The translations under genes were made by a program, and so were the position numbers. From Chiloscyllium plagiosum (taxonomy: Eukaryota), in contig NC_057755.1 of NCBI RefSeq assembly GCF_004010195.1, forward strand, positions 1,663,306 through 1,727,305: DNA of 64,000 nt, written 5' to 3'. Positions within the stretch are counted from its first letter, which is position 1. The number at the start of each line of letters is the position of its first letter. Under the pieces are notes generated by a model, which saw only the letters and a list, made by a program, of their open reading frames with translations, was not told the DNA's origin and searched no databases. Shown piece by piece: positions 1-64,000 of this stretch.

Positions 1-1810
1 CTTTCTCTGTGTATATTTGCCTTGCTCTGTCTCTCTCCAGTCGATGTTGTTCTGTTGCTCTCTCTCTCTGTCTGCCTCTGTCTCCTTCTGTGTCTATCGT
101 TCTTTGTCACTCTGTATCTCGTGCTCTGTCTCTTTCTCTCATTGCGGCCTCTGTGTTATTTTCCCACATTCAACTTGTCAGGCGATTGTTGTCTCAGTTT
201 AGTACATGCTCACTGTAATTAGCTCAAAACACTTGCGCCCAAGAGGTGATTTCGCAGACTCCAAAAAGCACAAGTATAGCCGGTAATAAGTTGACACATC
301 ATTCATTACATTTCTATAAATGAGGCTCCCTCCATCTCCGGAACATTGATCTTCCCCCTCTTTGCCTTCCTGTACCTATGAGAACTGTATTGTTAATGCG
401 TTTCCCTTTCCTTGTTTGTGGGTCTCTATGTGGCTCTGCGTTGGGTTTGCTTCATTGCCATTTTGGGAATGTTACTGCATGTGAATGCCCCTCGGTTTTT
501 GTGTTTGAGTGTGTCCTTGGGTATGACTCATTAGGAGTGTGTTTATGCATTTATGTGTAGGTTTCTACTTGTGCTTATTCGGAAGTATTTCGGTGACTAC
601 AGATTCATGCGTTTATTTATTTGAGTACAGTATTCAGTCTATGTGAGAGTGCTTCCGTGAAGGAGAGTGTTTTAATATGGGGTTACAGTGTTATGGTTGC
701 ATGATTCTGCTTCTATGTGTGTTACTATCATCATCTTATGGTGGTTCTGTGAATCCTTGTCTGTGTGTCGCGGAGTGTAGGTATATTATTGCATGAGTGC
801 GGGTGCGTCTGCTTGGCTGTGCTCCTGTTTAAGTAGGTGAATGTGTTTTTGAGATGGTGCCTGGCTGGCCGTCTTTGTGTTGAGATCTTTCTGTGCCCGC
901 AAGCAGGATGTCTTTGTGCCAATGTCTGGGTATGTCTCTGCCTGTTTCTGAGTGTCACTCCATGTCTGTATCTAATTGTGTCTTTGGTTCTGTAACTGTG
1001 TTTGAATGCGCTCATTTATGTCTATCAGAATATTTCTGTAAGTTCTTGCACTTTGGTGTGTAATGTCTCTCACTCTGAGTTCATGTTTGTATGTGAGGAT
1101 GTGGGTGTGATTCTGTGTCTGCGTGGAGATGTGTTACCATATCACAGTATGACTGCTTTTATGTGTGCATGTGTAGACTTATTCTTATATCACAGTATAA
1201 CCCTATTTCTGATTGTGTGGCTGCGTGTGCATTATGTCTGTACACAGTATGTATCTGTATCTCTCAGTTTGTTTGTTTTTCAGTGTGTGTGCACGTGTCT
1301 CTCTGCGTGTGTGTGCACGTATGTGTGTGTGTGTGTGAGAGAGAGTGTGACTATATTAATGTGCCAATGTATGGTTGTGTTCACATACTGCAGTGTGATT
1401 GTATTCCTGTGTGATTTTGTGAGGTTGTGGGAATGTTTCTGCAGTCGGCGTTGCGTTATGTTCCACATTTGTTTTCGACTCTGTTTTTGTGCGTCTGTAA
1501 TTTTGTGCGTGCACGTGTGAGTGTATTTAGGTGTATTCCAGTTTTCATTTTTCATTATGTTCCTATATTTTTCTTTGACTGTATTTCTCTGTGTGGGTGT
1601 GTTTGTACATCAATGTACATCTGTGTGAGGCTGTGGGTGCGTTTCTGTGTTCCTTTAGGCATGGATATGTTTCTCTCTCAGCATGAGATTCCCCCTCATA
1701 AAAACAAGCAAGAAAAATCTACAGCACGTCACAGTGCACAGATTGCTCACAAACGTACATTTCTGGGAACCTGGGAAAGATCCAAGTATCTGTACCTCCT
1801 GAACAGTGAA
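1..1810. repeat. CT-rich then TG-rich low-complexity module with a conserved terminal block (copy 1 of 3)
   Basis: CT tract (1-190) and degenerate TG-rich tract (about 380-1670). Ends in ...cacgtcacagtgcacagattgctc..., also seen near 36150 and 39010. The Cys/Val-rich ORFs here are artefacts of low complexity. Confidence 0.8.
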
Positions 1811-1964
1811 AGCTGAACTGTTGCTTCTGTTCACAGGCCTACGTTATGAAAGGATGGACAGAAGCTCTTTTGTGAATGTTTGAACCAAACTTGTATAAAT
1901 ATTGTTTTATGTTGGAGTTGCTTGTGTCTCTATATAAATATTATTATATATTGGATCACAAAGC

Positions 1965-2275
1965 CATGCAAATTAGGAGCAGATCTAGGCCATTTAGCTC
2001 ATCGAGTTAGCAATGGCATTTAAACACGAGTGGTCTGTTTCTCAATCCCAGTCTCCTGTATTCTCCTTGTAACAATTGATCCCCCTACCAATCAACAATC
2101 CCAGAACTCTGTCCTAAATATGCTCAATGTCCTGGTGACCACAGCCCTCTCCAGCAACCAATTTCATAGATTAACCACCCTTAGACTGAAGAAATTCATC
2201 CACATCTTCGTTCCAAAGGTCGCCGTTTCACTCTGAGGCTGTGCTCACAGGTCCTAGTCTGTCCTACATGTCTAA
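1965..2275 (-). mobile_element. Decayed CR1 LINE 3' fragment
   Basis: aattaggagcagatctaggccatttagctcatcgag and atttcatagattaaccaccct resemble the reverse complement of the CR1 3' ends seen elsewhere in the window. Confidence 0.55.
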
Positions 2276-2554
2276 CCAGCTGACAAGCAGAAGGTGAAAT
2301 GGAAGGATTCTCCTCAAAAGGAAGTACAACGCTCCTTTGGAATACTGTATCAGGACTGATTGGAATTAGTGGACTGGACCATGTTCGAATCCTCAACACT
2401 TTTGGATGGAACTGCAGTCCCAGCGGCGGCCGGATGGTCGGCAGCACAGAGCCGCGGTGATCACACGTTCACGTTTGTCGTGAATGATTCGGCTGGGATA
2501 CCCAGTCTCTCGTTACTGTGGCGCAGAACACATATTCTGGAATGGGTAGGGGCG

Positions 2555-3660
2555 GGGAGAGAATAATTGAAGAATACTGTTAAAAGGGTGAGGGTTAAAT
2601 GCAAATAGAGATAGGGTTAAAGATTGTAATTAACACATAATTCAATAAAGAATAGTGGGGGGATTGTTCAATATACAATAGGAGCAGGCTAAATAGAGGC
2701 TAAAAGAGAGCGAGATGAATATAAAGAACGTAGTGTTGAAGACAGAGCAGGAAGAAGATTTCATAGAAAGTAATAGTGAGATAAGTATATAGAGAGTAAG
2801 AGGAAGAATTTTGATTACATGGGCGCCGGGGCAGGGTTGATATGGGGAAATATGTAGCGATTATAATGAGATAAGATGGATCTTATTGAATATGACTTCC
2901 CTGATTGGGGCTTTTAACTAGTCTAATCAGGGGTCCTGGCTGACAGCTATAAACAGGAATGTCCGGGATTGAGCTCACTCAAGGAATCAGCTATGTGCTA
3001 GCTGGCACAGTGTCATATACTGTGCATGTTTAAAATCAGTAACTTGATTACGGGTTACCAAAGGTTTTGTAACGTGAGAGGATTTAATATAGAGAAACAG
3101 GGAGAGTGTTGAATAGAGGGGAGTACAGTGAGAATTATGTTAAAAGGAAATGAAGTGGGGTTAATATAGTGTAATAGAGAAAGAACAAAACAGACAAGAA
3201 GAGAAGGGAGTTGAATACAGGATTATACGGAAAGACTTAAATGCAGGAAAAATGAGAGGGTTAAATACAGAATGGAGAGGATTAAACTAAGAGGAGGCTA
3301 TTTGGTGACCAATAGGGAGATAACTGAATACAGAGGCAGGGTTAAATTTTGTAGTCTTAAATATCCGTTTAAATAGGGCGATTTCAATGAGGAATTATGG
3401 TGAGAGGGTTAAATGTAAAGTAAGAGGAGCAGTATTAAATAGATATTAATAGGGAAAGGGTTGAAATGAAGGGAAGAGAGAGGTTGTTAAAGACAATGGA
3501 ATATACAGGATCAATTATAGTTGAAGGTAGGATTAAGTGAAGAGTAATAGGGGAAGAGTAATTGCAAACTAATAGGGAGACAGTAAAATATGGGGCAATT
3601 GACAGAGAAGACTGAATGCAGATATTAGATTAAATGAAGATTAATAGGGAGAAGCTACCA
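2555..3660. repeat. Purine-rich degenerate minisatellite (unit about 25 bp, agagtaatagggagagggttaaatac-like), copy 1
   Basis: Recurrent gagggttaaat and aatagggaga motifs. Paralogous tracts at 16130-17660, 43015-43460 and, inverted, about 55990-56200. Confidence 0.7.
2862..3075 (+). mobile_element. Short solo-LTR-like interspersed repeat inside the purine tract
   Basis: ccctgattgggg...aatcaggg inverted motif plus a TATA-like tataaac. Related copies at about 16640-16820 (same position in the paralogous unit) and about 9785-9860. Confidence 0.45.
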
Positions 3661-4019
3661 CGAAAAAGTCACATCCCTTAAAATTTCCAAACCTCAATGT
3701 TGAACCTTGGCTCTTCCTCTATCCATCGTACAAATTAATTGCCTCCATTTTGCTTTGCTTTCCCGGATTACCTCTCTCCACCTCACCGACTTTTCCCTCA
3801 TTACCAATGCAATTGACTTTGAACCTCACACATGCCCACACTCCTCGCAACTTCTCTTTCCCTCCTGCCTTCGCTTTATCACGTACAGCAGTGTAGATTG
3901 ACGTAATGCCCCTTTGCTTAACGTGAGAGGGGATGAATAGCCTTCAGCTGTTCGTCTTTACAATTTCAACATGAAGTAAATTGCCTCCTCCACTTCCTGT
4001 TTTGGTCTCAAAACGGGCT

Positions 4020-4345
4020 TTTTTTATACATTCATGTACTGAGGGCTTCCCTGGTTCGCACCAGCATTTTTGACCATCTCTAACTGCCGAGAGAACAGTT
4101 AAGTGTCATCCACATTGTTGTGGGCCTGGAATCACATGTGGTCCTGACCATTCAAGGATGGAGATTTCCCTCTCTAAAGGACATGAGTGAACTGTGTTTA
4201 TTGTCATTATTAGCCTCTTTAATTCCAGACTTTTACTGAGTTCAAATTGTATCATCTGCTGTGGTGGGATTGAACTTAGGTTCCCAGAACCTGGGTCTCT
4301 TGATTGACAGTCCAGCATTAATTCCACTAGGCCATCTCTTCCACT
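4020..4345 (-). mobile_element. tRNA-derived SINE (shark-type), decayed
   Basis: Minus strand starts ggaagagatggcctagtgg (A box) ... aagttcaatccc (B box). The body agagggcagttaagagtcaaccacattg is shared with partial copies at about 5735-5850, 19215-19330 and 44020-44155. Confidence 0.6.
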
Positions 4346-6255
4346 TACTGAATGTCCTCCTCTTGTGTAGCAGACTGCAGAAAGTACTGAATACAAACCC
4401 ACAGAACTGTGGCTGTTGTAAATCAGAAAGTAAAACATAAATTGCTGGAAAATCTCAGCATGCTCGGCAGCATCTGTCAAGAGTTATCGGAGCTGAATAG
4501 TCTCCTGTTCCAGTGTAACAGTCTGGGGAAGGAACTGAATGGCCTCTCCAATTGTTGTGTTGCTTGGTGTGTCAGCATATCCACCCAACAATTGAAAACG
4601 AAGAAATGCTTTGTGCACTTAATTTAAAAAAAAAATCCGTGAAATTTTCAAGTCTCTGGCTATGTTCTCCTGTTGAAAAACATAATGAATAAAGTTTCAT
4701 TTCAGTATCTCAACATTTCAGCTCTTCACAGACAATTGGTACTATATTTCAATGTGCGTTTTATACCGTTAACCAGGGAAAGGGACAGGAATATACTGGA
4801 TAATGTAAACGTGAAACATATTTCATCTTTTTGGTAAAGAGAGACGTTATAAATTAACTGGCCAATTCTGGATGGATACTTATTACATCAAGACTGGGAG
4901 GTGTACTTTTTTTTTTGGTAAGTGACTGAGCAGGTTAGGAAGGGTTGTAAAAATCCATATAATGTCAAGTTCGAGAACAAACGTAAGGGAAATGTTGCTA
5001 AGCCATGATAATTCACTATTTCAGACACAGTTGAGGGAAACAGACATGCTTTAAGCCATTCAAAAGCATAAGTCTTGGAATGAGTCGAAATTGATTTCTA
5101 CCTATTTCAGAGCACCGCACTTAGGAAGGATGTCAATGCATTGGATCGGCTCTGGAAGGAGATTAATAGTCACAGGGACGTAGCAACTGGCCATTCAGCC
5201 CCCTCAAGCGAATGCTGCCACTCAATGGCTGATCTGCAAGTTAATTTCATACATTTTTGTGACCTATTCCTTAATGCATATGCATTAAAAAAAAACTATC
5301 TCAGATTTAAACTTAACGACTGGTCCAGCATTCACAACCGTTTGTAGAAGAGTCTTCCAAATATCCCATACATTTTCTGTGTGGAAGTGCTTCTTAACAT
5401 CTCTCCTGAACATACTGGCCCTAATTCACAGACCATGCCCCTTAGTTTGAAAATCTCCAACAAAGGGATATAATTTATCTTCATAAGCCATTCTTTTAAT
5501 TTTGAAAGAGAGCAGGACTACTTTGTACCGTCTGCCCCATACCTAAACCCCAAAAGTACAGGTATCATTCTTGCAAAGCTACTCTGTACTCCTTCCAAGG
5601 CCAATATATTCTTCCAAAGGTGTGATGCTTGGATCTGCCCCTAGTACTCCGAGTGAGATCGAACCAGGGTATTTCTTATCTGCAGCAAAACTCCTGTGGC
5701 GTTAAATGCGATGATCGCCTCACCATTTAGGAAAGAAATTATTGACCTACCCAGAGGGCAGTTAAGAGTCAACCACATTGTTGTGTGTCTTGAGTCACAT
5801 ACAGAACAGTCCAGGTAAGGATGGCTATTTCCTTCCCTAAGGGACATGGGTGAAAATTTACTTATTGATTTTTTCTCCTGAAAAAGACAAAAACAAAATG
5901 ATTAATCAAGGAGTTGACCATTTCCCTGTAGACATTAACAACACCCCCATATGCTTCTCTGTTGTACAATCTGATCTTCTTGCATACTTATTAGGCCTCG
6001 TTTTACAAAATAATCAGACATGATTAATTATTTTTGAAATAGAACATAGATAAATATGCAACTTTACAAAACCAGTTTTTCGCTCTAATATCTCGAGTAA
6101 CATAGCAGTTCTGAAATATCTATGCTTGCACTCTACCTTTAAATGCGCAATTACAGGTCGTTGAACTGGAGTGGGGGTTATTCTTTCTTCTCACAATGTT
6201 CCTGCTTCGTTTTCCTGATGCTCTCTGTGGCATCTCTCTGATTTGAGTGACTTCT

Positions 6256-6358
6256 TCCAGCGTTAATGTGCAGGTGTTGGACTGGGGTGGAGAGTGTCAA
6301 ACATCACATGACATCAGTTTATCATCCAATAGGTTAATTTGAAATCACAAGCTTTCGT
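6256..6358 (-). mobile_element. Penelope-like terminal fragment with candidate 9-bp TSD
   Basis: Reverse complement of the 8240-8340 repeat family, flanked by gtgacttct at 6247-6255 and 6359-6367. Confidence 0.55.
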
Positions 6359-6959
6359 GTGACTTCTGATCTTTTATCGATTTATCTCGGCCATTTCAGA
6401 CGCAGTGGCTTAGCAGTGTTATAAGGTAACAACGTAAGTATCATAGTTTAAAATCATCTTCTATTTTAGGAAGGACGTTACATAAAAACGTAGTGGATAT
6501 TTTATTTTCCTGTTCTTTAATTGATCCGTGTCAAAAAGCAGCTCTCCTGAAACTCAGGTCTACTTTTCCACCGACAACCTTGTTGGAATATCTCAACAAT
6601 AAATTCAATGTTCAGTCAAGGTGAAGGCTTGCATATATCTCTGGATTGATTGACATTGAATACTACACGCTTCTTGATTTAATATCTCAGTTCCATTGTA
6701 TTATTAATGTCAGTTCAATGCAATCAAACAAGATATTGGGTTTTCCTATCTGGGCCTACCACGCCAACTCCACTACCGATACCAGTTTTCCTGTTCCAGG
6801 TTCATAACACTGCTCCTGTAGACACCACTAATGCCATCTTCCTCCAGTGACACCGCCACAAGGAAGAGAAGATAAAGGTGTAGACGAGAGAGAAAAGAAG
6901 AAAGAAAGATGTGACCAGCCTGGAGATCGGAATCAAATGGGCTCAGAGTACTGAACGCT

Positions 6960-8640
6960 ACCTACCCTGTCAACGCCTGCCAACCTAAAACAAAAATTCA
7001 TGAGGACGTGGACAAGGGACATTCACGACGGCTCCAGTGCTTCTCCACTGAAGTGAGACTGGAGAGGTTCGGATTTGTTTTGGTAAAATGCTCCGATGGC
7101 AAGTCAGTGTTCTTCTCTGGCCACTGCCTCCTGCTGGAATCTGAACGTGAAACTGCTGATCCCAGAAAACATGGAGGATATTAAAAAGGAGAATGATGAG
7201 TGGAAACTCAAGAGGTCTTTATTCTCAAAGGTATTCTGAAGATGAGACAGAAACGGAATGAACTGTCCAAAATACAGAAAAGCGTGCATAATCCTCGCCT
7301 GCTGCAGAGAATTTCCAGGAGGTGAAGAGCCAGCTAGCCTCGCTGTGTACGTCAGAAGCCTCAAGATAATCTCCCCATCCAATGTCCACACTGTGGTGTA
7401 GGATGAGACATGCTCACGTTTGGTGTTCCAGAAATTGCACAGGGTGTGCTCTGTGCTCAGAGCCTGAAGGAAGAAAATGGTTCTGTAACATTATCTCAAC
7501 CTGATATCCTGAGGATGAGCAAATCCTTTTGTGCCAGACTTTATGACACGAAGCACACGAATAGCCCCGCCTCCTGGTCATTCCTTGCTGTCATGTAAGT
7601 CTTGGACGACAGAAGACGGGGGAAGCTGCACTAACCGTAATCTCTGTATGTGCTGACCAAGGCTCTCATGTTCTTCAAAAAGAATACAATTCACAGAAGA
7701 GACGGTATACTAGCCGAGTTGTATTCGATTCTGGGAGACTTGATTGGTCATGACCTGCTGGAAGTGGACAACAGTATGCTTCTAACAGCTAGCCTTTTAG
7801 AATCCATGAGGAAATGCATCAAACCCCTCATTTACAATCAGAAGGGGGAGAGGGACGACTGACGATCAAGTTCGTTGCTTCAAACAAATTAAAATGATTT
7901 GACTAAGGTCATTAGCAACCGGGTTAGTACTGGTTTGGGATCAGTGATTCACCCCGAACAAACCTGATACCTCAATAATATATGCGCGAAGTGATAAAGT
8001 TACTGATGATATGTCACGTTTATATTTATTATTTGTGATGATGCATGAGGTATTTGGACAGAAATAACACAGGAAAAGGACTGAATTATTAGATCTGTGT
8101 TAGATCTAACAGATGAAAGGCTTAACAGACAATCAATTTTTCAATGTATAATTTCAGTTACATTACACTGCAAATGTTTGCTATGTATTCTGTGTTACGA
8201 TCGAGCCCTCCACTATCACCTGATGAAGGAGCGTCGCTCCCAAAGTTAGTGTGCTTCCAATTAAACCTGTTGGAATGTAACCTGGTGTTGTGTGATTTTT
8301 AACTTTGTACACCCCAGTCCAACACCAGCATCTCCAAATCCTGATCAGTACTGTCAGCCTCAGATTTTTCCAGGACAGAATCACATGTGCGCAGGACAGG
8401 GGAGTTGGAATTCTGCCTTATCAACCAAGACCAGAAGGTCTTTGAAAGGTCGTCACACACATACATGTGGGATGTGCTCTCAAAGTGGGCTTTTGGGACG
8501 GATTACACAAATGAATCCGACTGCACTGCACCAATATTATTTGTGCAGCCTCAAGGAATGGTTGGGAATCAGAAAGCTTCCAAATCAGACCTTCACTCAG
8601 GCAGGGCTGCCAATTCTCACCTTTCCTGTCGCATTGTTGA
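6960..8640 (+). mobile_element. Decayed Tx1/L1-clade LINE ORF2 remnant, interrupted at about 7967-8340
   Basis: Translations KNTIHRRDGILAELYS (KSPGxDGLxxEFY-like), VIHPEQT and LINQDQKVFERSSHTYMWDVLSKWAFG (LDQEKAFDR-like RT motif). Many stops. Confidence 0.7.
8097..8340 (+). mobile_element. Penelope-like terminal repeat fragment with mutated hammerhead motif
   Basis: cacCTGATGAaggagcgtcgctccCAAAgttagtg at about 8217-8252 (GAAA mutated to CAAA). Same family as the intact minus-strand copy at 9512-9680. Confidence 0.7.
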
Positions 8641-9511
8641 CCTGGAGGCAACTGAATAATTGTTACAATCATTCATGCCTTTCTTCCTCTTCAGTAATTA
8701 TCTATCCACCGAGAACTTCTTTACTAAGGTTCCTCAGTCCACCATTGCTCATTTATGTATGGATCCTTGATTTAGATTCAGGACCCGAGTTATAGTGTCA
8801 CATTCTTCATTCTCCATCTTAATAAGCAAATCAAGTGTTATAAGATAACTTTTCCCTAATACAATAATTTTTGTAATTTCATGCTATTTCATTATGTGTG
8901 TAATTCCTGCAGAAATTATGTTAACTTGTTGCATGCTTACGACTGTTCTCTTATACCAATTCACATCTGTGAGATCTAATAATTCAGTCCTTTTCCTGAG
9001 TTATTTCTGTCCAAATACCTCAAGCATCATCACAAATAATAAATATAAACGTGACATATCATCAATAACTTTATCACTTCACGCAGATATTATTGAGGTA
9101 TTTCTACAATTGAAAACTAGCACTTCAGAATGAACACTGTCCCTGAATCCATGAGGCATGTGAGGGAAGTGTTTCATCCTGAAGATTAGGATTCTGAAGC
9201 ACGGATCCAAAACACCTTTTTGTTGCTTTTCTCTTTCACGCAGATTTTCTACATCACGCGGCAAGCTTAATTTGCCTCCTAACTGAGATTGATGCATGTT
9301 TTCCAACACTCTGACTAGTTTGAGTAAATATTCTACAATGGCAGTAATATTTTTCCCCAGAAGAGTAGCAGTCCCCATCCAATTTAAAAAAGACATTCGC
9401 ACCAACCCCAGTAACCTGACCAGCAATCGAGACGTCCAAGGCCCTTCCTCCTGGAACCAATGCTTCCAACCACACGGTCACTGGCCTAATGAGTACTCAG
9501 AGTAACAATTT

Positions 9512-9680
9512 GGAGACGCCGGTTTTGGTCTGGTGTATGCAAAGTTAATAATCACACGACATCAGACTATAATCCAGCAGATTTAATTAGAAGCACTAGC
9601 TTTCGGAGCGCTGCTCCTTCATCAGGTGGCTTGTGGAGTATCAGATTGTAAGAGACGGAATTATAGCAAAAATAACGAGG
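9512..9680 (-). mobile_element. Penelope-like terminal repeat fragment
   Basis: Reverse complement aligns with 8170-8340 and contains an intact hammerhead core. Confidence 0.7.
9594..9628 (-). ncRNA. Minimal type I hammerhead ribozyme motif (family A)
   Basis: Minus strand CAC-CUGAUGA-A-GGAGC-AGC-GCUCC-GAAA-GC-UA-GUG. Both catalytic boxes are intact, with a 5-bp helix II, a palindromic AGCU in place of helix III and CAC/GUG helix I. Confidence 0.7.
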
Positions 9681-11989
9681 AGGTCAGCCTTTCAATTTCC
9701 TCCTCCAATTGCTGAATATTACTTGTAGGATTTCATCACTGTTTCAATCTGTTATTGTCATGAAGTCAGACAGCTGGACTTCATAGGAAATGATTTTCCT
9801 GATTAGGGCTGTTAGGCTGATCAATTCAGGGAGCCATGTCTTAAATAAAAGGATGAATATCAGGGATATTGAGATGCTGAATGCACATCTCATTGAGACG
9901 CTACTATCAAGGTCTATGCGCTTTTATATGAAGAGTGATTAATGACAGGATGCCCGCCTCTGAAGAGTCATTTCACGACCAGACATTTTGGAGTCCATGC
10001 GGACCAAGACCTCGGGCACTTTACTTTCCTGTACCACTCCCATACCCCAAGACGTGCTGAATTTGCTCCGTGAGTTCTTGACCCTCGGTACTGTTGATGT
10101 GATTTGCCATTCAGGATTCAATCTCGTCATGACTGATGATTCTGATAGTGTCGGTCAGCCATTGTGGCGTTGTCCACTGATACCATGTGATGTTTACAAA
10201 GAATGGAATTTACTTCATAAATAATGAGAAAAAAAAACTGGGGAGTTGGGAGTCCATGTCCATTTGATTACAGCATCGATTGACCAAAATGATCACTGGA
10301 CAGCAAAGACTTAATGATGAGGGAATGAAACGCCCAGAATTTCTCAAATTTAGAAGTGTTTGAGATGAGTAAAATTTTCAAGAGAATAATAGGCAATGAA
10401 GGGATTTAATGGATCCGTATTGGCTCTTGATTTTGGACGACTATAAGCAGTTAAAAGTTTATGAATGGTCTCAGTCTTTCCAAAACTGAAAAGAATGAAG
10501 AATGCCTCACATTTCTCTACATTTTATTACACAGACTTCTTTGTACTCAGTCTCTCACTGAATCAGTCCTCTTTTTGTTTTACTGTCGCACCGAACATTG
10601 CGTAATCAGCAAAAGTAACATATGATCCCATACACTCATTGATCAATAGAGATTATATGGGGCTGTGTCTCGGGTAACGGTCCTTGTGGCTCTCCCTAAT
10701 GTTATGAAGGTGTAGAAATGTACTGCACTTTTAAGAAAATTAATAGCGAGCATAATTATCTGACAGCAACAAATCTCCTGAACAAGATACAATGCAACCG
10801 TTTTCTCTAGCAGCTAAAATAGCTGGTTTTCTGGAGAGAAAAAAAAACAAAGTCAAATTAGACCAATCATTTTAAATTTTAGCACAAAATACCAATCTTC
10901 AATCAAGTTTGAATTTACTATTTGACAACACTAAAAATCGAAGAAACAATTCGATGATTTGGGACATAAAACTGGGGGAAAACGTGAACAGTTGGGGAAA
11001 TAACTGCCAAGCCTCCAACGTTTGCAGACTACCTGTCAATATAGCCATCTTAACGGTACCTTTGTAGACCAGTGATCTGTGAAACAGAACTCCCTAAGAT
11101 GAAGAAAATGTACAAAGGAAGATACTAAGAGATGATTCGACAGCTGGCTGGTTTTGAAGTTTGACTTTTGATAAATCTAACGGAAGGTTTTGTTGGACTA
11201 GTATTGTAGAAGGGAAAGTAAAATGTATGTTAGAGGAAGGAGGTGCTAATATGTAACTAATATGTTTATTAGTTATTTTCCTATGTTTTTCTTTAAGAAA
11301 TAATGTTACTTTTTAACTTTAAGTAGTTCTTGTCTTCTTGAATTTTCACAGATTATTGCATGGAGTAAATATTTTCTGTACTGCCCCTTTTAATTAATAC
11401 GGGGTTTACCCCGTCTCAAACAAAAAATGGTTGCTCATCGTGGGGAATTGATCAATTCAGAGTGTTTTGTTCACGATTTGAACAGTTTGGGTCGTAGATA
11501 TGTAATTTGAACTCATTCAGACAGAATAGAATAGATGTGGGTTACAAAAGCGGCCAGTAGATTTAAACACTTGCAAGTTAGTGTCCTTGATCTTTAAATA
11601 ATACATAGGTGCGACAATTTATTTAATTTTGGCGACTTGTGGTTGATTAAATTAAAAGTGAGAAAAATGGTTCTGAAAATAGCTGAAACGATTTTGGAAT
11701 TTGAAGATTCTTCTCAAATTTGCCATGGAAGTTGAAAAGGAAAGAACAAGACCATGATTTTAAAATTAGCAAAAAAGTGAGCTTTGGGTGTGAACAAGGA
11801 CAAAAGCAAAGTTCAAATTGGAAGGAAATTCCTCAAAAACTTAGTTATGCCAGAGAAATCGACAGGCACAGTCAATGTAGAAAAACATCAAGTACAATTG
11901 AGGAAAATAGAATTGGGAGATAAATAAAGAGAGAGAGAGAAGGCTCTTAGCTAAGCAAAGAGAAACAGAAGAAAGGGAAAGTAGAAAGG

Positions 11990-13642
11990 GAGGCAGATGT
12001 TCGCCGCTAAGGGGACGGCTAGAAAATGGGAAGCCTTCAAAATGACAACGAGAATCCAGAAAATGTATATTCCTGTCAGGGGGAAAGGAAAGGCTTGGAC
12101 CTATAGGGAATGCTGGATGACTAGATAAATGGAGGATTTGGTTGAGAAAAAGAAGGAAGTATATGTAAGGTAAAGACCGGACAGATTGAGTGAATCCTTA
12201 GAAGAGCATAAAGGAAGTAGGAGCATACTTAAGAGGGAAGTCAGGAGAGCAAAAAGGGAACATGAGATAGCTTGGCAAAAAGAATTAAGGAGAATCCAAA
12301 AGGTTTTTACAAATACATAAAGAACAAAATAGTAACTAGGAAAAGAATAGGTCTCCTCAAAGGTCAGCAAGGCATCCTTTTTGTGGAGCCTCAGAAAATG
12401 GGGGAGATACTAAATGAATATGTTGCATCAGTATTTACTGTGGAAAATGATATGGAAGATATAGACTGTAGGAAAATAGATGGTGATACCTTATAAAATG
12501 TCCAGATTACAGAGGAGGAAGGGCTGGATGTCTTGAAATTGGTAAAGGTGGATAAATTCCCAGGACCTGATCAAGTGTACCAGAGAACTCTGTGAGAAGC
12601 TAGCGAAGTGATTGCTGGGCCTCTTTCTGAGATATTGTTATCATCGAAAGTCACAGGTAAGGTGCCGGAAGACTGGAGGTTGGCTAACGTGGTGGCACTG
12701 TTTAAGAAGAGCGGTAATGACAAGCCAGGGAACGATATAACAGTGAGCCTTACCTAGGTGGTGGGCAAGTTGTTGGACAGAATCATGAGGGACTCGATGT
12801 ACATGTGTTTAGAAAGGCAAGAACTGATTAGGGATAGTCAGCATGGCTATAAATGCGAGCTGCTGCATTTTGGGAAAGCAATTCTTAGCAGAACTTATAT
12901 ACTTAATGGTCAGATCCAAGGGAGTGTTGCTGAACAAAGAGATCTTGGAGTGTAGGTTCATAACTCCTTGAAAGTGGAGTCGCAGATAGATAGGATAGCG
13001 AAGAAGGCGTTTGGTATGTTTTCCTTTATTGGTCAGAGTATTGACACAGGAGTCAGGAGCTCATGTTGCGGCTGTACAGGACACTGTTGGAATATTGCGT
13101 GTAATTCCAGTTTTCTTCCTATCGGAAATATGTTGAAAATCTTGAAAGGTTTCAGAAAAGATTTATAAGTATGTTGTCAGGGTTGGAGGATTTGAGGTAT
13201 TTGGAGAGACTGAACAAGCTGAGACTGTTTTCCCCTGAGCATCGGAGGCTGAGGGGTGACCTTATAGAGGTTTACAAAATTATGAGGGGTATGGAGAGGG
13301 TAAATAGTCAAAGTCTTTTCCCTGGGGTCGGGGAGACCAGAACGAGAGGGCATAAATTTAGGGTGAGAGGGGAAAGACATAAAAGAGACCCAAGGGGCAA
13401 CTTTTTCACGCAGCGGTTGCTCCGTGTTTGGAATGAGCTGCCAGAGGAAGTGCTGGAAGCTGGTACAATTGCAACATTTCAGAGGCATTTGATTGGGTAC
13501 ATTAATAGGAATGGTTTGTAGGGATATGGGCCAGGTGTCTGCAGGTGGGTTTAGATAAGGTTGGGATATCTGGTCTTCATGGGCAGGTTGGCTAGAGTGG
13601 TCTGTTTCCATGATGTACATCTGCATGACTCTATGACTCTAT
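11990..13642 (+). mobile_element. 5'-truncated, internally deleted CR1 LINE nested in Gypsy
   Basis: ORF2 remnants KENPKGFYKYIKNK, KxPGPD and RRLRGDLIEVYKIMRG; terminal atgactct repeats at about 13626-13642. Confidence 0.9.
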
Positions 13643-15114
13643 CTGTTACTGCAGTATAAGGACATACGTAAGAATCAGATGGGAAGGACTAATGTCATTC
13701 TACATGAAGTAGACAAAGGGAATAGTGCCGTAATAAAAAAAAACATATCGGCTTAATCCTGTTAAAGCCAGACAGGTCGAAATGAAGTTGGAGGCCATGC
13801 TCGATGCGCACATCAACGAACCAAGCCAGAATGAGTGGGGTTCACCAATCGTCTCAGTTCCCAAACTGACGGGACTCAATGATTTTGCGTGGATTTTCAG
13901 ATGGTCCATGCTGCTATAAAATCGGATTCATATCCAATTCCTATATTGGAGGACTGTATCGATAAATCCTGAAAAGCCAGTTACATTACCAAGTTGGACT
14001 TAATACGAGGTCACTAGCAGTTGCATTTATCAGAGACGGCATAAAATGTTTTTGCATTTGTCAAGTAGGCTATATCGGTTTAAGATAACGCCCTTTGGAA
14101 TGAAGAATGCGCATGTCACGTTCCAAAGGTTCATGAACAGAGTTGTGGCAGGGTTAACAAACTGTGCAGTCCATTTGGATGATGTAGTGCTCTTTAGTAA
14201 GTCCTGGAAAGATCACATGGTACAGTTGGGAGAGCTCTTTGAATGACTATGAGAAGCAAAACTGGTGATAAACTTAAATAAAACTGAATTTCCGAAAGCA
14301 GAGGTGACCTATTGGGGTTATAATATCAGTTATGGAAAGTTTTTGCCACGAACGATGAAGGACATCACAGAATTTCCACGACAAATGTTCACAAAAGCGT
14401 TGCTTAGTGGGTTCAATCGGAAGATTGCACCAAACCTCACAGTGCAGTGACACCTTTAACCAAGTGGCAGAAGACGAACACAAAGTTTCGGTGGATTGAA
14501 CAATGTGAGGAAACATTCGACCATTTGAAATCAACATTCACCACCAAAACCAGTTTTAGCTAAACCAAATGATTCAAAATGTTTTAAAGTCACGATTGAT
14601 GCTAGTGACATACGAGTTGGAGCTGTACTCCAACAGGAAGATGAGAATGGGATTGAATAGCCAGTCCGGGTTACTTTTCGAAGAAGAGCAGCATCAAACA
14701 GATCGAAAACGCAGTATTCGGTTTGGTACTGACTTTACAACATTTTATTGTGCATGTCACAAGCAATGTGCTGGAGATGGTTGCATACACGAATCACAAT
14801 TGTCTAACATTCTTCGAACGCTTTCAAGACAAGAATATTTCATTGGAGTCTTATGTTTCAGATTTTTAAATTAAAGATCGTACATGTTGCTGATCATAAG
14901 AATACAATCGCAGAGGCTTTATCACTGATTTAAGTGATAAAGTGTAGATGAAATTAGTTTTTTTTAATGTTGTATGCATGCTCCCCCACTCCCTGACCTC
15001 TCCGCCCCCACCCCACTCCGGTCTATCACCCTCACCTTGCAATTCCAACGCCCCTCCCCCAAGTCCCTCCTCCCTACCTTTTATCTTAGCCTGCTGGACA
15101 CACTTTCCTCATTC

Positions 15115-15142
15115 CTGAAGAAGGGCTTATGCCCGAAACGTC
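15115..15142 (+). ncRNA. Minimal hammerhead ribozyme motif (family B), tandem copy 1
   Basis: CUGAAGA-A-GGGC-UUAU-GCCC-GAAA-C-GUC with palindromic ACGU and a GUC cleavage triplet. Helix I is weak (auuc/gauu). Confidence 0.6.
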
Positions 15143-15517
15143 GATTCTCCTGTTCTTTGGATGCTGCCTGACCTGCTGCGCTTTTCCAGCAACACATTTT
15201 CAGCTCTGGTCTCCAGCATCTGCAGTCCTCACTTTCTCCTCGAAGATGTTAACCTACTGCGAATCCTCTTACAAGGATGTCTTCTTGAAGAAGCTCTCTT
15301 CCTCCCTCTACAAGGATTTCAGTGAGTCCCTCTCTCACTGCACACCCCAGGTCATCTCCTCTGCATCACCGCCTTCCTAACCTGCAATCTTCTTCCTGAC
15401 CTCTCCGCTCCCACCCCACTCCGGCCTATCACCCTCACCTTGTAATTCCAACGCCCATCCCCCAAGTCCCTCCTCCCTACCTTTTATCTTAGCCTGCTGG
15501 ACACACTTTCCTCATTC

Positions 15518-15545
15518 CTGAAGAAGGGCTTATGCCCGAAACGTC
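15518..15545 (+). ncRNA. Minimal hammerhead ribozyme motif (family B), tandem copy 2
   Basis: Core identical to 15115-15142, 403 nt downstream. Confidence 0.6.
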
Positions 15546-16129
15546 GATTCTCCTGTTCCTTGGATGCTGCCTGACCTGCTGCGCTTTTCCAGCAACACAT
15601 TTTCAGCTCTGATCTCCAGCATCTGCCGTCCTCACTTTCTCCTCGAAGATTTTACAGCTGGCTGGTTTTGAAATTTGTCGTTTGGTAAATATTAATAGGG
15701 AATTTTATCGGACCAATGTTACAGAAAGGCATTCGAATAAAATTAAAAGGAAGGAGCTGTAAGTAGTTGTTAGTTAACTATTCTCTGTTATACCTTAAGA
15801 AATAAAGTTGTTATCCTTATTTTAAATAGAGTTTGGCCTCTCCGATTTTCACAGATTACTGTACACGATAAATCTTTTCTGTCAGGCTGGTTTTAATGAA
15901 ACAGGGCAGTTTATCTGTGTCGTTATACTAATATCAACCTCACAACATGAAGTTCACATATGTAGTCTTGCTCTCTATTTCCGTCCTTCATCAGTTCTCA
16001 CACCAAGTTCCATTTCCCCATGAGGATATGCCCCGTTGACAACAATGACTCCTGCTCAAACATTTCTAGATTTTGACACTTCTGCATCCCAGTCACTGGT
16101 TATTATGGGAAACAACACATATTCTGGAA

Positions 16130-17660
16130 GGGGGAGAATAACTGAAGAGCATCAGGGAAGACAGAGAGTGAGAGAGAGTGTTAAAGGTGGTAAGAGGCAG
16201 AGACTTCAACAGACAGTAATGGGGATAGGATTAAATAGACAATAGTAAAGAGAGGGTTAAATAGACCGTAAGGGGGAGAGGGTTAATTAGAGGATAAGGA
16301 GGGTTGGATTTAATGCAAAGTAATATTAGAGGTGCAAATGTAGTTATATAGAAAGAAGATTAATTGAGCGAGGATAGCGTTAACTACGGGGAAAGTGAGA
16401 GGAAGTAAAATCATAAAGCAGGGACATGTGTAATGCGAAGACATTTCAATATAATGGAAGAGAGAAATTGAGAAGGAGTGCAATATAGAGAAAATTGAAA
16501 GCAATGCAAGCGGGAGATGGTTGAAGACAGAAAAATAATTTAATGTAAAGTAATTGGGGAGATGTATTTAGGGAGTAAGAGGAAATTTGTTGATTACAGG
16601 GGCACAGGGCGAGGGCTAACACAGGGAAAGCTGCAGTAATTGTAATGAGCTGGATCTAATTGAATATAGATTGCCTGATTCGGACAGTGAACTTAAAAGG
16701 AGTCCTGGCTGACCGAGTGTCAGCAATTCAGGTCACTCCAAGAACCAGCTTGATCAGTGTGATTTACTATGCACGCGTAACTGTAGGATGAGTTAGTGAT
16801 GAGTTACCAGTTTTTGTAGAAAAGAAGAGAATTTAACACAGTACTCGGGAGAGGAGTGAATAGAGAATAATAGAGACAGTGTGGAATACAGGGGGGCATG
16901 GAGAGAGTTAAGTACAGGGGAAAGGGAGGGGAGTTAACGCTGAGTAATAGAAAAGGAAAAGTAATTCAAGAGTACTGAGTTGAGGCTTGAACACAGGAGA
17001 GCACGGAGAGAATTAAGTAATGGGAAGAGGAGAGGGTTCAATACAGAGTGGAGATGATTAAATCTAAAGTAGCAGTGAAAGGGCTAATTAGAGAGCAACA
17101 GGCCGAAAACTGAATACAGAAATGTTTAAAGATTGTGATGGGTGGGGTATAAATTGAGTGGGTTCAGTGGAGAGAAGTTGTGAGAGAATTAAATATAAAA
17201 CAATGAGGAAATGATTAAATAACGAGTAACAGGAAGAGGATTGACAACAGGGTAAAAGAGGGATGGTTAAACACTGGGAAATATGGAGCATTAACTACAT
17301 AAAAAGACAGGAATAACTAAAGATTAATAGGTTAGGATTAATTGCAGGCTAACAGGAAGCGGATTGAATACAGAACAGGGAATAGGCAGGACTGAATACA
17401 GATAACAGCTTGAATACAGATAACAGCTTAAATACAGTGTATCAGGGAGTGGCTTAAATGCAGAGAGAGAGAAGTTAAAAGGCACAGTAATCAGGAGAGA
17501 ATTAAATACTGGGAAGTGTGTGGGTTACATACAAGTGAAAAGAGAGCAAGTAAATGCAGATTAACAGTTTTGCATATAGGGAAATATAAATGCTTAACTA
17601 CAGGGAAATAGAGTGGAATACATACAGTGCAATAGCGATTGGAGTTGGGGTTGAATGGTC
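16130..17660. repeat. Purine-rich degenerate minisatellite, copy 2
   Basis: Same motifs as 2555-3660, preceded by the same acacatattctggaa anchor. Confidence 0.7.
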
Positions 17661-18294
17661 TCCTTGTGTTCCTGTGGACAGGCTGAAGAAGGCGCTGAAT
17701 GGCCTCTTCCTTGTCCAATGCTGTTGGGTATGTTTATGCCAACAAGAGGCTCATTCATTCATTGAAAACTAAATTGAATTTAAAAAATGTCAGTGAAAAT
17801 TTCAAATCTCTAGCTATCTTTTCTTCCTATTTCAAATGATATCTGCTTTCAGTGTTCCGAATATTTCAGTTGTGCATAGTAAATTAGCGGGATATTTCAT
17901 GTGAATTTTATACCATTAACCAGTGAAGTGGGCAGGCAAATGACAGGTAAAGTTGGAAGTAAGAAAACTTCGTTGTTTTTGGTAAACAGAGATAACATAA
18001 ATTAAGTCACGCAATTCTGGAAAGGACATCATAACATCAAAACGTGGAGGGTTACACTACTTCTATGGAAAGTGACTGGGAAGGTCGTGTTCTTTGTACA
18101 AAAAGGTACAAAGTCGAGTTGAATTCAAAGGAAAGAGAAACGTTATTAAACCTGTATAGCTCAGCAGTAAATCACAGTCAGGACTATCAGTCCAGATTTG
18201 AACTCTTCAAAATCGAATGGCTTGTATTGGTTTAAGACTGGGTTCTGCCCTCTCCTGAACAGTGCAGGATGTCAATGCAGTGGCTTCTTTCGGA

Positions 18295-18625
18295 TGCTAT
18301 GTTTACTCAGTGGTTAGCACTGCTGCCTCACAATGCCAGGGAGCCGGGTTTGATTGCAGCCTCGGGTGACTGCCGTTGTGGACTTAAACACACTCTCATC
18401 GTGTCTGCATGGGTTTTGTCCGGGTGCTCCAGTTTGCTCCCACACTCGAGAAGATGTGCAGCTCAGGTGAAATGGCCATGCTGAAGTGCACACGGTGTTC
18501 AGGGATATATATTTTAGGTGCATTTGCCATGGGTAAATATTGGTTAGTGAGTGGGTCTGGGTGGGTTACATTTCTGAATGGACTTACTGGGATGAACTGC
18601 CAGTTTCCACCCTGCAAGGATTCTA
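18295..18625 (+). mobile_element. HE1/V-SINE-like tRNA-derived SINE
   Basis: ctcagtggttagcactgctgcctcac (A box), gggtttgattgc (B-box-like) and a central gtgtctgcatgggttttgtccgggtgctccagtttgctccca domain. Related fragments at about 45165-45370 and 56610-56820. Confidence 0.75.
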
Positions 18626-19987
18626 TTCTCGTCTGTGGGAGGAGACTGATAGTCATAGGAATAGAGCAACAGAACATTCAGATCCCATCAACTTGTTCCA
18701 CCATTCAATATTTGATCTGTAACCTCACACTGTATGTATGAATTTGTGCCTTACCCTTTAATAATGCCGCTTAACAAAGAAAAATCTATTTCAGATATAA
18801 AATTAACATCTAATCCAGCATTCAATACCCTTGTCGAAGAAAGTTCCAAACATCCACCACACGTTTTGTGTGCAAGTGTTTCCAAACATCTCTCCTGAAC
18901 ACACTTGCCATATTTTACAGACTGTATCCCTTTGTGCTCGAATCCCCAAACATTGGGAAAAGTTATCATTATATACCCTCTCTTTGAGGTTCTACAGAAC
19001 CAAGGCCTATTTTTTACAGTCTCACCTCACAACTAACATCCAATCATCATATTTGCAAAACGACACTATACTCCCTCCAGGGCCAATATATCCCTTCTTA
19101 GGGTCTGGTACCTGGACCTGCTCACAGTCCTCCAAGTGAGATCGAACCAGTGTTTTGTATAACTGCAGCATAAATCTGTGGCCTGAGTTTGATGAATTCA
19201 CTGGCGAGAACAACATTTTTTGCCCAACCCCGACAGCAGTCAAGAGTCAGCCATATTGCTGTCGCTCTAAAGTCACATATCGGTCAAACGAGGTGAGGTT
19301 AGCAATTTTCTTCCCAAAAGAATATTAGTGAAATTTCACTCGTTGATTTTGTTTTCCTGGAAAATGCTAACGCAAAATGAATAATCGATATGTTGGTCCT
19401 TTCTCTTTCGCTATTGACAACATCGCCTTTAATCTTTGTTTACATATGATCTGATCTACTTTCTTACTTAGTGGGCCTTGTTGGACACTAATACTATTTG
19501 GTTCATCATCATTAAAGATATAGATAAATAAGCCACGTTACAAAAAAAAAGTCCTTCCCTCTAATATCACGAGTAACCTTGCAGTTCTGAAATGTATTTG
19601 CCCATTCAGTAGTCGAAAATCCTCAATTACAGCCAATCAAACTGGAGTTGGGGCTGTTCTTTTTATTCCAACGGTTCCCGCTTCTTTGTTCTGGTACTCT
19701 TTGGAGTCCATGCTGGATCTCTTTGATTTGATTGGCTTCTTTTCGCTATTATGTGGACGCGCCAGTGTTGACCTGGGGGTGAAAGAAGTCAGAAGTCACA
19801 CGACATCAGGTTATTGTCCAAGAGATTTATTTGATTTCACAAGCTTTCATGTGACCTCAGATCTCCTTTTCGCTCCCTGTTCAGTTAATTTCTAATTGCA
19901 GTGGCTTAGTAGTAGTTTGGTGCAACAACGTAATTAGCAATAATTTACATCATTTTCTATCTCAGGAAAGTTGTTACATAAAATAGG

Positions 19988-20112
19988 ATTGGATAATCTG
20001 TGGCCAATGGGAGTTAACTCACCGTTGTCACCTGCTTGCTCATATTCTTAAATAAATGAATTGAACCACATTGTATTGTAACAGTCCCCCAGGCGATGTT
20101 AGCAGGTATAAA
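19988..20112 (+). promoter_or_regulatory. Candidate core promoter of the GPCR gene: ATTGG 19988-19992, CCAAT 20004-20008, TATAAA 20107-20112
   Basis: Motifs read directly. TATA lies about 80 nt upstream of the exon-1 ATG. The paralogous positions in the pseudogene have lost both CCAAT and TATA. Confidence 0.6.
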
Positions 20113-20187
20113 TGAAAGACTTTCACATTGTATCACCTCGGCATTTAGTGAAGAGTGATTGCCTGCGCACAGAGGTTCAGGAAGAAC

Positions 20188-20254
20188 ATGACGTTTTCAT
20201 TTTATTACATGCGGAAATTATTTTACATGACTCTTCCGACTGTAACAATCCCCG
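20188..20254 (+). CDS. GPR139-like class A GPCR, coding exon 1 (MTFSFYYMRKLFYMTLPTVTIP plus first base of V)
   Basis: ATG at 20188 and 22 open codons plus 1 nt, then the consensus donor G|GTAAGT. Phase 1 matches the exon-2 acceptor (G+TT = Val, then Asn of TM1). The donor context acaatYcccg|gtaagtgct is conserved in the paralog at 51625. Confidence 0.8.
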
Positions 20255-20624
20255 GTAAGTGCTGTACAACATTGAATTTGTGTCAATCTGTCTGATGACT
20301 GGCTGCGGGTTCACACTGCCAATGGCAACGATATATGGACATGTTGTGCCCAAAAGTAACGCAGTGGCAGACGATTGGTACTTTAAACTCAGATTACAGG
20401 GACGCTGTGCAATTCCCATCATTGCAGATTTCACTGGAATTGCCTGGGAAATTATTCATCTCTGCTGAGAAACTTCCAGAAATGTCCTTCCAGAAACTTC
20501 AGTTGGAGGCTACGGAGAACTTCAATGGAATTAAGGCAAGGAATCACTTTGGAAAAATATAAGCCATAATATTTTATGTAGAGAGTGCAAAATTATTTAG
20601 CTTGTGTTTGGGTTTTTGTATATG

Positions 20625-23600
20625 TATTTTTATTGAAAAAGAACAATTTTAAGATATTTTGCAAAATTACAAAAATAATACAAACTAAGGTTGATAACAA
20701 CCTTAGTTTGATAACAGTTTAACAGTTTGATAACAACGCCAATATAAAATTAAATATATATTTTTTAAAAACTACTAAGCTATTCTACAAACAAGCGAAA
20801 CTTTAAATAAGATATCATGCATTGCTGACAGTAAACAACAAAGTAATTAAATAAATAGATACATGCTCAAATAGATTTTCATCAAGCCATAATAGAACCC
20901 GTATTTATACTGGATTCTTCATCCCGGGGACCCATAAACCAGCCAGAACCATTACCACAGCTAAACAAAAGCCCTGGACAGTATGGCCGAAATGTCTGTG
21001 TCGATGTAGCTCAAAAAGGGCTGACATGTTTTATAAAATAATCCCGTTTTTTGGTGCACCATATTCTTGAGGAAGTCAAGGGGGATAATTCCATGCTTAA
21101 CCTGTGCCCGTTTGAAATATCTGGGGGCTTTCGGATATCCAATTCACTAAAACATGTTTCCTCGCACAAAAGGACAGGATAGTAAATAATTTCCTCCCGT
21201 ATACGTCCAGGGAGGGAAAATTTGGAGAACCCAAACGTAGGGACGTTGGACCCAATCCAAACTGCGTGCCAAAATCTCTGTCAAGACATTTGCTACTTTA
21301 TCTCAATACCTACGGAACTTATGTCATGTCCATACAAAATACGTGAGAAAGCAAACTTCCATTTTGCATTTAGGACACATTGGGGATGCTCCTGTCATGA
21401 ACCTTGTGAGTCGTTTAAGTGCCATATGAGCCCTGTGAAGTATCTTAAATTGAGTAACCTGAGCTCTGTTACAGATAGAGATCTTTCTGCCATTCTCCCA
21501 GACGTCATCCCATATTTCTAGAGACGTCCTATCCTCATTCTTGATTCCCGTTTTTACATAATCTTTCCATGTTCTTCGAGACTTTATTATATAGCTAATG
21601 ATAAAGAGTACCGACCTAGGGCGGCCCCATCGGCCAAACTATTCTTTTTTCCCTATCCAATTTATAAGGATTGTCTATCAGTGTGGTCTTCTTCTGTATA
21701 AAATGTCGGACATGAAAATACCGAAAGAGGTCAGAGTTAGCAGTCCAAACGTCTGCAGCAGGTACTTAAAGGGCATAATAATCTCCCCATCGAACAGATC
21801 TCCCAAACAGGAAATACTTCTGGATTCCCAAGTTTGAAATATAGCATCCGTCAGCCCTGGCTGAAATCCCGATGTTCCCACTATAAGGGGAGGATTCTTT
21901 TGCAGGTTACCTTCATCTTGTTGCATTATCCTCCAGGCTTTAATTGTATTTAGTATTTAGTACAATTTAGTCCGTAATAACTCTCATCTTGTCCATAAAA
22001 ACTAGATTGATGAGAGGACATTTTGCTTGGGAAGTCTCAATATCTAACCAGATTGATTGTGGGTAACAAGAGACCCAGTCAACTACATAAGATAATAACG
22101 AGCTCATTTGGTATCTCCTGAAATCTGGAAAGTCCAGTCCTCCCCTTGCCTGTGTTAGCTGCAGCTTTTCTAATTTGATAAGGGACCGTCTATGACGCCA
22201 AATAAAGGTGCCGAGCCAATTGTAAAGCTTACACAACGCCTCTCTCGGCAGCATCAAGGGGAGCATTCTCATACGATGTAGAAGACAAGGTAGAATATTC
22301 GGCTTATTTAAGACTACTCTGCCTAGCCATGATATTGGGAGATCACCCCAGCGTTGAAGGTCCTGCATTATTTTCTCTAATAAGTGTACATAATTGGCTT
22401 TAATAGCTGACCAAATACTGGAGTGATAAAATTACCTAAGCACAGAAAACCTTCTCGTGACCACCGATAAAGAGCAACAAGATCCGTCCGGTAAATTGGA
22501 TATACTGGCCAGGCCTCCCAATGGCATGGTCTCCATTTTCATAAGCTTGATTTTGTAACCTGAGAACTTACTGAATAGACTTATCACTTGAATTAAGTGG
22601 GACAAGGATGTCAAAGAATCATTTAAGAAAAGGAGTACATCATCTGCATAGAGCAATTTTGTGCTTGCCCGATCCAACCCTTGGTGTCATTTTATTAGGG
22701 TCAGCTCGTATAGCTTCCACTAGTGGTTCAATCACTAGCGTAAATAATAATGGTGAGAGAGAACATGCTTTGCAACAGCCTCTGCCAACGCTAAAGCTAT
22801 CCAAACTTAAACCGTTGGTGATCAAAGCTGCTTTGGGATCATTATATAATACTGAAAACTATTTAGTAAAGACCTCTCCAACAATGAACCGTTCCAGTAT
22901 ATAAAAATAATACGGCTTTTCTACCCGATCAAATACCTTCTCTGAATCTAGGGAGACAACTAAACCCGGTATTGTTCCATGTTGGAGGGTTGTGTCATAT
23001 TTAAGACCCTCCTAATGTTATTAGTTGACCTGCGACTCTTTTTAAACCACGTCTGGAACTCTTTAATAATGAATGGTAAAATCCTCTGCAGTCTTAATGC
23101 TAACATTTTTGAAAGAATTTTAAAATCCACATCTAATAAGGATATGTGTCTGTATGAAGAGCAATCTTCTGATGCCCTTCCTTTCTTATGAATGAGAGAA
23201 ATATTTGCTTCTTTCAATGAAGGCGGGAGGAAGCTCTGACTGTGTGTGTAATTGCACATATTTATGAGTGGCCCGGCCAGTTCTCCTATAAATTCTTTAT
23301 GGAACTCAATCTGGAATCCATCTAGCCCAGGCGCTTTGCCATTCGGAAGCTGCCTAACCGCGTCCTGTACTTTATAGGTTGTCAAGGGGCATTCAAGATT
23401 GACACCTGCTTCGAGGGTAGGTGCGGAAGGGCCAGATTGTTCAAGAAAGACTCTATCTTCCTATTTCTATGGCTACAGACTTGCAACTTACGCAACTCAA
23501 AATAGAGCTTTCTCAAGGCCGGATTGATCTTTTCACGATCACAAATCAGGGTATCAGCACTTTTTCTAATGGATGTAATGGCTTCGGGAGCCTTTTGTCT

Positions 23601-24395
23601 TCCTGGAAAGGTACGCTAGATACCTGCCAAGCTTGTCACCACATTCAAATAATCTCTGCTTCACGAACAGTATTTCCCTCTTTGCTGTTTGAGTAAGGGC
23701 GATCCTCTGTAGCTCAGTAATGGAAGGCCTTTCAACATATGCAATTTCAGCTGCTTTCAAGAGAGCCTCGAGCAGGTGCTGTTGCTCTCCTTTTAGTCTT
23801 TTCTGGGTCACAGAATATGAGATGACCAAGCCTCACGCGTATGCCTTAGTGGTCTCCCACATCATCAAATGGTTACTAGCCATACCTGGGTTGATATCCT
23901 AGAAGTTTTTGAATTCTTGCGAAAAATACCTTATAAATTTGCTATCCTTCAATAAGATTGGATCCATACGCCAATGTGGGAAGCCTTTGCCATCATCCCT
24001 TGTCTTAACTTACACGTATACTGCGGAATGATCAGAAATAGTTATATTACCTATTTTACAAGACATTCTCGAATTCAAAAGGGTCGAGGGGGCAAAAAGC
24101 ATACCAATTCTGGTATGGAACTTGAGTGAGTTAGAATAGAAAGTAAAGTCTCGACCCTGGGAATGAAGACACCTCCACATTTCTACTAGTCCTAGATCCT
24201 TCACCTCTAACAGATCCGTCAGTTGCATGGTTTTCAGAAATATGCCCGCAGTGTTCCTAGGTATCCCAGCCGTCTCTGGGAATATAAAACCATTAAAATG
24301 TCCCCCGAAAGTGTATGGCGTTCCCCGAAAGCCATTAACTTAGCGAACGCATCCGTTACAAATTTAGAAGTGTGTGGCTTGAAGTGCCCTCCCTC
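20625..24395 (-). mobile_element. 5'-truncated L1-clade LINE (EN-RT ORF2 remnant) in the GPCR intron, antisense
   Basis: Fragments DFTFYS...HTRI...ISDHSAV (endonuclease), KAPGLDGF...YRHISLLDVDFKILSK, SLSPLLF, LYADD and WGDLPISWLGRV. Minus-strand AATAAA at 20629-20634. Absent from the paralogous intron. Confidence 0.9.
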
Positions 24396-25409
24396 AACTC
24401 ATTTAGAGGGAACTTGGATCTTCACCTGAGGTGTGCAGACCTTTAATGCTGTGGACCAGGAGCTGGAAAATTGGATCAGAAGAGATAGACAGTTTATTCA
24501 GTTGACGTAGGCATGACTGACCTCTTTCTGTGCCATAACTTTCTTGCAATTCTGTTGGATTGTAGAAAGACTGAGAAGAATTAAGTCGTATTTACTTGGT
24601 GGGTAGAATTGGCTTTTTCTGTGTTGTCCATTAAATTGAATTCCAGATGACCGTGGCTACATTCCAGTTGTTCCCTCAAGAAGTGTTTGTAGCTTCATAT
24701 TTTTACAATGCACGAAGCAATTTTGCATGGGGAGGAGTATTATTAACTAAATTTAGAACATGAGAATTTATCAATTCATTGGGTTCTTATTGCTTACCTT
24801 GTTTAGAAATGCTCATTACAAAATAAAGTGTGTTTCTTTAAAAAAAGAATTGTTGAAAATTCTTGTTCTGTCTATGAACTGCTGAGTATTTGGAATATCA
24901 CTTGATATGTTAATTGCACCTGACATGATCAAAACACAATAGAGAGTCAGAGAGACCTGATTTTATTCATAACGTCGTATTTTAATATACAATGGATTGG
25001 AGCTGCTGTATTCAGTATTTGTAGTGGTGCATTGTCTGCTTTGGTTTGCATTGTGTTGCTTATGTATAAAGTTTCAACAAATACATTCGAAAACTATTTC
25101 AATCAGACAATGCAGATAATGCAGCAAAACAGTCACATCTACCTATTTGCATTTTATCTTATTTGTTGATTGAATGTACAACCAAAATTAGAACATTTGC
25201 TAAATATGACCAGGATATGTTCACTTCACAAAACAAACTATGTGGGATTCAGTGAGTTAACATACCCTCGCTTTATCATCACAGATCTTGGTTTTTGCCT
25301 TCAATGATGAAACAAAACTTTCTTAACTCTGTTAGCATTCTCATTCCAACCATTACATATTCTCAAGTGCAGAAACTCATGTTTTTGTAATATAGTGACC
25401 AGACCATTC

Positions 25410-25657
25410 TATATGGAGGCCAGGGAAAGACTGTGTCTGTAGGAGCTGCTCCTTAGTTGTGGTGTTTTAAGCTGTTAGAGCTGATTTCCCGAATTTCTGG
25501 AAGACGAATTTTTTTATATATAAGCTGGTGCATTGTTTTGGAAATTTGGGGAAAAAGCAAAATCAAAGCAAGGAAATATAAAAAGGAGGAAGAGAGACAA
25601 CGTGAGAGACGATATGGTCAGCTAGAGAGAGATAGAGATAAAGAGGGAGAGAGAGAT

Positions 25658-25700
<43 letters not shown>

Positions 25701-28700
25701 GACACTGCTGTCAGGCACAATAGTGAATCTGCACAGCTACTGCCTTTGTTGTTTGAGTCCATGCATTTCTGGCCATCGGAGTGCATCTGGGAAAAGATAA
25801 CAGCCAAAATCACAGCGGCCCTTGGAGGAACCTGTGTGGGAGAGTCACAGATGCAGATAAGCACGTGGTTTTTAAGTGTAACCTTGGTGTCATTTTTGTG
25901 TAAACATACAAAATTGAGTAGAGTGAGTTATGTTTGGTTATTTGTTTTACTGGGGTCCATCTCTTGATTAAAATGTAAAAATACAATGCATTGTCAATAC
26001 GTTAGCCTGGAGAAATGCCTTTTTTGTCTGTAAGACTGTGGTATTTTCTCGGCCTGTAGTTTATTAAGGTGCAACGTTGGTCTTTAGTGGAGTGGCGTAC
26101 TCTTCCTGTCAGATGTGGGAGATTAGGGAGAGCTTCCATTTACTGATGATTATGTCTACAGAAAGTGTATTTGGTTGTGAATCCTATCAAATTAAATGAA
26201 TCAGTTGGAGTAGCAGATAGAGGCAAAGAGGAATTTACAGGTGATACGGGGTGTGTTGGATCGCAACTATAGGAAAAGGGGAAAGCCACAGACATAATCA
26301 GGTAGATTGGTTACCTCCAGAAAAGGTAGGACGGGGCGTTGGATAGTGCAGCAGTCACTGGTGGCTATCCCCATCTTAAATAAGATAGTGAGGAAAGAGA
26401 TCATTCTGAGACTGGTACATTTGCGAAAAGCAAGAGGTCAACCAGTGAAGGCACGTAGGAACGAAGAAGAGAACATGGTAGGGCTGATAAATTAAACTGA
26501 GTTTATTGCAATACAAGAGGACCGACAGGGAAGGCAGATGAATTTAGGGAATGATTAAGAAAATTGGTTTGGGAGATCATAGTAATTATAGAGACGCGGC
26601 TCAGGGGTGGGCACGACTAGCAGCTTAATCTTCTAGAAGACAAAGGCTGTAGGAAGGAAAGAAAGAGAAGTAAGAGATGAGGGGAATTTGTGTTTTTGAT
26701 AATGTATACCATTACTGATGTAATTAGGAAGATATTTCTGGGATTATGTCCAGCGAATTTATTAGGGTGATCAACTTGTTGGGATTGTATTATAGACCCC
26801 CGAATAGTCAGCGGGAATTCGAGAAAAAAAATCGTAATTTGATATCAGTTATCTGTAAGAATAATAAGGTGGTAGGGAATTTTAACTTTTCAAAATGGAC
26901 TCGGACTGCCGCAGTGTTAAGGGTTTTGATGAAGAGGAATGTGTTAAGTGTGTACAAGAAAATGTTCTGAGTCAGTATATGGATGTATGTACTAGTGAAA
27001 GCTCAAACCTTGACCTACTGTATGGAAGTAAGGCAGGTCAGGTGACTGAGGGGTCAGTGGGGGAGTACTTTCTGGTCAGCGACCATAATTGTACTAGTTT
27101 AAAAATAGGTAAATTTTGACGGTAACAGGAAAGAACGTTCAAAGTTGACTGAGGGGAAATGTTCAAGGACTGTTGGATACTGGGAAGTCTTCAAACATGA
27201 GATACCTAGAGTCCAGAGATAATATGTTCTGTTCGAGTGAAAGGCAAGGCTAGTCTGTGTCGGAATGCTGGATGACAAGGGAAATGGAGGTTTTGGTAAG
27301 AAAAACAAGGATGCATACGTAACGCTTAGCCAGCAGAGATCGAGACAATACCTAGAAGATTATACAGGCAGCTGGACTATATTGGAGAGGGAAATTGGGA
27401 GTTCAAAAAGTGGACATGAGATAGCTATGGCACAAAAAGGTTAAAGAGAACATAATGGATTACATAAATGCACTATGGACATCATTGTAACCAAGGAGAA
27501 AATAGGACTTAAATATTAAACTCGTATTTTACATCTTTGTTTACTGTAGAGTAAGACATGTTAGATACAGGAGATAGAGAATGGATGGTGACATCATTTA
27601 AACTTTTCACATTAGATAAGAAGAGGTGCTGGATATCTTAAAATCATAAGGTTGGATAAATCCCCAGGACCTGATGATTTGTCCCCTAGAAGTCTGAGGG
27701 AAGCTAGCGAAGTGATTGCCCGGGACCTTGCTGAGATTCTTGTGTCATTGAAAGGAGCAGGTGAGATGCCTGAAAACTGGAAATTGGCGAACGTGTCCCA
27801 CTATTTAGGAAAGGTGATAAGGAAAATCCATGAAAGTATCGACTGGTCAGCCTTAAGTTGCTGGTGGGCAATTTGTTAGAGTGAATCCGCAGGGACAGGA
27901 TTTACATGCAAATGGATTGGCAAGGACTAATTAGAGATTGTTAACATGGCTTTCTGCATGCGAAATCTTGTCTTAGCAACGTGATTGGGTTTTTTGAAGA
28001 AGTATCAAAGATGATAGATGAGGACAGTGGACGTGATCTATATGGACTTCAGGAAGGCGTTTGACCAGGTTCCTTATGGCAGATGAATTCACAAGGTTAA
28101 TAGCATTGAACTCAGGGAGACACAACCATTTGGATACAGAACTGGTTTGCAGGTAGAAGACAGAGTGTAGTGGCATTGGGTCGCTTTTCAGACTGGAAGC
28201 CTGTGACCAGTGGTGTGTAACTATGATGGGTGCTGAATCCACAGCTTTGCGTCATTTATATAAATGATTTGGATTGACCATTTTTAGTCAAGTTACTAAG
28301 TTTGCAGATGACACAAAAGTTAAAATTGGAACGGACAGCGTAGAAGGTAACCTTAGTGTAAAACGGAATATTGATCAGATGGGCCAATGATCCGAGGAGT
28401 GACAGATTGAGTTTAATTTAGATGAAAGTAAGATGCTGTATTTTGAAAGGCAAATCAGAGCAGGACATACACAGTAATGATAAGGTCCTGGACATTGTTG
28501 CTGAACAAGGAGACCTTGGAGTGCAGATTCATAGTTCCTTGAAAATGATGTGTCAGATAGGTAGGTTGGTGAAGACGATGTTTGGTATACTTTCTTTTAT
28601 TGGACAGAGCATTGCGTATAGGAATTGGGAGACCATGTTGTTGCTGAAACGGACATTGGTTAGGCCATGTTTGGACTATTGTGTGCGATTCTAGTCTTCC

Positions 28701-29200
28701 TCCAAGGATGATGTCAAACTTGGAAGGATTTAAAAAAGATGTTGCCAGGGTTGGAGAATTTGAAGCATAAGGAGAGGCTGAATAGGCTGGGGCTCTTTTC
28801 CCTGGAGCGTCGGAAGTTGAAGGGTGACCTTCTGGAGATTTGTGATATCATGAGGGGCATGGATTGGATAAGTAGAGAGAGCCTTTTCCTTGGGTTGGGG
28901 GAGTCCACAACTAGAGGGGCTAGGTTCACGGTGAGAGGGCATAGATTTAAAAAAAACGGAAGGGGCAACTATTTCACATAGAGTAAGGTGCATCTATGGA
29001 ATGAGTTACCAGAAGAAGTGATGGTGACTGGTGCAATTACAAAATTTAAAAGGTATCTGGATGGGTAGATAAATAGAAAGAGTTGAGAGAGATATGAGGG
29101 CAAATGAAACTGGCTTAATTTAGGATATCCGTTCGACATGACGATTATGACTCAAGTGCCCGTTTCCATGCTATACTTCTCCATGTGTCTAACCATGACC
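25410..29200 (+). mobile_element. Near full-length decayed CR1 LINE in the GPCR intron
   Basis: ORF1 zinc-finger start tcttcctgtcagatgtgggag near 26100. ORF2 remnants GLYYRPPNSQRE, SDHN, DKSPGPD and ERRKLKGDLLEI. The 5' boundary is inferred from loss of homology with the paralogous intron. Confidence 0.8.
25624..25696. repeat. (GA)n microsatellite
   Basis: Read directly. Confidence 0.9.
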
Positions 29201-30008
29201 AGTATCTAAGAACAGTCGAACAAATGTTCCAAAGTAGATAAATAACAACACTTTAAAACTCACGTCATTTTTGGAAATGACTCCCTGCCTTTTGGTTGCA
29301 ACGATAGACTTTGGTGTGCGGGGAGAATTCTGAGATGATGTTTTGGGTTCAGTGACCCATGTTCAGAAGAAGATGTTCTGATGAAGAGTGAATCCATTCA
29401 CCCTGTTTATCTCTCCACAGATGCTGCCATAACTGTTGGGTTTTGCCAGTTATTTCTGATTCTGTTTCATGTTTTCAGCATTCAAACCCATTTCATTTAT
29501 TTCAATAAAACGCTTCTCTTCTCAACCTGCCTCCCAGAATTAATTCTGAGAATCATAGAACCAGACTATACAGAAGAGGGCCTTCGGTCCATCCAGTTTG
29601 TGCTGTCAACGCGATACAAAATCTACATCTCGTCCCAGCTTCCAGCACAAGACACATAATCTCGAATATTATGACACTTCACTCGTTCATCCAGATACCC
29701 TGCCAAGCACTGAATTATCAGACACCTCCACTCTCTGGGTGAAAGCCTCTTCCTCAGATTCCCCCTAAATCTCTTCACTTTCTCCTTAAAGATATGCAAC
29801 TTACAATTGCCTGCCCAACGTTCGTAAAGCACAGGAGTGAGCAACTTCGAAATTGATCATGCCATTGGAGCTGTCATGTTCAAACTCGACATCTGAACCC
29901 TCCCACCTGCCCCAGTTATGTACTAAGATCCTCTTTTGCTATCTGTGCTGACCTGGAGAAGTTTGATCATTAATTTCCAAATTGCATTTTACTTCCTGTC
30001 TCTTTCAG

Positions 30009-30883
30009 TTAATTTCCTGGTGATTCTGGTTCTCGCCAGGGGAAAGTGTGGCCTCTCTAACTGCACAGCGCGCTGCCTGGTGGCTATGGCAACCTCGGAT
30101 CTATTGTTTATTTTCACTGACATCATACTGTGGAAACTCAAATATTTTGACATGCCAACGTGTTTCCTGGATCTCACCTCTGTGTGCCGTCCTATCTATG
30201 TCATGGCTCGTACAGCAACAGACTATTCTGTCTGGTTCACTCTCCTTTTCTCCTTTGATCGTTTTGTGGCCATTTGCTGTCTGAAAATGAAGAGAAAATG
30301 TTGGACAGAGAAAACCTTGGCTGTGGTTATGGCTGCAATTGGCATTCTCCTCTGTTCAAAAAACATTCCCTTCTATTTTCATTTTGTACCTGCGAGGATA
30401 ATTAACAATGTTCCGTGGTACTGCAGAATGAAGTCAAGTTTTTTTACTGATGCCAGGTGGCTGGGATTTCGGTGGCTTGATATGATTTTAACCCCTTTCA
30501 TCCCATTCGTGTTGATTCTGTTGATGAACACTCTGACGATCTGGTACATTTTAGCGGCCATTGGAGTACACAAGAGCTTGAGGAGTCAGAGGAAGGGAGA
30601 CAGTCACAAAGGCACAGAGATGGAGAATCGGAGGAAGTCCGTGATTTCCCTCTTCACCATATCCATTAGCTTCATACTTCTGTGGGCTGTGCACGGATCG
30701 AACGTCTTATACTTTCGCATTAAAGGAACATTTCGTTGGAACAGCGGTTATCTAAAGGATTTTACGTACTGTGCAGATATGCTGAAGGATTTAAGCTGCA
30801 GCACGAACACATTATTTTATGCAGTGACTCTACCCAAGTTCAGAGCCAAGTTCACGAATGCATTGCAACAACTTTTTACATAA
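30009..30883 (+). CDS. GPR139-like class A GPCR, coding exon 2 (rest of TM1 through TM7 and stop); spliced product 313 aa
   Basis: Polypyrimidine tract and tttcag| acceptor at 30008, open to TAA at 30883. Contains VN (TM1), RGKCGLS, MAxxDLL (TM2), Cys at the top of TM3, FSFDRFVAIC, PWYC in ECL2, PF...LMN (TM5), MENRRKS and CSTNTLFY (NPxxY-like). The first 24 residues of the ORF-track protein are intronic. Confidence 0.92.
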
Positions 30884-30960
30884 ATTCTTCATTTAACGAA
30901 TCCGCAAAATAACTGAGAGCGGTCCCCAGCGCAGTAATTGCAATGTAAGGCCAGAATTCA

Positions 30961-33550
30961 AGAACAAAGAGAACAAACAAAATTTACAGCCCAGGAACAG
31001 GCCTTTCGGCTCTTCAAGCCTGAGCTGATCCAAATATACTGTCGAAACCTGTCGGTCAATTCCTAAGTATTTGTATCCCTCTGCTCCCCACCTACTCATG
31101 CATCTGTCCACACGCATCTTAAATGAATCTACCGTGCCTGCCTCTACCACCTCTGCTGGTAATGTTTTCCAAGCGCCCACCACCCACTGAGTGAAGTACT
31201 TGCCGCATGCACCCCCCTTGAAATTTCCATCTCTCCCCTTGAAAGCATGATCTCTCGTTCTTGAATCCTTCACACTGGGAAAAAGCTTGCCTCTATCCAC
31301 CCTGTCTATACCCTCCATGATTTTGTAAACCTCAATCAGGTCCCCCCTCAATCTCATTTTTTCTTGTGAAAATAAAACTAACCTACTCAACCTCTCTTCA
31401 TAGCTAGCACCTTCCATGCCAGGCAACATCCTCGTAAAACTTCTCTGCACCCTCTCCAAATCGTTCACATCCTTTTGGTAATGTGGCGACCAAAACTGTA
31501 CACAGTATATTAAATGCAGCCGAACCAATGTCTTGTACAATTTTAACATGACTTGCCAGCTCTTATAATCAATGCCACATCCAATGAAGGCAAGCATACA
31601 CTATGCCTTCTTGACCACTCTATCCATCTGTGCAGCAACCTTCAGGGTACAATGGACCCGCTCTCCCAGATCTCTCTGCCCATCAACATTTGCCAAGGCT
31701 CTTCCGTTTATTGTATAATTCGTTCTAGAATTAGACTTGGCTAAATGCATCACCTCTCATTTGTCTGGATTGAAAGCCATCTGCCACTTTTCCGCCTAAC
31801 TCTCTAGTCTATATATATCTTCCTGTATTTTCTGACTGTCCCTTATGCTTTCTGCTACTTCACCAATCTTCGTGTCATCTTCAAACTTGCTAATCATGCC
31901 AACAGTGCCCTCTTCTAGATCATTTATGTATATTACAAACAATAATGGCACCAATACTGACCCCTGTGGAACACCACTGATCGCCTTTCTCCATTTCGAG
32001 AAACTCCCTTCAACTACTACTCTCTGTCTTCTGTTGCTCAACCAGTTCTTTATCCACCTGACTAGAACACCCTGGATGTTCTGCATTAGGCTACAATGGG
32101 GATCCTTACAATGGGGATCGAATGCCTTACTAAAGTCCATGTATATGACATCAATACACCTTCCTTCATCAAATTTAAATAGATCCTATCTCTCAGTATC
32201 TTCTCCATCAACTTTCCCACCACCGACATCAGGCTCACTGCTCTGTAGTTACCTGGAATATCCCTACAACCCTCCAGTCGTCCGGCACCTCACCTGTATA
32301 TAAGGATGTCACAAAGATTAATTTCCTCTCTCGCCTTCCTCAGCAACCTGTGATAGATCCCATCCGGTCCTGGGGATTTGTTCATTTAATAATCTCTATC
32401 CTACTCAACACCTTCCCTTCTTATGCCAACTTGATTCAGACTAATCAAACATCTTTCTATAATCTCAAGATTCATCATGTTCCTTTCCTCAGTGAACACT
32501 GATGCAAAGTAATCATTCAGAATCTCACCCATTCTCTCAGGTTTGGCACACAGCCTTCCTTTGTTATCTTTTAGTGGACCAATCCTTTCTCTAGTTACCC
32601 ACTTGCTTCTTATATAAGAATAACATGTTTTTGTAATTTCCTTAATTGTGCTTGCTAAAGCTATTTCCTGACGCCTTTTAGCTCACTTGGTTCCTCGTTT
32701 AAGACTTGTCCTACTCTTTCAATATTCCTCCAGGGACGGTTCTAGTCTTAGCTGCCTAGACCTTATGTACGCTTGCCTTTTCCTCTTGGCTAGTCGTACA
32801 ATTTCTCCTGTCATCCACGGTTCACGAATCTTGCCATTCCTATCCTTTGTCTTCACGGGGACATGCCTATCCCGCACTACCGTCAACCTATTTTTAAAAG
32901 CCTCCTACATTTAAAATGTCGACTTCTCTTTAAATAGCTGTGTCCAATCTACATTTCCCTGCTCCTGTCTAATTTTGATAAAATTAGCCTTGGCCCCATT
33001 TAGTACTCTGCCCTTAGGACCACTCTCTTCTTTATCTACGAGTATTCTAAAACTTAAAGAAGTGTAGTCACTGTTCCCAAAGTAATCCCACAACGGAACT
33101 TCTACCACTTGTCCTGGTTCGTTCCCCAGTACCATGTTCAATACGGCCCCTTCCCTCGTCGGACTATTGACATACTGCTCGAGAAAACTCGACTGGACGC
33201 TTCGTGCAAATTCTACTCCATCCCGACCTCTGACGCTGAGTGTATACCAGTTAATGTTAAGAAAATTAAAATCTCCCGTCACCACTACCCTATTGCCTCT
33301 CCATCTATTCATAATCTTTCACCTATTTGTTCTTCTACCTCACGCTCACTTTTGGGAGGTGTGTAATACAGCCCCAACAATGTAACTGCATCCTTCTTAT
33401 TTCTCAGCTCCACCCATAATTCCTCACTACCCAAGACCACGATAGTGTCCTCCTTTAGCACAGCCGTGATATCATCCCTGATCAGCAATGCAACGCCACC
33501 CCCTCTTTTACTTCCCTCCCTACATGTCTGAAGCGTCTATATCCTGGAAT
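30961..33550 (-). mobile_element. CR1 LINE (ORF2 EN-RT, 5'-truncated) inserted antisense about 78 nt after the GPCR stop codon
   Basis: Minus-strand remnants GDFNF, MDFSKAFD, SGVPQGSVL, FEDDTK and RLRGDLIEVYKIM; 3' terminal agaacaaa repeats at 30961. Confidence 0.92.
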
Positions 33551-33599
33551 TCCATCAGCACAATCGCATTGATTAAGTTTAACACCCTGCAGTGGATGC

Positions 33600-36500
33600 G
33601 GATGGGGTAAAACAGGATGGGTCACCATTCATCACGCTCCGGAATACGCTGCTTTTGCTGATTGATTGATGGTTGACACATTTGGAAACTTAGAGAAAAT
33701 GAGGAGCAGTAGGCCATTCATCCCTTCGAATCTGGTCCGCCTGACATTCCAGCAAATCGCGGCTCATCCAATTCTAAAGTGTAATCCACATTCCAATTTG
33801 TCCCTGACGATTAGAGCCACCTCCCAAGCTTAACAAGAAGCCATCCACCTCCACCTTAAGAAGTATCAAAAGACGTGACAAAGGGACAGCAGTTAAGGGA
33901 GCAAGGGGTAAATATCAGGGGGAGGGAAGGATGGAAAGAGGCTGGAGGTAGGATTCCAAATGATGGATCGGCTGTGAGTGATGGATTCAGCTGGAACATT
34001 GAATATTCACGGATTGTCCTGTGGATGAGTTTTAAAGACCGGCAGGAATGGTCTCTGCATTTCCCCTGCTGTGAAGGAAGGAGAGGGATAGAAACAGTTC
34101 ATCCTGCACCATGGCGATTGTCAGTATCTCTCTGTTAGCTCCCATTAAACACTTTATTACAACAAGAGAAAGTCTCCAGGTGCTTTTGATTTCCTCATCT
34201 GAATTGATTATTGTTCCATGCACAAGCATTCAGTTTTGACAGTGTTTCTTGAGTCCACCTCCTGTGTACGCTCATCACAGGGATATTTCCTTCTGCCTGT
34301 CTCTGCCTCTTTTTGCATCTCGTTGTCTCTGTCCCTCTCTTCCTCTCTCTCTCTCACTCTGTTTCGCTATGTATGTATCTCTCTTCCCCATCTCTTAGCT
34401 TCTTGCTGTCAGTCAATCCCTATCTGTGTCTCCCTCTACCTCTGTCTCTCTGTCTGTCTCACTCTCTCTGCCTCATGGTCTGTTTTCTCACATTGACCAC
34501 CTCAGACATGTGTTATCACAGTTTAACATTTGGTCAAGTGAATTGATTCAAATAATTTTTATGCATCTTCATTCACTGATTTTAGGCGAAAAGCTGACAT
34601 TGGAAAAGACAAAATGCACAGACGCAGCCAACAATAATTGACATACTATTAATTACAGTTCTGTATATGCACTGTCCCTTTCTCCCCTGCACTTTGAATG
34701 TCTATCGCTCTATCCCTGCCAAGGGAGTTTGTGTTTGTGTGCTTCACTTTCGGTCTCAGGGTCTCTGTGTGCATGTACATTTAATGCCTGTGTGGGGATG
34801 TAACTCTGTGAGTCTGCCTCCGGTTTTGTCTTTGAATATGTCCGTGTGACACATTATGAGTCCTTTTCTGCCTCCGTGTGTTGGTTTCCCTCTGTGTGTC
34901 TGTGTTGGGTAGCATTTTAATGACGACATATTGCGGTGTTTATGCGTTTGTGTGTGCTATTGGGTCTGCGTGGGAGTGTATCTGTGATGGTGAGTATACT
35001 GTACCAATGTGGAGTTGTGTCTGTGTGTGATTTGCATATGTGCATCTGTTTTATTTGTGCCTATGTATATATATATCTCTGTGTCGGAATGTTACATTCT
35101 TATTACGGTGTGGTTGTGCTTCTAGCTTCTGAGTGTATGTTTGTGGGGGTCGCGGGGGGCGGGTGTGGGTGTTACTGTCAGCATGTAACAATGGTTCTGT
35201 GTCTCTATATATGTGCGCCTCTGACCTTTTGTGCATTATTGTGGGAGTTTGGGTGTGTCTCTAACTGGCTGTGCTCCTAATTAAGCAGGTGAGTGCGTTG
35301 TTCAGACAGTGTGTGTCTGTCTGTCCATGTGTCAAGATACTTCTGTGCCCCCAGCAGGATCTCTCTGTGCTTATCTGTGGATGTGTGTCTGTCTGTTTCA
35401 GAGTGCCACTCAATCATCATTTTTAATTGTCTGTGTGGTTTAGTAACTGTGCTTAAGTGTGTTTATGAGTGTGTAAAGAGATGTTTCTGTACTTACTTGC
35501 ATGTTGATGTGCAATATCGCTCAATATGACTTCATTTCTATATGTGTTTAGGGATGTAGGTGTGATTATGTGTCTGTCTGTAAATGTTTGTCTTTATTTG
35601 TAATGACTTTTTATCGTGTGTACACAAGTGTTCTGAATCTCTGTGTTACTCTGTTCCTATATCTCAGTATGACTTTATGTTTGCGTGTGTATGTGTATGC
35701 ATTCTGTCCATACATAGGCATGTTCCTATACCTCTCAGTATGACGTTGTTTCTGTGTGTGCATGTGTTTGTGAAGTGTTTGTGTGTTAATGTGTCATTGT
35801 GTCGGTGTGGTCACATACTGCAGTCTGATTGTATTCCTCCGTGTCTGTGTGTTTATGTGAGGCTGAGGGTGTGTTTCTATGTCCCTCAGGATCTGGTTAT
35901 AGTTCCTTGTTTAGTTGATTTCCCACATTTCAATTTGACTCTGTTTCTGTATGTGTCTGAGTGTTGGGGGTCGAGGATGGGACATGTTCCTGTTTCTGCT
36001 TATCAGTATGTTCCTACGTCTCAACCTGACTGTATTTGTGTGTTTGGGTATGTTTCAGTGTCGGTGTGTATGTTTGTGCGAAAATCTGGTTATATTTCTG
36101 TTTCATCATGACTCTCCCTCTCCTGAAAATATACGAGGGAACCCTGCAGCAGGTCACGGTGCACAGATTGCTCTCAATGGAGTATTTGTGGGAACGTAGG
36201 AAAAATCCAAATATCAGTATTTCGAACTGATACTTCGGTTTAAAGATTCAATATCTAATTTACTAAACAATACAAGATAATATTGAATGAGAACCAATGT
36301 ATTCGGAAGTTCCGAGGAATCAGAGGATCTTGTGATGCTTGCCTACTGATCCCGGAAGGTGGGAGGACAGGTTAATAGAATAGTTAATATAGCACATGGG
36401 ACACAACATGTTTTGATCAGTCGTGGTGCAGATTATAAGGGCACTGAGATCTTGTTGGAGTTTTGTAGGACATGGGTGAGGATTCAGCTGAAGTACTGTA

Positions 36501-36620
36501 TACAGTTCTAGTCAACACATGAAAGGAATTTCTGTACTCTGAACACAGCAATCTTCAAAATGCTGATGAGAAGTGAAAAGGATGAAGAGTTTAATATGGG
36601 AGCAGGTCAACCAGGTGAAA
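33600..36620 (+). repeat. Tandem segmental duplicate A (3' block, CT/TG tract and terminal block)
   Basis: Colinear matches to 36660-39470, e.g. gtaggccattcatc, ggttcagctggaacatt, cctgcaccatg, gcaggtcacggtgca and gagtttaatatggga. Confidence 0.8.
34144..34149 (+). terminator. Candidate polyadenylation signal ATTAAA (AATAAA at 37203-37208 in the duplicate)
   Basis: Lies in a conserved block (taaacactttattacaacaagag) about 0.7 kb from the stop codon once the CR1 is removed. Function is inferred. Confidence 0.35.
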
Positions 36621-36659
36621 GTTGAGATAAACTCTCGAAAGTATAGATACAAACATGGT

Positions 36660-39470
36660 TCCCTCCAAAAATGACGTCACAAATCACCGCTCTCAGGAAC
36701 ACGCTGCTACCCCTCATTGACTGACGGATTGACATACATGGGGTAACAGAGACAATGAGTTGCAACAGTAGGCCATTCATCGCTTTGAGTCTGGTCCTCC
36801 AGCCTCTCCAGAAGATCTCGGCTCATTCAATTGTGAAGTCAAACCCACATTTCCGTGTGCCCCAGCCACAACCCATCCACATTCCACAATCTTAACAATA
36901 ATCTATTCATCTCCTTTCGACAACCCTAAAGGAAATGGCAAACGGACAGCTGGTAAGGGAGGAAGAGGTGACTGTAAGGGACAGTGTAAAATGGAAATAG
37001 GCTGCAGGAGTGATTAAAATGATGGACTGGTTATGAGTGATGGGTTCAGCTGGAACATTGGGTCTTGATTGAATGCCCTGTGGTTGGGTATTAAAGACTG
37101 GCAGGAGGAGTCTCTGCATTTCCCCTGCAGGAGAGGAGGAGGAGGGACAGAAATAGACCCTCCTGCACCATGATGATTGTCACACTCTTCTGTTCATCTC
37201 GCAATAAACACTTTATTACAACAAGAGGAAGGCTCTGGGTGCTGGTGATCGTCTCGGATGAGTTGGTTATTATTTCGTGAACTTTTATTTATTTTTGAGA
37301 CAGTTTCTTGAGTTCACCTCCTAGCTGCTCCCCTCAGAAGGATATTGCCTTCTCTTTCTGTGTGCCTTTGTCTCTGTCCATCCCTTCCTCTCTTTCTCTG
37401 TCTCTGTAACTCTCTCCCTATGTCTAAATTTCCTGCCGTCAGTTTCTCTCTGTGTCTCACTCTGCTTCGCTCTCTCTCTATCCCTCTCTCACTCATTTCG
37501 TGTGTCTGTCTGTCTTTCTCTCGTTCTCCTCTGTATGTCTCTCTTTATATCTTTCTCTGCCTATCTCATTATCTGTCCATATCTCTCTCTCACACACTCT
37601 GTGTCTCGTTTTCTCTCAGTGACTATATCAGACACTCGTCTTTAGTTTAGTCTATGTTCACGTTCATTGGGTCAAGTGTGTGTGTGTGTGAGAGAGAGAG
37701 TGCGTGTGTGTGTGCGTGTGTACGCAAATTTCTCTTCCAGTGTGTGAGGGTTTGTGTGAATGTCTGGTTGTGGGTATGTTTCATGCCTTTGTGGGGATGT
37801 CAGTCTGTTTATGTTGCTCAGTTTTTGTCTTTGGATATGTTCCAATGTATCCATATGTATTTTACGTATGGTGTCTGTTGCATTTCTATCTGTACATTGC
37901 ACTTTCTGCTTTTGCTTGAGTATGTTAGCGTGTCAGACGGATTTTGGGAATCTCTATGTGTCTGATTTTGAGTGCAGGTGGATTATTGCGCGAATGCAGG
38001 GTGTGTCTCTGTCCGACTGTGCTCCTGTTTAAGTGAATTCGTTGTTCTGACTGTGTTTGGCTGATGGTCTGTATGTCAACATTTTTCTCTGCATCTGGCA
38101 GGATCTCTCTGTGTCTCTGTTTGGATGTGCCTCTGCGTTTGTTTGAGCGTTGCTTAATGTCTGTGTCTAACTGTGTGTAGTTCTGTGATTGTGTGCTCAT
38201 ACGTGTGTACAGGAATGTTTCTCTAAGGTCTTGATGGTTGGTGTGCAATGTCTCTCAGCATGATTTCATTTCTATATGCGAGTGAGGGTCAGTGAGTGAG
38301 TGCGATTCAGTGTCTGTGTGTAAATGTGCTCCCATATTGCAGGACGCTTGTGTTTTTTATGTGTATACGTGCATGTGTTCCCCATCTGTTGTCCAATTGT
38401 TCCTATATCTCAGTGTAACTGTATTTCTGTGAGTATGTGAGTGTGGAGATGTGTGTGTTGATCTGTCTGCGTGTAGGTGTGTTCGCTTTTTGCAGCATTA
38501 TTGCGTTCCTCAGTGTGTCTGTGTGGGCGTGGGTACTGGTGTGTTGGTGCGTTCCCATATCTGTGTGATTATGTGTGTGTGTGGGTGTATGCGCGCGTGC
38601 ACGCCCACGTTTGGAAGTAGTGGAGGCAGTTTGGAATTGTGTTTGTTTAGGGGTGCTTTGGCTGTGGGTGTGTATATGTGTATGTGTGTTGATGGGATTG
38701 ATGGGTTCCTGTTCCTTGGTATATTCCTATGTCTCAGTGTGTTCGCGAGTGTGAATGTGTGCATGTTTTTTGTATGGGGGAATTGCGTGTGTGTGTGTGA
38801 GAGAGAGTGTGTGTGTTTATATGTGCAGGAGAGGGGTTTGTGTGTGTGTGCGTGCATGCACATTTGGACAGTTCCTGTTAATTAATATGCTCTTTTGTTT
38901 CAGTCTGACAGTATTTCTGTGTGTAGGTGTATTTTTGTGTCCTTCAGACTGTGGTTATGTCTCTCTCTCAAAATGACACTTTCATTCCTGAAAATTGCCA
39001 ATATAACTCGATAGCAGGTCACGGTGCAGAGATTGCTTTCAGTGGATCATTTCCTGAGAACCTTGAAAACATCTAAATATCAGTATCTCTGCCGCTGCAA
39101 ACCTGCATTTTGTACTGTTATTTCAGTTCAAAAACCTAAATTAAACTAATCAACACGCGTAGTGAATACTCAATGAAAAGCAGGGCACGATGATCCTCCG
39201 AGGAACGGTGAGATCTTGGGATGCACTTCCAGATGAATGAATGTGGCATGACCGTTTAGTAGTGTGGTGAAGAAGGCAAACGGGACGTATGCCTATATCA
39301 GTCTTGGTGCAGGTTATAGGAAGCCATATTGGAGCTTTCCATGACTGTGGTGAGGATACAGCTTGGTTTATGCGTGCAGTTCTAGTCAAAACATGATGGG
39401 AATACATACACTCACACAGAAACAACAAATAAGAGTGGCAGAGTTTAATATGGGAAGCAGGTGAATGTGG
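36660..39470 (+). repeat. Tandem segmental duplicate B
   Basis: Colinear with 33600-36620. Confidence 0.8.
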
Positions 39471-39605
39471 CATTCCTCTAAATTTCATCTCGACCACCTC
39501 CAAAGCCAGCACACACTTCCTTTGACATGAGGCACAAAGCTGCTAACGGTGGTATAGTGGTTAACAGTGCTGCCTCAAAGCGCCATTTTCTACCTAATAT
39601 GACTT

Positions 39606-40553
39606 TGTGAAGAGTACTCGTGAAGTGGAACGCGGGAAGGTAGGATTTGGTTGTAAAAGTTATAAGAGGATAGAGTGTGTGGTCCCTTTAAGAGGTAAAG
39701 TGCTTTTTCTCAGCTTAATGATTTACACAGAAGAATGTGGCTGTCCGCAGCTGCAGAATACAGACAGTTCTGAAATTGAACCATGCACCAATTGGCTGTG
39801 TGAATGTAAATCTAAGGTTTGTTTTGATGTAAATGCAATCACCTTGAATATTAACCAATTAATTTAAACTAAGGCGAGATAAAAAAAAACTCAATTAAAA
39901 TTAAATCTGATGTTTTTGACTATGTCGAACCATTCCACTTGTAAAGAAATTAATAGATAATCAACGGTATAAAAGATGAGGGAATTTGAAAATTGGAGTG
40001 AGCAAGCTGGCACCTGAAGAGGTAACAACTTTTAACTCTCACAGTAAACATCATTCATCTATTTAAGGTACCATGGCACTTTTAGCTAATAGTCCAGACC
40101 AAAAGAAACAGACAAATCATCCCTGACAGCAGGATCAGCCGAAGAAGGGCGTTTGTGACTTGGAATCAAAAGGTAGACTGAGAGGCAGCGGAAGCGACAA
40201 AGCATTCCAATAGACCTGCGTGAACTTTGAGAGACTAATTAATAATTTATTGTTCTCTTATTGCTTATACTTTTATAGATGGGACGTGTGTTTATTGGAA
40301 CAGCATACCAGTGGAACTTTGCTCACTTGGAGAATAGTTAGTAGTTATGGGATATTGTTCGATTTGTTTGTAATTCTGTTAATTTATACATTGTTAGATT
40401 AAATAAATAAATTGTTACTTGTTACTTATAAATTGAGTATCAGGGAATTGTTTCACTTAAACACACTTTTAACAGATTACGAGAGGCAAGGCGAGCTTCT
40501 CTGGGTGTATTGGGTTTAATTATTCAAAGGAAACTGCCACTCCCAGAAAAACA
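39606..40553 (+). mobile_element. Probable solo LTR (Gypsy-type)
   Basis: Starts tgtga and ends aca. Contains ctttaaga, taacagattac and aataaa motifs resembling the 10700-11422 LTR. No clear TSD. Confidence 0.45.
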
Positions 40554-40679
40554 GATTAGGATTTGTGGTTACGTTTACAAATCAGAGGGGGTTCGACCTT
40601 TTCCCCTTTCCAACATTCCTAACTGCCAACTGAACCTATATATTAACCTAAAGAGAATCATGGAAAGGGACTCCTGAGT

Positions 40680-41358
40680 CGCTCATGTACTTCAGGTTTT
40701 CAAGGATATAGGCTGCAATCTAATATTCTGACCCAAGTTCATAAACTCTCACTTGCATTCCATTTGACAGTTGTTTGTCCACTGTCCTAGTCTGTCCGAG
40801 TCCTTTTTCAGCCGCTGTGCTTCCTCAACACTCCCTATTGTTTGACTTTGCAGCAAGTGCAGACTTCGCAAAAATAACCTCTATCATCCGATCATTGAAT
40901 ACTTGTGATCCCAATCTAACATCTGCGGAACTCCACTAGACCACATTTGCTAACCTGAAAAAGATCCCTTTATTGTTACTCTCTGTCTTCTACCAGTTAG
41001 GTAATCCTCTATCCATGCTCGTACCTTGCCACTAATCCAGTGGGCTTTTATCTTCTTTAGCAGCCTGCTGCACCTGTGTATTACGATTTTTTGTATTCTG
41101 ATCACAGTTACGACAAGTCTACTTCTTTTGCAGTTTTGTGCAGTGTTTACTTACTTAAATAATTCTCTGGTCTTTTTATCCTACGTTCCAAAATGAGCAA
41201 CTTCATTTTTTTCCAAAGTCAAATTGACATTTTGCTTACTTAACCGATCAAAATCTTTCTCGAAATTGTCTGCATCTCTCTCTCAACTTGTCTTCCCACC
41301 TATTTTTGTCCCAACTGCAACTCTCGCTACAGGACATTTGCTTCTTACTCGGCCATTA
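40680..41358 (-). mobile_element. Old CR1 RT fragments
   Basis: Contains ggaactccactag and actctctgtcttcta motifs, the reverse complement of the QGS region of CR1 RT. Confidence 0.5.
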
Positions 41359-41368
41359 ACATACGCAG

Positions 41369-41487
41369 ATTCTGGATCAGTGGTGCTGGAAGAGCACAGC
41401 AATTCAAGCAGCATCCGTTGCTGTGCTCTTCCAGCACCACTGATCCAGAATCTGGTTTCCAGCATCTGCAGTCATTGTTTTTACCTT
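41369..41487. mobile_element. Penelope-like micro-insertion with inverted head forming a perfect 37-bp hairpin, flanked by a TSD
   Basis: Arms 41366-41402 and 41418-41454 are exact reverse complements. Flanks attaacatacgcag (41355-41368) and attcacatacgcag (41488-41501). Confidence 0.8.
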
Positions 41488-41509
41488 ATTCACATACGCA
41501 GTATTGAAT

Positions 41510-42010
41510 GTTTTACACAGTATATGTATAATATATATTATGCATTGTTGTATAGAGCTGTTTATCTGTGCATAAATATTATTATGCACTGTGGCAGACC
41601 GATTTAAGATGTACATATTATGCTGCATTAGAACCATCTGCGTTTCTTAATAAATATTGCTTTGTATGGGAACTGTTTGTTTTTAATTAGAAGTATTGTT
41701 GCGTATGGTAACTGTTCATGTTCTTATTAAAATCCTGTTTTGTTTTTTAGCTGTTCATGCTTTTTCATAAGTATTGCTGTGCCTTTCAACTGTTATGGAT
41801 TAATATAAGTATCGTCATGTATTGGAGTGGTACAAGTTAATATATGAATTATTGTATTGTGTTGTGTTTATATTCATTTAAATATTGTCATACGTTGGAA
41901 CAGTTTGTGTTTATGTGTATGTTCTGTCATGGAAATGTTCATTTTTGTAAATAAATATTGTTGTATCGTGGAGCAGTTCTTGTTGATATATAAACATTAA
42001 TTTATGTTAA
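41510..42010. repeat. Degenerate AT-rich minisatellite (unit about 39 bp, aaatattg...gaactgttt...)
   Basis: Repeated aa(a/g)tattg...ctgtt units. Remnants at about 1890-1955 and, inverted, about 56860-56980. Confidence 0.6.
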
Positions 42011-42200
42011 ATTTGTGCCTATCTCCTACTTATCAACAGTACTGTGTCTGACCATTGGATGTGAATGCTGAGCTCCTCCTGTGCTTTATAATGGACCAGC
42101 TGTTCCAACGTTTGCTGGAGGTGCAGCTGCGCAGAGCAGCATTGGTCATGTGTTAGCATTTATGGATAAGAAATAGACAGGGACACGTGATCTCTCATTA

Positions 42201-42994
42201 TATCAATGTCAGTTTGCTCGCAGGGCTGGAATGTTCATTTTCAGACGATTCGAAATCATACCAGGTAACATCATCAGTGATTATCCAGTGAAGCACTGGT
42301 GGCATGGCCCGCTTTTTATTTATGTGTTTAGGTTTCCTTGGGTTGGCGACATCATTTCCCAATGTGATGTAATTTGCTGTGGTAATGTCATTTCCTGTTC
42401 TTTTTCTCAGAGGGTGGTAAATGGGATCTAAGTCAATTTGTTTGTTGATAGAGTTCCTGCTGGAATGCCACGCATCTATGAATTCTCGCATGTGTCTCTG
42501 TTTGGCTTCTCCCTGGATGGATGTGCTGTCCAAGTCGAAGTGCTGTTTTTCTTCATTTGTATGAGAAGATACTTGTGAGAGTGGGTCATGTCGTTTTATG
42601 TCTAGTTGAGGTTCATGTATCCTGTGGCTAGTTTTCTGCCTCTTTGTCCAAAGTAGTGATTGTGACAGTTCTTGCAAGGTATTTGTAAATGACGTTGCTT
42701 ATGCCTGTTGTTTGTATAGGGTATTTAAAGTCTATGAGCAGCTGTTTCAGTCTGTTCGTAAGTATGTGGACTACCCTGATGCCATTGCTAAACCACCACA
42801 AGAAATGACGTCACCAAACCAAGCAATCCTAAACAAAAAACTGAAAAGCAGGCCATAACACCTGTGCTTCACCGGAGGCTCAATAATGATGTTACCTAGT
42901 ATGGTGCCGAAACCTCTGAAAATGAATCTTGCAACTCATTGAGCAAACTTATATGGAGAACTTCAACCTGAGCAATAAATCTTCTCAAAATTTA
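42201..42994 (-). mobile_element. Penelope-like element (family C): GIY-YIG C-terminal remnant with inverted terminal repeats and 9-bp TSD
   Basis: Minus-strand RIHEPQLDIKRHDPLS...REFIDAWHS...INKQIDLDPIY. About 42205-42359 is an inverted copy of about 42802-42955. ctctcatta at 42192-42200 and 42995-43003. Decayed ctgatga...gaaac motif in both arms. Confidence 0.85.
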
Positions 42995-43014
42995 CTCTCA
43001 TTACATATTCAGGG

Positions 43015-43460
43015 AACGATAATTGAGAGAGTGTTAAATACAGATAGAAATGGTGTTAGAGATTACAATATGTAGAGAATTCAATAGAGAATAATGTGGA
43101 GAGGATTAAAATGGCAATAATAAGGTGAGGGTTAAATGCAAAGTAACAGCGAGAAAATTAAATACAAGGGAACAAAGAGAATGGTAAATACAGGAGAAGA
43201 CAATGGAGTTCAATAAAAAGTAATAGGGAGAGGTGTAAATGGAGAGTTATAGAAAGAAGTATGAATATAGTGGAGTAGAGAAAGGGTTAAATGCAGTCAA
43301 AAATGATAGGATTAAATGCAGAGTTGACAGGATCAAATTGAGAGTAATAGTGACAGGGCTACTTAGAGAGAAGTAGGGAGAAAGTCAAATACTGATAGAG
43401 GGAGGGTAAATGTTTGTAATGGGGGCAGATTAAATGATGGCAATGGCTTTGGGAGGAGAT
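43015..43460. repeat. Purine-rich degenerate minisatellite, copy 3
   Basis: Same motifs as copies 1 and 2. Confidence 0.7.
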
Positions 43461-45379
43461 TAATAGTCAGAAAAAGCATAAGAACAGTCCTTTCAGCCTC
43501 TTAAGCCTGTTCAGTTATTCAGTGGCTGATATGTAAACTAATTTCAGATTCCTGTCTTTCAGCCTTATCACTTTAATACCTTCGCTTAACAAAATAAAAT
43601 CTATCTCACCTCTAAAGTTAACAACTCGTTCAGAATCCACTGCTGTTTGTGGAAGAGATTTCCAAACATTCACCACCCTTTCTTGCTGACGTGCTTCCGA
43701 AAATCTCCCCTGAATACAATGGATCTAATTCTCACAATATGTCCATTTGTTCTAGAATCCCCAAACAGTGGAAATAACTTATCTTTGCCTATCCTGACTT
43801 CTATTTAATACAGAAACCAGACCTAATTTGCGTAATTTCCCTACATATTTAAAACCCTAAAGTCCTGGTATCATTTTCGCAAATATATATTGTACTTCCT
43901 CAAAGGACAATACATTCTTCGTAAGTTGTAGTGTCTAGATCTGCTCACAGTATTCTAAGTGGAACCTAACCAGGATTTAGTACAGCTGAAGCATAACTCT
44001 ATGGCTTTATATGTGATTAGTGGTCGCTGACCAAGCCAGCATTTATTGCTCACCTCAGAGGGCAGTACAGAGTCAAGCACTTTACTGTGAGTTAGGAGTC
44101 ACACATCAGTTAGACCACGTGAGAATGGCAGTTTCCATCCGAAAGGACATTAACGAAAATGTTCTTATTTTCTCCTGTAAATGCTAAGGTATAAAATAAT
44201 TAATCAACGTTTTGGCTGTTTCACCATGGCCATTGACAATATCAATACACGCTTAATTTTGGTATGGACTGATTTAGTCGTTCCCTTAATTGGCCTTGTT
44301 TTTCACTAATGAGACACGGTTGACTACAATACATGGTTCATTATATTAGAATAGGTAAATACATAGATGAGTATATAACTTTTCAAAACTGGCCTTTCCC
44401 TATAATATCCTAAGTAAACTTGCAGTTCTGAAGTGTCTATGCCAGTTTAACATCTGCTTTGGGAGTAGTTGATATTCAAAAATTGTATATTACTTGATTG
44501 CAGTTCATTAAACTGGAATTGGGTCTGTTCTTCCTACTCCTAAGGTTGCTGCGTCTTGGTCCCAGAGTTCTCTGGAGTTTGTGGGATCCTTCTGATATGA
44601 GTAGCTTGTTTTAGTTCGTTATCGGGGTCATTTCTGAGTATGCTGGCTGAGCTGTAGTTTGATGAAACAAAGTAATTAATATTTTATAAATTGAGTTTCT
44701 ATTTTGGGAAGGGTGTTACAAAAGACAGTTTAGATATTATAATGCATATTTTTTCATTAAGTCAGCTCTAGGAGCCTAGTGTCTCAAAAACAGTCAGCTT
44801 TGTTGTTCCATCGGAAACTTTGTGGCAGTTTCTCATCAACAACCCAATCAATATTCATTCAAGGTGAAAAGCTTGCATATAGGTCTAGCTTCATTCAATT
44901 TGACAGTGAATGCTGCAAGCTTTCTGGCTTACTAGCTCTGTTCAACTGTCTGATTAATATCAATCCAATGTAATCAATCAAAATAATCAGTTTGTGAATT
45001 TGGGCTGACTCGCTACCACTGCCAAGATCCCCATACGAGGCACACAACGCCGCTACCGCAGACGCCACTGATACTATCTTCCTCCACAATCACAAAAAGG
45101 AAGAAAAGATAAAGATGAAGGCAAACGAGAAAAGAAGAAAGAAGATTGTGATTGGCCGAGCGATTGGCCGGTTCCTGCAACAGCCCAAAGATATGCAGCT
45201 TAGGTGAATTGGCCTTGCAAAATTGCCCAGAGTGTTCAGGGGTATGTGGATTAGGTGCATTAGTCGGGGGTAAATGTAGGGTAGAGGAATGGGTCTGATT
45301 GGGATACTCTTCAGAAGGTCAGTGTGGAATTGTTGGGCCAACTGGCCTTCTTTCACACTGCAGGGAATCCATGAATTTG

Positions 45380-46200
45380 AAATAAAATAATAATGAGAGT
45401 AACATTTGGACGAAACAAGGATAGTCGTGAGAAGTTCTGCTTGAATTCTGAGAAGATAGGAGAAGCACTAAATGAATATTTTTTCCTCAGTATTCACATT
45501 GGAGAACAACACTGTTGCTAAGGAGAATTCAGTGATATAGGCTACTGGATTAGTTGGGATTGAAGTTCTCAAAGAGCAGGTTTTAGCAATTCTCTAACGT
45601 GTGAAAATACGTAAGTCCCAGGGCCAAATCTGATTTATCCTAGGATTCTCTGGGAAGCCAGTGATGCGATTGCAGAGCCTTTGGCTTTGCTTTTTATGCC
45701 ATCATTGTTTGCAGCAATAGTGTCAGTAGACTCGAGGATATCAAACATAGTCCCCTTGCTCATGAAGAGGAGTAGAGAAAACAATGGCAATTATAGACCA
45801 GTGAGCCTTACTTCGGTTGGGGGTAAAGTGTTGGAAATGATTATAAGAGATAGAATTTATAGTCAATTTGAAGGAATAAGTTGATTGGGCATAGTCAACA
45901 CGGTTTTGTGAAGGGCATGTCCCGCCTCACAAACATTTCTAAGCTCTTTGAGAAGGTGACCAAACAGGTGGATGAGAGTAAAGAGGTTGAGGTGATGTGT
46001 ATGGATTTCAGTAAGGCGTTTGAAAAGGTTCCTCACAGTCGACTATTGCACAAAATACGGAGGCATGAGATTGAGGGCAATTTAATGGTTGGATCAGAAA
46101 TTGGTGAGCTGAAAGAAGACAGAGGGTGGCGGTTGATAGGAAATGTTCCGTTACTAATGGTGGACTGGAAGAATCTGTTTTGGGGTCACAGCAGTTTGTT
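45380..46200 (+). mobile_element. CR1 ORF2 fragment
   Basis: GNYRPVSLTSVGGKVLE, SQHGFVKG and MDFSKAFEKVPH. Confidence 0.85.
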
Positions 46201-46239
46201 AATTATGAAAATGATTGATGATCCACTAGAAGACGAAGA

Positions 46240-49200
46240 GGTGCTAGTAAGGTAAAATGCATACTCTTAAAAACTTATCTCGAGAGTCAGCAGTCTTCAT
46301 TTCACAGGAGCAGAGGGACAGGTGATAGTGCAGTCCAGCGGCCTACCGGGAATATATTTGGGCAGCAGATATCACGTGTGCTGTTTCCCACCCGCCCTCC
46401 TCATCAAACCAAAAGATGTGTTGTGGTGATAAGGTATTTTTTTTTTTCTATTTCTATTTATAGATCTGTTGTACCGGGTGATTGGCTAAAAAATTACTTT
46501 CATTTCTATTTATCTATTAAATGGTTAAATGAATGAGATCATTGCAGATCATTACTAGAAATTATTTAACTCATAGAATTGCTATCACCTCCTCTTTGCG
46601 AACCTCAATCCCACCTAATCCAGTAGCCTATATCACAGTATTCTCATGTATAAATAGTGTCGTCTTCCAGTTCGAATAGTGACGAAATTTTACTTAATTA
46701 ATTAACTAAGCAGTGGTGGCTGGGCAGGTGATGTGCTGGAGTTGCATGATGTGGGAGCTGGCTAATCCCTTTGTGAACGACAGTGATCACACATGCAACA
46801 GGTGTTGGTTGCTGAAAGCACTCCGGATCAGAGTTGATGATCTCGAATCTGACCTTCAAACACTGTGGTATCTCCAGAAGGGGAGAATTACCTAGGGGGG
46901 TAACGCTTTGTTTCAGGTGGAAGTCATACCTGGTAAATTAATGCAAATTCAGTTCGTGATCAGGAACAACAGAGTGTAATTGCAAGTGAGGCAGGTAGGG
47001 AGATCCTGAGTTCAGGAATGCAGCAGCCTCAACTTTTGCCCTTATCCAAGGTGTGAGATATTTGCTCCCAGTGTGGATGGCTGCAGAGAGGATGAGCCAA
47101 CTGACCATGACACCATGCAGAAGGCCATTAAAAAAAAGAGGAGCAAAAAGACACGTGTTAGTTCTCGGGAATTCTATAATTAGGCGTACAGATAGAATAG
47201 TACGCAAGCTGGATCAGGAGTTGTCGATAGGTTGTTGCTTTCCAGGTGTCAAGATGCAGAACATCTTTGACCGGCTTGAAAGGACTTTGGAGCGGGAGGG
47301 AGAGGATCTAGTTGTTGTGCTCCACGTTGGGACTAACAATATAGGCAAAGCTAGGATGGAGGAACTGTTAGGGGATTATAAAGCCCTAGGATTAAAATTA
47401 AGGAAGAGGTCGTTGGGGCTCATAATCTCTGGATTACTTCCCGAGCCATATGCAAATTGATTTAGGGATAAGAAATTTGGGGAAGTAAATACGTGGCGAA
47501 TGGAATGTTGTGGGAAAGAGTGATACCAATTCAAGGGACGTTGGCATCAGTTTTGCAACAGGAGAGATCTGTACTGATTGGATAGTCTCCACCTGAACCC
47601 ATCTGGAACCAGTGTTAGAGCAAGAAAGATAAAAAGGATAGTCATTAGTGCTTTAAAATTGTGAGTCAGGGGCAAGGGAAAGGGAAACCGACAGGAAGTG
47701 TGATGATAAACAAAACGGTAAGCAGCAGGTTAGCATGAATACATGAGGATTTTAGTTCAAGGCAGACTATGAAAAAAACGAAAAGGAAGGATATATCAGG
47801 AAATATTAAAGATGTTGTGAATCATGACGGTAAGATTGCTAATATAAAGGCAATTTTCCTGAATGCTTGTAGCGTTCGTAACACTTTGGATGTGTTAATG
47901 ACAACACTCATTGTAAATGAATATGCTTGGTAGCCATTACAGAAACATAGTCACGGAATGGTCATGACTGCGAGGTGAATATCCAGTTTTACCAGATTAT
48001 GCAGAAGGATGGACAAGAATGTAAGGGCGGTGATGTAGTTCTGACATTCAAGGATGGCATTATGGTGGTGCTTAGAGATAATATAGGTTCTGTGCAGACT
48101 AGAGTTGAATCCATTTGCACGAAAATTAGAAATTCTACGAAAAAAAAATCACTGATAGGGGTAGCCAGTATGCAACCAAATAAGAACATCACATTGCGTC
48201 GTGCAATAAACAAAGAAGTAACGAATGTCTATATAAATGGTACGGCTATTATCACGGGGGATTTTAATCTGGATGTAGATTAGTCGAAACTGCTCAGTCA
48301 GCGTAGCCTTGAGGGGGAGTTTGTTGAGTCTATCCGTGATAATTTTCTTGAACAGTATGGAATGGAACCGACGTGGGAACAAGCTATCCTGTATCTGGCC
48401 CTGTGTATTGAGACAGGAATAATTAATGACCTCATCGTTAGGGATCCTCTTGGGACGAGTGATCATAGAATGTTTGGATTTAGAATACAGCTGGAGAGTG
48501 CGAACACCAAATTTGATACCAGTCTCTTGTGGTTGAACAAGGGAGGCTACAATATAATGAGGGGAGTTTTGCTTCAAATGAACTGGAAATCAAGATTTAT
48601 GGTGGGACATTTGACGAGCAGAAGAGGACATCCAAAGATATTCTTTTCAAAGTTCTCAGCAACAGCAAGGAGAGGGGTAATCTGCCATGGATGTGTGAGG
48701 AAATAAGGCAGGCTATCAAAATGAAAGAGATGTCATACAATGTGGACAAAAACATGAAACTAGAAGATTGGGAAACTTTAAAGATCAACAGAAAACACAA
48801 AACAGAAAACACAAAAAGAGCTATAAAGAAAGGTAAGATCGAGTATGAGAAAAAAGCGAGCACAGCATTTCAAAGAAGATAGCAGAGGTTTCTATAAACG
48901 TATAAAACGAGAAAGAGTGACTAAAGTAAATTTTGGTTCTTTAGAGGATGATAAGGCGCATTTCGTTATGGGATATGATGAAGTGGCTGAGGCATTGAAC
49001 AGGATTTTGAAATTGATCATCACAGTGGAGGACACCCATAACATGCCAATAAGTGACGAAGAGATGAAGATAGGTGAACACCTGGAAACAATCGTGATTA
49101 TGGAAGAGCTACAGTTGGGCAATCTAATGGAGCTAAGGATAGATAACTCTCTGGCCCTCATGGAATGCATCCCACGCGTCTAAAAAAGATAGGGCGGGAG

Positions 49201-50685
49201 AAATAGCAGGTGCACTGGTGTTAACTTCCCAAAATTCGCTGAAATGTGGGGCAGTGGCAGCAGATTGGAAAACAACAAATGTGATGACACTGTTTACAAA
49301 GGGAGATAGACAAAAGATTGAGAATTACAGACCAGTCGACCTAACCTCTGCAGTGGGAAAGGTGCTTGAGTCTATTGTCAAGAAAACGTAGGGCATCTCG
49401 AAAGAAATTGTCCCGTTTGGCAGAAATAGCATGCGTTCATGAAGGGCACGTCATGCTATGCCAATACTTTGGAATTCTGCGACGACATTTCACTTAAAGT
49501 GGACAACGGGGACACAATGGATGTGGTGTACCCAGATTTCCAAAGGCCTTCGACAAGATGCCTCACACGAGGCTGTTGCATGAGATAATGACGCATGGCA
49601 TTACGGGTGAGTATTAGCATGAATAGTGAATTGATTGACGAAACGGAAGTGAAGAGTGAGGATACATGAGTGATATTCTGGCTAGAAATCAGTGACTCGT
49701 GGTGTGCCTCAGGGATCAGTGTTAGGAAAACAATTATTTACAACTTATAAAGATGATTTGCAATTTGGAACCACGTGTATGGTGTCTATGAGTGCAGATG
49801 ACATGAAGATGACTGCCTGAACAATGTTTGCAGTGGACTGTGAAACTTTGCAGAGGAACATTGATACATTGAGTGAGTGGGCAAAATTGTGGCAGATGGA
49901 ATACGATGTTAATAAGTGTAAAGTCACAAATTTTGGTCGGAGTTACAGTCACAAAGATTATTACTCGAATGGTAAAAAGTTGAAGCATGCCGTTATGCAG
50001 AGGGAAATTGGTATCCTTGTGCATGAAGATTGGTGTAAAGCTACAACAAGTAATTAGAAAGGCAAATGGAATTTTGCTCTTCATTCTAAAGGGGTTGAGT
50101 TTAAAAGCAGAGAGGCAAATATACAAGGTACTGGTGAGGCTATACCTGGAGTCCTGTGTGTAGGTTTGGTCTCCTTAATTGAGAAAGGATATACTGACTT
50201 TGAAGGGGGTGCAGAGGAGTTTCACTGGGCTGATTCCAACTTGAAGTGGTTGGTTTATGACGAGAGACTGAGTAGATTGGAATTATATTAATTGGAATTC
50301 AGAAGAATGTTGTGGGATCTTACAGAAATATATAATATATTGAAGGGAATCAATAAAATAGAAGGAGTCGGATGTTTCCACTGATAGGTGAAGCTCGGAC
50401 AAGAGGGCATAGCCTCAAGATTAGAGGGAGCAGATTTAGGACTGAATGGAGAAGAAGCTTCTTCACCCAGAGAATTGTAAATCCATGGGATTCCTTTCCC
50501 AGTGATGTAGTTGACGGTAAGTCAGTAAAAGTTTTTAAAGCTAATATGGATTAAAACAAAAAAAAAAGAATTAACTGATACAATGAGAGTGTTATTAAGT
50601 GGAGTTGAGTCCACGAATTGAGTGACAGAACAGGTGGGAAGGGCCAGATGGCCTATTCTTGCTACTAGTTCTTATGTTCCTATTT
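46240..50685 (+). mobile_element. Near full-length decayed CR1 LINE (ORF1 zinc finger plus SGNH-esterase-like domain; ORF2 EN-RT)
   Basis: CWSCMMWE...CNRCW, VLGNSIIRRTDR and LHVGTNNIG in ORF1. GGDV, GDFN, SDH, QGSV and TRGHSLKI in ORF2. Terminal ttcttatgttcctat. Many stops. Confidence 0.9.
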
Positions 50686-51557
50686 TCATACACCATTAAT
50701 TGACAAGAATGATAGATAGATAACAAGAGTTCAACGATAAGGGAGTGAAATGACACAAACCCAGCTTTATGTCTTAAAACTTAAAATGAGGTGAGAGTTG
50801 AGTTTTGCAGAGAAGAATAAAAAGTGTTGCATCTTAAGTATATGTTGAGGATAGTTTTCAGCGTTATTTTACTTGTTTCAAGTAATTCCTTAATTGGAGA
50901 AGTTACATTCCATTGAGAAGCTGTATTTGTGCAAGGTGAGGAATTCTGTTGTGATGCTGAAATTGTTAATACCTACGTGGTGTCGTCTCAAGTAACCAAC
51001 TACCACCACATCCTGGAAGAGCCGCTGTTAAACAAGGAAACTACATCCCTGTTTTGAGGAGAGCAGTTTTCAGACAGACATTGACAAGCAGAATTTAATT
51101 TCCAAATGAACATTGTCAAGTGAAGGATGACACTGAAATAGTGGAATGGATCTCTTTTGGGTATCATTCCTGGCATACAGGGCGGCACAGTAGTTCAACT
51201 GTCATCCCAACTAGACCCACAGAGTGTGGGTCTAGTTGGGATGGTCTTCTGAGGCTTGGTGTGGACCGCTGGGCCGATTGCATGCGGGTTTCAATGGCTT
51301 TACTCGATATGCATGTCCAATGATTGTTATTGATCGATGGAGATTTGTATTATCCAGTGAAGCTCAGTTGCAAAAATATTCTGTCACAACTAGGGAGTTA
51401 CTCACTGCTGTCACCTCTTCGTTCGAAATCTTTAAAAATTAATTGAGTGACTTTGCAATGTGACACTCCCCCAGCTGATGCCAGCTGGGAAAAAGTGTAA
51501 GGCTGTGCGTTTCTATCACCTCAGCATTTACTACGGAGAGATTGGCTGCATAAAGTG

Positions 51558-53900
51558 ATGCACGCAGGAAATATAGTTCCCATTGAAAATGTTTGACATG
51601 ATGCTCCTGATGGTAACAATTCCCGGTAAGTGCTTTGCATCATTGAATTTGTGTGAATATGCCTGAGGACAATCGAATGTTTGACACTGCTATTGTCACT
51701 TATACTTGGACATGTTGCAGCCACCCCCACACAAGGGCAGGCAATTGGTTATGTAGTCTCCAGGGATCCAGCAGAATTCCCATCATCGAAGATTCTAATG
51801 GATTCCAAAAGAATTGCTGGGAAACTCAACTTCCCCCTGGATCATTCATTGCTTCTGGAAACCTTCGAGAAATCTCATTTTTAATTAGAGACTATGGAAA
51901 TGTTTGATAGGATTAAGGAATGTATGCACTTTGGGAAAGGAAAAGCGATGGGCTATTTATGTAGAGAGTGCAATAATATTTAGGGTGAGTTTGGTTCTGG
52001 TTTTTGTGAGAATAAGCAATGCCCTTCTCTGTCCATCTGAAGTAAATATTTAACTTGTAGGTATTTGTGTAAACAATTTCTTTTAAAGCCTGCTTTTGAA
52101 GTCTGACCATAGGCTGAGTGATTTTGTGCACGATTGAACTTCTATTTATTTTTGACTGTTTGCAACCCCGAATGATATTAATGGAGATTCCAATATTGTT
52201 CGAGAGTTCTGCAATCTGAGATTAAGAAAAACGCCCTTAACTCAGAAAGCTTCACTTTCTCGCTTACTATGTTTTGTTATTTGTTTTAGTGAGAGAACTG
52301 GGAATGTTAAAGTGCATTGCAGAGGGCTGTGGAAACCGTCCAGTTGCTTTTTGAAGAAACTGCATGGCGCTTTGTAACTTTTGAAATGCATGAAATAATT
52401 CTTCGTGAGAAGGAATAATTGTAACTCAGTTTAGAACATAAGAATTCATTAGTGATATCACTAGGTTAATATTGCTTATCCTGCTAAGTTATTGTCATTA
52501 TAAAATAAAGTGTTTTCATTTTTAAACAAATGTTGTGAACTCAAATTCTGTTCATCAACTGACTGGGTATTCAGATTATCTGTTTAATTGTTCATTGCCC
52601 CTGAAATGATCAAATTACGAGAGATTGAGCAACAACAGATATTTATCATTATCTATTTTATTGGAAATGATTTGTGTAGCCATGTTCAATAATTGCAGTA
52701 GTGAATCATCTGTATTGTTTTGCATGATAAACTTTATTTATAAAATATAAACAGATACATTGAAAACTATTTCTGTCAGACAATACAGAGAATATCATAA
52801 ACAAGTGACACTTACCAGTTTGAAATTTGCATTTTTGCCGACTCAAAATACACGCCAAATTGCAGCATTTCCTAAATTAAACCAATAATTATTCACTTTT
52901 CAAAACAAGCTATGAGTGGCTCAGTGATCTAACAGATCCTCATTTAATCATTACAGAGAACACTTAGTCAGTGTTTTGTGCCTTTACCAAAGAAACCTAA
53001 GTTTCTCTGTTCTACTTACATTCTTTGTCAAATATTTACATCTTCTCAAGGGTAACAACTCATAATTTTGGAATATAGTGCCCAGAACCACCTCCAGTCT
53101 GTTAATAGCAGTCGAACCAAATCATCCATAGTAGATGAATACCAACACTTTGAATCTCAATTCTCTTTCAGAAAAATGGTTATAGCACTGTAAATGTTCA
53201 TCCACGTAGTTTTTAAAGGTTGTGAGGTTTTCCGCCTCAACTACCCTCCAAGCAGTCAAGTATCAGACCTCACCGCGCTCTAAGTGAAAACCTTTTCCTC
53301 TAATCCCCTCTCAACCCCTTTCCTTTCTCCCCAAAGAAAATTCCACCTTGTCCTCTGTAAATTCTCTGCGCACACTTATTTAAACCCAAGAATGAGAAGC
53401 TTCAAAATGAGTTTACCTTGGAGGTACTTTTTTTAAAAACAGTTGACATCTGAACCATCCCAACTGATCGAGTTAAGTGCTCAGATCTTCGTTGCTCTGT
53501 CGGCAGAAATGGACAACAGTTCATCAGTAATTTGCGATTTGAATTTTACCTACTGTTTCTTTTAGTTAATTTTCTGGTGATTTTTGTTCCCACATAGTGA
53601 AAATGCGACCTTTCTAACAGCACAACACGCTGCCTGCTGGCTATGTTAGTGTTGGGGCTGGAAATGTGTTGCTAGAAAAGCGCAGCAGGTCAGGCAGCAT
53701 CCAGGGAACAGGAGAATCGACGTTTCGGGCATAAGCCCTTCTTCAGGAAATGTTAGTGTTGGATCAACTGTTCGTTGACACTGATGTCATACTGAAGCAA
53801 CGCAAACACTTTTACTTCTCAAGGTGTTTCCTGGACATCAGCTATGTATGCAGTGCTACCTTTGTCCTGATAAATGCAGCCACAGACTGTTTCATCTGTT
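51558..53900 (+). pseudogene. GPR139-like pseudogene (exon 1 51558-51625, 1940-nt intron, exon 2 remnant 53566-53900)
   Basis: Exon 1 is 68 nt from the ATG to the conserved donor, so it is out of frame. Exon 2 reads VNFLVIFVPT**KCDLSNSTTRCLLAM (TAG TGA at 53595-53600), then a 94-nt insertion, then ...CFLDISYVC...AATDC. Homology is lost before the DRF motif. Confidence 0.9.
53656..53749 (-). mobile_element. 94-nt Penelope terminal-repeat insertion with intact hammerhead core (53719-53746) and 13-bp TSD, inside pseudogene exon 2
   Basis: atgttagtgttgg at 53643-53655 and 53750-53762. The insert is the reverse complement of about 15112-15205. Confidence 0.9.
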
Positions 53901-54149
53901 TGGAGATAATGAGTGCTGCAAATGCTGGAGATCATAGTCGGGAGTGTGGAGCAAGAAAATTAAAGCAGATCACGCAGCATCTGAGGTGCAGGGGAATTTG
54001 GTGTCAGCCCTCCAACCATGCTCCAATATTGGCAGCTAGTTGAAATTGATGAGCAGTATCTCCAGCAGCAGTGGTTCGCTTTAGTCACTGACAAAAAAAA
54101 ACAACACTGCACAGTCTTTTTTATGCAGAGGCTTTAGCTCTTTTGGATT

Positions 54150-54435
54150 AGGTATTAAAAGAAAACCCCCATCTGCCTTCTAAAAGTGCTATTTGAAGAG
54201 GAACAGAGGAGTTATCCTTTCTGTCCAGTTAATGACTAAGCCCAGTCAACATTACAAAAAGTAGATAACCTGATTCTTCTAACACTGTCGCGTGAGGATG
54301 TTAGGTGTGCGCAAATTTGTTACTACACTTCCTATATTGCAACAGTGACTATATTGGGAAGAAAAGTAAGCTTTGTAAAACACTGTATAGACTCTGGTGT
54401 TCCCTGAATACTACGTAAATGCAAGAATTTCTTTC
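54150..54435 (+). mobile_element. Old SINE/L2-type 3' tail remnant (DeuSINE-like)
   Basis: Contains gtgtgcgcaaatt...ttcctatattgcaacagtgact and a terminal taaatgcaag...ttcttt. Confidence 0.45.
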
Positions 54436-55349
54436 TGGTTATGTAAACTTGCAAATTTAAAAAATGAACATGCCAACATTATTGTGTCACAGGAAATCAT
54501 TTTGTTTAACATAATCAATTGGTTCCTGGGAGATATGATGTTATGTGAAACAGTCTGTCAGAGATTTACGAGTCATTACTGAGAACGTTGGTTCCCTCCA
54601 TATCTGAGATTTTTGCAGGCTCAACATAGGAGTCATTTGGAAAGCTCGATCTTCAAAGATGGAAACAGTGGGGTTGGCGACGTTTGACCCTTGAGTGTGG
54701 GTCTCGTTCCCTCATGGTACAAACAGTGGGTGCGACTGCATCCACACTGCTTCTTCATTGTCTTTCCAACTCAGTAACTTTATTTTGTTTTGGTTAAAAT
54801 GGGGCGGCCTCCCGCGGGTGGATGGATCCCCGTGTCTCTCCATCTTTGCTCCATCTTTATGGTGGCATTGGAACTTGAGCTGAGAGACCGGCAGTCAACG
54901 TCCAGCACCTGAGGAGATGTGGGACTGCGCAGCGAGGCTGTGTCGAGCTTGGAGGCAGTAGACATGGAAGCAATGGCGCTAGTGGTGGCAGAAAAGAAGC
55001 ATATTGCCAGGATTCTGGGGATATGTTCGTTGACATCGACTGGCAGAACATAGGGTGAAGTCTACGGAGAAGGAAAGGTTAACTTTTGATTTTTTTTTTT
55101 CAGTTTTAGTAAGATCAATTAATGGTGAGGTCCGAGGGAGTGTTGCTGAAAAAACAAAACCTTGGATTGCAGGTTCATAATTCCTTGAAGGTAGAGTCGT
55201 GAATAGGTAAGATAGCGAAGAAAGCATTTGGTATGCTTTCCTTTATTGGTCAGTGTATTGAGTGTCGGGGTTGGCAGTTCATGTTGCAGTTGCACAGGAT
55301 GTTGGTTAGGCCACTTTTGGCATATTGCTTGCAAGTCTGGTCTCCTAGC

Positions 55350-55982
55350 CTTGCACCACCTCCACACGGATCTCCGTTGGCACGCCTAACCCCGCCCTCA
55401 CGCCTACTTGTGGAACGTTTCAGAGAACACCTCTGGGACACCCGGACCAATCAACACAACCACGCCAAGGCTCAACACTTCAACTCCCCCTCCCACTCCA
55501 CGAAGGACATGCAGGTCCTTGGACTCCTCCATCGCCAGACCATAGCAACACGACGGCTAGAAGAAGAGCGCCTCATCTTCCGCCTCGGAACCCTCCAACC
55601 ACAAGGGATGAACTCAGATTTCTCCAGTTTCCTCGTTTCCTCTCGCCCACCTTGTCTCAGTCCCAACCCTCGAACTCAGCACCATCTTCCTAACCTGCAA
55701 TCTTCTTCCTGACCTCTCCGCCGCACCCCACTCCGGCCTATCACCTTATCACCCTCCCCTTAACCTCCTTCCGCCTATCGCATTTCCAACGCCCCTCCCC
55801 CAAGTCCCTCCTCCCTACCTTTTATCTTAGCCTGCTTGGCACACTTTCCTCATTCCTGAAGAAGGGTTCATGCCCGAAACGTCGATTCTCCTGCTCCTTG
55901 GATGCTGCCTGACCTGCTTCGCTTTTCCAGCAACACATTTTTCAACTCTGATCTCCAGCATCTGCAGTCCTCACTTTCTCCT
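55350..55982 (+). mobile_element. Penelope-like element (family B): GIY-YIG C-terminus plus terminal repeat with hammerhead motif (55856-55883), abutting a CR1 fragment at about 55085-55348
   Basis: ERFREHL...AQHFNSPSHS...RRLEEERLIFRLGTLQPQGMN, then CUGAAGA-A-GGGU-UCAU-GCCC-GAAA-CGUC. Confidence 0.88.
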
Positions 55983-55989
55983 GACTCTG

Positions 55990-56534
55990 AGACTATATTA
56001 AATCCTCACCATTTTCTGTCTTTAACCTCCCCCTTTATTTTAATTCATCTCTCTCCAAATTACCCTCCACTAAACCTTCTCCTTTCGTCTATTTGATCTT
56101 TTCTCCATTATTCTCTGTTGAATTCTCTTCAGATTACAATCATTAACTCTCTCAAAGTTGATGTAACCCTTTGTTTTCCCCAGTGCTGTTTAAACATGCG
56201 CACCAGCACCCCTCAACACCAGAATATGTGTTTAAGCTCCGCAATAACGAGAGATGCAGCGTCCTTCCCAAATCATTCCCCACTACCTCTAACATGTGAC
56301 AGCTGCTGCTCTGTGCTGCAGTCTCTCTGGTCGGCGCTGGCACTGTAGATCCATGTCAAAGTGTTGGCGTAGCTCAACAGCAGCCCCACACTGTTAGACA
56401 CAGTAATACTGATGGGAAGAAAAAGTGCACAATTTAACATGAACAAACACAATACTGATATAAAAATAGGAAGAGCTAAAACGCAAAAAAACGATTCACA
56501 TATAAATTTAACAGTTATAATATACAATTATATA

Positions 56535-56591
<57 letters not shown>

Positions 56592-57060
56592 TCAAACATC
56601 TTCAATTCAAAAGGGGTGGCACAGTGACTCACAGCGCCAGGGACCTGAGTTCTATCCCAATCTCTGGTGAATGTCTGACATAGTTTGCGCTTTCTCCCCA
56701 TTTCTGCTTATACTTCCTCTCCTGATGTACGTTATTAAGTTAGAGGTCTGGATGGGCTGCTGTTCAGGGGTCGGTGTGCACTTGTTAGGCTGAAGGGTCT
56801 CTTTTCGCCCTGTAGGAATTCTAAATTTAAGTTGACAGCACTCAATTCGAATTCACAATAGCGTTTCACATAAACACAATCAGCTCCAATACAACAATAC
56901 TTGTATAGGCACAAATAGCTCCACATATAACAGCACATAATGTATATTATACATATAAAACATGAACTCATGTGTATATGAAGGAATTGGAAGATGCAAG
57001 TGAATGTGCTGTTGCTAAATTTGCAGATTATACAAAAATATGTGGAAATGAAAGTTGGCA
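55990..57060 (-). repeat. Inverted partial copy of the cluster unit (AT minisatellite, GC-rich block and start of purine tract)
   Basis: The reverse complement of 56215-56375 aligns with 2390-2540 (caacacttt...cagcacagagc...tctctcgtta...acacatattctgg). The reverse complement of 56860-57060 aligns with about 41290-41600. Confidence 0.7.
56529..56590. repeat. (TA)n microsatellite
   Basis: Read directly. Confidence 0.95.
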
Positions 57061-57062
57061 CA

Positions 57063-57780
57063 TTAGATGTGTTTTCTTTGGTACAGGGATGGTGGTGGTA
57101 TTCATGAACCAGATGTGGATTTCAGATTGTTGGAGGCAGACGTTAAAGAATTCGATGAATGCTTCTGCCAGTTGTTCCACACAGGATCTGAGTGTCTGGC
57201 CAGAGTCTCCATCCGAGCCCATCACTTTCCAAGGATTGTCTCTAACAAAAACTTGTCTCACGTCTGCAGTGGTAACCAAGTGAGCAGGTGTATCAAGGGA
57301 TGGTGGGCAGGAGTCACTGCTCCACTGGCATTCTGCTCAAACCGAGCATAGAAGGTATTAAGCATGTCAGGTAGATAAGCGTCTCTGTCTGTTAGCTTGC
57401 TCTGCTTCATTTTTTTATTCTCTAATATTGTTCAGGCTTTGCCATAGGCGGTGCGAGTCAGTTTTGTCGTAAAGACCCTCTCATCTGATCTGGTTATGCC
57501 TCTTAGCATCAGTGATGGCTTTGCAGAGGTTATATCTGTATTCCCTGCATCGTTCTGAGTCTTCAGATTTGAATGGTCTCAATCTGGTTCTCAATATGGA
57601 GTTGATTCTCTGGTTCACCCAAGGTCTACAGTTAGGGAACACTTGGCTTGAGTTCTTTCTTACACAGTCCTTCATGCGTTTGCGTTAAGTCCTTGACAGC
57701 TGTAATGCATTCATTCAGGTTTTCCACTGAGGATTTGAACATAGTCCAGACAACTGAGTCCAAGCAGTCCCGCATAATGT
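57063..57780 (-). mobile_element. Rex1/Babar-like LINE fragment
   Basis: FPNCRPWVN and VRQVFVRDNPWKVMGSDG...LRSCVEQLAEAFIEFFN...TTIPVPKK match the Rex1-type pre-RT region. Confidence 0.7.
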
Positions 57781-57988
57781 CATTATACTTCATTTTGTGA
57801 AGGTTCCTCCTATTTTAACTTCTGCTTGTAAGCTGTTTCCAATGAAGGAGATAAGGAACTGAGGGTACAGACTCTGAGTGAAGGGACGGTCTTTGGAACT
57901 GAGATGATAATGAAATTTTTCATCCAAAGGGTGGTTATTCCATGAAAATCTTTGCTGCAGAGGGTTGTGGAGGCCAGGACATTGACTG

Positions 57989-60900
57989 TGTGACGATGGT
58001 GCTCGTCTAACAATGTTTTGTTGTTCAAGTCTTTTTCTTTTCTGGAGTGATTGAAAATGCAGCCGTACCCGCCTGTCTTGTTTGCTGTGTTTCAGGGTCA
58101 ATTTCATGATAGCTAACAAACACTGCCTCCGGAAAAAAGCTTTCAATTTTACAAAAAAAATCTTATTCAATGGAAGTGGAATAGCCAGTTCTCTCAGCTC
58201 AGTTTTTCCACTGGTCTAGTTTGGTTGAGTTTCGTATTAACAAGCAGTCAGATTTGTTTGGCTGCTGGAAAAGTAACGTCTACATAGAAGAAGGTGTTCC
58301 ATACTGAATCCCTCTCAGACATCTCACCAGTAAGGCCCTGTATTTGATTTTAGATTTTGTGCCAAGGGATGTTTATGGAGATTATTGCAGAAACTTGGAA
58401 CATCATCTTTAAGTTGGGAATAATCTGTTGAGCTTTCGTCGAGATTAAGTTATTCTGTCGTCTGTTCTCTTCTGTGTTTCATTTGGTAATCTCTAAAAAA
58501 GTTCTAATTTGTTTATAACCGATTGGTTTTAACCAGCCATATCACTCCTGGAATATCCACTTTATAACTGTTCAAAACAACAAGAAAACTGGAATACACT
58601 TGGCTGCATTCTTCAAATATTGTGGGGTGGGGTGGGGGTGGGGGGGCGTGTCTGGCCTGGTCCATAACAAACAGGGAGTTACTCCGAGATCTGATGCATA
58701 TTTATGATTTTGGATTGGGGTTGCTGGACTCGAAGGCAGCGAGTGGTGGTTGCTAGTTCTAGGCGTTGATTCCGCCTAGTTTAAACAGTGTGTTGGAAAA
58801 CAATGGCTCAATCAGTCATGATTAGTTTTATGGAGGTGGAAGAAGTTGACTTTAAGGGATTTACAAAAGGTGAACAAAGAAAAGCTGATGCAATTGGTAA
58901 TCATTTGAAGTTGTACCTATCTCCTTCCGTGAAGAAAGGGGAGATAATTACATTATTAGCTCAGCATTAGAAATTTGCTGGAAACGCCATCAGAATCGTT
59001 AGGGATTGCTACAATTCAACTGAAAATGAACTGATTAAGTTAACAGCAAATGCAAACGAAAGGACAAAAGCAATGACATTCGTGGAATTGCTATTAAAAG
59101 CAGAGAAAAAACCAAAATAACAAATCTATATTGCAGAGCAAAATTCAAGGAAGGAGAAAGAGAGAAAGAAGACACAGCTAGAGACAGAAAGATAGAGGGA
59201 GAAGAAAAGAAGAAAGAGCTGGAGTTTAAATTTCAGAAATTGACAAGTAGATAGGAAATTAGACTTAAAGCATGGAGATGAAGGTTGAAGGTAAGCTTAG
59301 TCAGGAAGAGAGTGAGGATAACCAAACCCATGTTAATTAAAGGACTGGTGAAAGCCCGGTTAAACATATTTACGTTTTGCCTAAATTTGATGAGAAGGAA
59401 GTGCAAGTGTTTTTCGACTGTCTGGGGCATGTGAGGCAGTGACTAAAGCCAACTTTAATGCTTATGAGCTTGTGACAGAAGCCTTCAGAGTACGATTTAG
59501 AAATCTAAGGAGGGACTCTTCTCAAATCTGCATTGATTTGAAATAATCAAACAAAGCAATTTTAATCGGTGGATGAAGTCAGTAAAAATAGAGTAAACCG
59601 ATGACATTCTCAGAGATACAATTATTTTGGATGATTTCAAAAATTCATTTCCTGAATTAGTCAGAACTCAAGTGGAAGAGCAAAGAGTTAAAATGGCAAG
59701 ATTAGCAGCGGAAATGCGTAATGATTATGAGTTGGTCTATAAATCAAAGAGTGGCTTCCAAAAACAGTTTCAAACTGTGAGGATTAGAAATTGGGGAAAT
59801 GAGAAATCACCACGTGGAAAGGGAGACAAAGATCTCGGTAAAGATGATAATGACAAGTTACCACAGGGTGGAAGGGAAACCCTTGATGGAAAAAGAGGAG
59901 TAAAAGTGCTCCAGTGTTTTCACTATGGTAAAATAGGCCACATGAAATCATATTGTTTCGGTTTTTGTAAAGGCACTTGGAAGCCCAACGTAGGAAAACT
60001 GGATTAGACAGTGAAGTTTGTTGGAGTGGTAATGGAAAGCCTATTGGAGTCTAGAAAGCTGTACCAAAATGGACAACATGATTGGATATTGGTTAAGTAG
60101 CAAGTGCCAAATCTTCTTAAACAATACCACTGCAAAGATAAAGTGAACTCGCTTAAGCCAAGAGCAGCAGATAAAAAACATAGAACATAGAACAATACAG
60201 TGCAGAACAGGCCCTTTGGCCCTCGATGTTACGCCGACCTATGAACTATTCTCAGCTCATCCCCCTACACAATCCCATCGATATACATGTGCTCATCTAA
60301 GGATTGTTTAAGTCCCCCTTAGGTGGCTGATTTAACTACATTGACAGGTAGGGCATTCCACGTCCTTACCACTCTCTGAGTAAACACCTTGCCTCTGACA
60401 TTTGTCTTAAATTTATCGCCCCTCAATTTGTAGTTATGCCCCCTCGTACAAGCTGACGTCATCATCATAGACTTTCACTGTCTACCCTATCTAATCCTTT
60501 GATTATCTTGTATGTCTCTAGCAAATCCCCTCTTAGCCTTCTTCTTTGCAATGAGAGCAGATTCCAAGTCTCTCAGCCTTTCCTCATAAGACCTTCCCTC
60601 CAGACCAGGCAACATCCTGATAAACTTCCTCTGCACCTTTTCCAGTGCTTCCACACCCTTCACGAAATATGGCGACCAGAACTGTACACAATATTCCAAG
60701 TGTGGCCGCACTAACGTTTTTTTATTGTTGCATTATAATATTGCGGCTCCAGAACTCAATTCCTCTACGAATGAAACCTAACAAACTGTATGCCTTTTTC
60801 ACAGCACTGCCCATCTGGGTGGCAATTTTCAGGGATCTATTTACATGCACTCCAAGATCCTTCTGCACATCCACACTACCAACAATCTTTCCATTGACCC

Positions 60901-63900
60901 AGTACTCTGCCTTCTTGTTATTCTTCCCAAAGCGCATCACCTCGCATTTAGTTGCATTGAACTCCATTTGCCACTTCTCAGCCCAATCCTGCAGCTTATC
61001 TAAGTCCCCTGCATTCTGTAATATTCTTCTAAACTGTCCACTACTTCACCGACTTTAGTGCCATCTGCAAATATACTACTCCATCCACCTATGTATCCGT
61101 CTAAGTCATTTATAAAAATGACAAACAGTAGTGGTCCCAAAGCAGATCCTTGTGCCACACCACTAGTAACTGGACTGCAGTCGGAATATTTTCCAAGCAC
61201 CACCACTCGCTGCTTTCTTTCAGAAAGCCAGTTTCTAATCCAAACCGCTAAATTACCGTCAATCCCATTCCTCTGCATTTCCTCTAACAGCCTACCACGT
61301 GGGACCTTATCAAAGGCTTCATTGAAGTCAATGTATACCACGTTCACTGCCCTACCTCCATCGACATGTTTGGTAACCTTCTCAAAAACTCAATGAGGTT
61401 TGTGAGAAACGATCTGCCATTGACGAAACCACGTTGACTATCTGAAATCAATTTGTTACTTACTAGATGATTATAAATCTCAGCTCTTATCATCCTTCCC
61501 AAAACCTTTCCTACAGCAGAAGTAAGGCTCACTAGTTTATAGTTACCTGGGTCATCTCTACTGCCCTTCTTGAACAAGGGCACAACATTTACAATCCTCC
61601 AGTTCTGCGGTCCTAAATCTGTGGACAATGACAACACAACGCTCAAAGCCAAAGTCTCCAACATCGCCTCTCTAGCTTCCCAGAGAATACTAGGATAAAT
61701 CCCATGTGGCCCAGGGATCTTGTCTACTTTCACTCATTCGAGAATTGATAACACCTGTTCGTAACTAGCTTCGATCCTTTCTAGCCTAATATCTCGTACC
61801 TCATTCTTTTCCTCTACAATATTCTCCTTTTCCTTGTTGAAAACCGATAAGAAGTGTTCGTTTAGCAACGCTTCGACCTCCACAGGGTCCACCTTCAACT
61901 TGTCATTCTTTCTTTGACTGGCCCTGTTCCTACGGTAGTCATCCTCTTATTCCTCACATTCCTACAGGAAACTTTAGGTTCTCCTTTATTCTATTTTCTA
62001 AAGACTGCTCGAGTACTCTGTTTGTTCTTCTTAACTATCTCTTTTTACATCCTTCTTAGCTAATCTGTAACTCTCCATCGCCTCATCTGAAACATCTTGG
62101 CTCATCAACACATAAGTCTCCATCTTCTGCTTAACAAGAGATGAAATTTCTGTAGTAAACCATGGTTCCCGTATGTTATCGCTTCCTCTCCTCCTGACAG
62201 GGACATACCTATCAAGGACACGCAATATCTGTTCCTTAAACTATCTCCATATTTCCATTTACTGCGTCCCCCGCATTTTGCTACCCCATTCTGTGCATCC
62301 TAATTCTTGCCTAATCGCATTACAATTGCCCTTGCCCCATCGGAAACTCTTGACCTGTGATATGTACCTATCCCATTCCATTACTAAACTAAACGTAACT
62401 GAGTTATGGTCACTCTCTCCAAAGTGCTCAGCTAGGACTAAATCCAACTCCTTGCCTGGTTCATCACCAAGCACCATTTCCAGTGTGGTCTCGCTTCTTG
62501 TCGGCCCTTCGAGACACTGTGTCAGGAAACCCTCATGTACACATTGGACAAAAACCGATCCATCCGATGTACTCGAGTTATAGCATTTCCAGTAAACGTT
62601 GGGGATGTTAAAGGCCCCCATAATGACCACACTGTTCCTTTCACTCCTGTCCAGAATAATTTCGCCAATCCTCTCTTCCATCTCCCTGGAAATCTGGGGA
62701 GGCCTGTGAAAAACTCCAAGCAGTGTGACCTCTCCTCTCCTGTTTCTAATTTCAGCCCACACTACCACAGTAGACGAGTCCTTGTCAAAAGTTTTTTAAG
62801 CCACTGTTATATTATCATTGATTAACACGTTCACACCTCCCCCTCTTTTACCATCTTCCCTGTTCGTAATGAGATATCTATACACTGGAACCTGCAAAAT
62901 CCATTCCTCACCCTGCTCGATTCATGTCTCTGAATTGGCTACAACATCGAAGTCCCAGGTACCCCCGGATACGTCTGGCGTTGAAATGGACACAATTCAT
63001 GCCAAGCTTCTGTCTGCCAGCACATTCCTGTGAACCTGAAATTCTGTCCCTGTCCTCCCTACTCTCAACCCCCTCTGCACTGCAACTACACATCAGGTTC
63101 CCATCCCCCTGCTAAGGTAGTTTAAACCCACCCAAGTAGCACCAGAAATTTTCCCACGCAAGATATTAGTACCCAGCTGGTACAAGTGAAGACTGCCCTG
63201 TTTGTAGAGGTCCCACTTTCCCCAGAATGAGACCCAATTATCCGAGTAGCAGAAACCCTCCCTCCTGCACCATCCTTGTAGCCACGTGTTCAGCTGAAAC
63301 CTCTCTCTATTCCTTGCCTCGTTTTCTCGTGGCACGGGTAACACACCAGAGATAAGAACTCTGTTTGTTCTCGCCCTCAGCTTCCCCCCTAGTTCCCTGA
63401 AATCCTGACTTATTTCCATATCCATCTTTCTACCTATGTCGTTGATACCTACATGGACCATGAGTCGAGGCTGGTCACACTCTTCCTTCAGGACTCCAAA
63501 GATACGGTCCGATACATTACGTAAAGAGGTTAGAATTTTAAGAGTTAAAGAATCCTGCAATCTTTGCTGCTAAAAGATGAGGAAATGTGACTCTGAAGGG
63601 CTATTACAGAAAATATGCGAGTAATAGGAATTCACGGTGAGACAAAAAAACATTCAGTTATGCAAAGTGTGGTTAGAGTAAAGAGTGGAGAGGTTGTGGT
63701 AGACTTATGGGACAAACTATTAGCTCCAGCAGTACACTTACTAACGCTCTAGCTGTTCACAGGTAGGAGTGATGATACTGTAGTTAAAAAGCCAGGCAAC
63801 TAAGTTATTGCAATACACATACACTAAGAGTTTTCCTGAATGTGTGGTAACGAGGTTACAAAATCACCAGTTGAAACAGGAGAGATTAAAGAGTAGAGAT

Positions 63901-64000
63901 AAGAAAGTTGAAGTGTAATTAACAGAGATCTTGTTTAGTCAACTGGTTGACACAACACAGGAGCAATAGATGACAAAGCAGACATCCTTATTTCAGAGAA
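57989..64000 (+). mobile_element. Decayed Gypsy LTR retrotransposon (5' LTR about 57989-58669, gag, protease remnant), running off the window
   Basis: LTR tgtgac...ataaca; gag remnant with degenerate zinc knuckle CFHYGKIGHMKSYC (59627-60007). Resumes after the CR1 near 63522 with the protease-like VRILR...QSLLL. Confidence 0.75.
60178..63520 (-). mobile_element. CR1 LINE (ORF1 esterase-like part plus ORF2) nested in Gypsy
   Basis: VHVGINDIG...GSLHL (ORF1); HRPP, SDHN, AFDKVP, QGSALGP, FADGTK and RPHLEYCVQFWSP (ORF2). 3' catagaa repeats at about 60179-60193. Confidence 0.92.

Follow-up and report, generated by a model that had tools for sequence, protein, structure and literature searches.

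A predicted two-exon receptor gene of Chiloscyllium plagiosum lies in an old tandem duplication and groups with a chondrichthyan expansion in the GPR139/142 neighbourhood

A predicted class A GPCR gene of Chiloscyllium plagiosum, here called gene A, is shown by comparison of family sequences to be part of a chondrichthyan expansion that goes back to a single orphan class A receptor of jawed vertebrates, in the neighbourhood of GPR139/142. Gene A lies in a window of 64,000 nucleotides (GCF_004010195.1 NC_057755.1:1663306-1727305; "the window" is this whole stretch), whose local duplication history is shown to be tandem duplication of a ~12-kb unit long ago, followed by decay. The local arrangement of repeated blocks is itself ordinary.

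Results

Layout of the locus

An earlier note on this DNA had described a receptor cluster built from copies of a modular cassette. The ordered recurrence of blocks (Table 1) is real beyond composition: comparison with locally shuffled controls gives z = 13-206 for the TG tract, the terminal, GC, purine and upstream blocks, promoter/exon 1, intron and exon 2, with 69-76% identity between recurring blocks. One control pair reached z 15.9 over 106 columns, because a dispersed repeat lies inside that pair. The AT "minisatellite" module of the note aligns only weakly (z 5.6 and 2.2). The three upstream blocks lie about where the note had placed them, and the pseudogene (51376-53901), the gene-less copy (1-6930) and the inverted fragment (55981-57985) that it described are also present; downstream of the blocks of the gene-less copy no receptor gene was detected, and between 6930 and 16000 there was no promoter, exon or intron profile match and no receptor match in a search with 121 homologs.

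The note's claim of one intact copy stands for the gene, in that gene A is intact, but not for the cassette, as no copy carries every module. The gene A copy starts at the tail of the GC block (16088) and has no CT/TG, terminal or AT block; in the gene B copy the head-CT-TG-terminal segment is doubled, the 4489-5144 block is missing and ~6.6 kb separate the upstream block from the promoter. Only two copies within the window include the promoter, exons and intron. A 0.7-kb head block (33621-34340 and 36676-37400) was absent from the earlier module list. The head and terminal blocks find no support as coding sequence: the head blocks contain no ORF of 120 aa, and indels occur throughout.

Table 1. 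Coordinates of genes and recurring blocks in the window
Feature	Position	Strand	Remarks
Gene A putative promoter and 5' UTR	19993-20187	+	TATAAAT at 20107-20113; promoter function predicted
Gene A coding exon 1	20188-20254	+	22 codons + 1 nt; GT donor at 20255; splicing predicted from homology
Gene A intron	20255-30008	+	9.75 kb, phase 1; L1-type and CR1 insertions
Gene A coding exon 2	30009-30883	+	second half of TM1 to stop; Pfam 7tm_1
Gene B promoter and exon 1	51376-51625	+	GT donor at 51626
Gene B intron	51626-53565	+	1.9 kb
Gene B pseudo-exon 2	53566-53901	+	homology ends in TM3
Copy 1, first part	1-1830	+	CT tract 3-684, TG tract 716-1669, terminal block 1666-1830; cut by window start
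Copy 1, second part	1891-3650	+	weak AT-rich patch, old repeat fragment 2124-2395, GC block 2393-2559, purine tract 2560-3650 (decayed ~26-bp minisatellite)
Copy 1, third part	4489-6930	+	pre-upstream block 4489-5144, upstream block 5146-6499, post-upstream block 6500-6930; no gene after
Copy 2	16088-19995	+	GC-block tail, purine tract 16131-17421, pre-upstream block 17647-18283, upstream block 18629-19995
Copy 3a	33621-36610	+	head block 33621-34340, CT and TG tracts, terminal block 36090-36239
Copy 3b	36676-39465	+	head, CT, TG and terminal blocks; tandem repeat of copy 3a
Copy 3	41933-45167	+	AT/GC blocks 41933-42205, short purine tract 43005-43450, upstream block 43433-44736, post-upstream block 44741-45167
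Inverted fragment	55981-57985	-	purine-tract start, GC block 56201-56369, AT patch, repeat fragment 57728-57985 (matches 2124-2395)

Origin and age of the duplication

Divergence between copies is K2P 0.29-0.41 across all blocks, including the decayed CR1 LINE and the microsatellite tracts, and dS between gene A and gene B is 0.41. The near-equal divergence of every block identifies the non-coding blocks as passengers. Most of the upstream block consists of a CR1 LINE on the minus strand, now decayed (tblastn E 1e-11 and 5e-11 in two copies, 0.005 in the third), and the CR1 remnant is common to three copies. The copies thus display what a tandem duplication predicts: collinear blocks, common old transposon remains and divergence equal to the synonymous rate. 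We conclude that the "modular cassette" goes back to an old tandem segmental duplication, all modules of which have decayed at the neutral rate.

An alternative is that ordered non-coding modules, regulatory or mobile, were copied along with the gene as a functional cassette. In its favour, every copy preserves the module order, read depth indicates that other loci carry the intron's 3' end, and Chiloscyllium punctatum models P0002-P0004 start with a translated homologous intron end (12-14/30 identical to copy B). However, the divergence of every module equals the synonymous rate, the largest module is a dead CR1, a search of Rfam returned 0 matches and there is no complete copy, so that this alternative is largely refuted already and we regard it as extremely improbable.

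The local history is thus that a ~12-kb unit, comprising one two-exon receptor gene and its flanks, was anciently duplicated in tandem to give at least four copies. Retrotransposon insertions, deletions and one inversion followed; of the copies, one still has an open gene (A), one has a pseudogene (B) and two are gene-less remnants. The birth and death of a clustered GPCR gene proposed in the note is borne out by the open gene, the pseudogene and the gene-less copies; the brisk local turnover that it implied is not, since the copies are ~5 times as diverged from one another as the locus is from that of a related shark species.

Gene A and gene B

The 313-aa protein of the earlier note was recovered from the two predicted exons of gene A (donor G/GTAAG, acceptor TTTCAG/). 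A one-exon gene corresponding to the ORF 29927-30883 was rejected because no ATG precedes the splice acceptor. Gene A scores 50.3 bits against Pfam 7tm_1 (cut-off 30.5) and keeps N1.50, D2.50, DRF, P5.50, W6.48, N7.49, Y7.53, C3.25 and the ECL2 cysteine; P6.50 and P7.50 are missing both in gene A and in the common residues of 64 horn-shark paralogs (helix numbering here is from motifs, rather than from a confident model). The structure model has pLDDT 61 and matches class A structures at TM 0.6-0.7 with no single one favoured, and gene A alone as query matched no PDB chain at E<=0.001. We conclude that gene A is, as predicted from these features, an intact two-exon class A GPCR gene.

Three blocks of the gene A intron are also present in gene B (20255-20625, 24631-25403 and 29696-30008). 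Gene B has lost the TATA match, its ATG has become ATA (51571-51573) and its exon 1 carries a 12-nt deletion; pseudo-exon 2 contains the stops TAG TGA (53595-53600) and a young SINE flanked by 13-bp target-site duplications (53643, 53750).

Gene A deviates from the family at 30 of 130 near-invariant positions (median 4; closest relatives 14-26) and is the most deviant member among those compared; A/B dN/dS is 0.73 over 73 codons. Gene A may therefore be decaying. Comparison with contigs from a related species shows 8 differences in 290 exon bases and 36 in 519 intron bases (p 0.014), and the slower exon suggests purifying selection on gene A.

Size and distribution of the family

A family database search returned 974 clusters at E<=0.001 among 2086 candidates. 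The best 120 of the 974 clusters are chondrichthyan without exception (120/120), and 64 of these are from Heterodontus francisci (horn shark), 32 of them, counted by hand, on one 74.5-Mb contig. Family members carry the automatic annotation "probable GPR139". These numbers uphold the note's proposal of a large, functionally uncharacterised shark repertoire outside the OR, TAAR, V1R and V2R families, and tandem clusters, many paralogs and pseudogenes are all present. Summed contig depth over the TM3 region, which is not a copy number, is 43,469 versus 12-30 on unique pieces and points to very many related loci. A metagenome scan gave 247 pattern matches, none confirmed. No description of the family was found in the literature searched, including some supplementary files, and the family is apparently undescribed.

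A non-adaptive origin is distinctly unlikely. According to this alternative, a small gene in repeat-rich, duplication-prone regions was multiplied by unequal crossing-over, with most copies weakly expressed and drifting and only signalling residues held. The window is indeed rich in LINE and SINE remains, three of the four copies in it are dead, gene A deviates strongly, and the canonical exon-1 junction was found, by pattern match, in only 53 of 120 database models (13 not parsed), as expected with thin RNA support. Against it, sharks and rays together keep 130 positions near-invariant, hundreds of genes have open frames, the variation is distributed non-randomly (see below), and the exon evolves more slowly than the intron in a related species.

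Kinship with an amphibian/sturgeon gene and GPR139

The expansion and an amphibian/sturgeon gene group at 100/99 in the final LG+G4 tree (36 rows, 30 of 66 having been dropped for speed), and SH-aLRT is 99 under a mixture model in a tree that is incomplete; true GPR139/142 sequences are outside both trees. Taken by themselves, the chondrichthyan rows are monophyletic at 93/69, and an AU test against joining these rows with another lineage is borderline (p 0.048). The Callorhinchus member is nested inside the expansion, and on this tree-based evidence the expansion is shown to have been under way before the chimaera/shark split. The sister gene is represented by 20 amphibian clusters from 20 species and by Acipenser; amphibians and sturgeon apparently keep this jawed-vertebrate sister as a single gene.

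The best solved relative by family profile is human GPR139 (E 6e-15), and no OR, TAAR, V1R or V2R occurs among the best 60 of 83 PDB matches. Like GPR139, the family has two exons, a short N-terminus, no proline at 7.50 and W6.48, and its intron is presumably at the same codon as that of GPR139. The amphibian orthologs have F3.33, W6.48, K6.51 and N7.39 in 20 of 20 cases, where the GPR139 counterparts are F109, W241, R244 and N271. At GPR139 F109/H187/W241/R244/N271, the residues are F, Q, W, K, N in the sister and R, D, W, H, D in gene A; neither gene A nor the shark consensus matches any of the five but W241. In addition, C3.25 and the ECL2 cysteine of the family are absent in aligned GPR139, most family members lack P6.50, and GPR139 is single-copy, whereas the family has many copies. 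Orthology to GPR139 itself was rejected, on profile scores (58 bits for GPR139 versus 172 for the amphibian sister), on the differing pocket residues and on conservation. The note's suggestion of amino-acid or peptide sensing gains support, GPR139 being the best solved relative and the amphibian sister keeping its pocket residues.

GPR139 is described, in the parts of PMC7318219 available, as a two-exon gene with about 70% human-zebrafish identity, and both neighbours are described, in portions of the literature, as class A orphans: GPR139 a brain receptor for L-Trp, L-Phe and peptides, and GPR142 a gut and islet amino-acid sensor activated by L-Trp/L-Phe. GPR210A/B and a third subtype are orphans adjoining GPR139/142 in gar, coelacanth and teleosts (Rinne et al., 2019, PMC6504862, in part); compared by description, they probably overlap with the single-copy bony-vertebrate lineages of the present analysis. 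In the available part of that survey sharks are absent (the word occurs 0 times), and no expansion is reported.

Variation of the ligand pocket

Among the 64 horn-shark paralogs, entropy is 1.58 in the pocket, 1.28 in ECL, 0.37 in inner TM and 0.33 in ICL. The pocket differs from inner TM with p 5e-10 and from other outer-TM positions with only p 0.039; the variation signal is therefore largely one of outside versus inside, which is also expected of immune or somatosensory receptors. Among 20 amphibian orthologs, entropy is 0.05 in the pocket and 0.88 in ICL. The pocket is thus variable among paralogs and nearly fixed among orthologs, as in chemosensory-type receptors, the comparison being between shark paralogs and amphibian orthologs, not shark orthologs.

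An innate-immune or somatosensory repertoire of the rodent MRGPR/FPR kind, whose receptors would sit on mast cells, granulocytes or sensory neurons and recognise cationic peptides of microbes or the host, would fit the variable outside and fixed inside equally. The consensus shark pocket is acidic (E2.57, D3.37, D5.39, D5.42), which may suit cationic ligands, and sharks are reported, in part of PMC8455134, to have no MAS1-related receptors, leaving such a role vacant. We nevertheless consider this function unlikely: the nearest solved relative is GPR139 (58 bits versus at most 41), not a chemoattractant receptor, and the sister gene has a fixed, amino-acid-type pocket.

Very unlikely is an internal or reproductive function (neuropeptide, gut-nutrient or sperm/oviduct chemical sensing) that would build on what GPR139/GPR142 do in neuromodulation and in enteroendocrine cells. 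The brain and the gut and islet settings of those receptors speak for it, as does the expression of some catshark V2Rs in testis and rectal gland (PMC11979771, in part). However, the fixed pocket that such a role predicts is seen in the single-copy relatives and not in the shark paralogs. Endogenous ligands, moreover, seldom require hundreds of pocket variants.

Discussion

In our preferred reading, the ancestor would have sensed aromatic amino acids or aromatic peptides, much as GPR139 does. The shark paralogs combine a near-fixed intracellular, G-protein-facing side with a variable, polar and often charged pocket. Many receptors would then feed one signalling pathway, each with a different water-soluble ligand, and the most likely use would be external chemical sensing, by chemosensory cells of the nose, taste buds, skin or gut, only a few of which would express any given gene. 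Our confidence is evenly balanced that an amino-acid or peptide sensor was expanded into a diversified, probably chemosensory, detection repertoire. Possible but doubtful is the more specific proposal of an independent chondrichthyan chemoreceptor family, derived from a GPR139-like sensor, with hundreds of genes or more per genome and one per cell in nose or other chemosensory epithelium. Two published observations count against the preferred reading: in catshark, the olfactory neurons are of the microvillous type, with V2R expression (PMC10116579, in part), and the 50 genes most specific to a library of brain plus olfactory epithelium include no GPCR (PMC11979771, in part). A single-cell run from the closest species (~2 in 100 of its reads, tissue unspecified) gave 396 matching reads, almost all on the downstream LINE and none over most of exon 2; a second run gave 0 matching reads, and both runs are silent on expression either way.

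Like the family, the OR, TAAR, V1R (ORA) and V2R (OlfC) repertoires are clustered, with many paralogs, pseudogenes, a variable pocket and a fixed signalling side. They differ from it in origin, and the family has a phase-1 intron in TM1; only 7tm_1 is found in Pfam at E<=0.01, and at 313 aa there is no V2R ectodomain. Rodent MRGPR and vomeronasal FPR genes resemble the family as lineage-specific tandem expansions of a non-olfactory class A gene. Those expansions, however, belong to a clade unrelated to the family and comprise tens of genes in one mammalian order, whereas the shark family spans a whole vertebrate class. Catshark OR, TAAR, V1R, V2R and taste receptors total 65 genes (PMC6368271), about the number of horn-shark members among the best 120 clusters alone.

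Cartilaginous fishes have been described as poor in GPCRs and olfactory receptors (PMC6368271; PMC8455134 and PMC10116579, both in part). A large family under the automatic name "probable GPR139" contradicts the GPCR-poor view and may bear on the olfactory-receptor-poor view. The single-copy amphibian/sturgeon sister with its GPR139-like pocket makes the question of a ligand shift testable. If the chemoreceptor proposal is true, the family would outnumber chondrichthyan OR, TAAR, V1R and V2R genes combined, the single amphibian gene would reveal the ancestral ligand, and the finding would resolve why animals known for smell appear receptor-poor.

An old tandem duplication underlies the repeated blocks

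Self-alignment shows that four places in the window carry collinear blocks at 63-76% identity. Because several blocks are of low complexity, 25 module pairs and 2 control pairs, with the earlier note's module names and positions assigned here, were compared with shuffles preserving local composition. Pairs of TG tracts, terminal, GC, purine and upstream blocks, promoters, introns and exons gave z of 13-206, the CT tract vs. copy 3b gave 6.6, and for the AT patch z was 5.6 in one pair and 2.2 in another. Of the two controls, one scored -1.5; the other reached 15.9 owing to a 106-column dispersed repeat. Profile scans find promoter/exon 1, intron and exon 2 twice each in the window and no more. 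The recurring module order proposed from sequence alone is thus real, but no copy is complete; the proposed intact, pseudogene, gene-less and inverted copies correspond to gene A, gene B, copy 1 (no receptor gene found) and the inverted piece.

Gene A, a two-exon class A GPCR in copy 2, has an open frame and canonical splice sites. Exon 1, located through homology, would be spliced to exon 2, giving a frame of 942 nt that encodes 313 aa and contains a single stop; the product matches only 7tm_1 in Pfam. In gene B, the copy 3 pseudogene, TATA match and ATG are both gone, homology stops in TM3, and a young SINE is inserted between 13-bp target-site duplications.

Features of the window (window positions)
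Feature	Position	Strand	Remarks
Block common to copies 1 and 3	6500-6930; 44741-45167		Same point where copy 2 continues into promoter
Broken reverse-transcriptase-like frame	~7400-7970		Copy 1, after 6500-6930 block; presumably Tx1/L1-like
130-bp inverted repeat	7967-8096; 8972-9101		96% identical, flanking ~1.1 kb; possible termini of young DNA transposon
Young SINE family	14989-15654; 53656-53749; 53865-53997; 55677-55982		85-97% identical
Gene A TATAAAT	20107
Gene A ATG	20188
Gene A GT donor	20255
Gene A intron			9.75 kb, phase 1
L1-type retrotransposon remains	20700-24400	-	Gene A intron; RVT_1, E 2e-6
Gene A exon 2	30009-30883
Penelope-like fragment (presumed)	42198-42957		156-bp inverted repeats
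Gene B stops TAG TGA	53595
Inverted piece	55981-57985		Flank only
gag-like fragment (presumed)	59597-60007		Zinc-knuckle-like motif

SINE copies lie at the copy 2 start, the gene B truncation point and the inversion boundary, and therefore may have mediated these three breaks. A Pfam search of the Penelope-like and gag-like fragments gave no match; other transposon class names without a Pfam row are likewise presumptive.

The purine tract has 26-bp spacing. All 14 non-coding module pairs have K2P of 0.29-0.41, dS between gene A and gene B is 0.41, a dead minus-strand CR1 lies inside the upstream block in 3/3 copies, and an Rfam search gave zero matches. These results do not support a meaningful cassette of non-coding modules. 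We conclude that the cassette is an old tandem duplication decaying neutrally, and that it is ordinary.

Evidence for and against a functional gene A

Contigs of the closest species are identical to gene A in 5 of the 8 pieces listed. In a second species, among the longest pieces listed, 8/290 exon and 36/519 intron bases differ (p 0.014); the slower exon, like the open frame and the canonical splice sites, argues for a living gene A. Against it would count departures at 30 of 130 near-invariant positions, the most among 121 sequences, and a dN/dS of 0.73 vs. gene B. From the intron differences, with the short contigs assumed orthologous, the duplications would be ~5x older than the split from the second species. 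The subfamily has younger births: in the tree, three clusters from Chiloscyllium punctatum sit on terminal branches only 0.03-0.10 long, and their database N-termini are translated homologous intron end.

A large receptor family in cartilaginous fishes

A protein search found 974 clusters among 2086 candidates. The best 120 (P0002-P0121) are from sharks or rays throughout and nearly always named 'probable GPR139'; horn shark supplies 64, 32 of them on a single contig, bearing out the suggestion of a large shark GPCR repertoire. Nearest to gene A among those listed are bamboo and epaulette shark genes (63-68%). The genuine exon 1 is frequently absent from the database models: by pattern, 53/120 show the canonical exon-1 junction and 13 are unparsed; others begin in LINE frames, read through the intron or fuse adjacent genes.

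A profile from 49 members matches 132 representatives at 1e-30, and the same search brought up bony-vertebrate relatives. The first lineage (P0232, P0285-P0402), a separate GPR139-like orphan, occurs among the species listed in sharks, as orthologs of its own, coelacanth, ray-finned fishes, amphibians and reptiles, apparently as one gene per species; mammals and birds are absent among the best 120 of 145 matches. Its fixed pocket residues are Y3.33, Q5.42 and R6.51. Two of its models are labelled TMEM183A isoforms, which suggests that the gene adjoins TMEM183A. The second lineage (P0231, P0403-P0422) comprises one cluster in each of 20 amphibian species plus sturgeon, with 66-74% identity across amphibians and an almost invariant pocket; its search gave 25 matches among 1675 candidates, none teleost or amniote, and shark family genes come next.

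The large tree used 20 family representatives; the 17 named ones are all chondrichthyan, one of them a chimaera. The second lineage and the expansion are joined with support 100/99 (SH-aLRT 99 in the other tree), in trees that took in no true GPR139/142, include outgroup rows bearing no name and carry a long-branch warning. An AU test against joining the chondrichthyan genes to the other lineage is borderline (p 0.048). Judged from sequence, the expansion is confined to cartilaginous fishes and the gene lineage itself is wider. We conclude that the family is real, large and misnamed.

The expansion is undescribed in the full-text literature searched, which had most subscription journals outside it, and the family is apparently undescribed so far. 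The portions available mention no sharks (PMC12208981), place GPR210 subtypes beside GPR139/142 with no sharks covered (PMC6504862), give catshark 65 chemosensory genes (PMC6368271) and speak of a 'relative paucity' of GPCRs (PMC8455134); further background comes from PMC10116579, PMC11979771, PMC7318219, PMC10620051, PMC10587355 and PMC13188829.

A fixed signalling side and a varied ligand pocket

In a profile search of solved structures the best relative is human GPR139 (58 bits; runner-up 41), whose Trp/Phe site comprises F109, H187, W241, R244 and N271 according to PMC5430874 and PMC8807744. At these positions, matched by GPR139 profile alignment and motif-numbered alignment, 20/20 amphibian sequences carry F, Q, W, K and N, whereas shark paralogs keep W alone and the other positions vary. 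The earlier guess of amino-acid or peptide sensing gains from this kinship and from the F, W and N retained in the amphibian gene.

The 27 positions used as the pocket are those generally assigned to it in class A receptors. In the 64 horn-shark paralogs nearest gene A, entropy is highest in this pocket (1.58), followed by the outer loops (1.28) and the remaining outer helix positions (1.18), and reaches 0.37 for inner helices and 0.33 for inner loops. Among amphibian orthologs the pattern is turned around, with 0.05 for the pocket and 0.88 for the inner loops. The alignments show a fixed signalling side, a varied and polar pocket, and an ancestral site that would be GPR139-like. That the expansion is drift we consider improbable, and that the members are internal signalling receptors slightly more so. 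An immune or somatosensory detection repertoire is a weightier alternative, though doubtful. We give even chances to the reading in which many ligands would each feed one common signalling pathway and the receptors would detect water-borne chemicals. The single-copy sister gene is tractable, and the shark family has a repertoire-like pocket signature.

Follow-up and report, generated by a model that had tools for sequence, protein, structure and literature searches.

Two hammerhead motifs lying in direct orientation in a 64,000-nt stretch of the Chiloscyllium plagiosum genome (hereafter the window) raise the question of whether they delimit a retrozyme or belong to the remains of an ordinary retrotransposon. 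In a first, sequence-only reading, the locus had been viewed as a retrozyme-like non-coding unit, the 403-nt RNA of which would be mobilised by a Penelope-like element (PLE) located at 55350-55982. From the analysis reported here, the feature looks like an ordinary locus, namely two real hammerhead motifs in truncated head-to-tail PLE copies. The explanation retained, with a probability of about 0.8, is that a high-copy shark element of the Penelope/Poseidon type left two 5'-truncated copies as a partial tandem in one insertion event (Table 1).

Table 1. Coordinates of the features at the locus and of related elements in the window.
Feature	Position	Strand	Basis or remark
Decayed LTR-retrotransposon pol (RT and RNase H pieces, many stops)	14004-14934	+	Pfam, three-frame translation
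Copy 1, 5'-truncated 3' UTR and pLTR up to the modal family 3' end	14989-15240	+	Aligns with 55705-55982
Minimal type I hammerhead 1	15115-15142	+	Motif match and fold; predicted cut after 15142
124-nt tail, pLTR continuing into the PLE ORF start	15241-15364	+	Protein matches, contig joints
Junction of ORF-start tail and 5'-truncated 3' UTR	15364-15367	+	0-2 bases outside PLE sequence
Copy 2, 5'-truncated 3' UTR and pLTR	15367-15654	+	Reaches 4-11 nt beyond the modal 3' end (15642/15643)
Minimal type I hammerhead 2	15518-15545	+	Motif match and fold; predicted cut after 15545
Right flank, dispersed repeat	15648-15927	+	Second occurrence at 11131-11397, 67% over 275 nt
Other hammerhead match, single copy	53719-53746	-	Motif pattern scan of the window
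Other hammerhead match, single copy	55856-55883	+	Motif pattern scan of the window
Sister PLE stub (C-terminal part of GIY-YIG endonuclease, 3' UTR, pLTR, one hammerhead; no RT)	55350-55982	+	

The direct repeat and its hammerhead motifs

The direct repeat is ungapped, with 263 nt in each copy (14989-15251 and 15392-15654), 96.6% identity, i.e., 9 mismatches, and a start-to-start period of 403 nt, the whole tandem spanning 666 nt or 1.65 periods. The repeats of 256 bp and about 97% identity originally reported are thus recovered, with 7 mismatches across those 256 nt, as are the CUGAAGA...GAAAC-GUC boxes and the palindromic ACGU of each copy. The two copies carry an identical 28-nt motif, CUGAAGA-A-GGGC-UUAU-GCCC-GAAA-C-GUC, the pattern of which is matched four times in the 64-kb window against 0.02 expected, none of 100 shuffles reaching four matches. 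None of the 9 differences between the copies falls inside the hammerheads, an outcome with a chance probability of 0.34.

Respective to the minimal type I hammerheads of PLEs, as described in PMC4209133, the motif exhibits (i) the CUGANGA and GAAA core boxes with a NUH cut site, (ii) an extra A between positions 9 and 10.1, and (iii) the ACGU palindrome at 15.2-16.2, and the initial assignment to this type is upheld on the basis of core, extra A and palindrome. Helix II comprises 4 bp with pair probabilities of 0.97-1.0 and is closed by G10.1-C11.1. Two caveats had been attached to the assignment. The weakness of helix I is real, since only two contiguous pairs form (C-G, U-A, then U.U, A-U, C.C), below the 4-5 bp described in the same source. 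The extra A before helix II is likewise present, but regarding it as a defect is rejected, this base being a conserved trait of PLE minimal hammerheads according to PMC4209133. An Rfam scan matched no hammerhead model and returned four matches, all to miRNA models at chance level, a silence uninformative either way for so minimal a motif.

The spacer as part of a Penelope-like element

The stretch between the repeats had been considered devoid of coding capacity. Such a view is not borne out by the protein matches: 15252-15364 corresponds to the start of the PLE ORF, of which 15285-15364 is a relic, though no intact gene lies there, and 15367-15391 is further PLE 3' UTR. In the frame 15285-15365, 21 of 27 residues are identical to residues 4-30 of the protein P0002, while the spacer peptide is 100% identical to P0001 over half of the 54-aa query (one match among 14 candidates). 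The N-termini of P0001 and P0002 match in turn residues 9-158 of P0101 (E 3e-14 and 2e-12, respectively), a protein of 882 aa with an RT-like region and a Pfam GIY-YIG domain at 782-823. At the other end of the element, the stub at 55350-55982, the very query that retrieved P0101, matches its residues 802-876 (tblastn, E 1.5e-15). With the spacer linked to P0101 through P0001 and P0002 and the stub matching it directly, the unit carries at either end sequence of a Penelope/Poseidon-type ORF, the clade label itself being a probable one drawn from the C-terminal endonuclease.

Further relatives are consistent with an element encoding an RT plus a GIY-YIG endonuclease at the C terminus. P0005 has an N-terminus of this family and, further on, 46% identity to the RT-like middle of P0101 (E 2e-41), and Pfam finds GIY-YIG together with RVT_1, the latter below cut-off, on P0029 and P0111. 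As such, the assignment to PLEs is a chain of homologies, from spacer to P0001/P0002 to P0101 and from the stub to P0101, and not one full-length shark element, the label "shark" coming from the source names of P0001, P0002 and P0004. Pfam returned nothing on the spacer peptide, the 55350-55982 stub, P0001, P0003 or P0005, and none of 682 candidate proteins proved to be a long relative of the N-terminus of P0001. The PDB matches of P0005 were discarded as PLE evidence for they hit the ClpX piece of that chimeric gene model. Of note, the shark gene models P0001, P0004 and P0005 contain the PLE ORF N-terminus and are in this respect repeat-contaminated annotations, some under names such as "mucin-2-like" or "prostatic acid phosphatase-like" and one with the ClpX piece.

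Regarding the stub, the Penelope that had been proposed to mobilise the 403-nt RNA turns out to encode the C-terminal part of the endonuclease only; truncated and without RT, it cannot mobilise anything.

Junctions and surroundings of the tandem

Along the locus, a first copy made of 3' UTR, pLTR and a 124-nt tail is followed head-to-tail by a second copy made of 3' UTR and pLTR, both 5'-truncated, and the pLTR of the first continues into the ORF start, as in EN+ PLEs. The continuity of pLTR and tail is also found elsewhere in the family, where contigs join the pLTR end to 15252 (joint 15652->15252, depth 3430 in the public run X1). The stub at 55350-55982 aligns from 15364 onwards with one mismatch at 15366, and family contigs leave the reference before 15367 to enter a normal 3' UTR (95 contigs in run X2, 215 in X9). 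Since the homology between copy 2 and the stub extends back to 15364-15367, the spacer closes with 25-28 nt of 3' UTR.

The tandem is inserted in the downstream non-coding part of the LTR-retrotransposon pol relic, on which Pfam detects RVT_1 at 14004-14243 (E 3.4e-9) and RT_RNaseH_2 at 14529-14657 (E 4.1e-8), and which we take to be Gypsy-like. The repeat in the right flank is probably an LTR remnant. The relic, followed to 14980, and this repeat join uncleanly, and by the time the PLE had inserted a part of the host element may have gone missing. No word of at least 6 nt adjoining both ends of the tandem could serve as target-site duplication, and microhomology with the target is possible at the 3' end of copy 2.

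The family in public reads and contigs

Four public runs (of 24 listed), including three contig runs, were mapped on 15252-16150, i.e., spacer, copy 2 and right flank. Summed contig depths, which are rough figures with some differences and joints uncounted and are not copy numbers, reach up to 10^7 on the pLTR and about 10^5 on the ORF start. Contigs crossing the 3' boundary between element and flank match exactly, at depths of 16.6 and 9.85 (X1 and X2, from two studies), comparable with the depths of the unique flank (9.3-11.5 and 10.2), one of these two samples being perhaps the source of the assembly itself. Together with the 9 differing sites and the private changes on both copies, these crossings make a false duplication introduced by the assembly extremely improbable, even considering that the contig evidence covers a one-copy stretch. 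A contig of organism B starting at 15648 was examined as a candidate empty orthologous site and set aside, with 90% identity inside a repeat.

As for the ends of family members, the 3' ends lie mostly at 15642-15643, which is also true of the 55350-55982 stub, and the 5' ends often at 15514, a position 32 nt before the predicted cut and slightly upstream of the hammerhead core (196 contigs in X2, 160 reads in X21). Among the 24 loose-end rows listed (1,595 further rows exist), no pile-up of ends occurs at 15546. The ends at 15514 and 15642-15643 define a family stub of about 130 nt, and the copy ending at 53749 on the minus strand starts at the equivalent of 15515.

As for joints inside the family, in 12 of the 15 listed (of 248) the ORF start (15278-15364) is fused to the 3' UTR/pLTR (15419-15523), all by different coordinate pairs, 9 of the 12 landing at 15509-15523. 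Because these 12 junctions occur at varied coordinates, the fusion of a tail to a pLTR is a routine product of the family. Six of the 12 were seen in both organism A and organism B, some at a depth of 100-700. The junction 15364/15367 itself is bridged by none of the 24 contig pieces listed (of about 306,900).

Concerning the amplification of the locus, a C replaces its T at 15280 in nearly all of the depth, with 64,577 of 64,706 units for X1 (99.8%) and 47,453 of 47,838 for X2 (99.2%), leaving for other letters at most about 8-14 (X1) and 38 (X2) single-copy equivalents at a single-copy depth of about 10-17. Such rarity implies, as a rough estimate, that the haplotype of the locus is little amplified and is no productive source, a bound bearing on this haplotype only and not on the 15364/15367 junction. 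In a polyA single-cell RNA run, 2% of which was read (2,899 reads mapped), the base of the locus appears in none of 10 reads at 15280; the same 2% gave no reads on 15912-16150 and no piled ends, such a library being blind to circles.

Hammerhead pattern scans elsewhere gave 0 matches in viral contigs and 0 in prokaryote genomes, which is uninformative for a shark repeat, and a single pattern match in a metagenome contig was rejected as chance, lying in unrelated GC-rich coding DNA without similarity to the window.

A probable single insertion event

An 18-nt stretch of the 55350-55982 stub is deleted in both copies of the tandem, a deletion absent from the majority form of the contigs: at 15446-15447, 101, 104 and 72 contigs of the three contig runs depart from the reference and continue as the longer form. 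Such a shared deletion implies one source template. Seven of the 9 differences can be polarised with the stub, four having changed in copy 1 (one of them at the 5' boundary) and three in copy 2; from this near-even split follows an independent decay of the two copies.

Both observations bear on the very unlikely possibility of two separate events. Had the first copy received a second PLE at its 5' end, in line with the preference of PLEs for insertion into or next to earlier copies (PMC6765202), the 18-nt deletion would be needed twice, and the near-even split fits two copies of equal age. A segmental duplication with a subsequent terminal loss accounts for the shared deletion but requires two extra deletions, i.e., of 15367-15391 in copy 1 and of the long tail in copy 2.

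The one-event partial tandem would instead form as follows. (i) The RT would start cDNA synthesis just past the pLTR end, the 3' end being located at 15647-15654; priming on nicked target DNA is suggested by the biology of PLEs and non-LTR elements. (ii) About 290 nt of pLTR and 3' UTR would be copied up to a stop, placed at 15367 by the sequence. (iii) On that RNA or on a sister molecule, synthesis would resume at a point about 124 nt inside the ORF start and proceed for about 375 nt to 14989-14992; the junction is visible in the DNA and the template jump is its presumed cause. (iv) The two copies would since have decayed independently, in agreement with their private changes. The 403-nt spacing of the hammerheads would then be a by-product of the partial tandem. 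Other non-LTR RTs, e.g., that of R2, have been documented to jump between templates, and we know of no such documentation for the present PLE.

That the spacer is composed of ORF start and 3' UTR supports this reading of retrotransposition as usual. PLE insertions are described as partial tandems with 5' truncation and tails in PMC8557442 and PMC3846280, insertions without target-site duplication are described in the latter, and in the anole PLE the RT starts 111-118 nt into the ORF start according to PMC11167929. Counted against one event are (i) the intactness of both hammerheads, though chance alone readily allows it as given above, (ii) the other junctions at a depth of 100-700, a possible sign that short units have been amplified, and (iii) the lack of a target-site duplication with a 124-nt tail exceeding the usual 30-40 nt. 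In addition, identical DNA, shared deletion included, would result from 1.65 rounds of copying on a circle already in existence.

Folding and the retrozyme reading

In a dimer, the ACGU of each copy may pair with that of the other, a geometry described in PMC4209133 and one that would place the cuts after 15142 and 15545, as had been proposed. By the nearest-neighbour model, the forced dimer lies 18 kcal/mol above the best fold, with a helix III probability of 0.003; coming from a model blind to tertiary contacts and run without an active control hammerhead, the penalty is weak evidence. In a transcript of the locus, should one exist, ACGU could in principle bring the two motifs together, and cleavage would be expected to be weak or protein-dependent. 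Low cleavage of minimal hammerhead dimers (PMC4209133), a protein-assisted cleavage dispensable for insertion in the anole PLE (PMC11167929), and cleavage in vitro of one of nine predicted Xenopus dimers (Li et al., 2026, bioRxiv 10.64898/2026.07.22.740005) are reported.

Most of the features expected of a retrozyme are lacking at the locus. Instead of at least two consecutive full units, there are 1.65 periods, though with two complete motifs, and TRF found no array with a 403-nt period in 14000-16500. The hammerhead is minimal rather than canonical type I, while Li et al. (2026) admit minimal motifs too; it passes their -5 kcal/mol filter (-9.5), but by means of a non-hammerhead hairpin and helix II. 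With 52% GC (58 G vs 152 C), the 403-nt unit lies above the limit of 50%, and its predicted circle, expected to be highly self-paired, for which the passages considered give no numeric threshold, is 47% paired (-69.7 kcal/mol, z -1.7 vs 60 shuffles). All but 0-2 bases of the 403-nt period are ordinary PLE sequence, and the initial view of a retrozyme-like non-coding unit is not supported, a separate retrozyme unit being opposed as well by the 1.65 units, the varied junctions of the family and the poorly self-paired predicted circle. Nothing points to a 403-nt RNA from the locus.

A low-copy, non-autonomous family of PLE-derived retrozymes is an improbable origin. It would require a master locus carrying the identical 15364/15367 junction, from the transcripts of which dimeric hammerheads would free a 403-nt circle to be copied for 1.65 rounds by the PLE RT, the unit retaining the pLTR together with 124 nt from the beginning of the ORF, i.e., the region of the RT start sites in the anole. 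Such a process would yield a pair of intact, in-phase motifs, an 18-nt deletion common to the copies and a more-than-unit structure, as are present here; PLE-derived tandem hammerhead repeats are reported from the one chondrichthyan genome considered (1/1, mean consensus 363 bp; Li et al., 2026), and circle-templated PLE tandems have been proposed (PMC4209133). It is disfavoured by the incomplete second unit without array, the minimal core with its 2-bp helix I, the cost of the modelled dimer, the composition and pairing of the circle, the RNA reads at 15280 and the empty flank in the part of the polyA run read, the failure of eight of the nine Xenopus dimers and anole PLE RNA-seq without ends at the cut site (PMC11167929).

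The junctions of the family prompt a related proposal, equally doubtful, of a retrozyme at birth. Tandems would fuse a hammerhead-bearing pLTR to an ORF tail bearing RT starts, units of 190-400 nt would be cut, circularised and re-copied, and some, from the 14989-15654 locus or from the junctions 15356->15509 and 15327->15512, would spread as small families. These two junctions have a higher depth and were seen in organisms A and B or in both samples of A. If short units, of about 190-250 nt, do follow the 12 tail-to-pLTR junctions, they would be better retrozyme candidates than the 14989-15654 locus.

Other features of the window

Four further features were observed, namely (i) a near-perfect palindrome at 41368-41452, in which two PLE end fragments lacking the hammerhead core meet head-to-head, (ii) a different hammerhead-like motif at 9596-9625 on the minus strand, with a CUGAUGA core, a 5-bp helix II and an AGCU palindrome, probably from another repeat family, (iii) a 130-nt inverted repeat at 7967-8096 and 8972-9101 with 96% identity and a span of about 1.1 kb, possibly the ends of a DNA transposon, and (iv) purine-rich degenerate repeats of 26 and 45 nt at 16211-17464, with a paralogous stretch at 2735-3579.

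Significance and comparison with known systems

As one decayed insertion of a very abundant element, the locus has little significance as such. Because truncated PLE tandems routinely give in-phase pairs of hammerheads, screens for retrozymes based only on tandem motifs will collect such loci. Were the junction found to be multi-copy and a 403-nt circle to be real, the locus would represent a direct intermediate connecting retrozymes with PLEs, where the link has so far been drawn from co-occurrence and phylogeny.

Compared with the partial tandems of EN+ PLEs (PMC3846280, PMC8557442, PMC11167929), the locus is alike in its pLTR running into the ORF start, its 5' truncation, its head-to-tail arrangement and its family linked to an ORF for RT and C-terminal GIY-YIG; it is unlike them in that both copies are stubs with no full ORF between the pLTRs, and in the length of the tail of copy 1 and the missing target-site duplication. 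With the minimal type I hammerheads of PLEs (PMC4209133), it shares the core boxes, the extra base at 9/10.1, the G10.1-C11.1 pair, the 15.2-16.2 palindrome and a monomer without helix III. By contrast, helix I counts 2 pairs vs 4-5 (2 in Drosophila virilis) next to a helix II of 4 bp, and the close pairs described there at 100-700 bp lie on opposite strands, whereas the present pair lies on one strand. With the non-LTR retrozymes of metazoans (PMC7229834; Li et al., 2026), the locus has in common direct-tandem hammerheads a few hundred nt apart and an origin in a PLE pLTR, its 403 nt standing at the upper edge of their range of 170-400 nt; it departs from them by the minimal motif, the 1.65 units, the ORF-start relic, the GC content and the weakly paired predicted circle. 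Even as a retrozyme, the locus would not be new in kind, because PLE-derived tandem hammerhead repeats in a chondrichthyan are reported by Li et al. (2026); as it stands, it is of a kind already known, i.e., a PLE partial tandem with minimal hammerheads.
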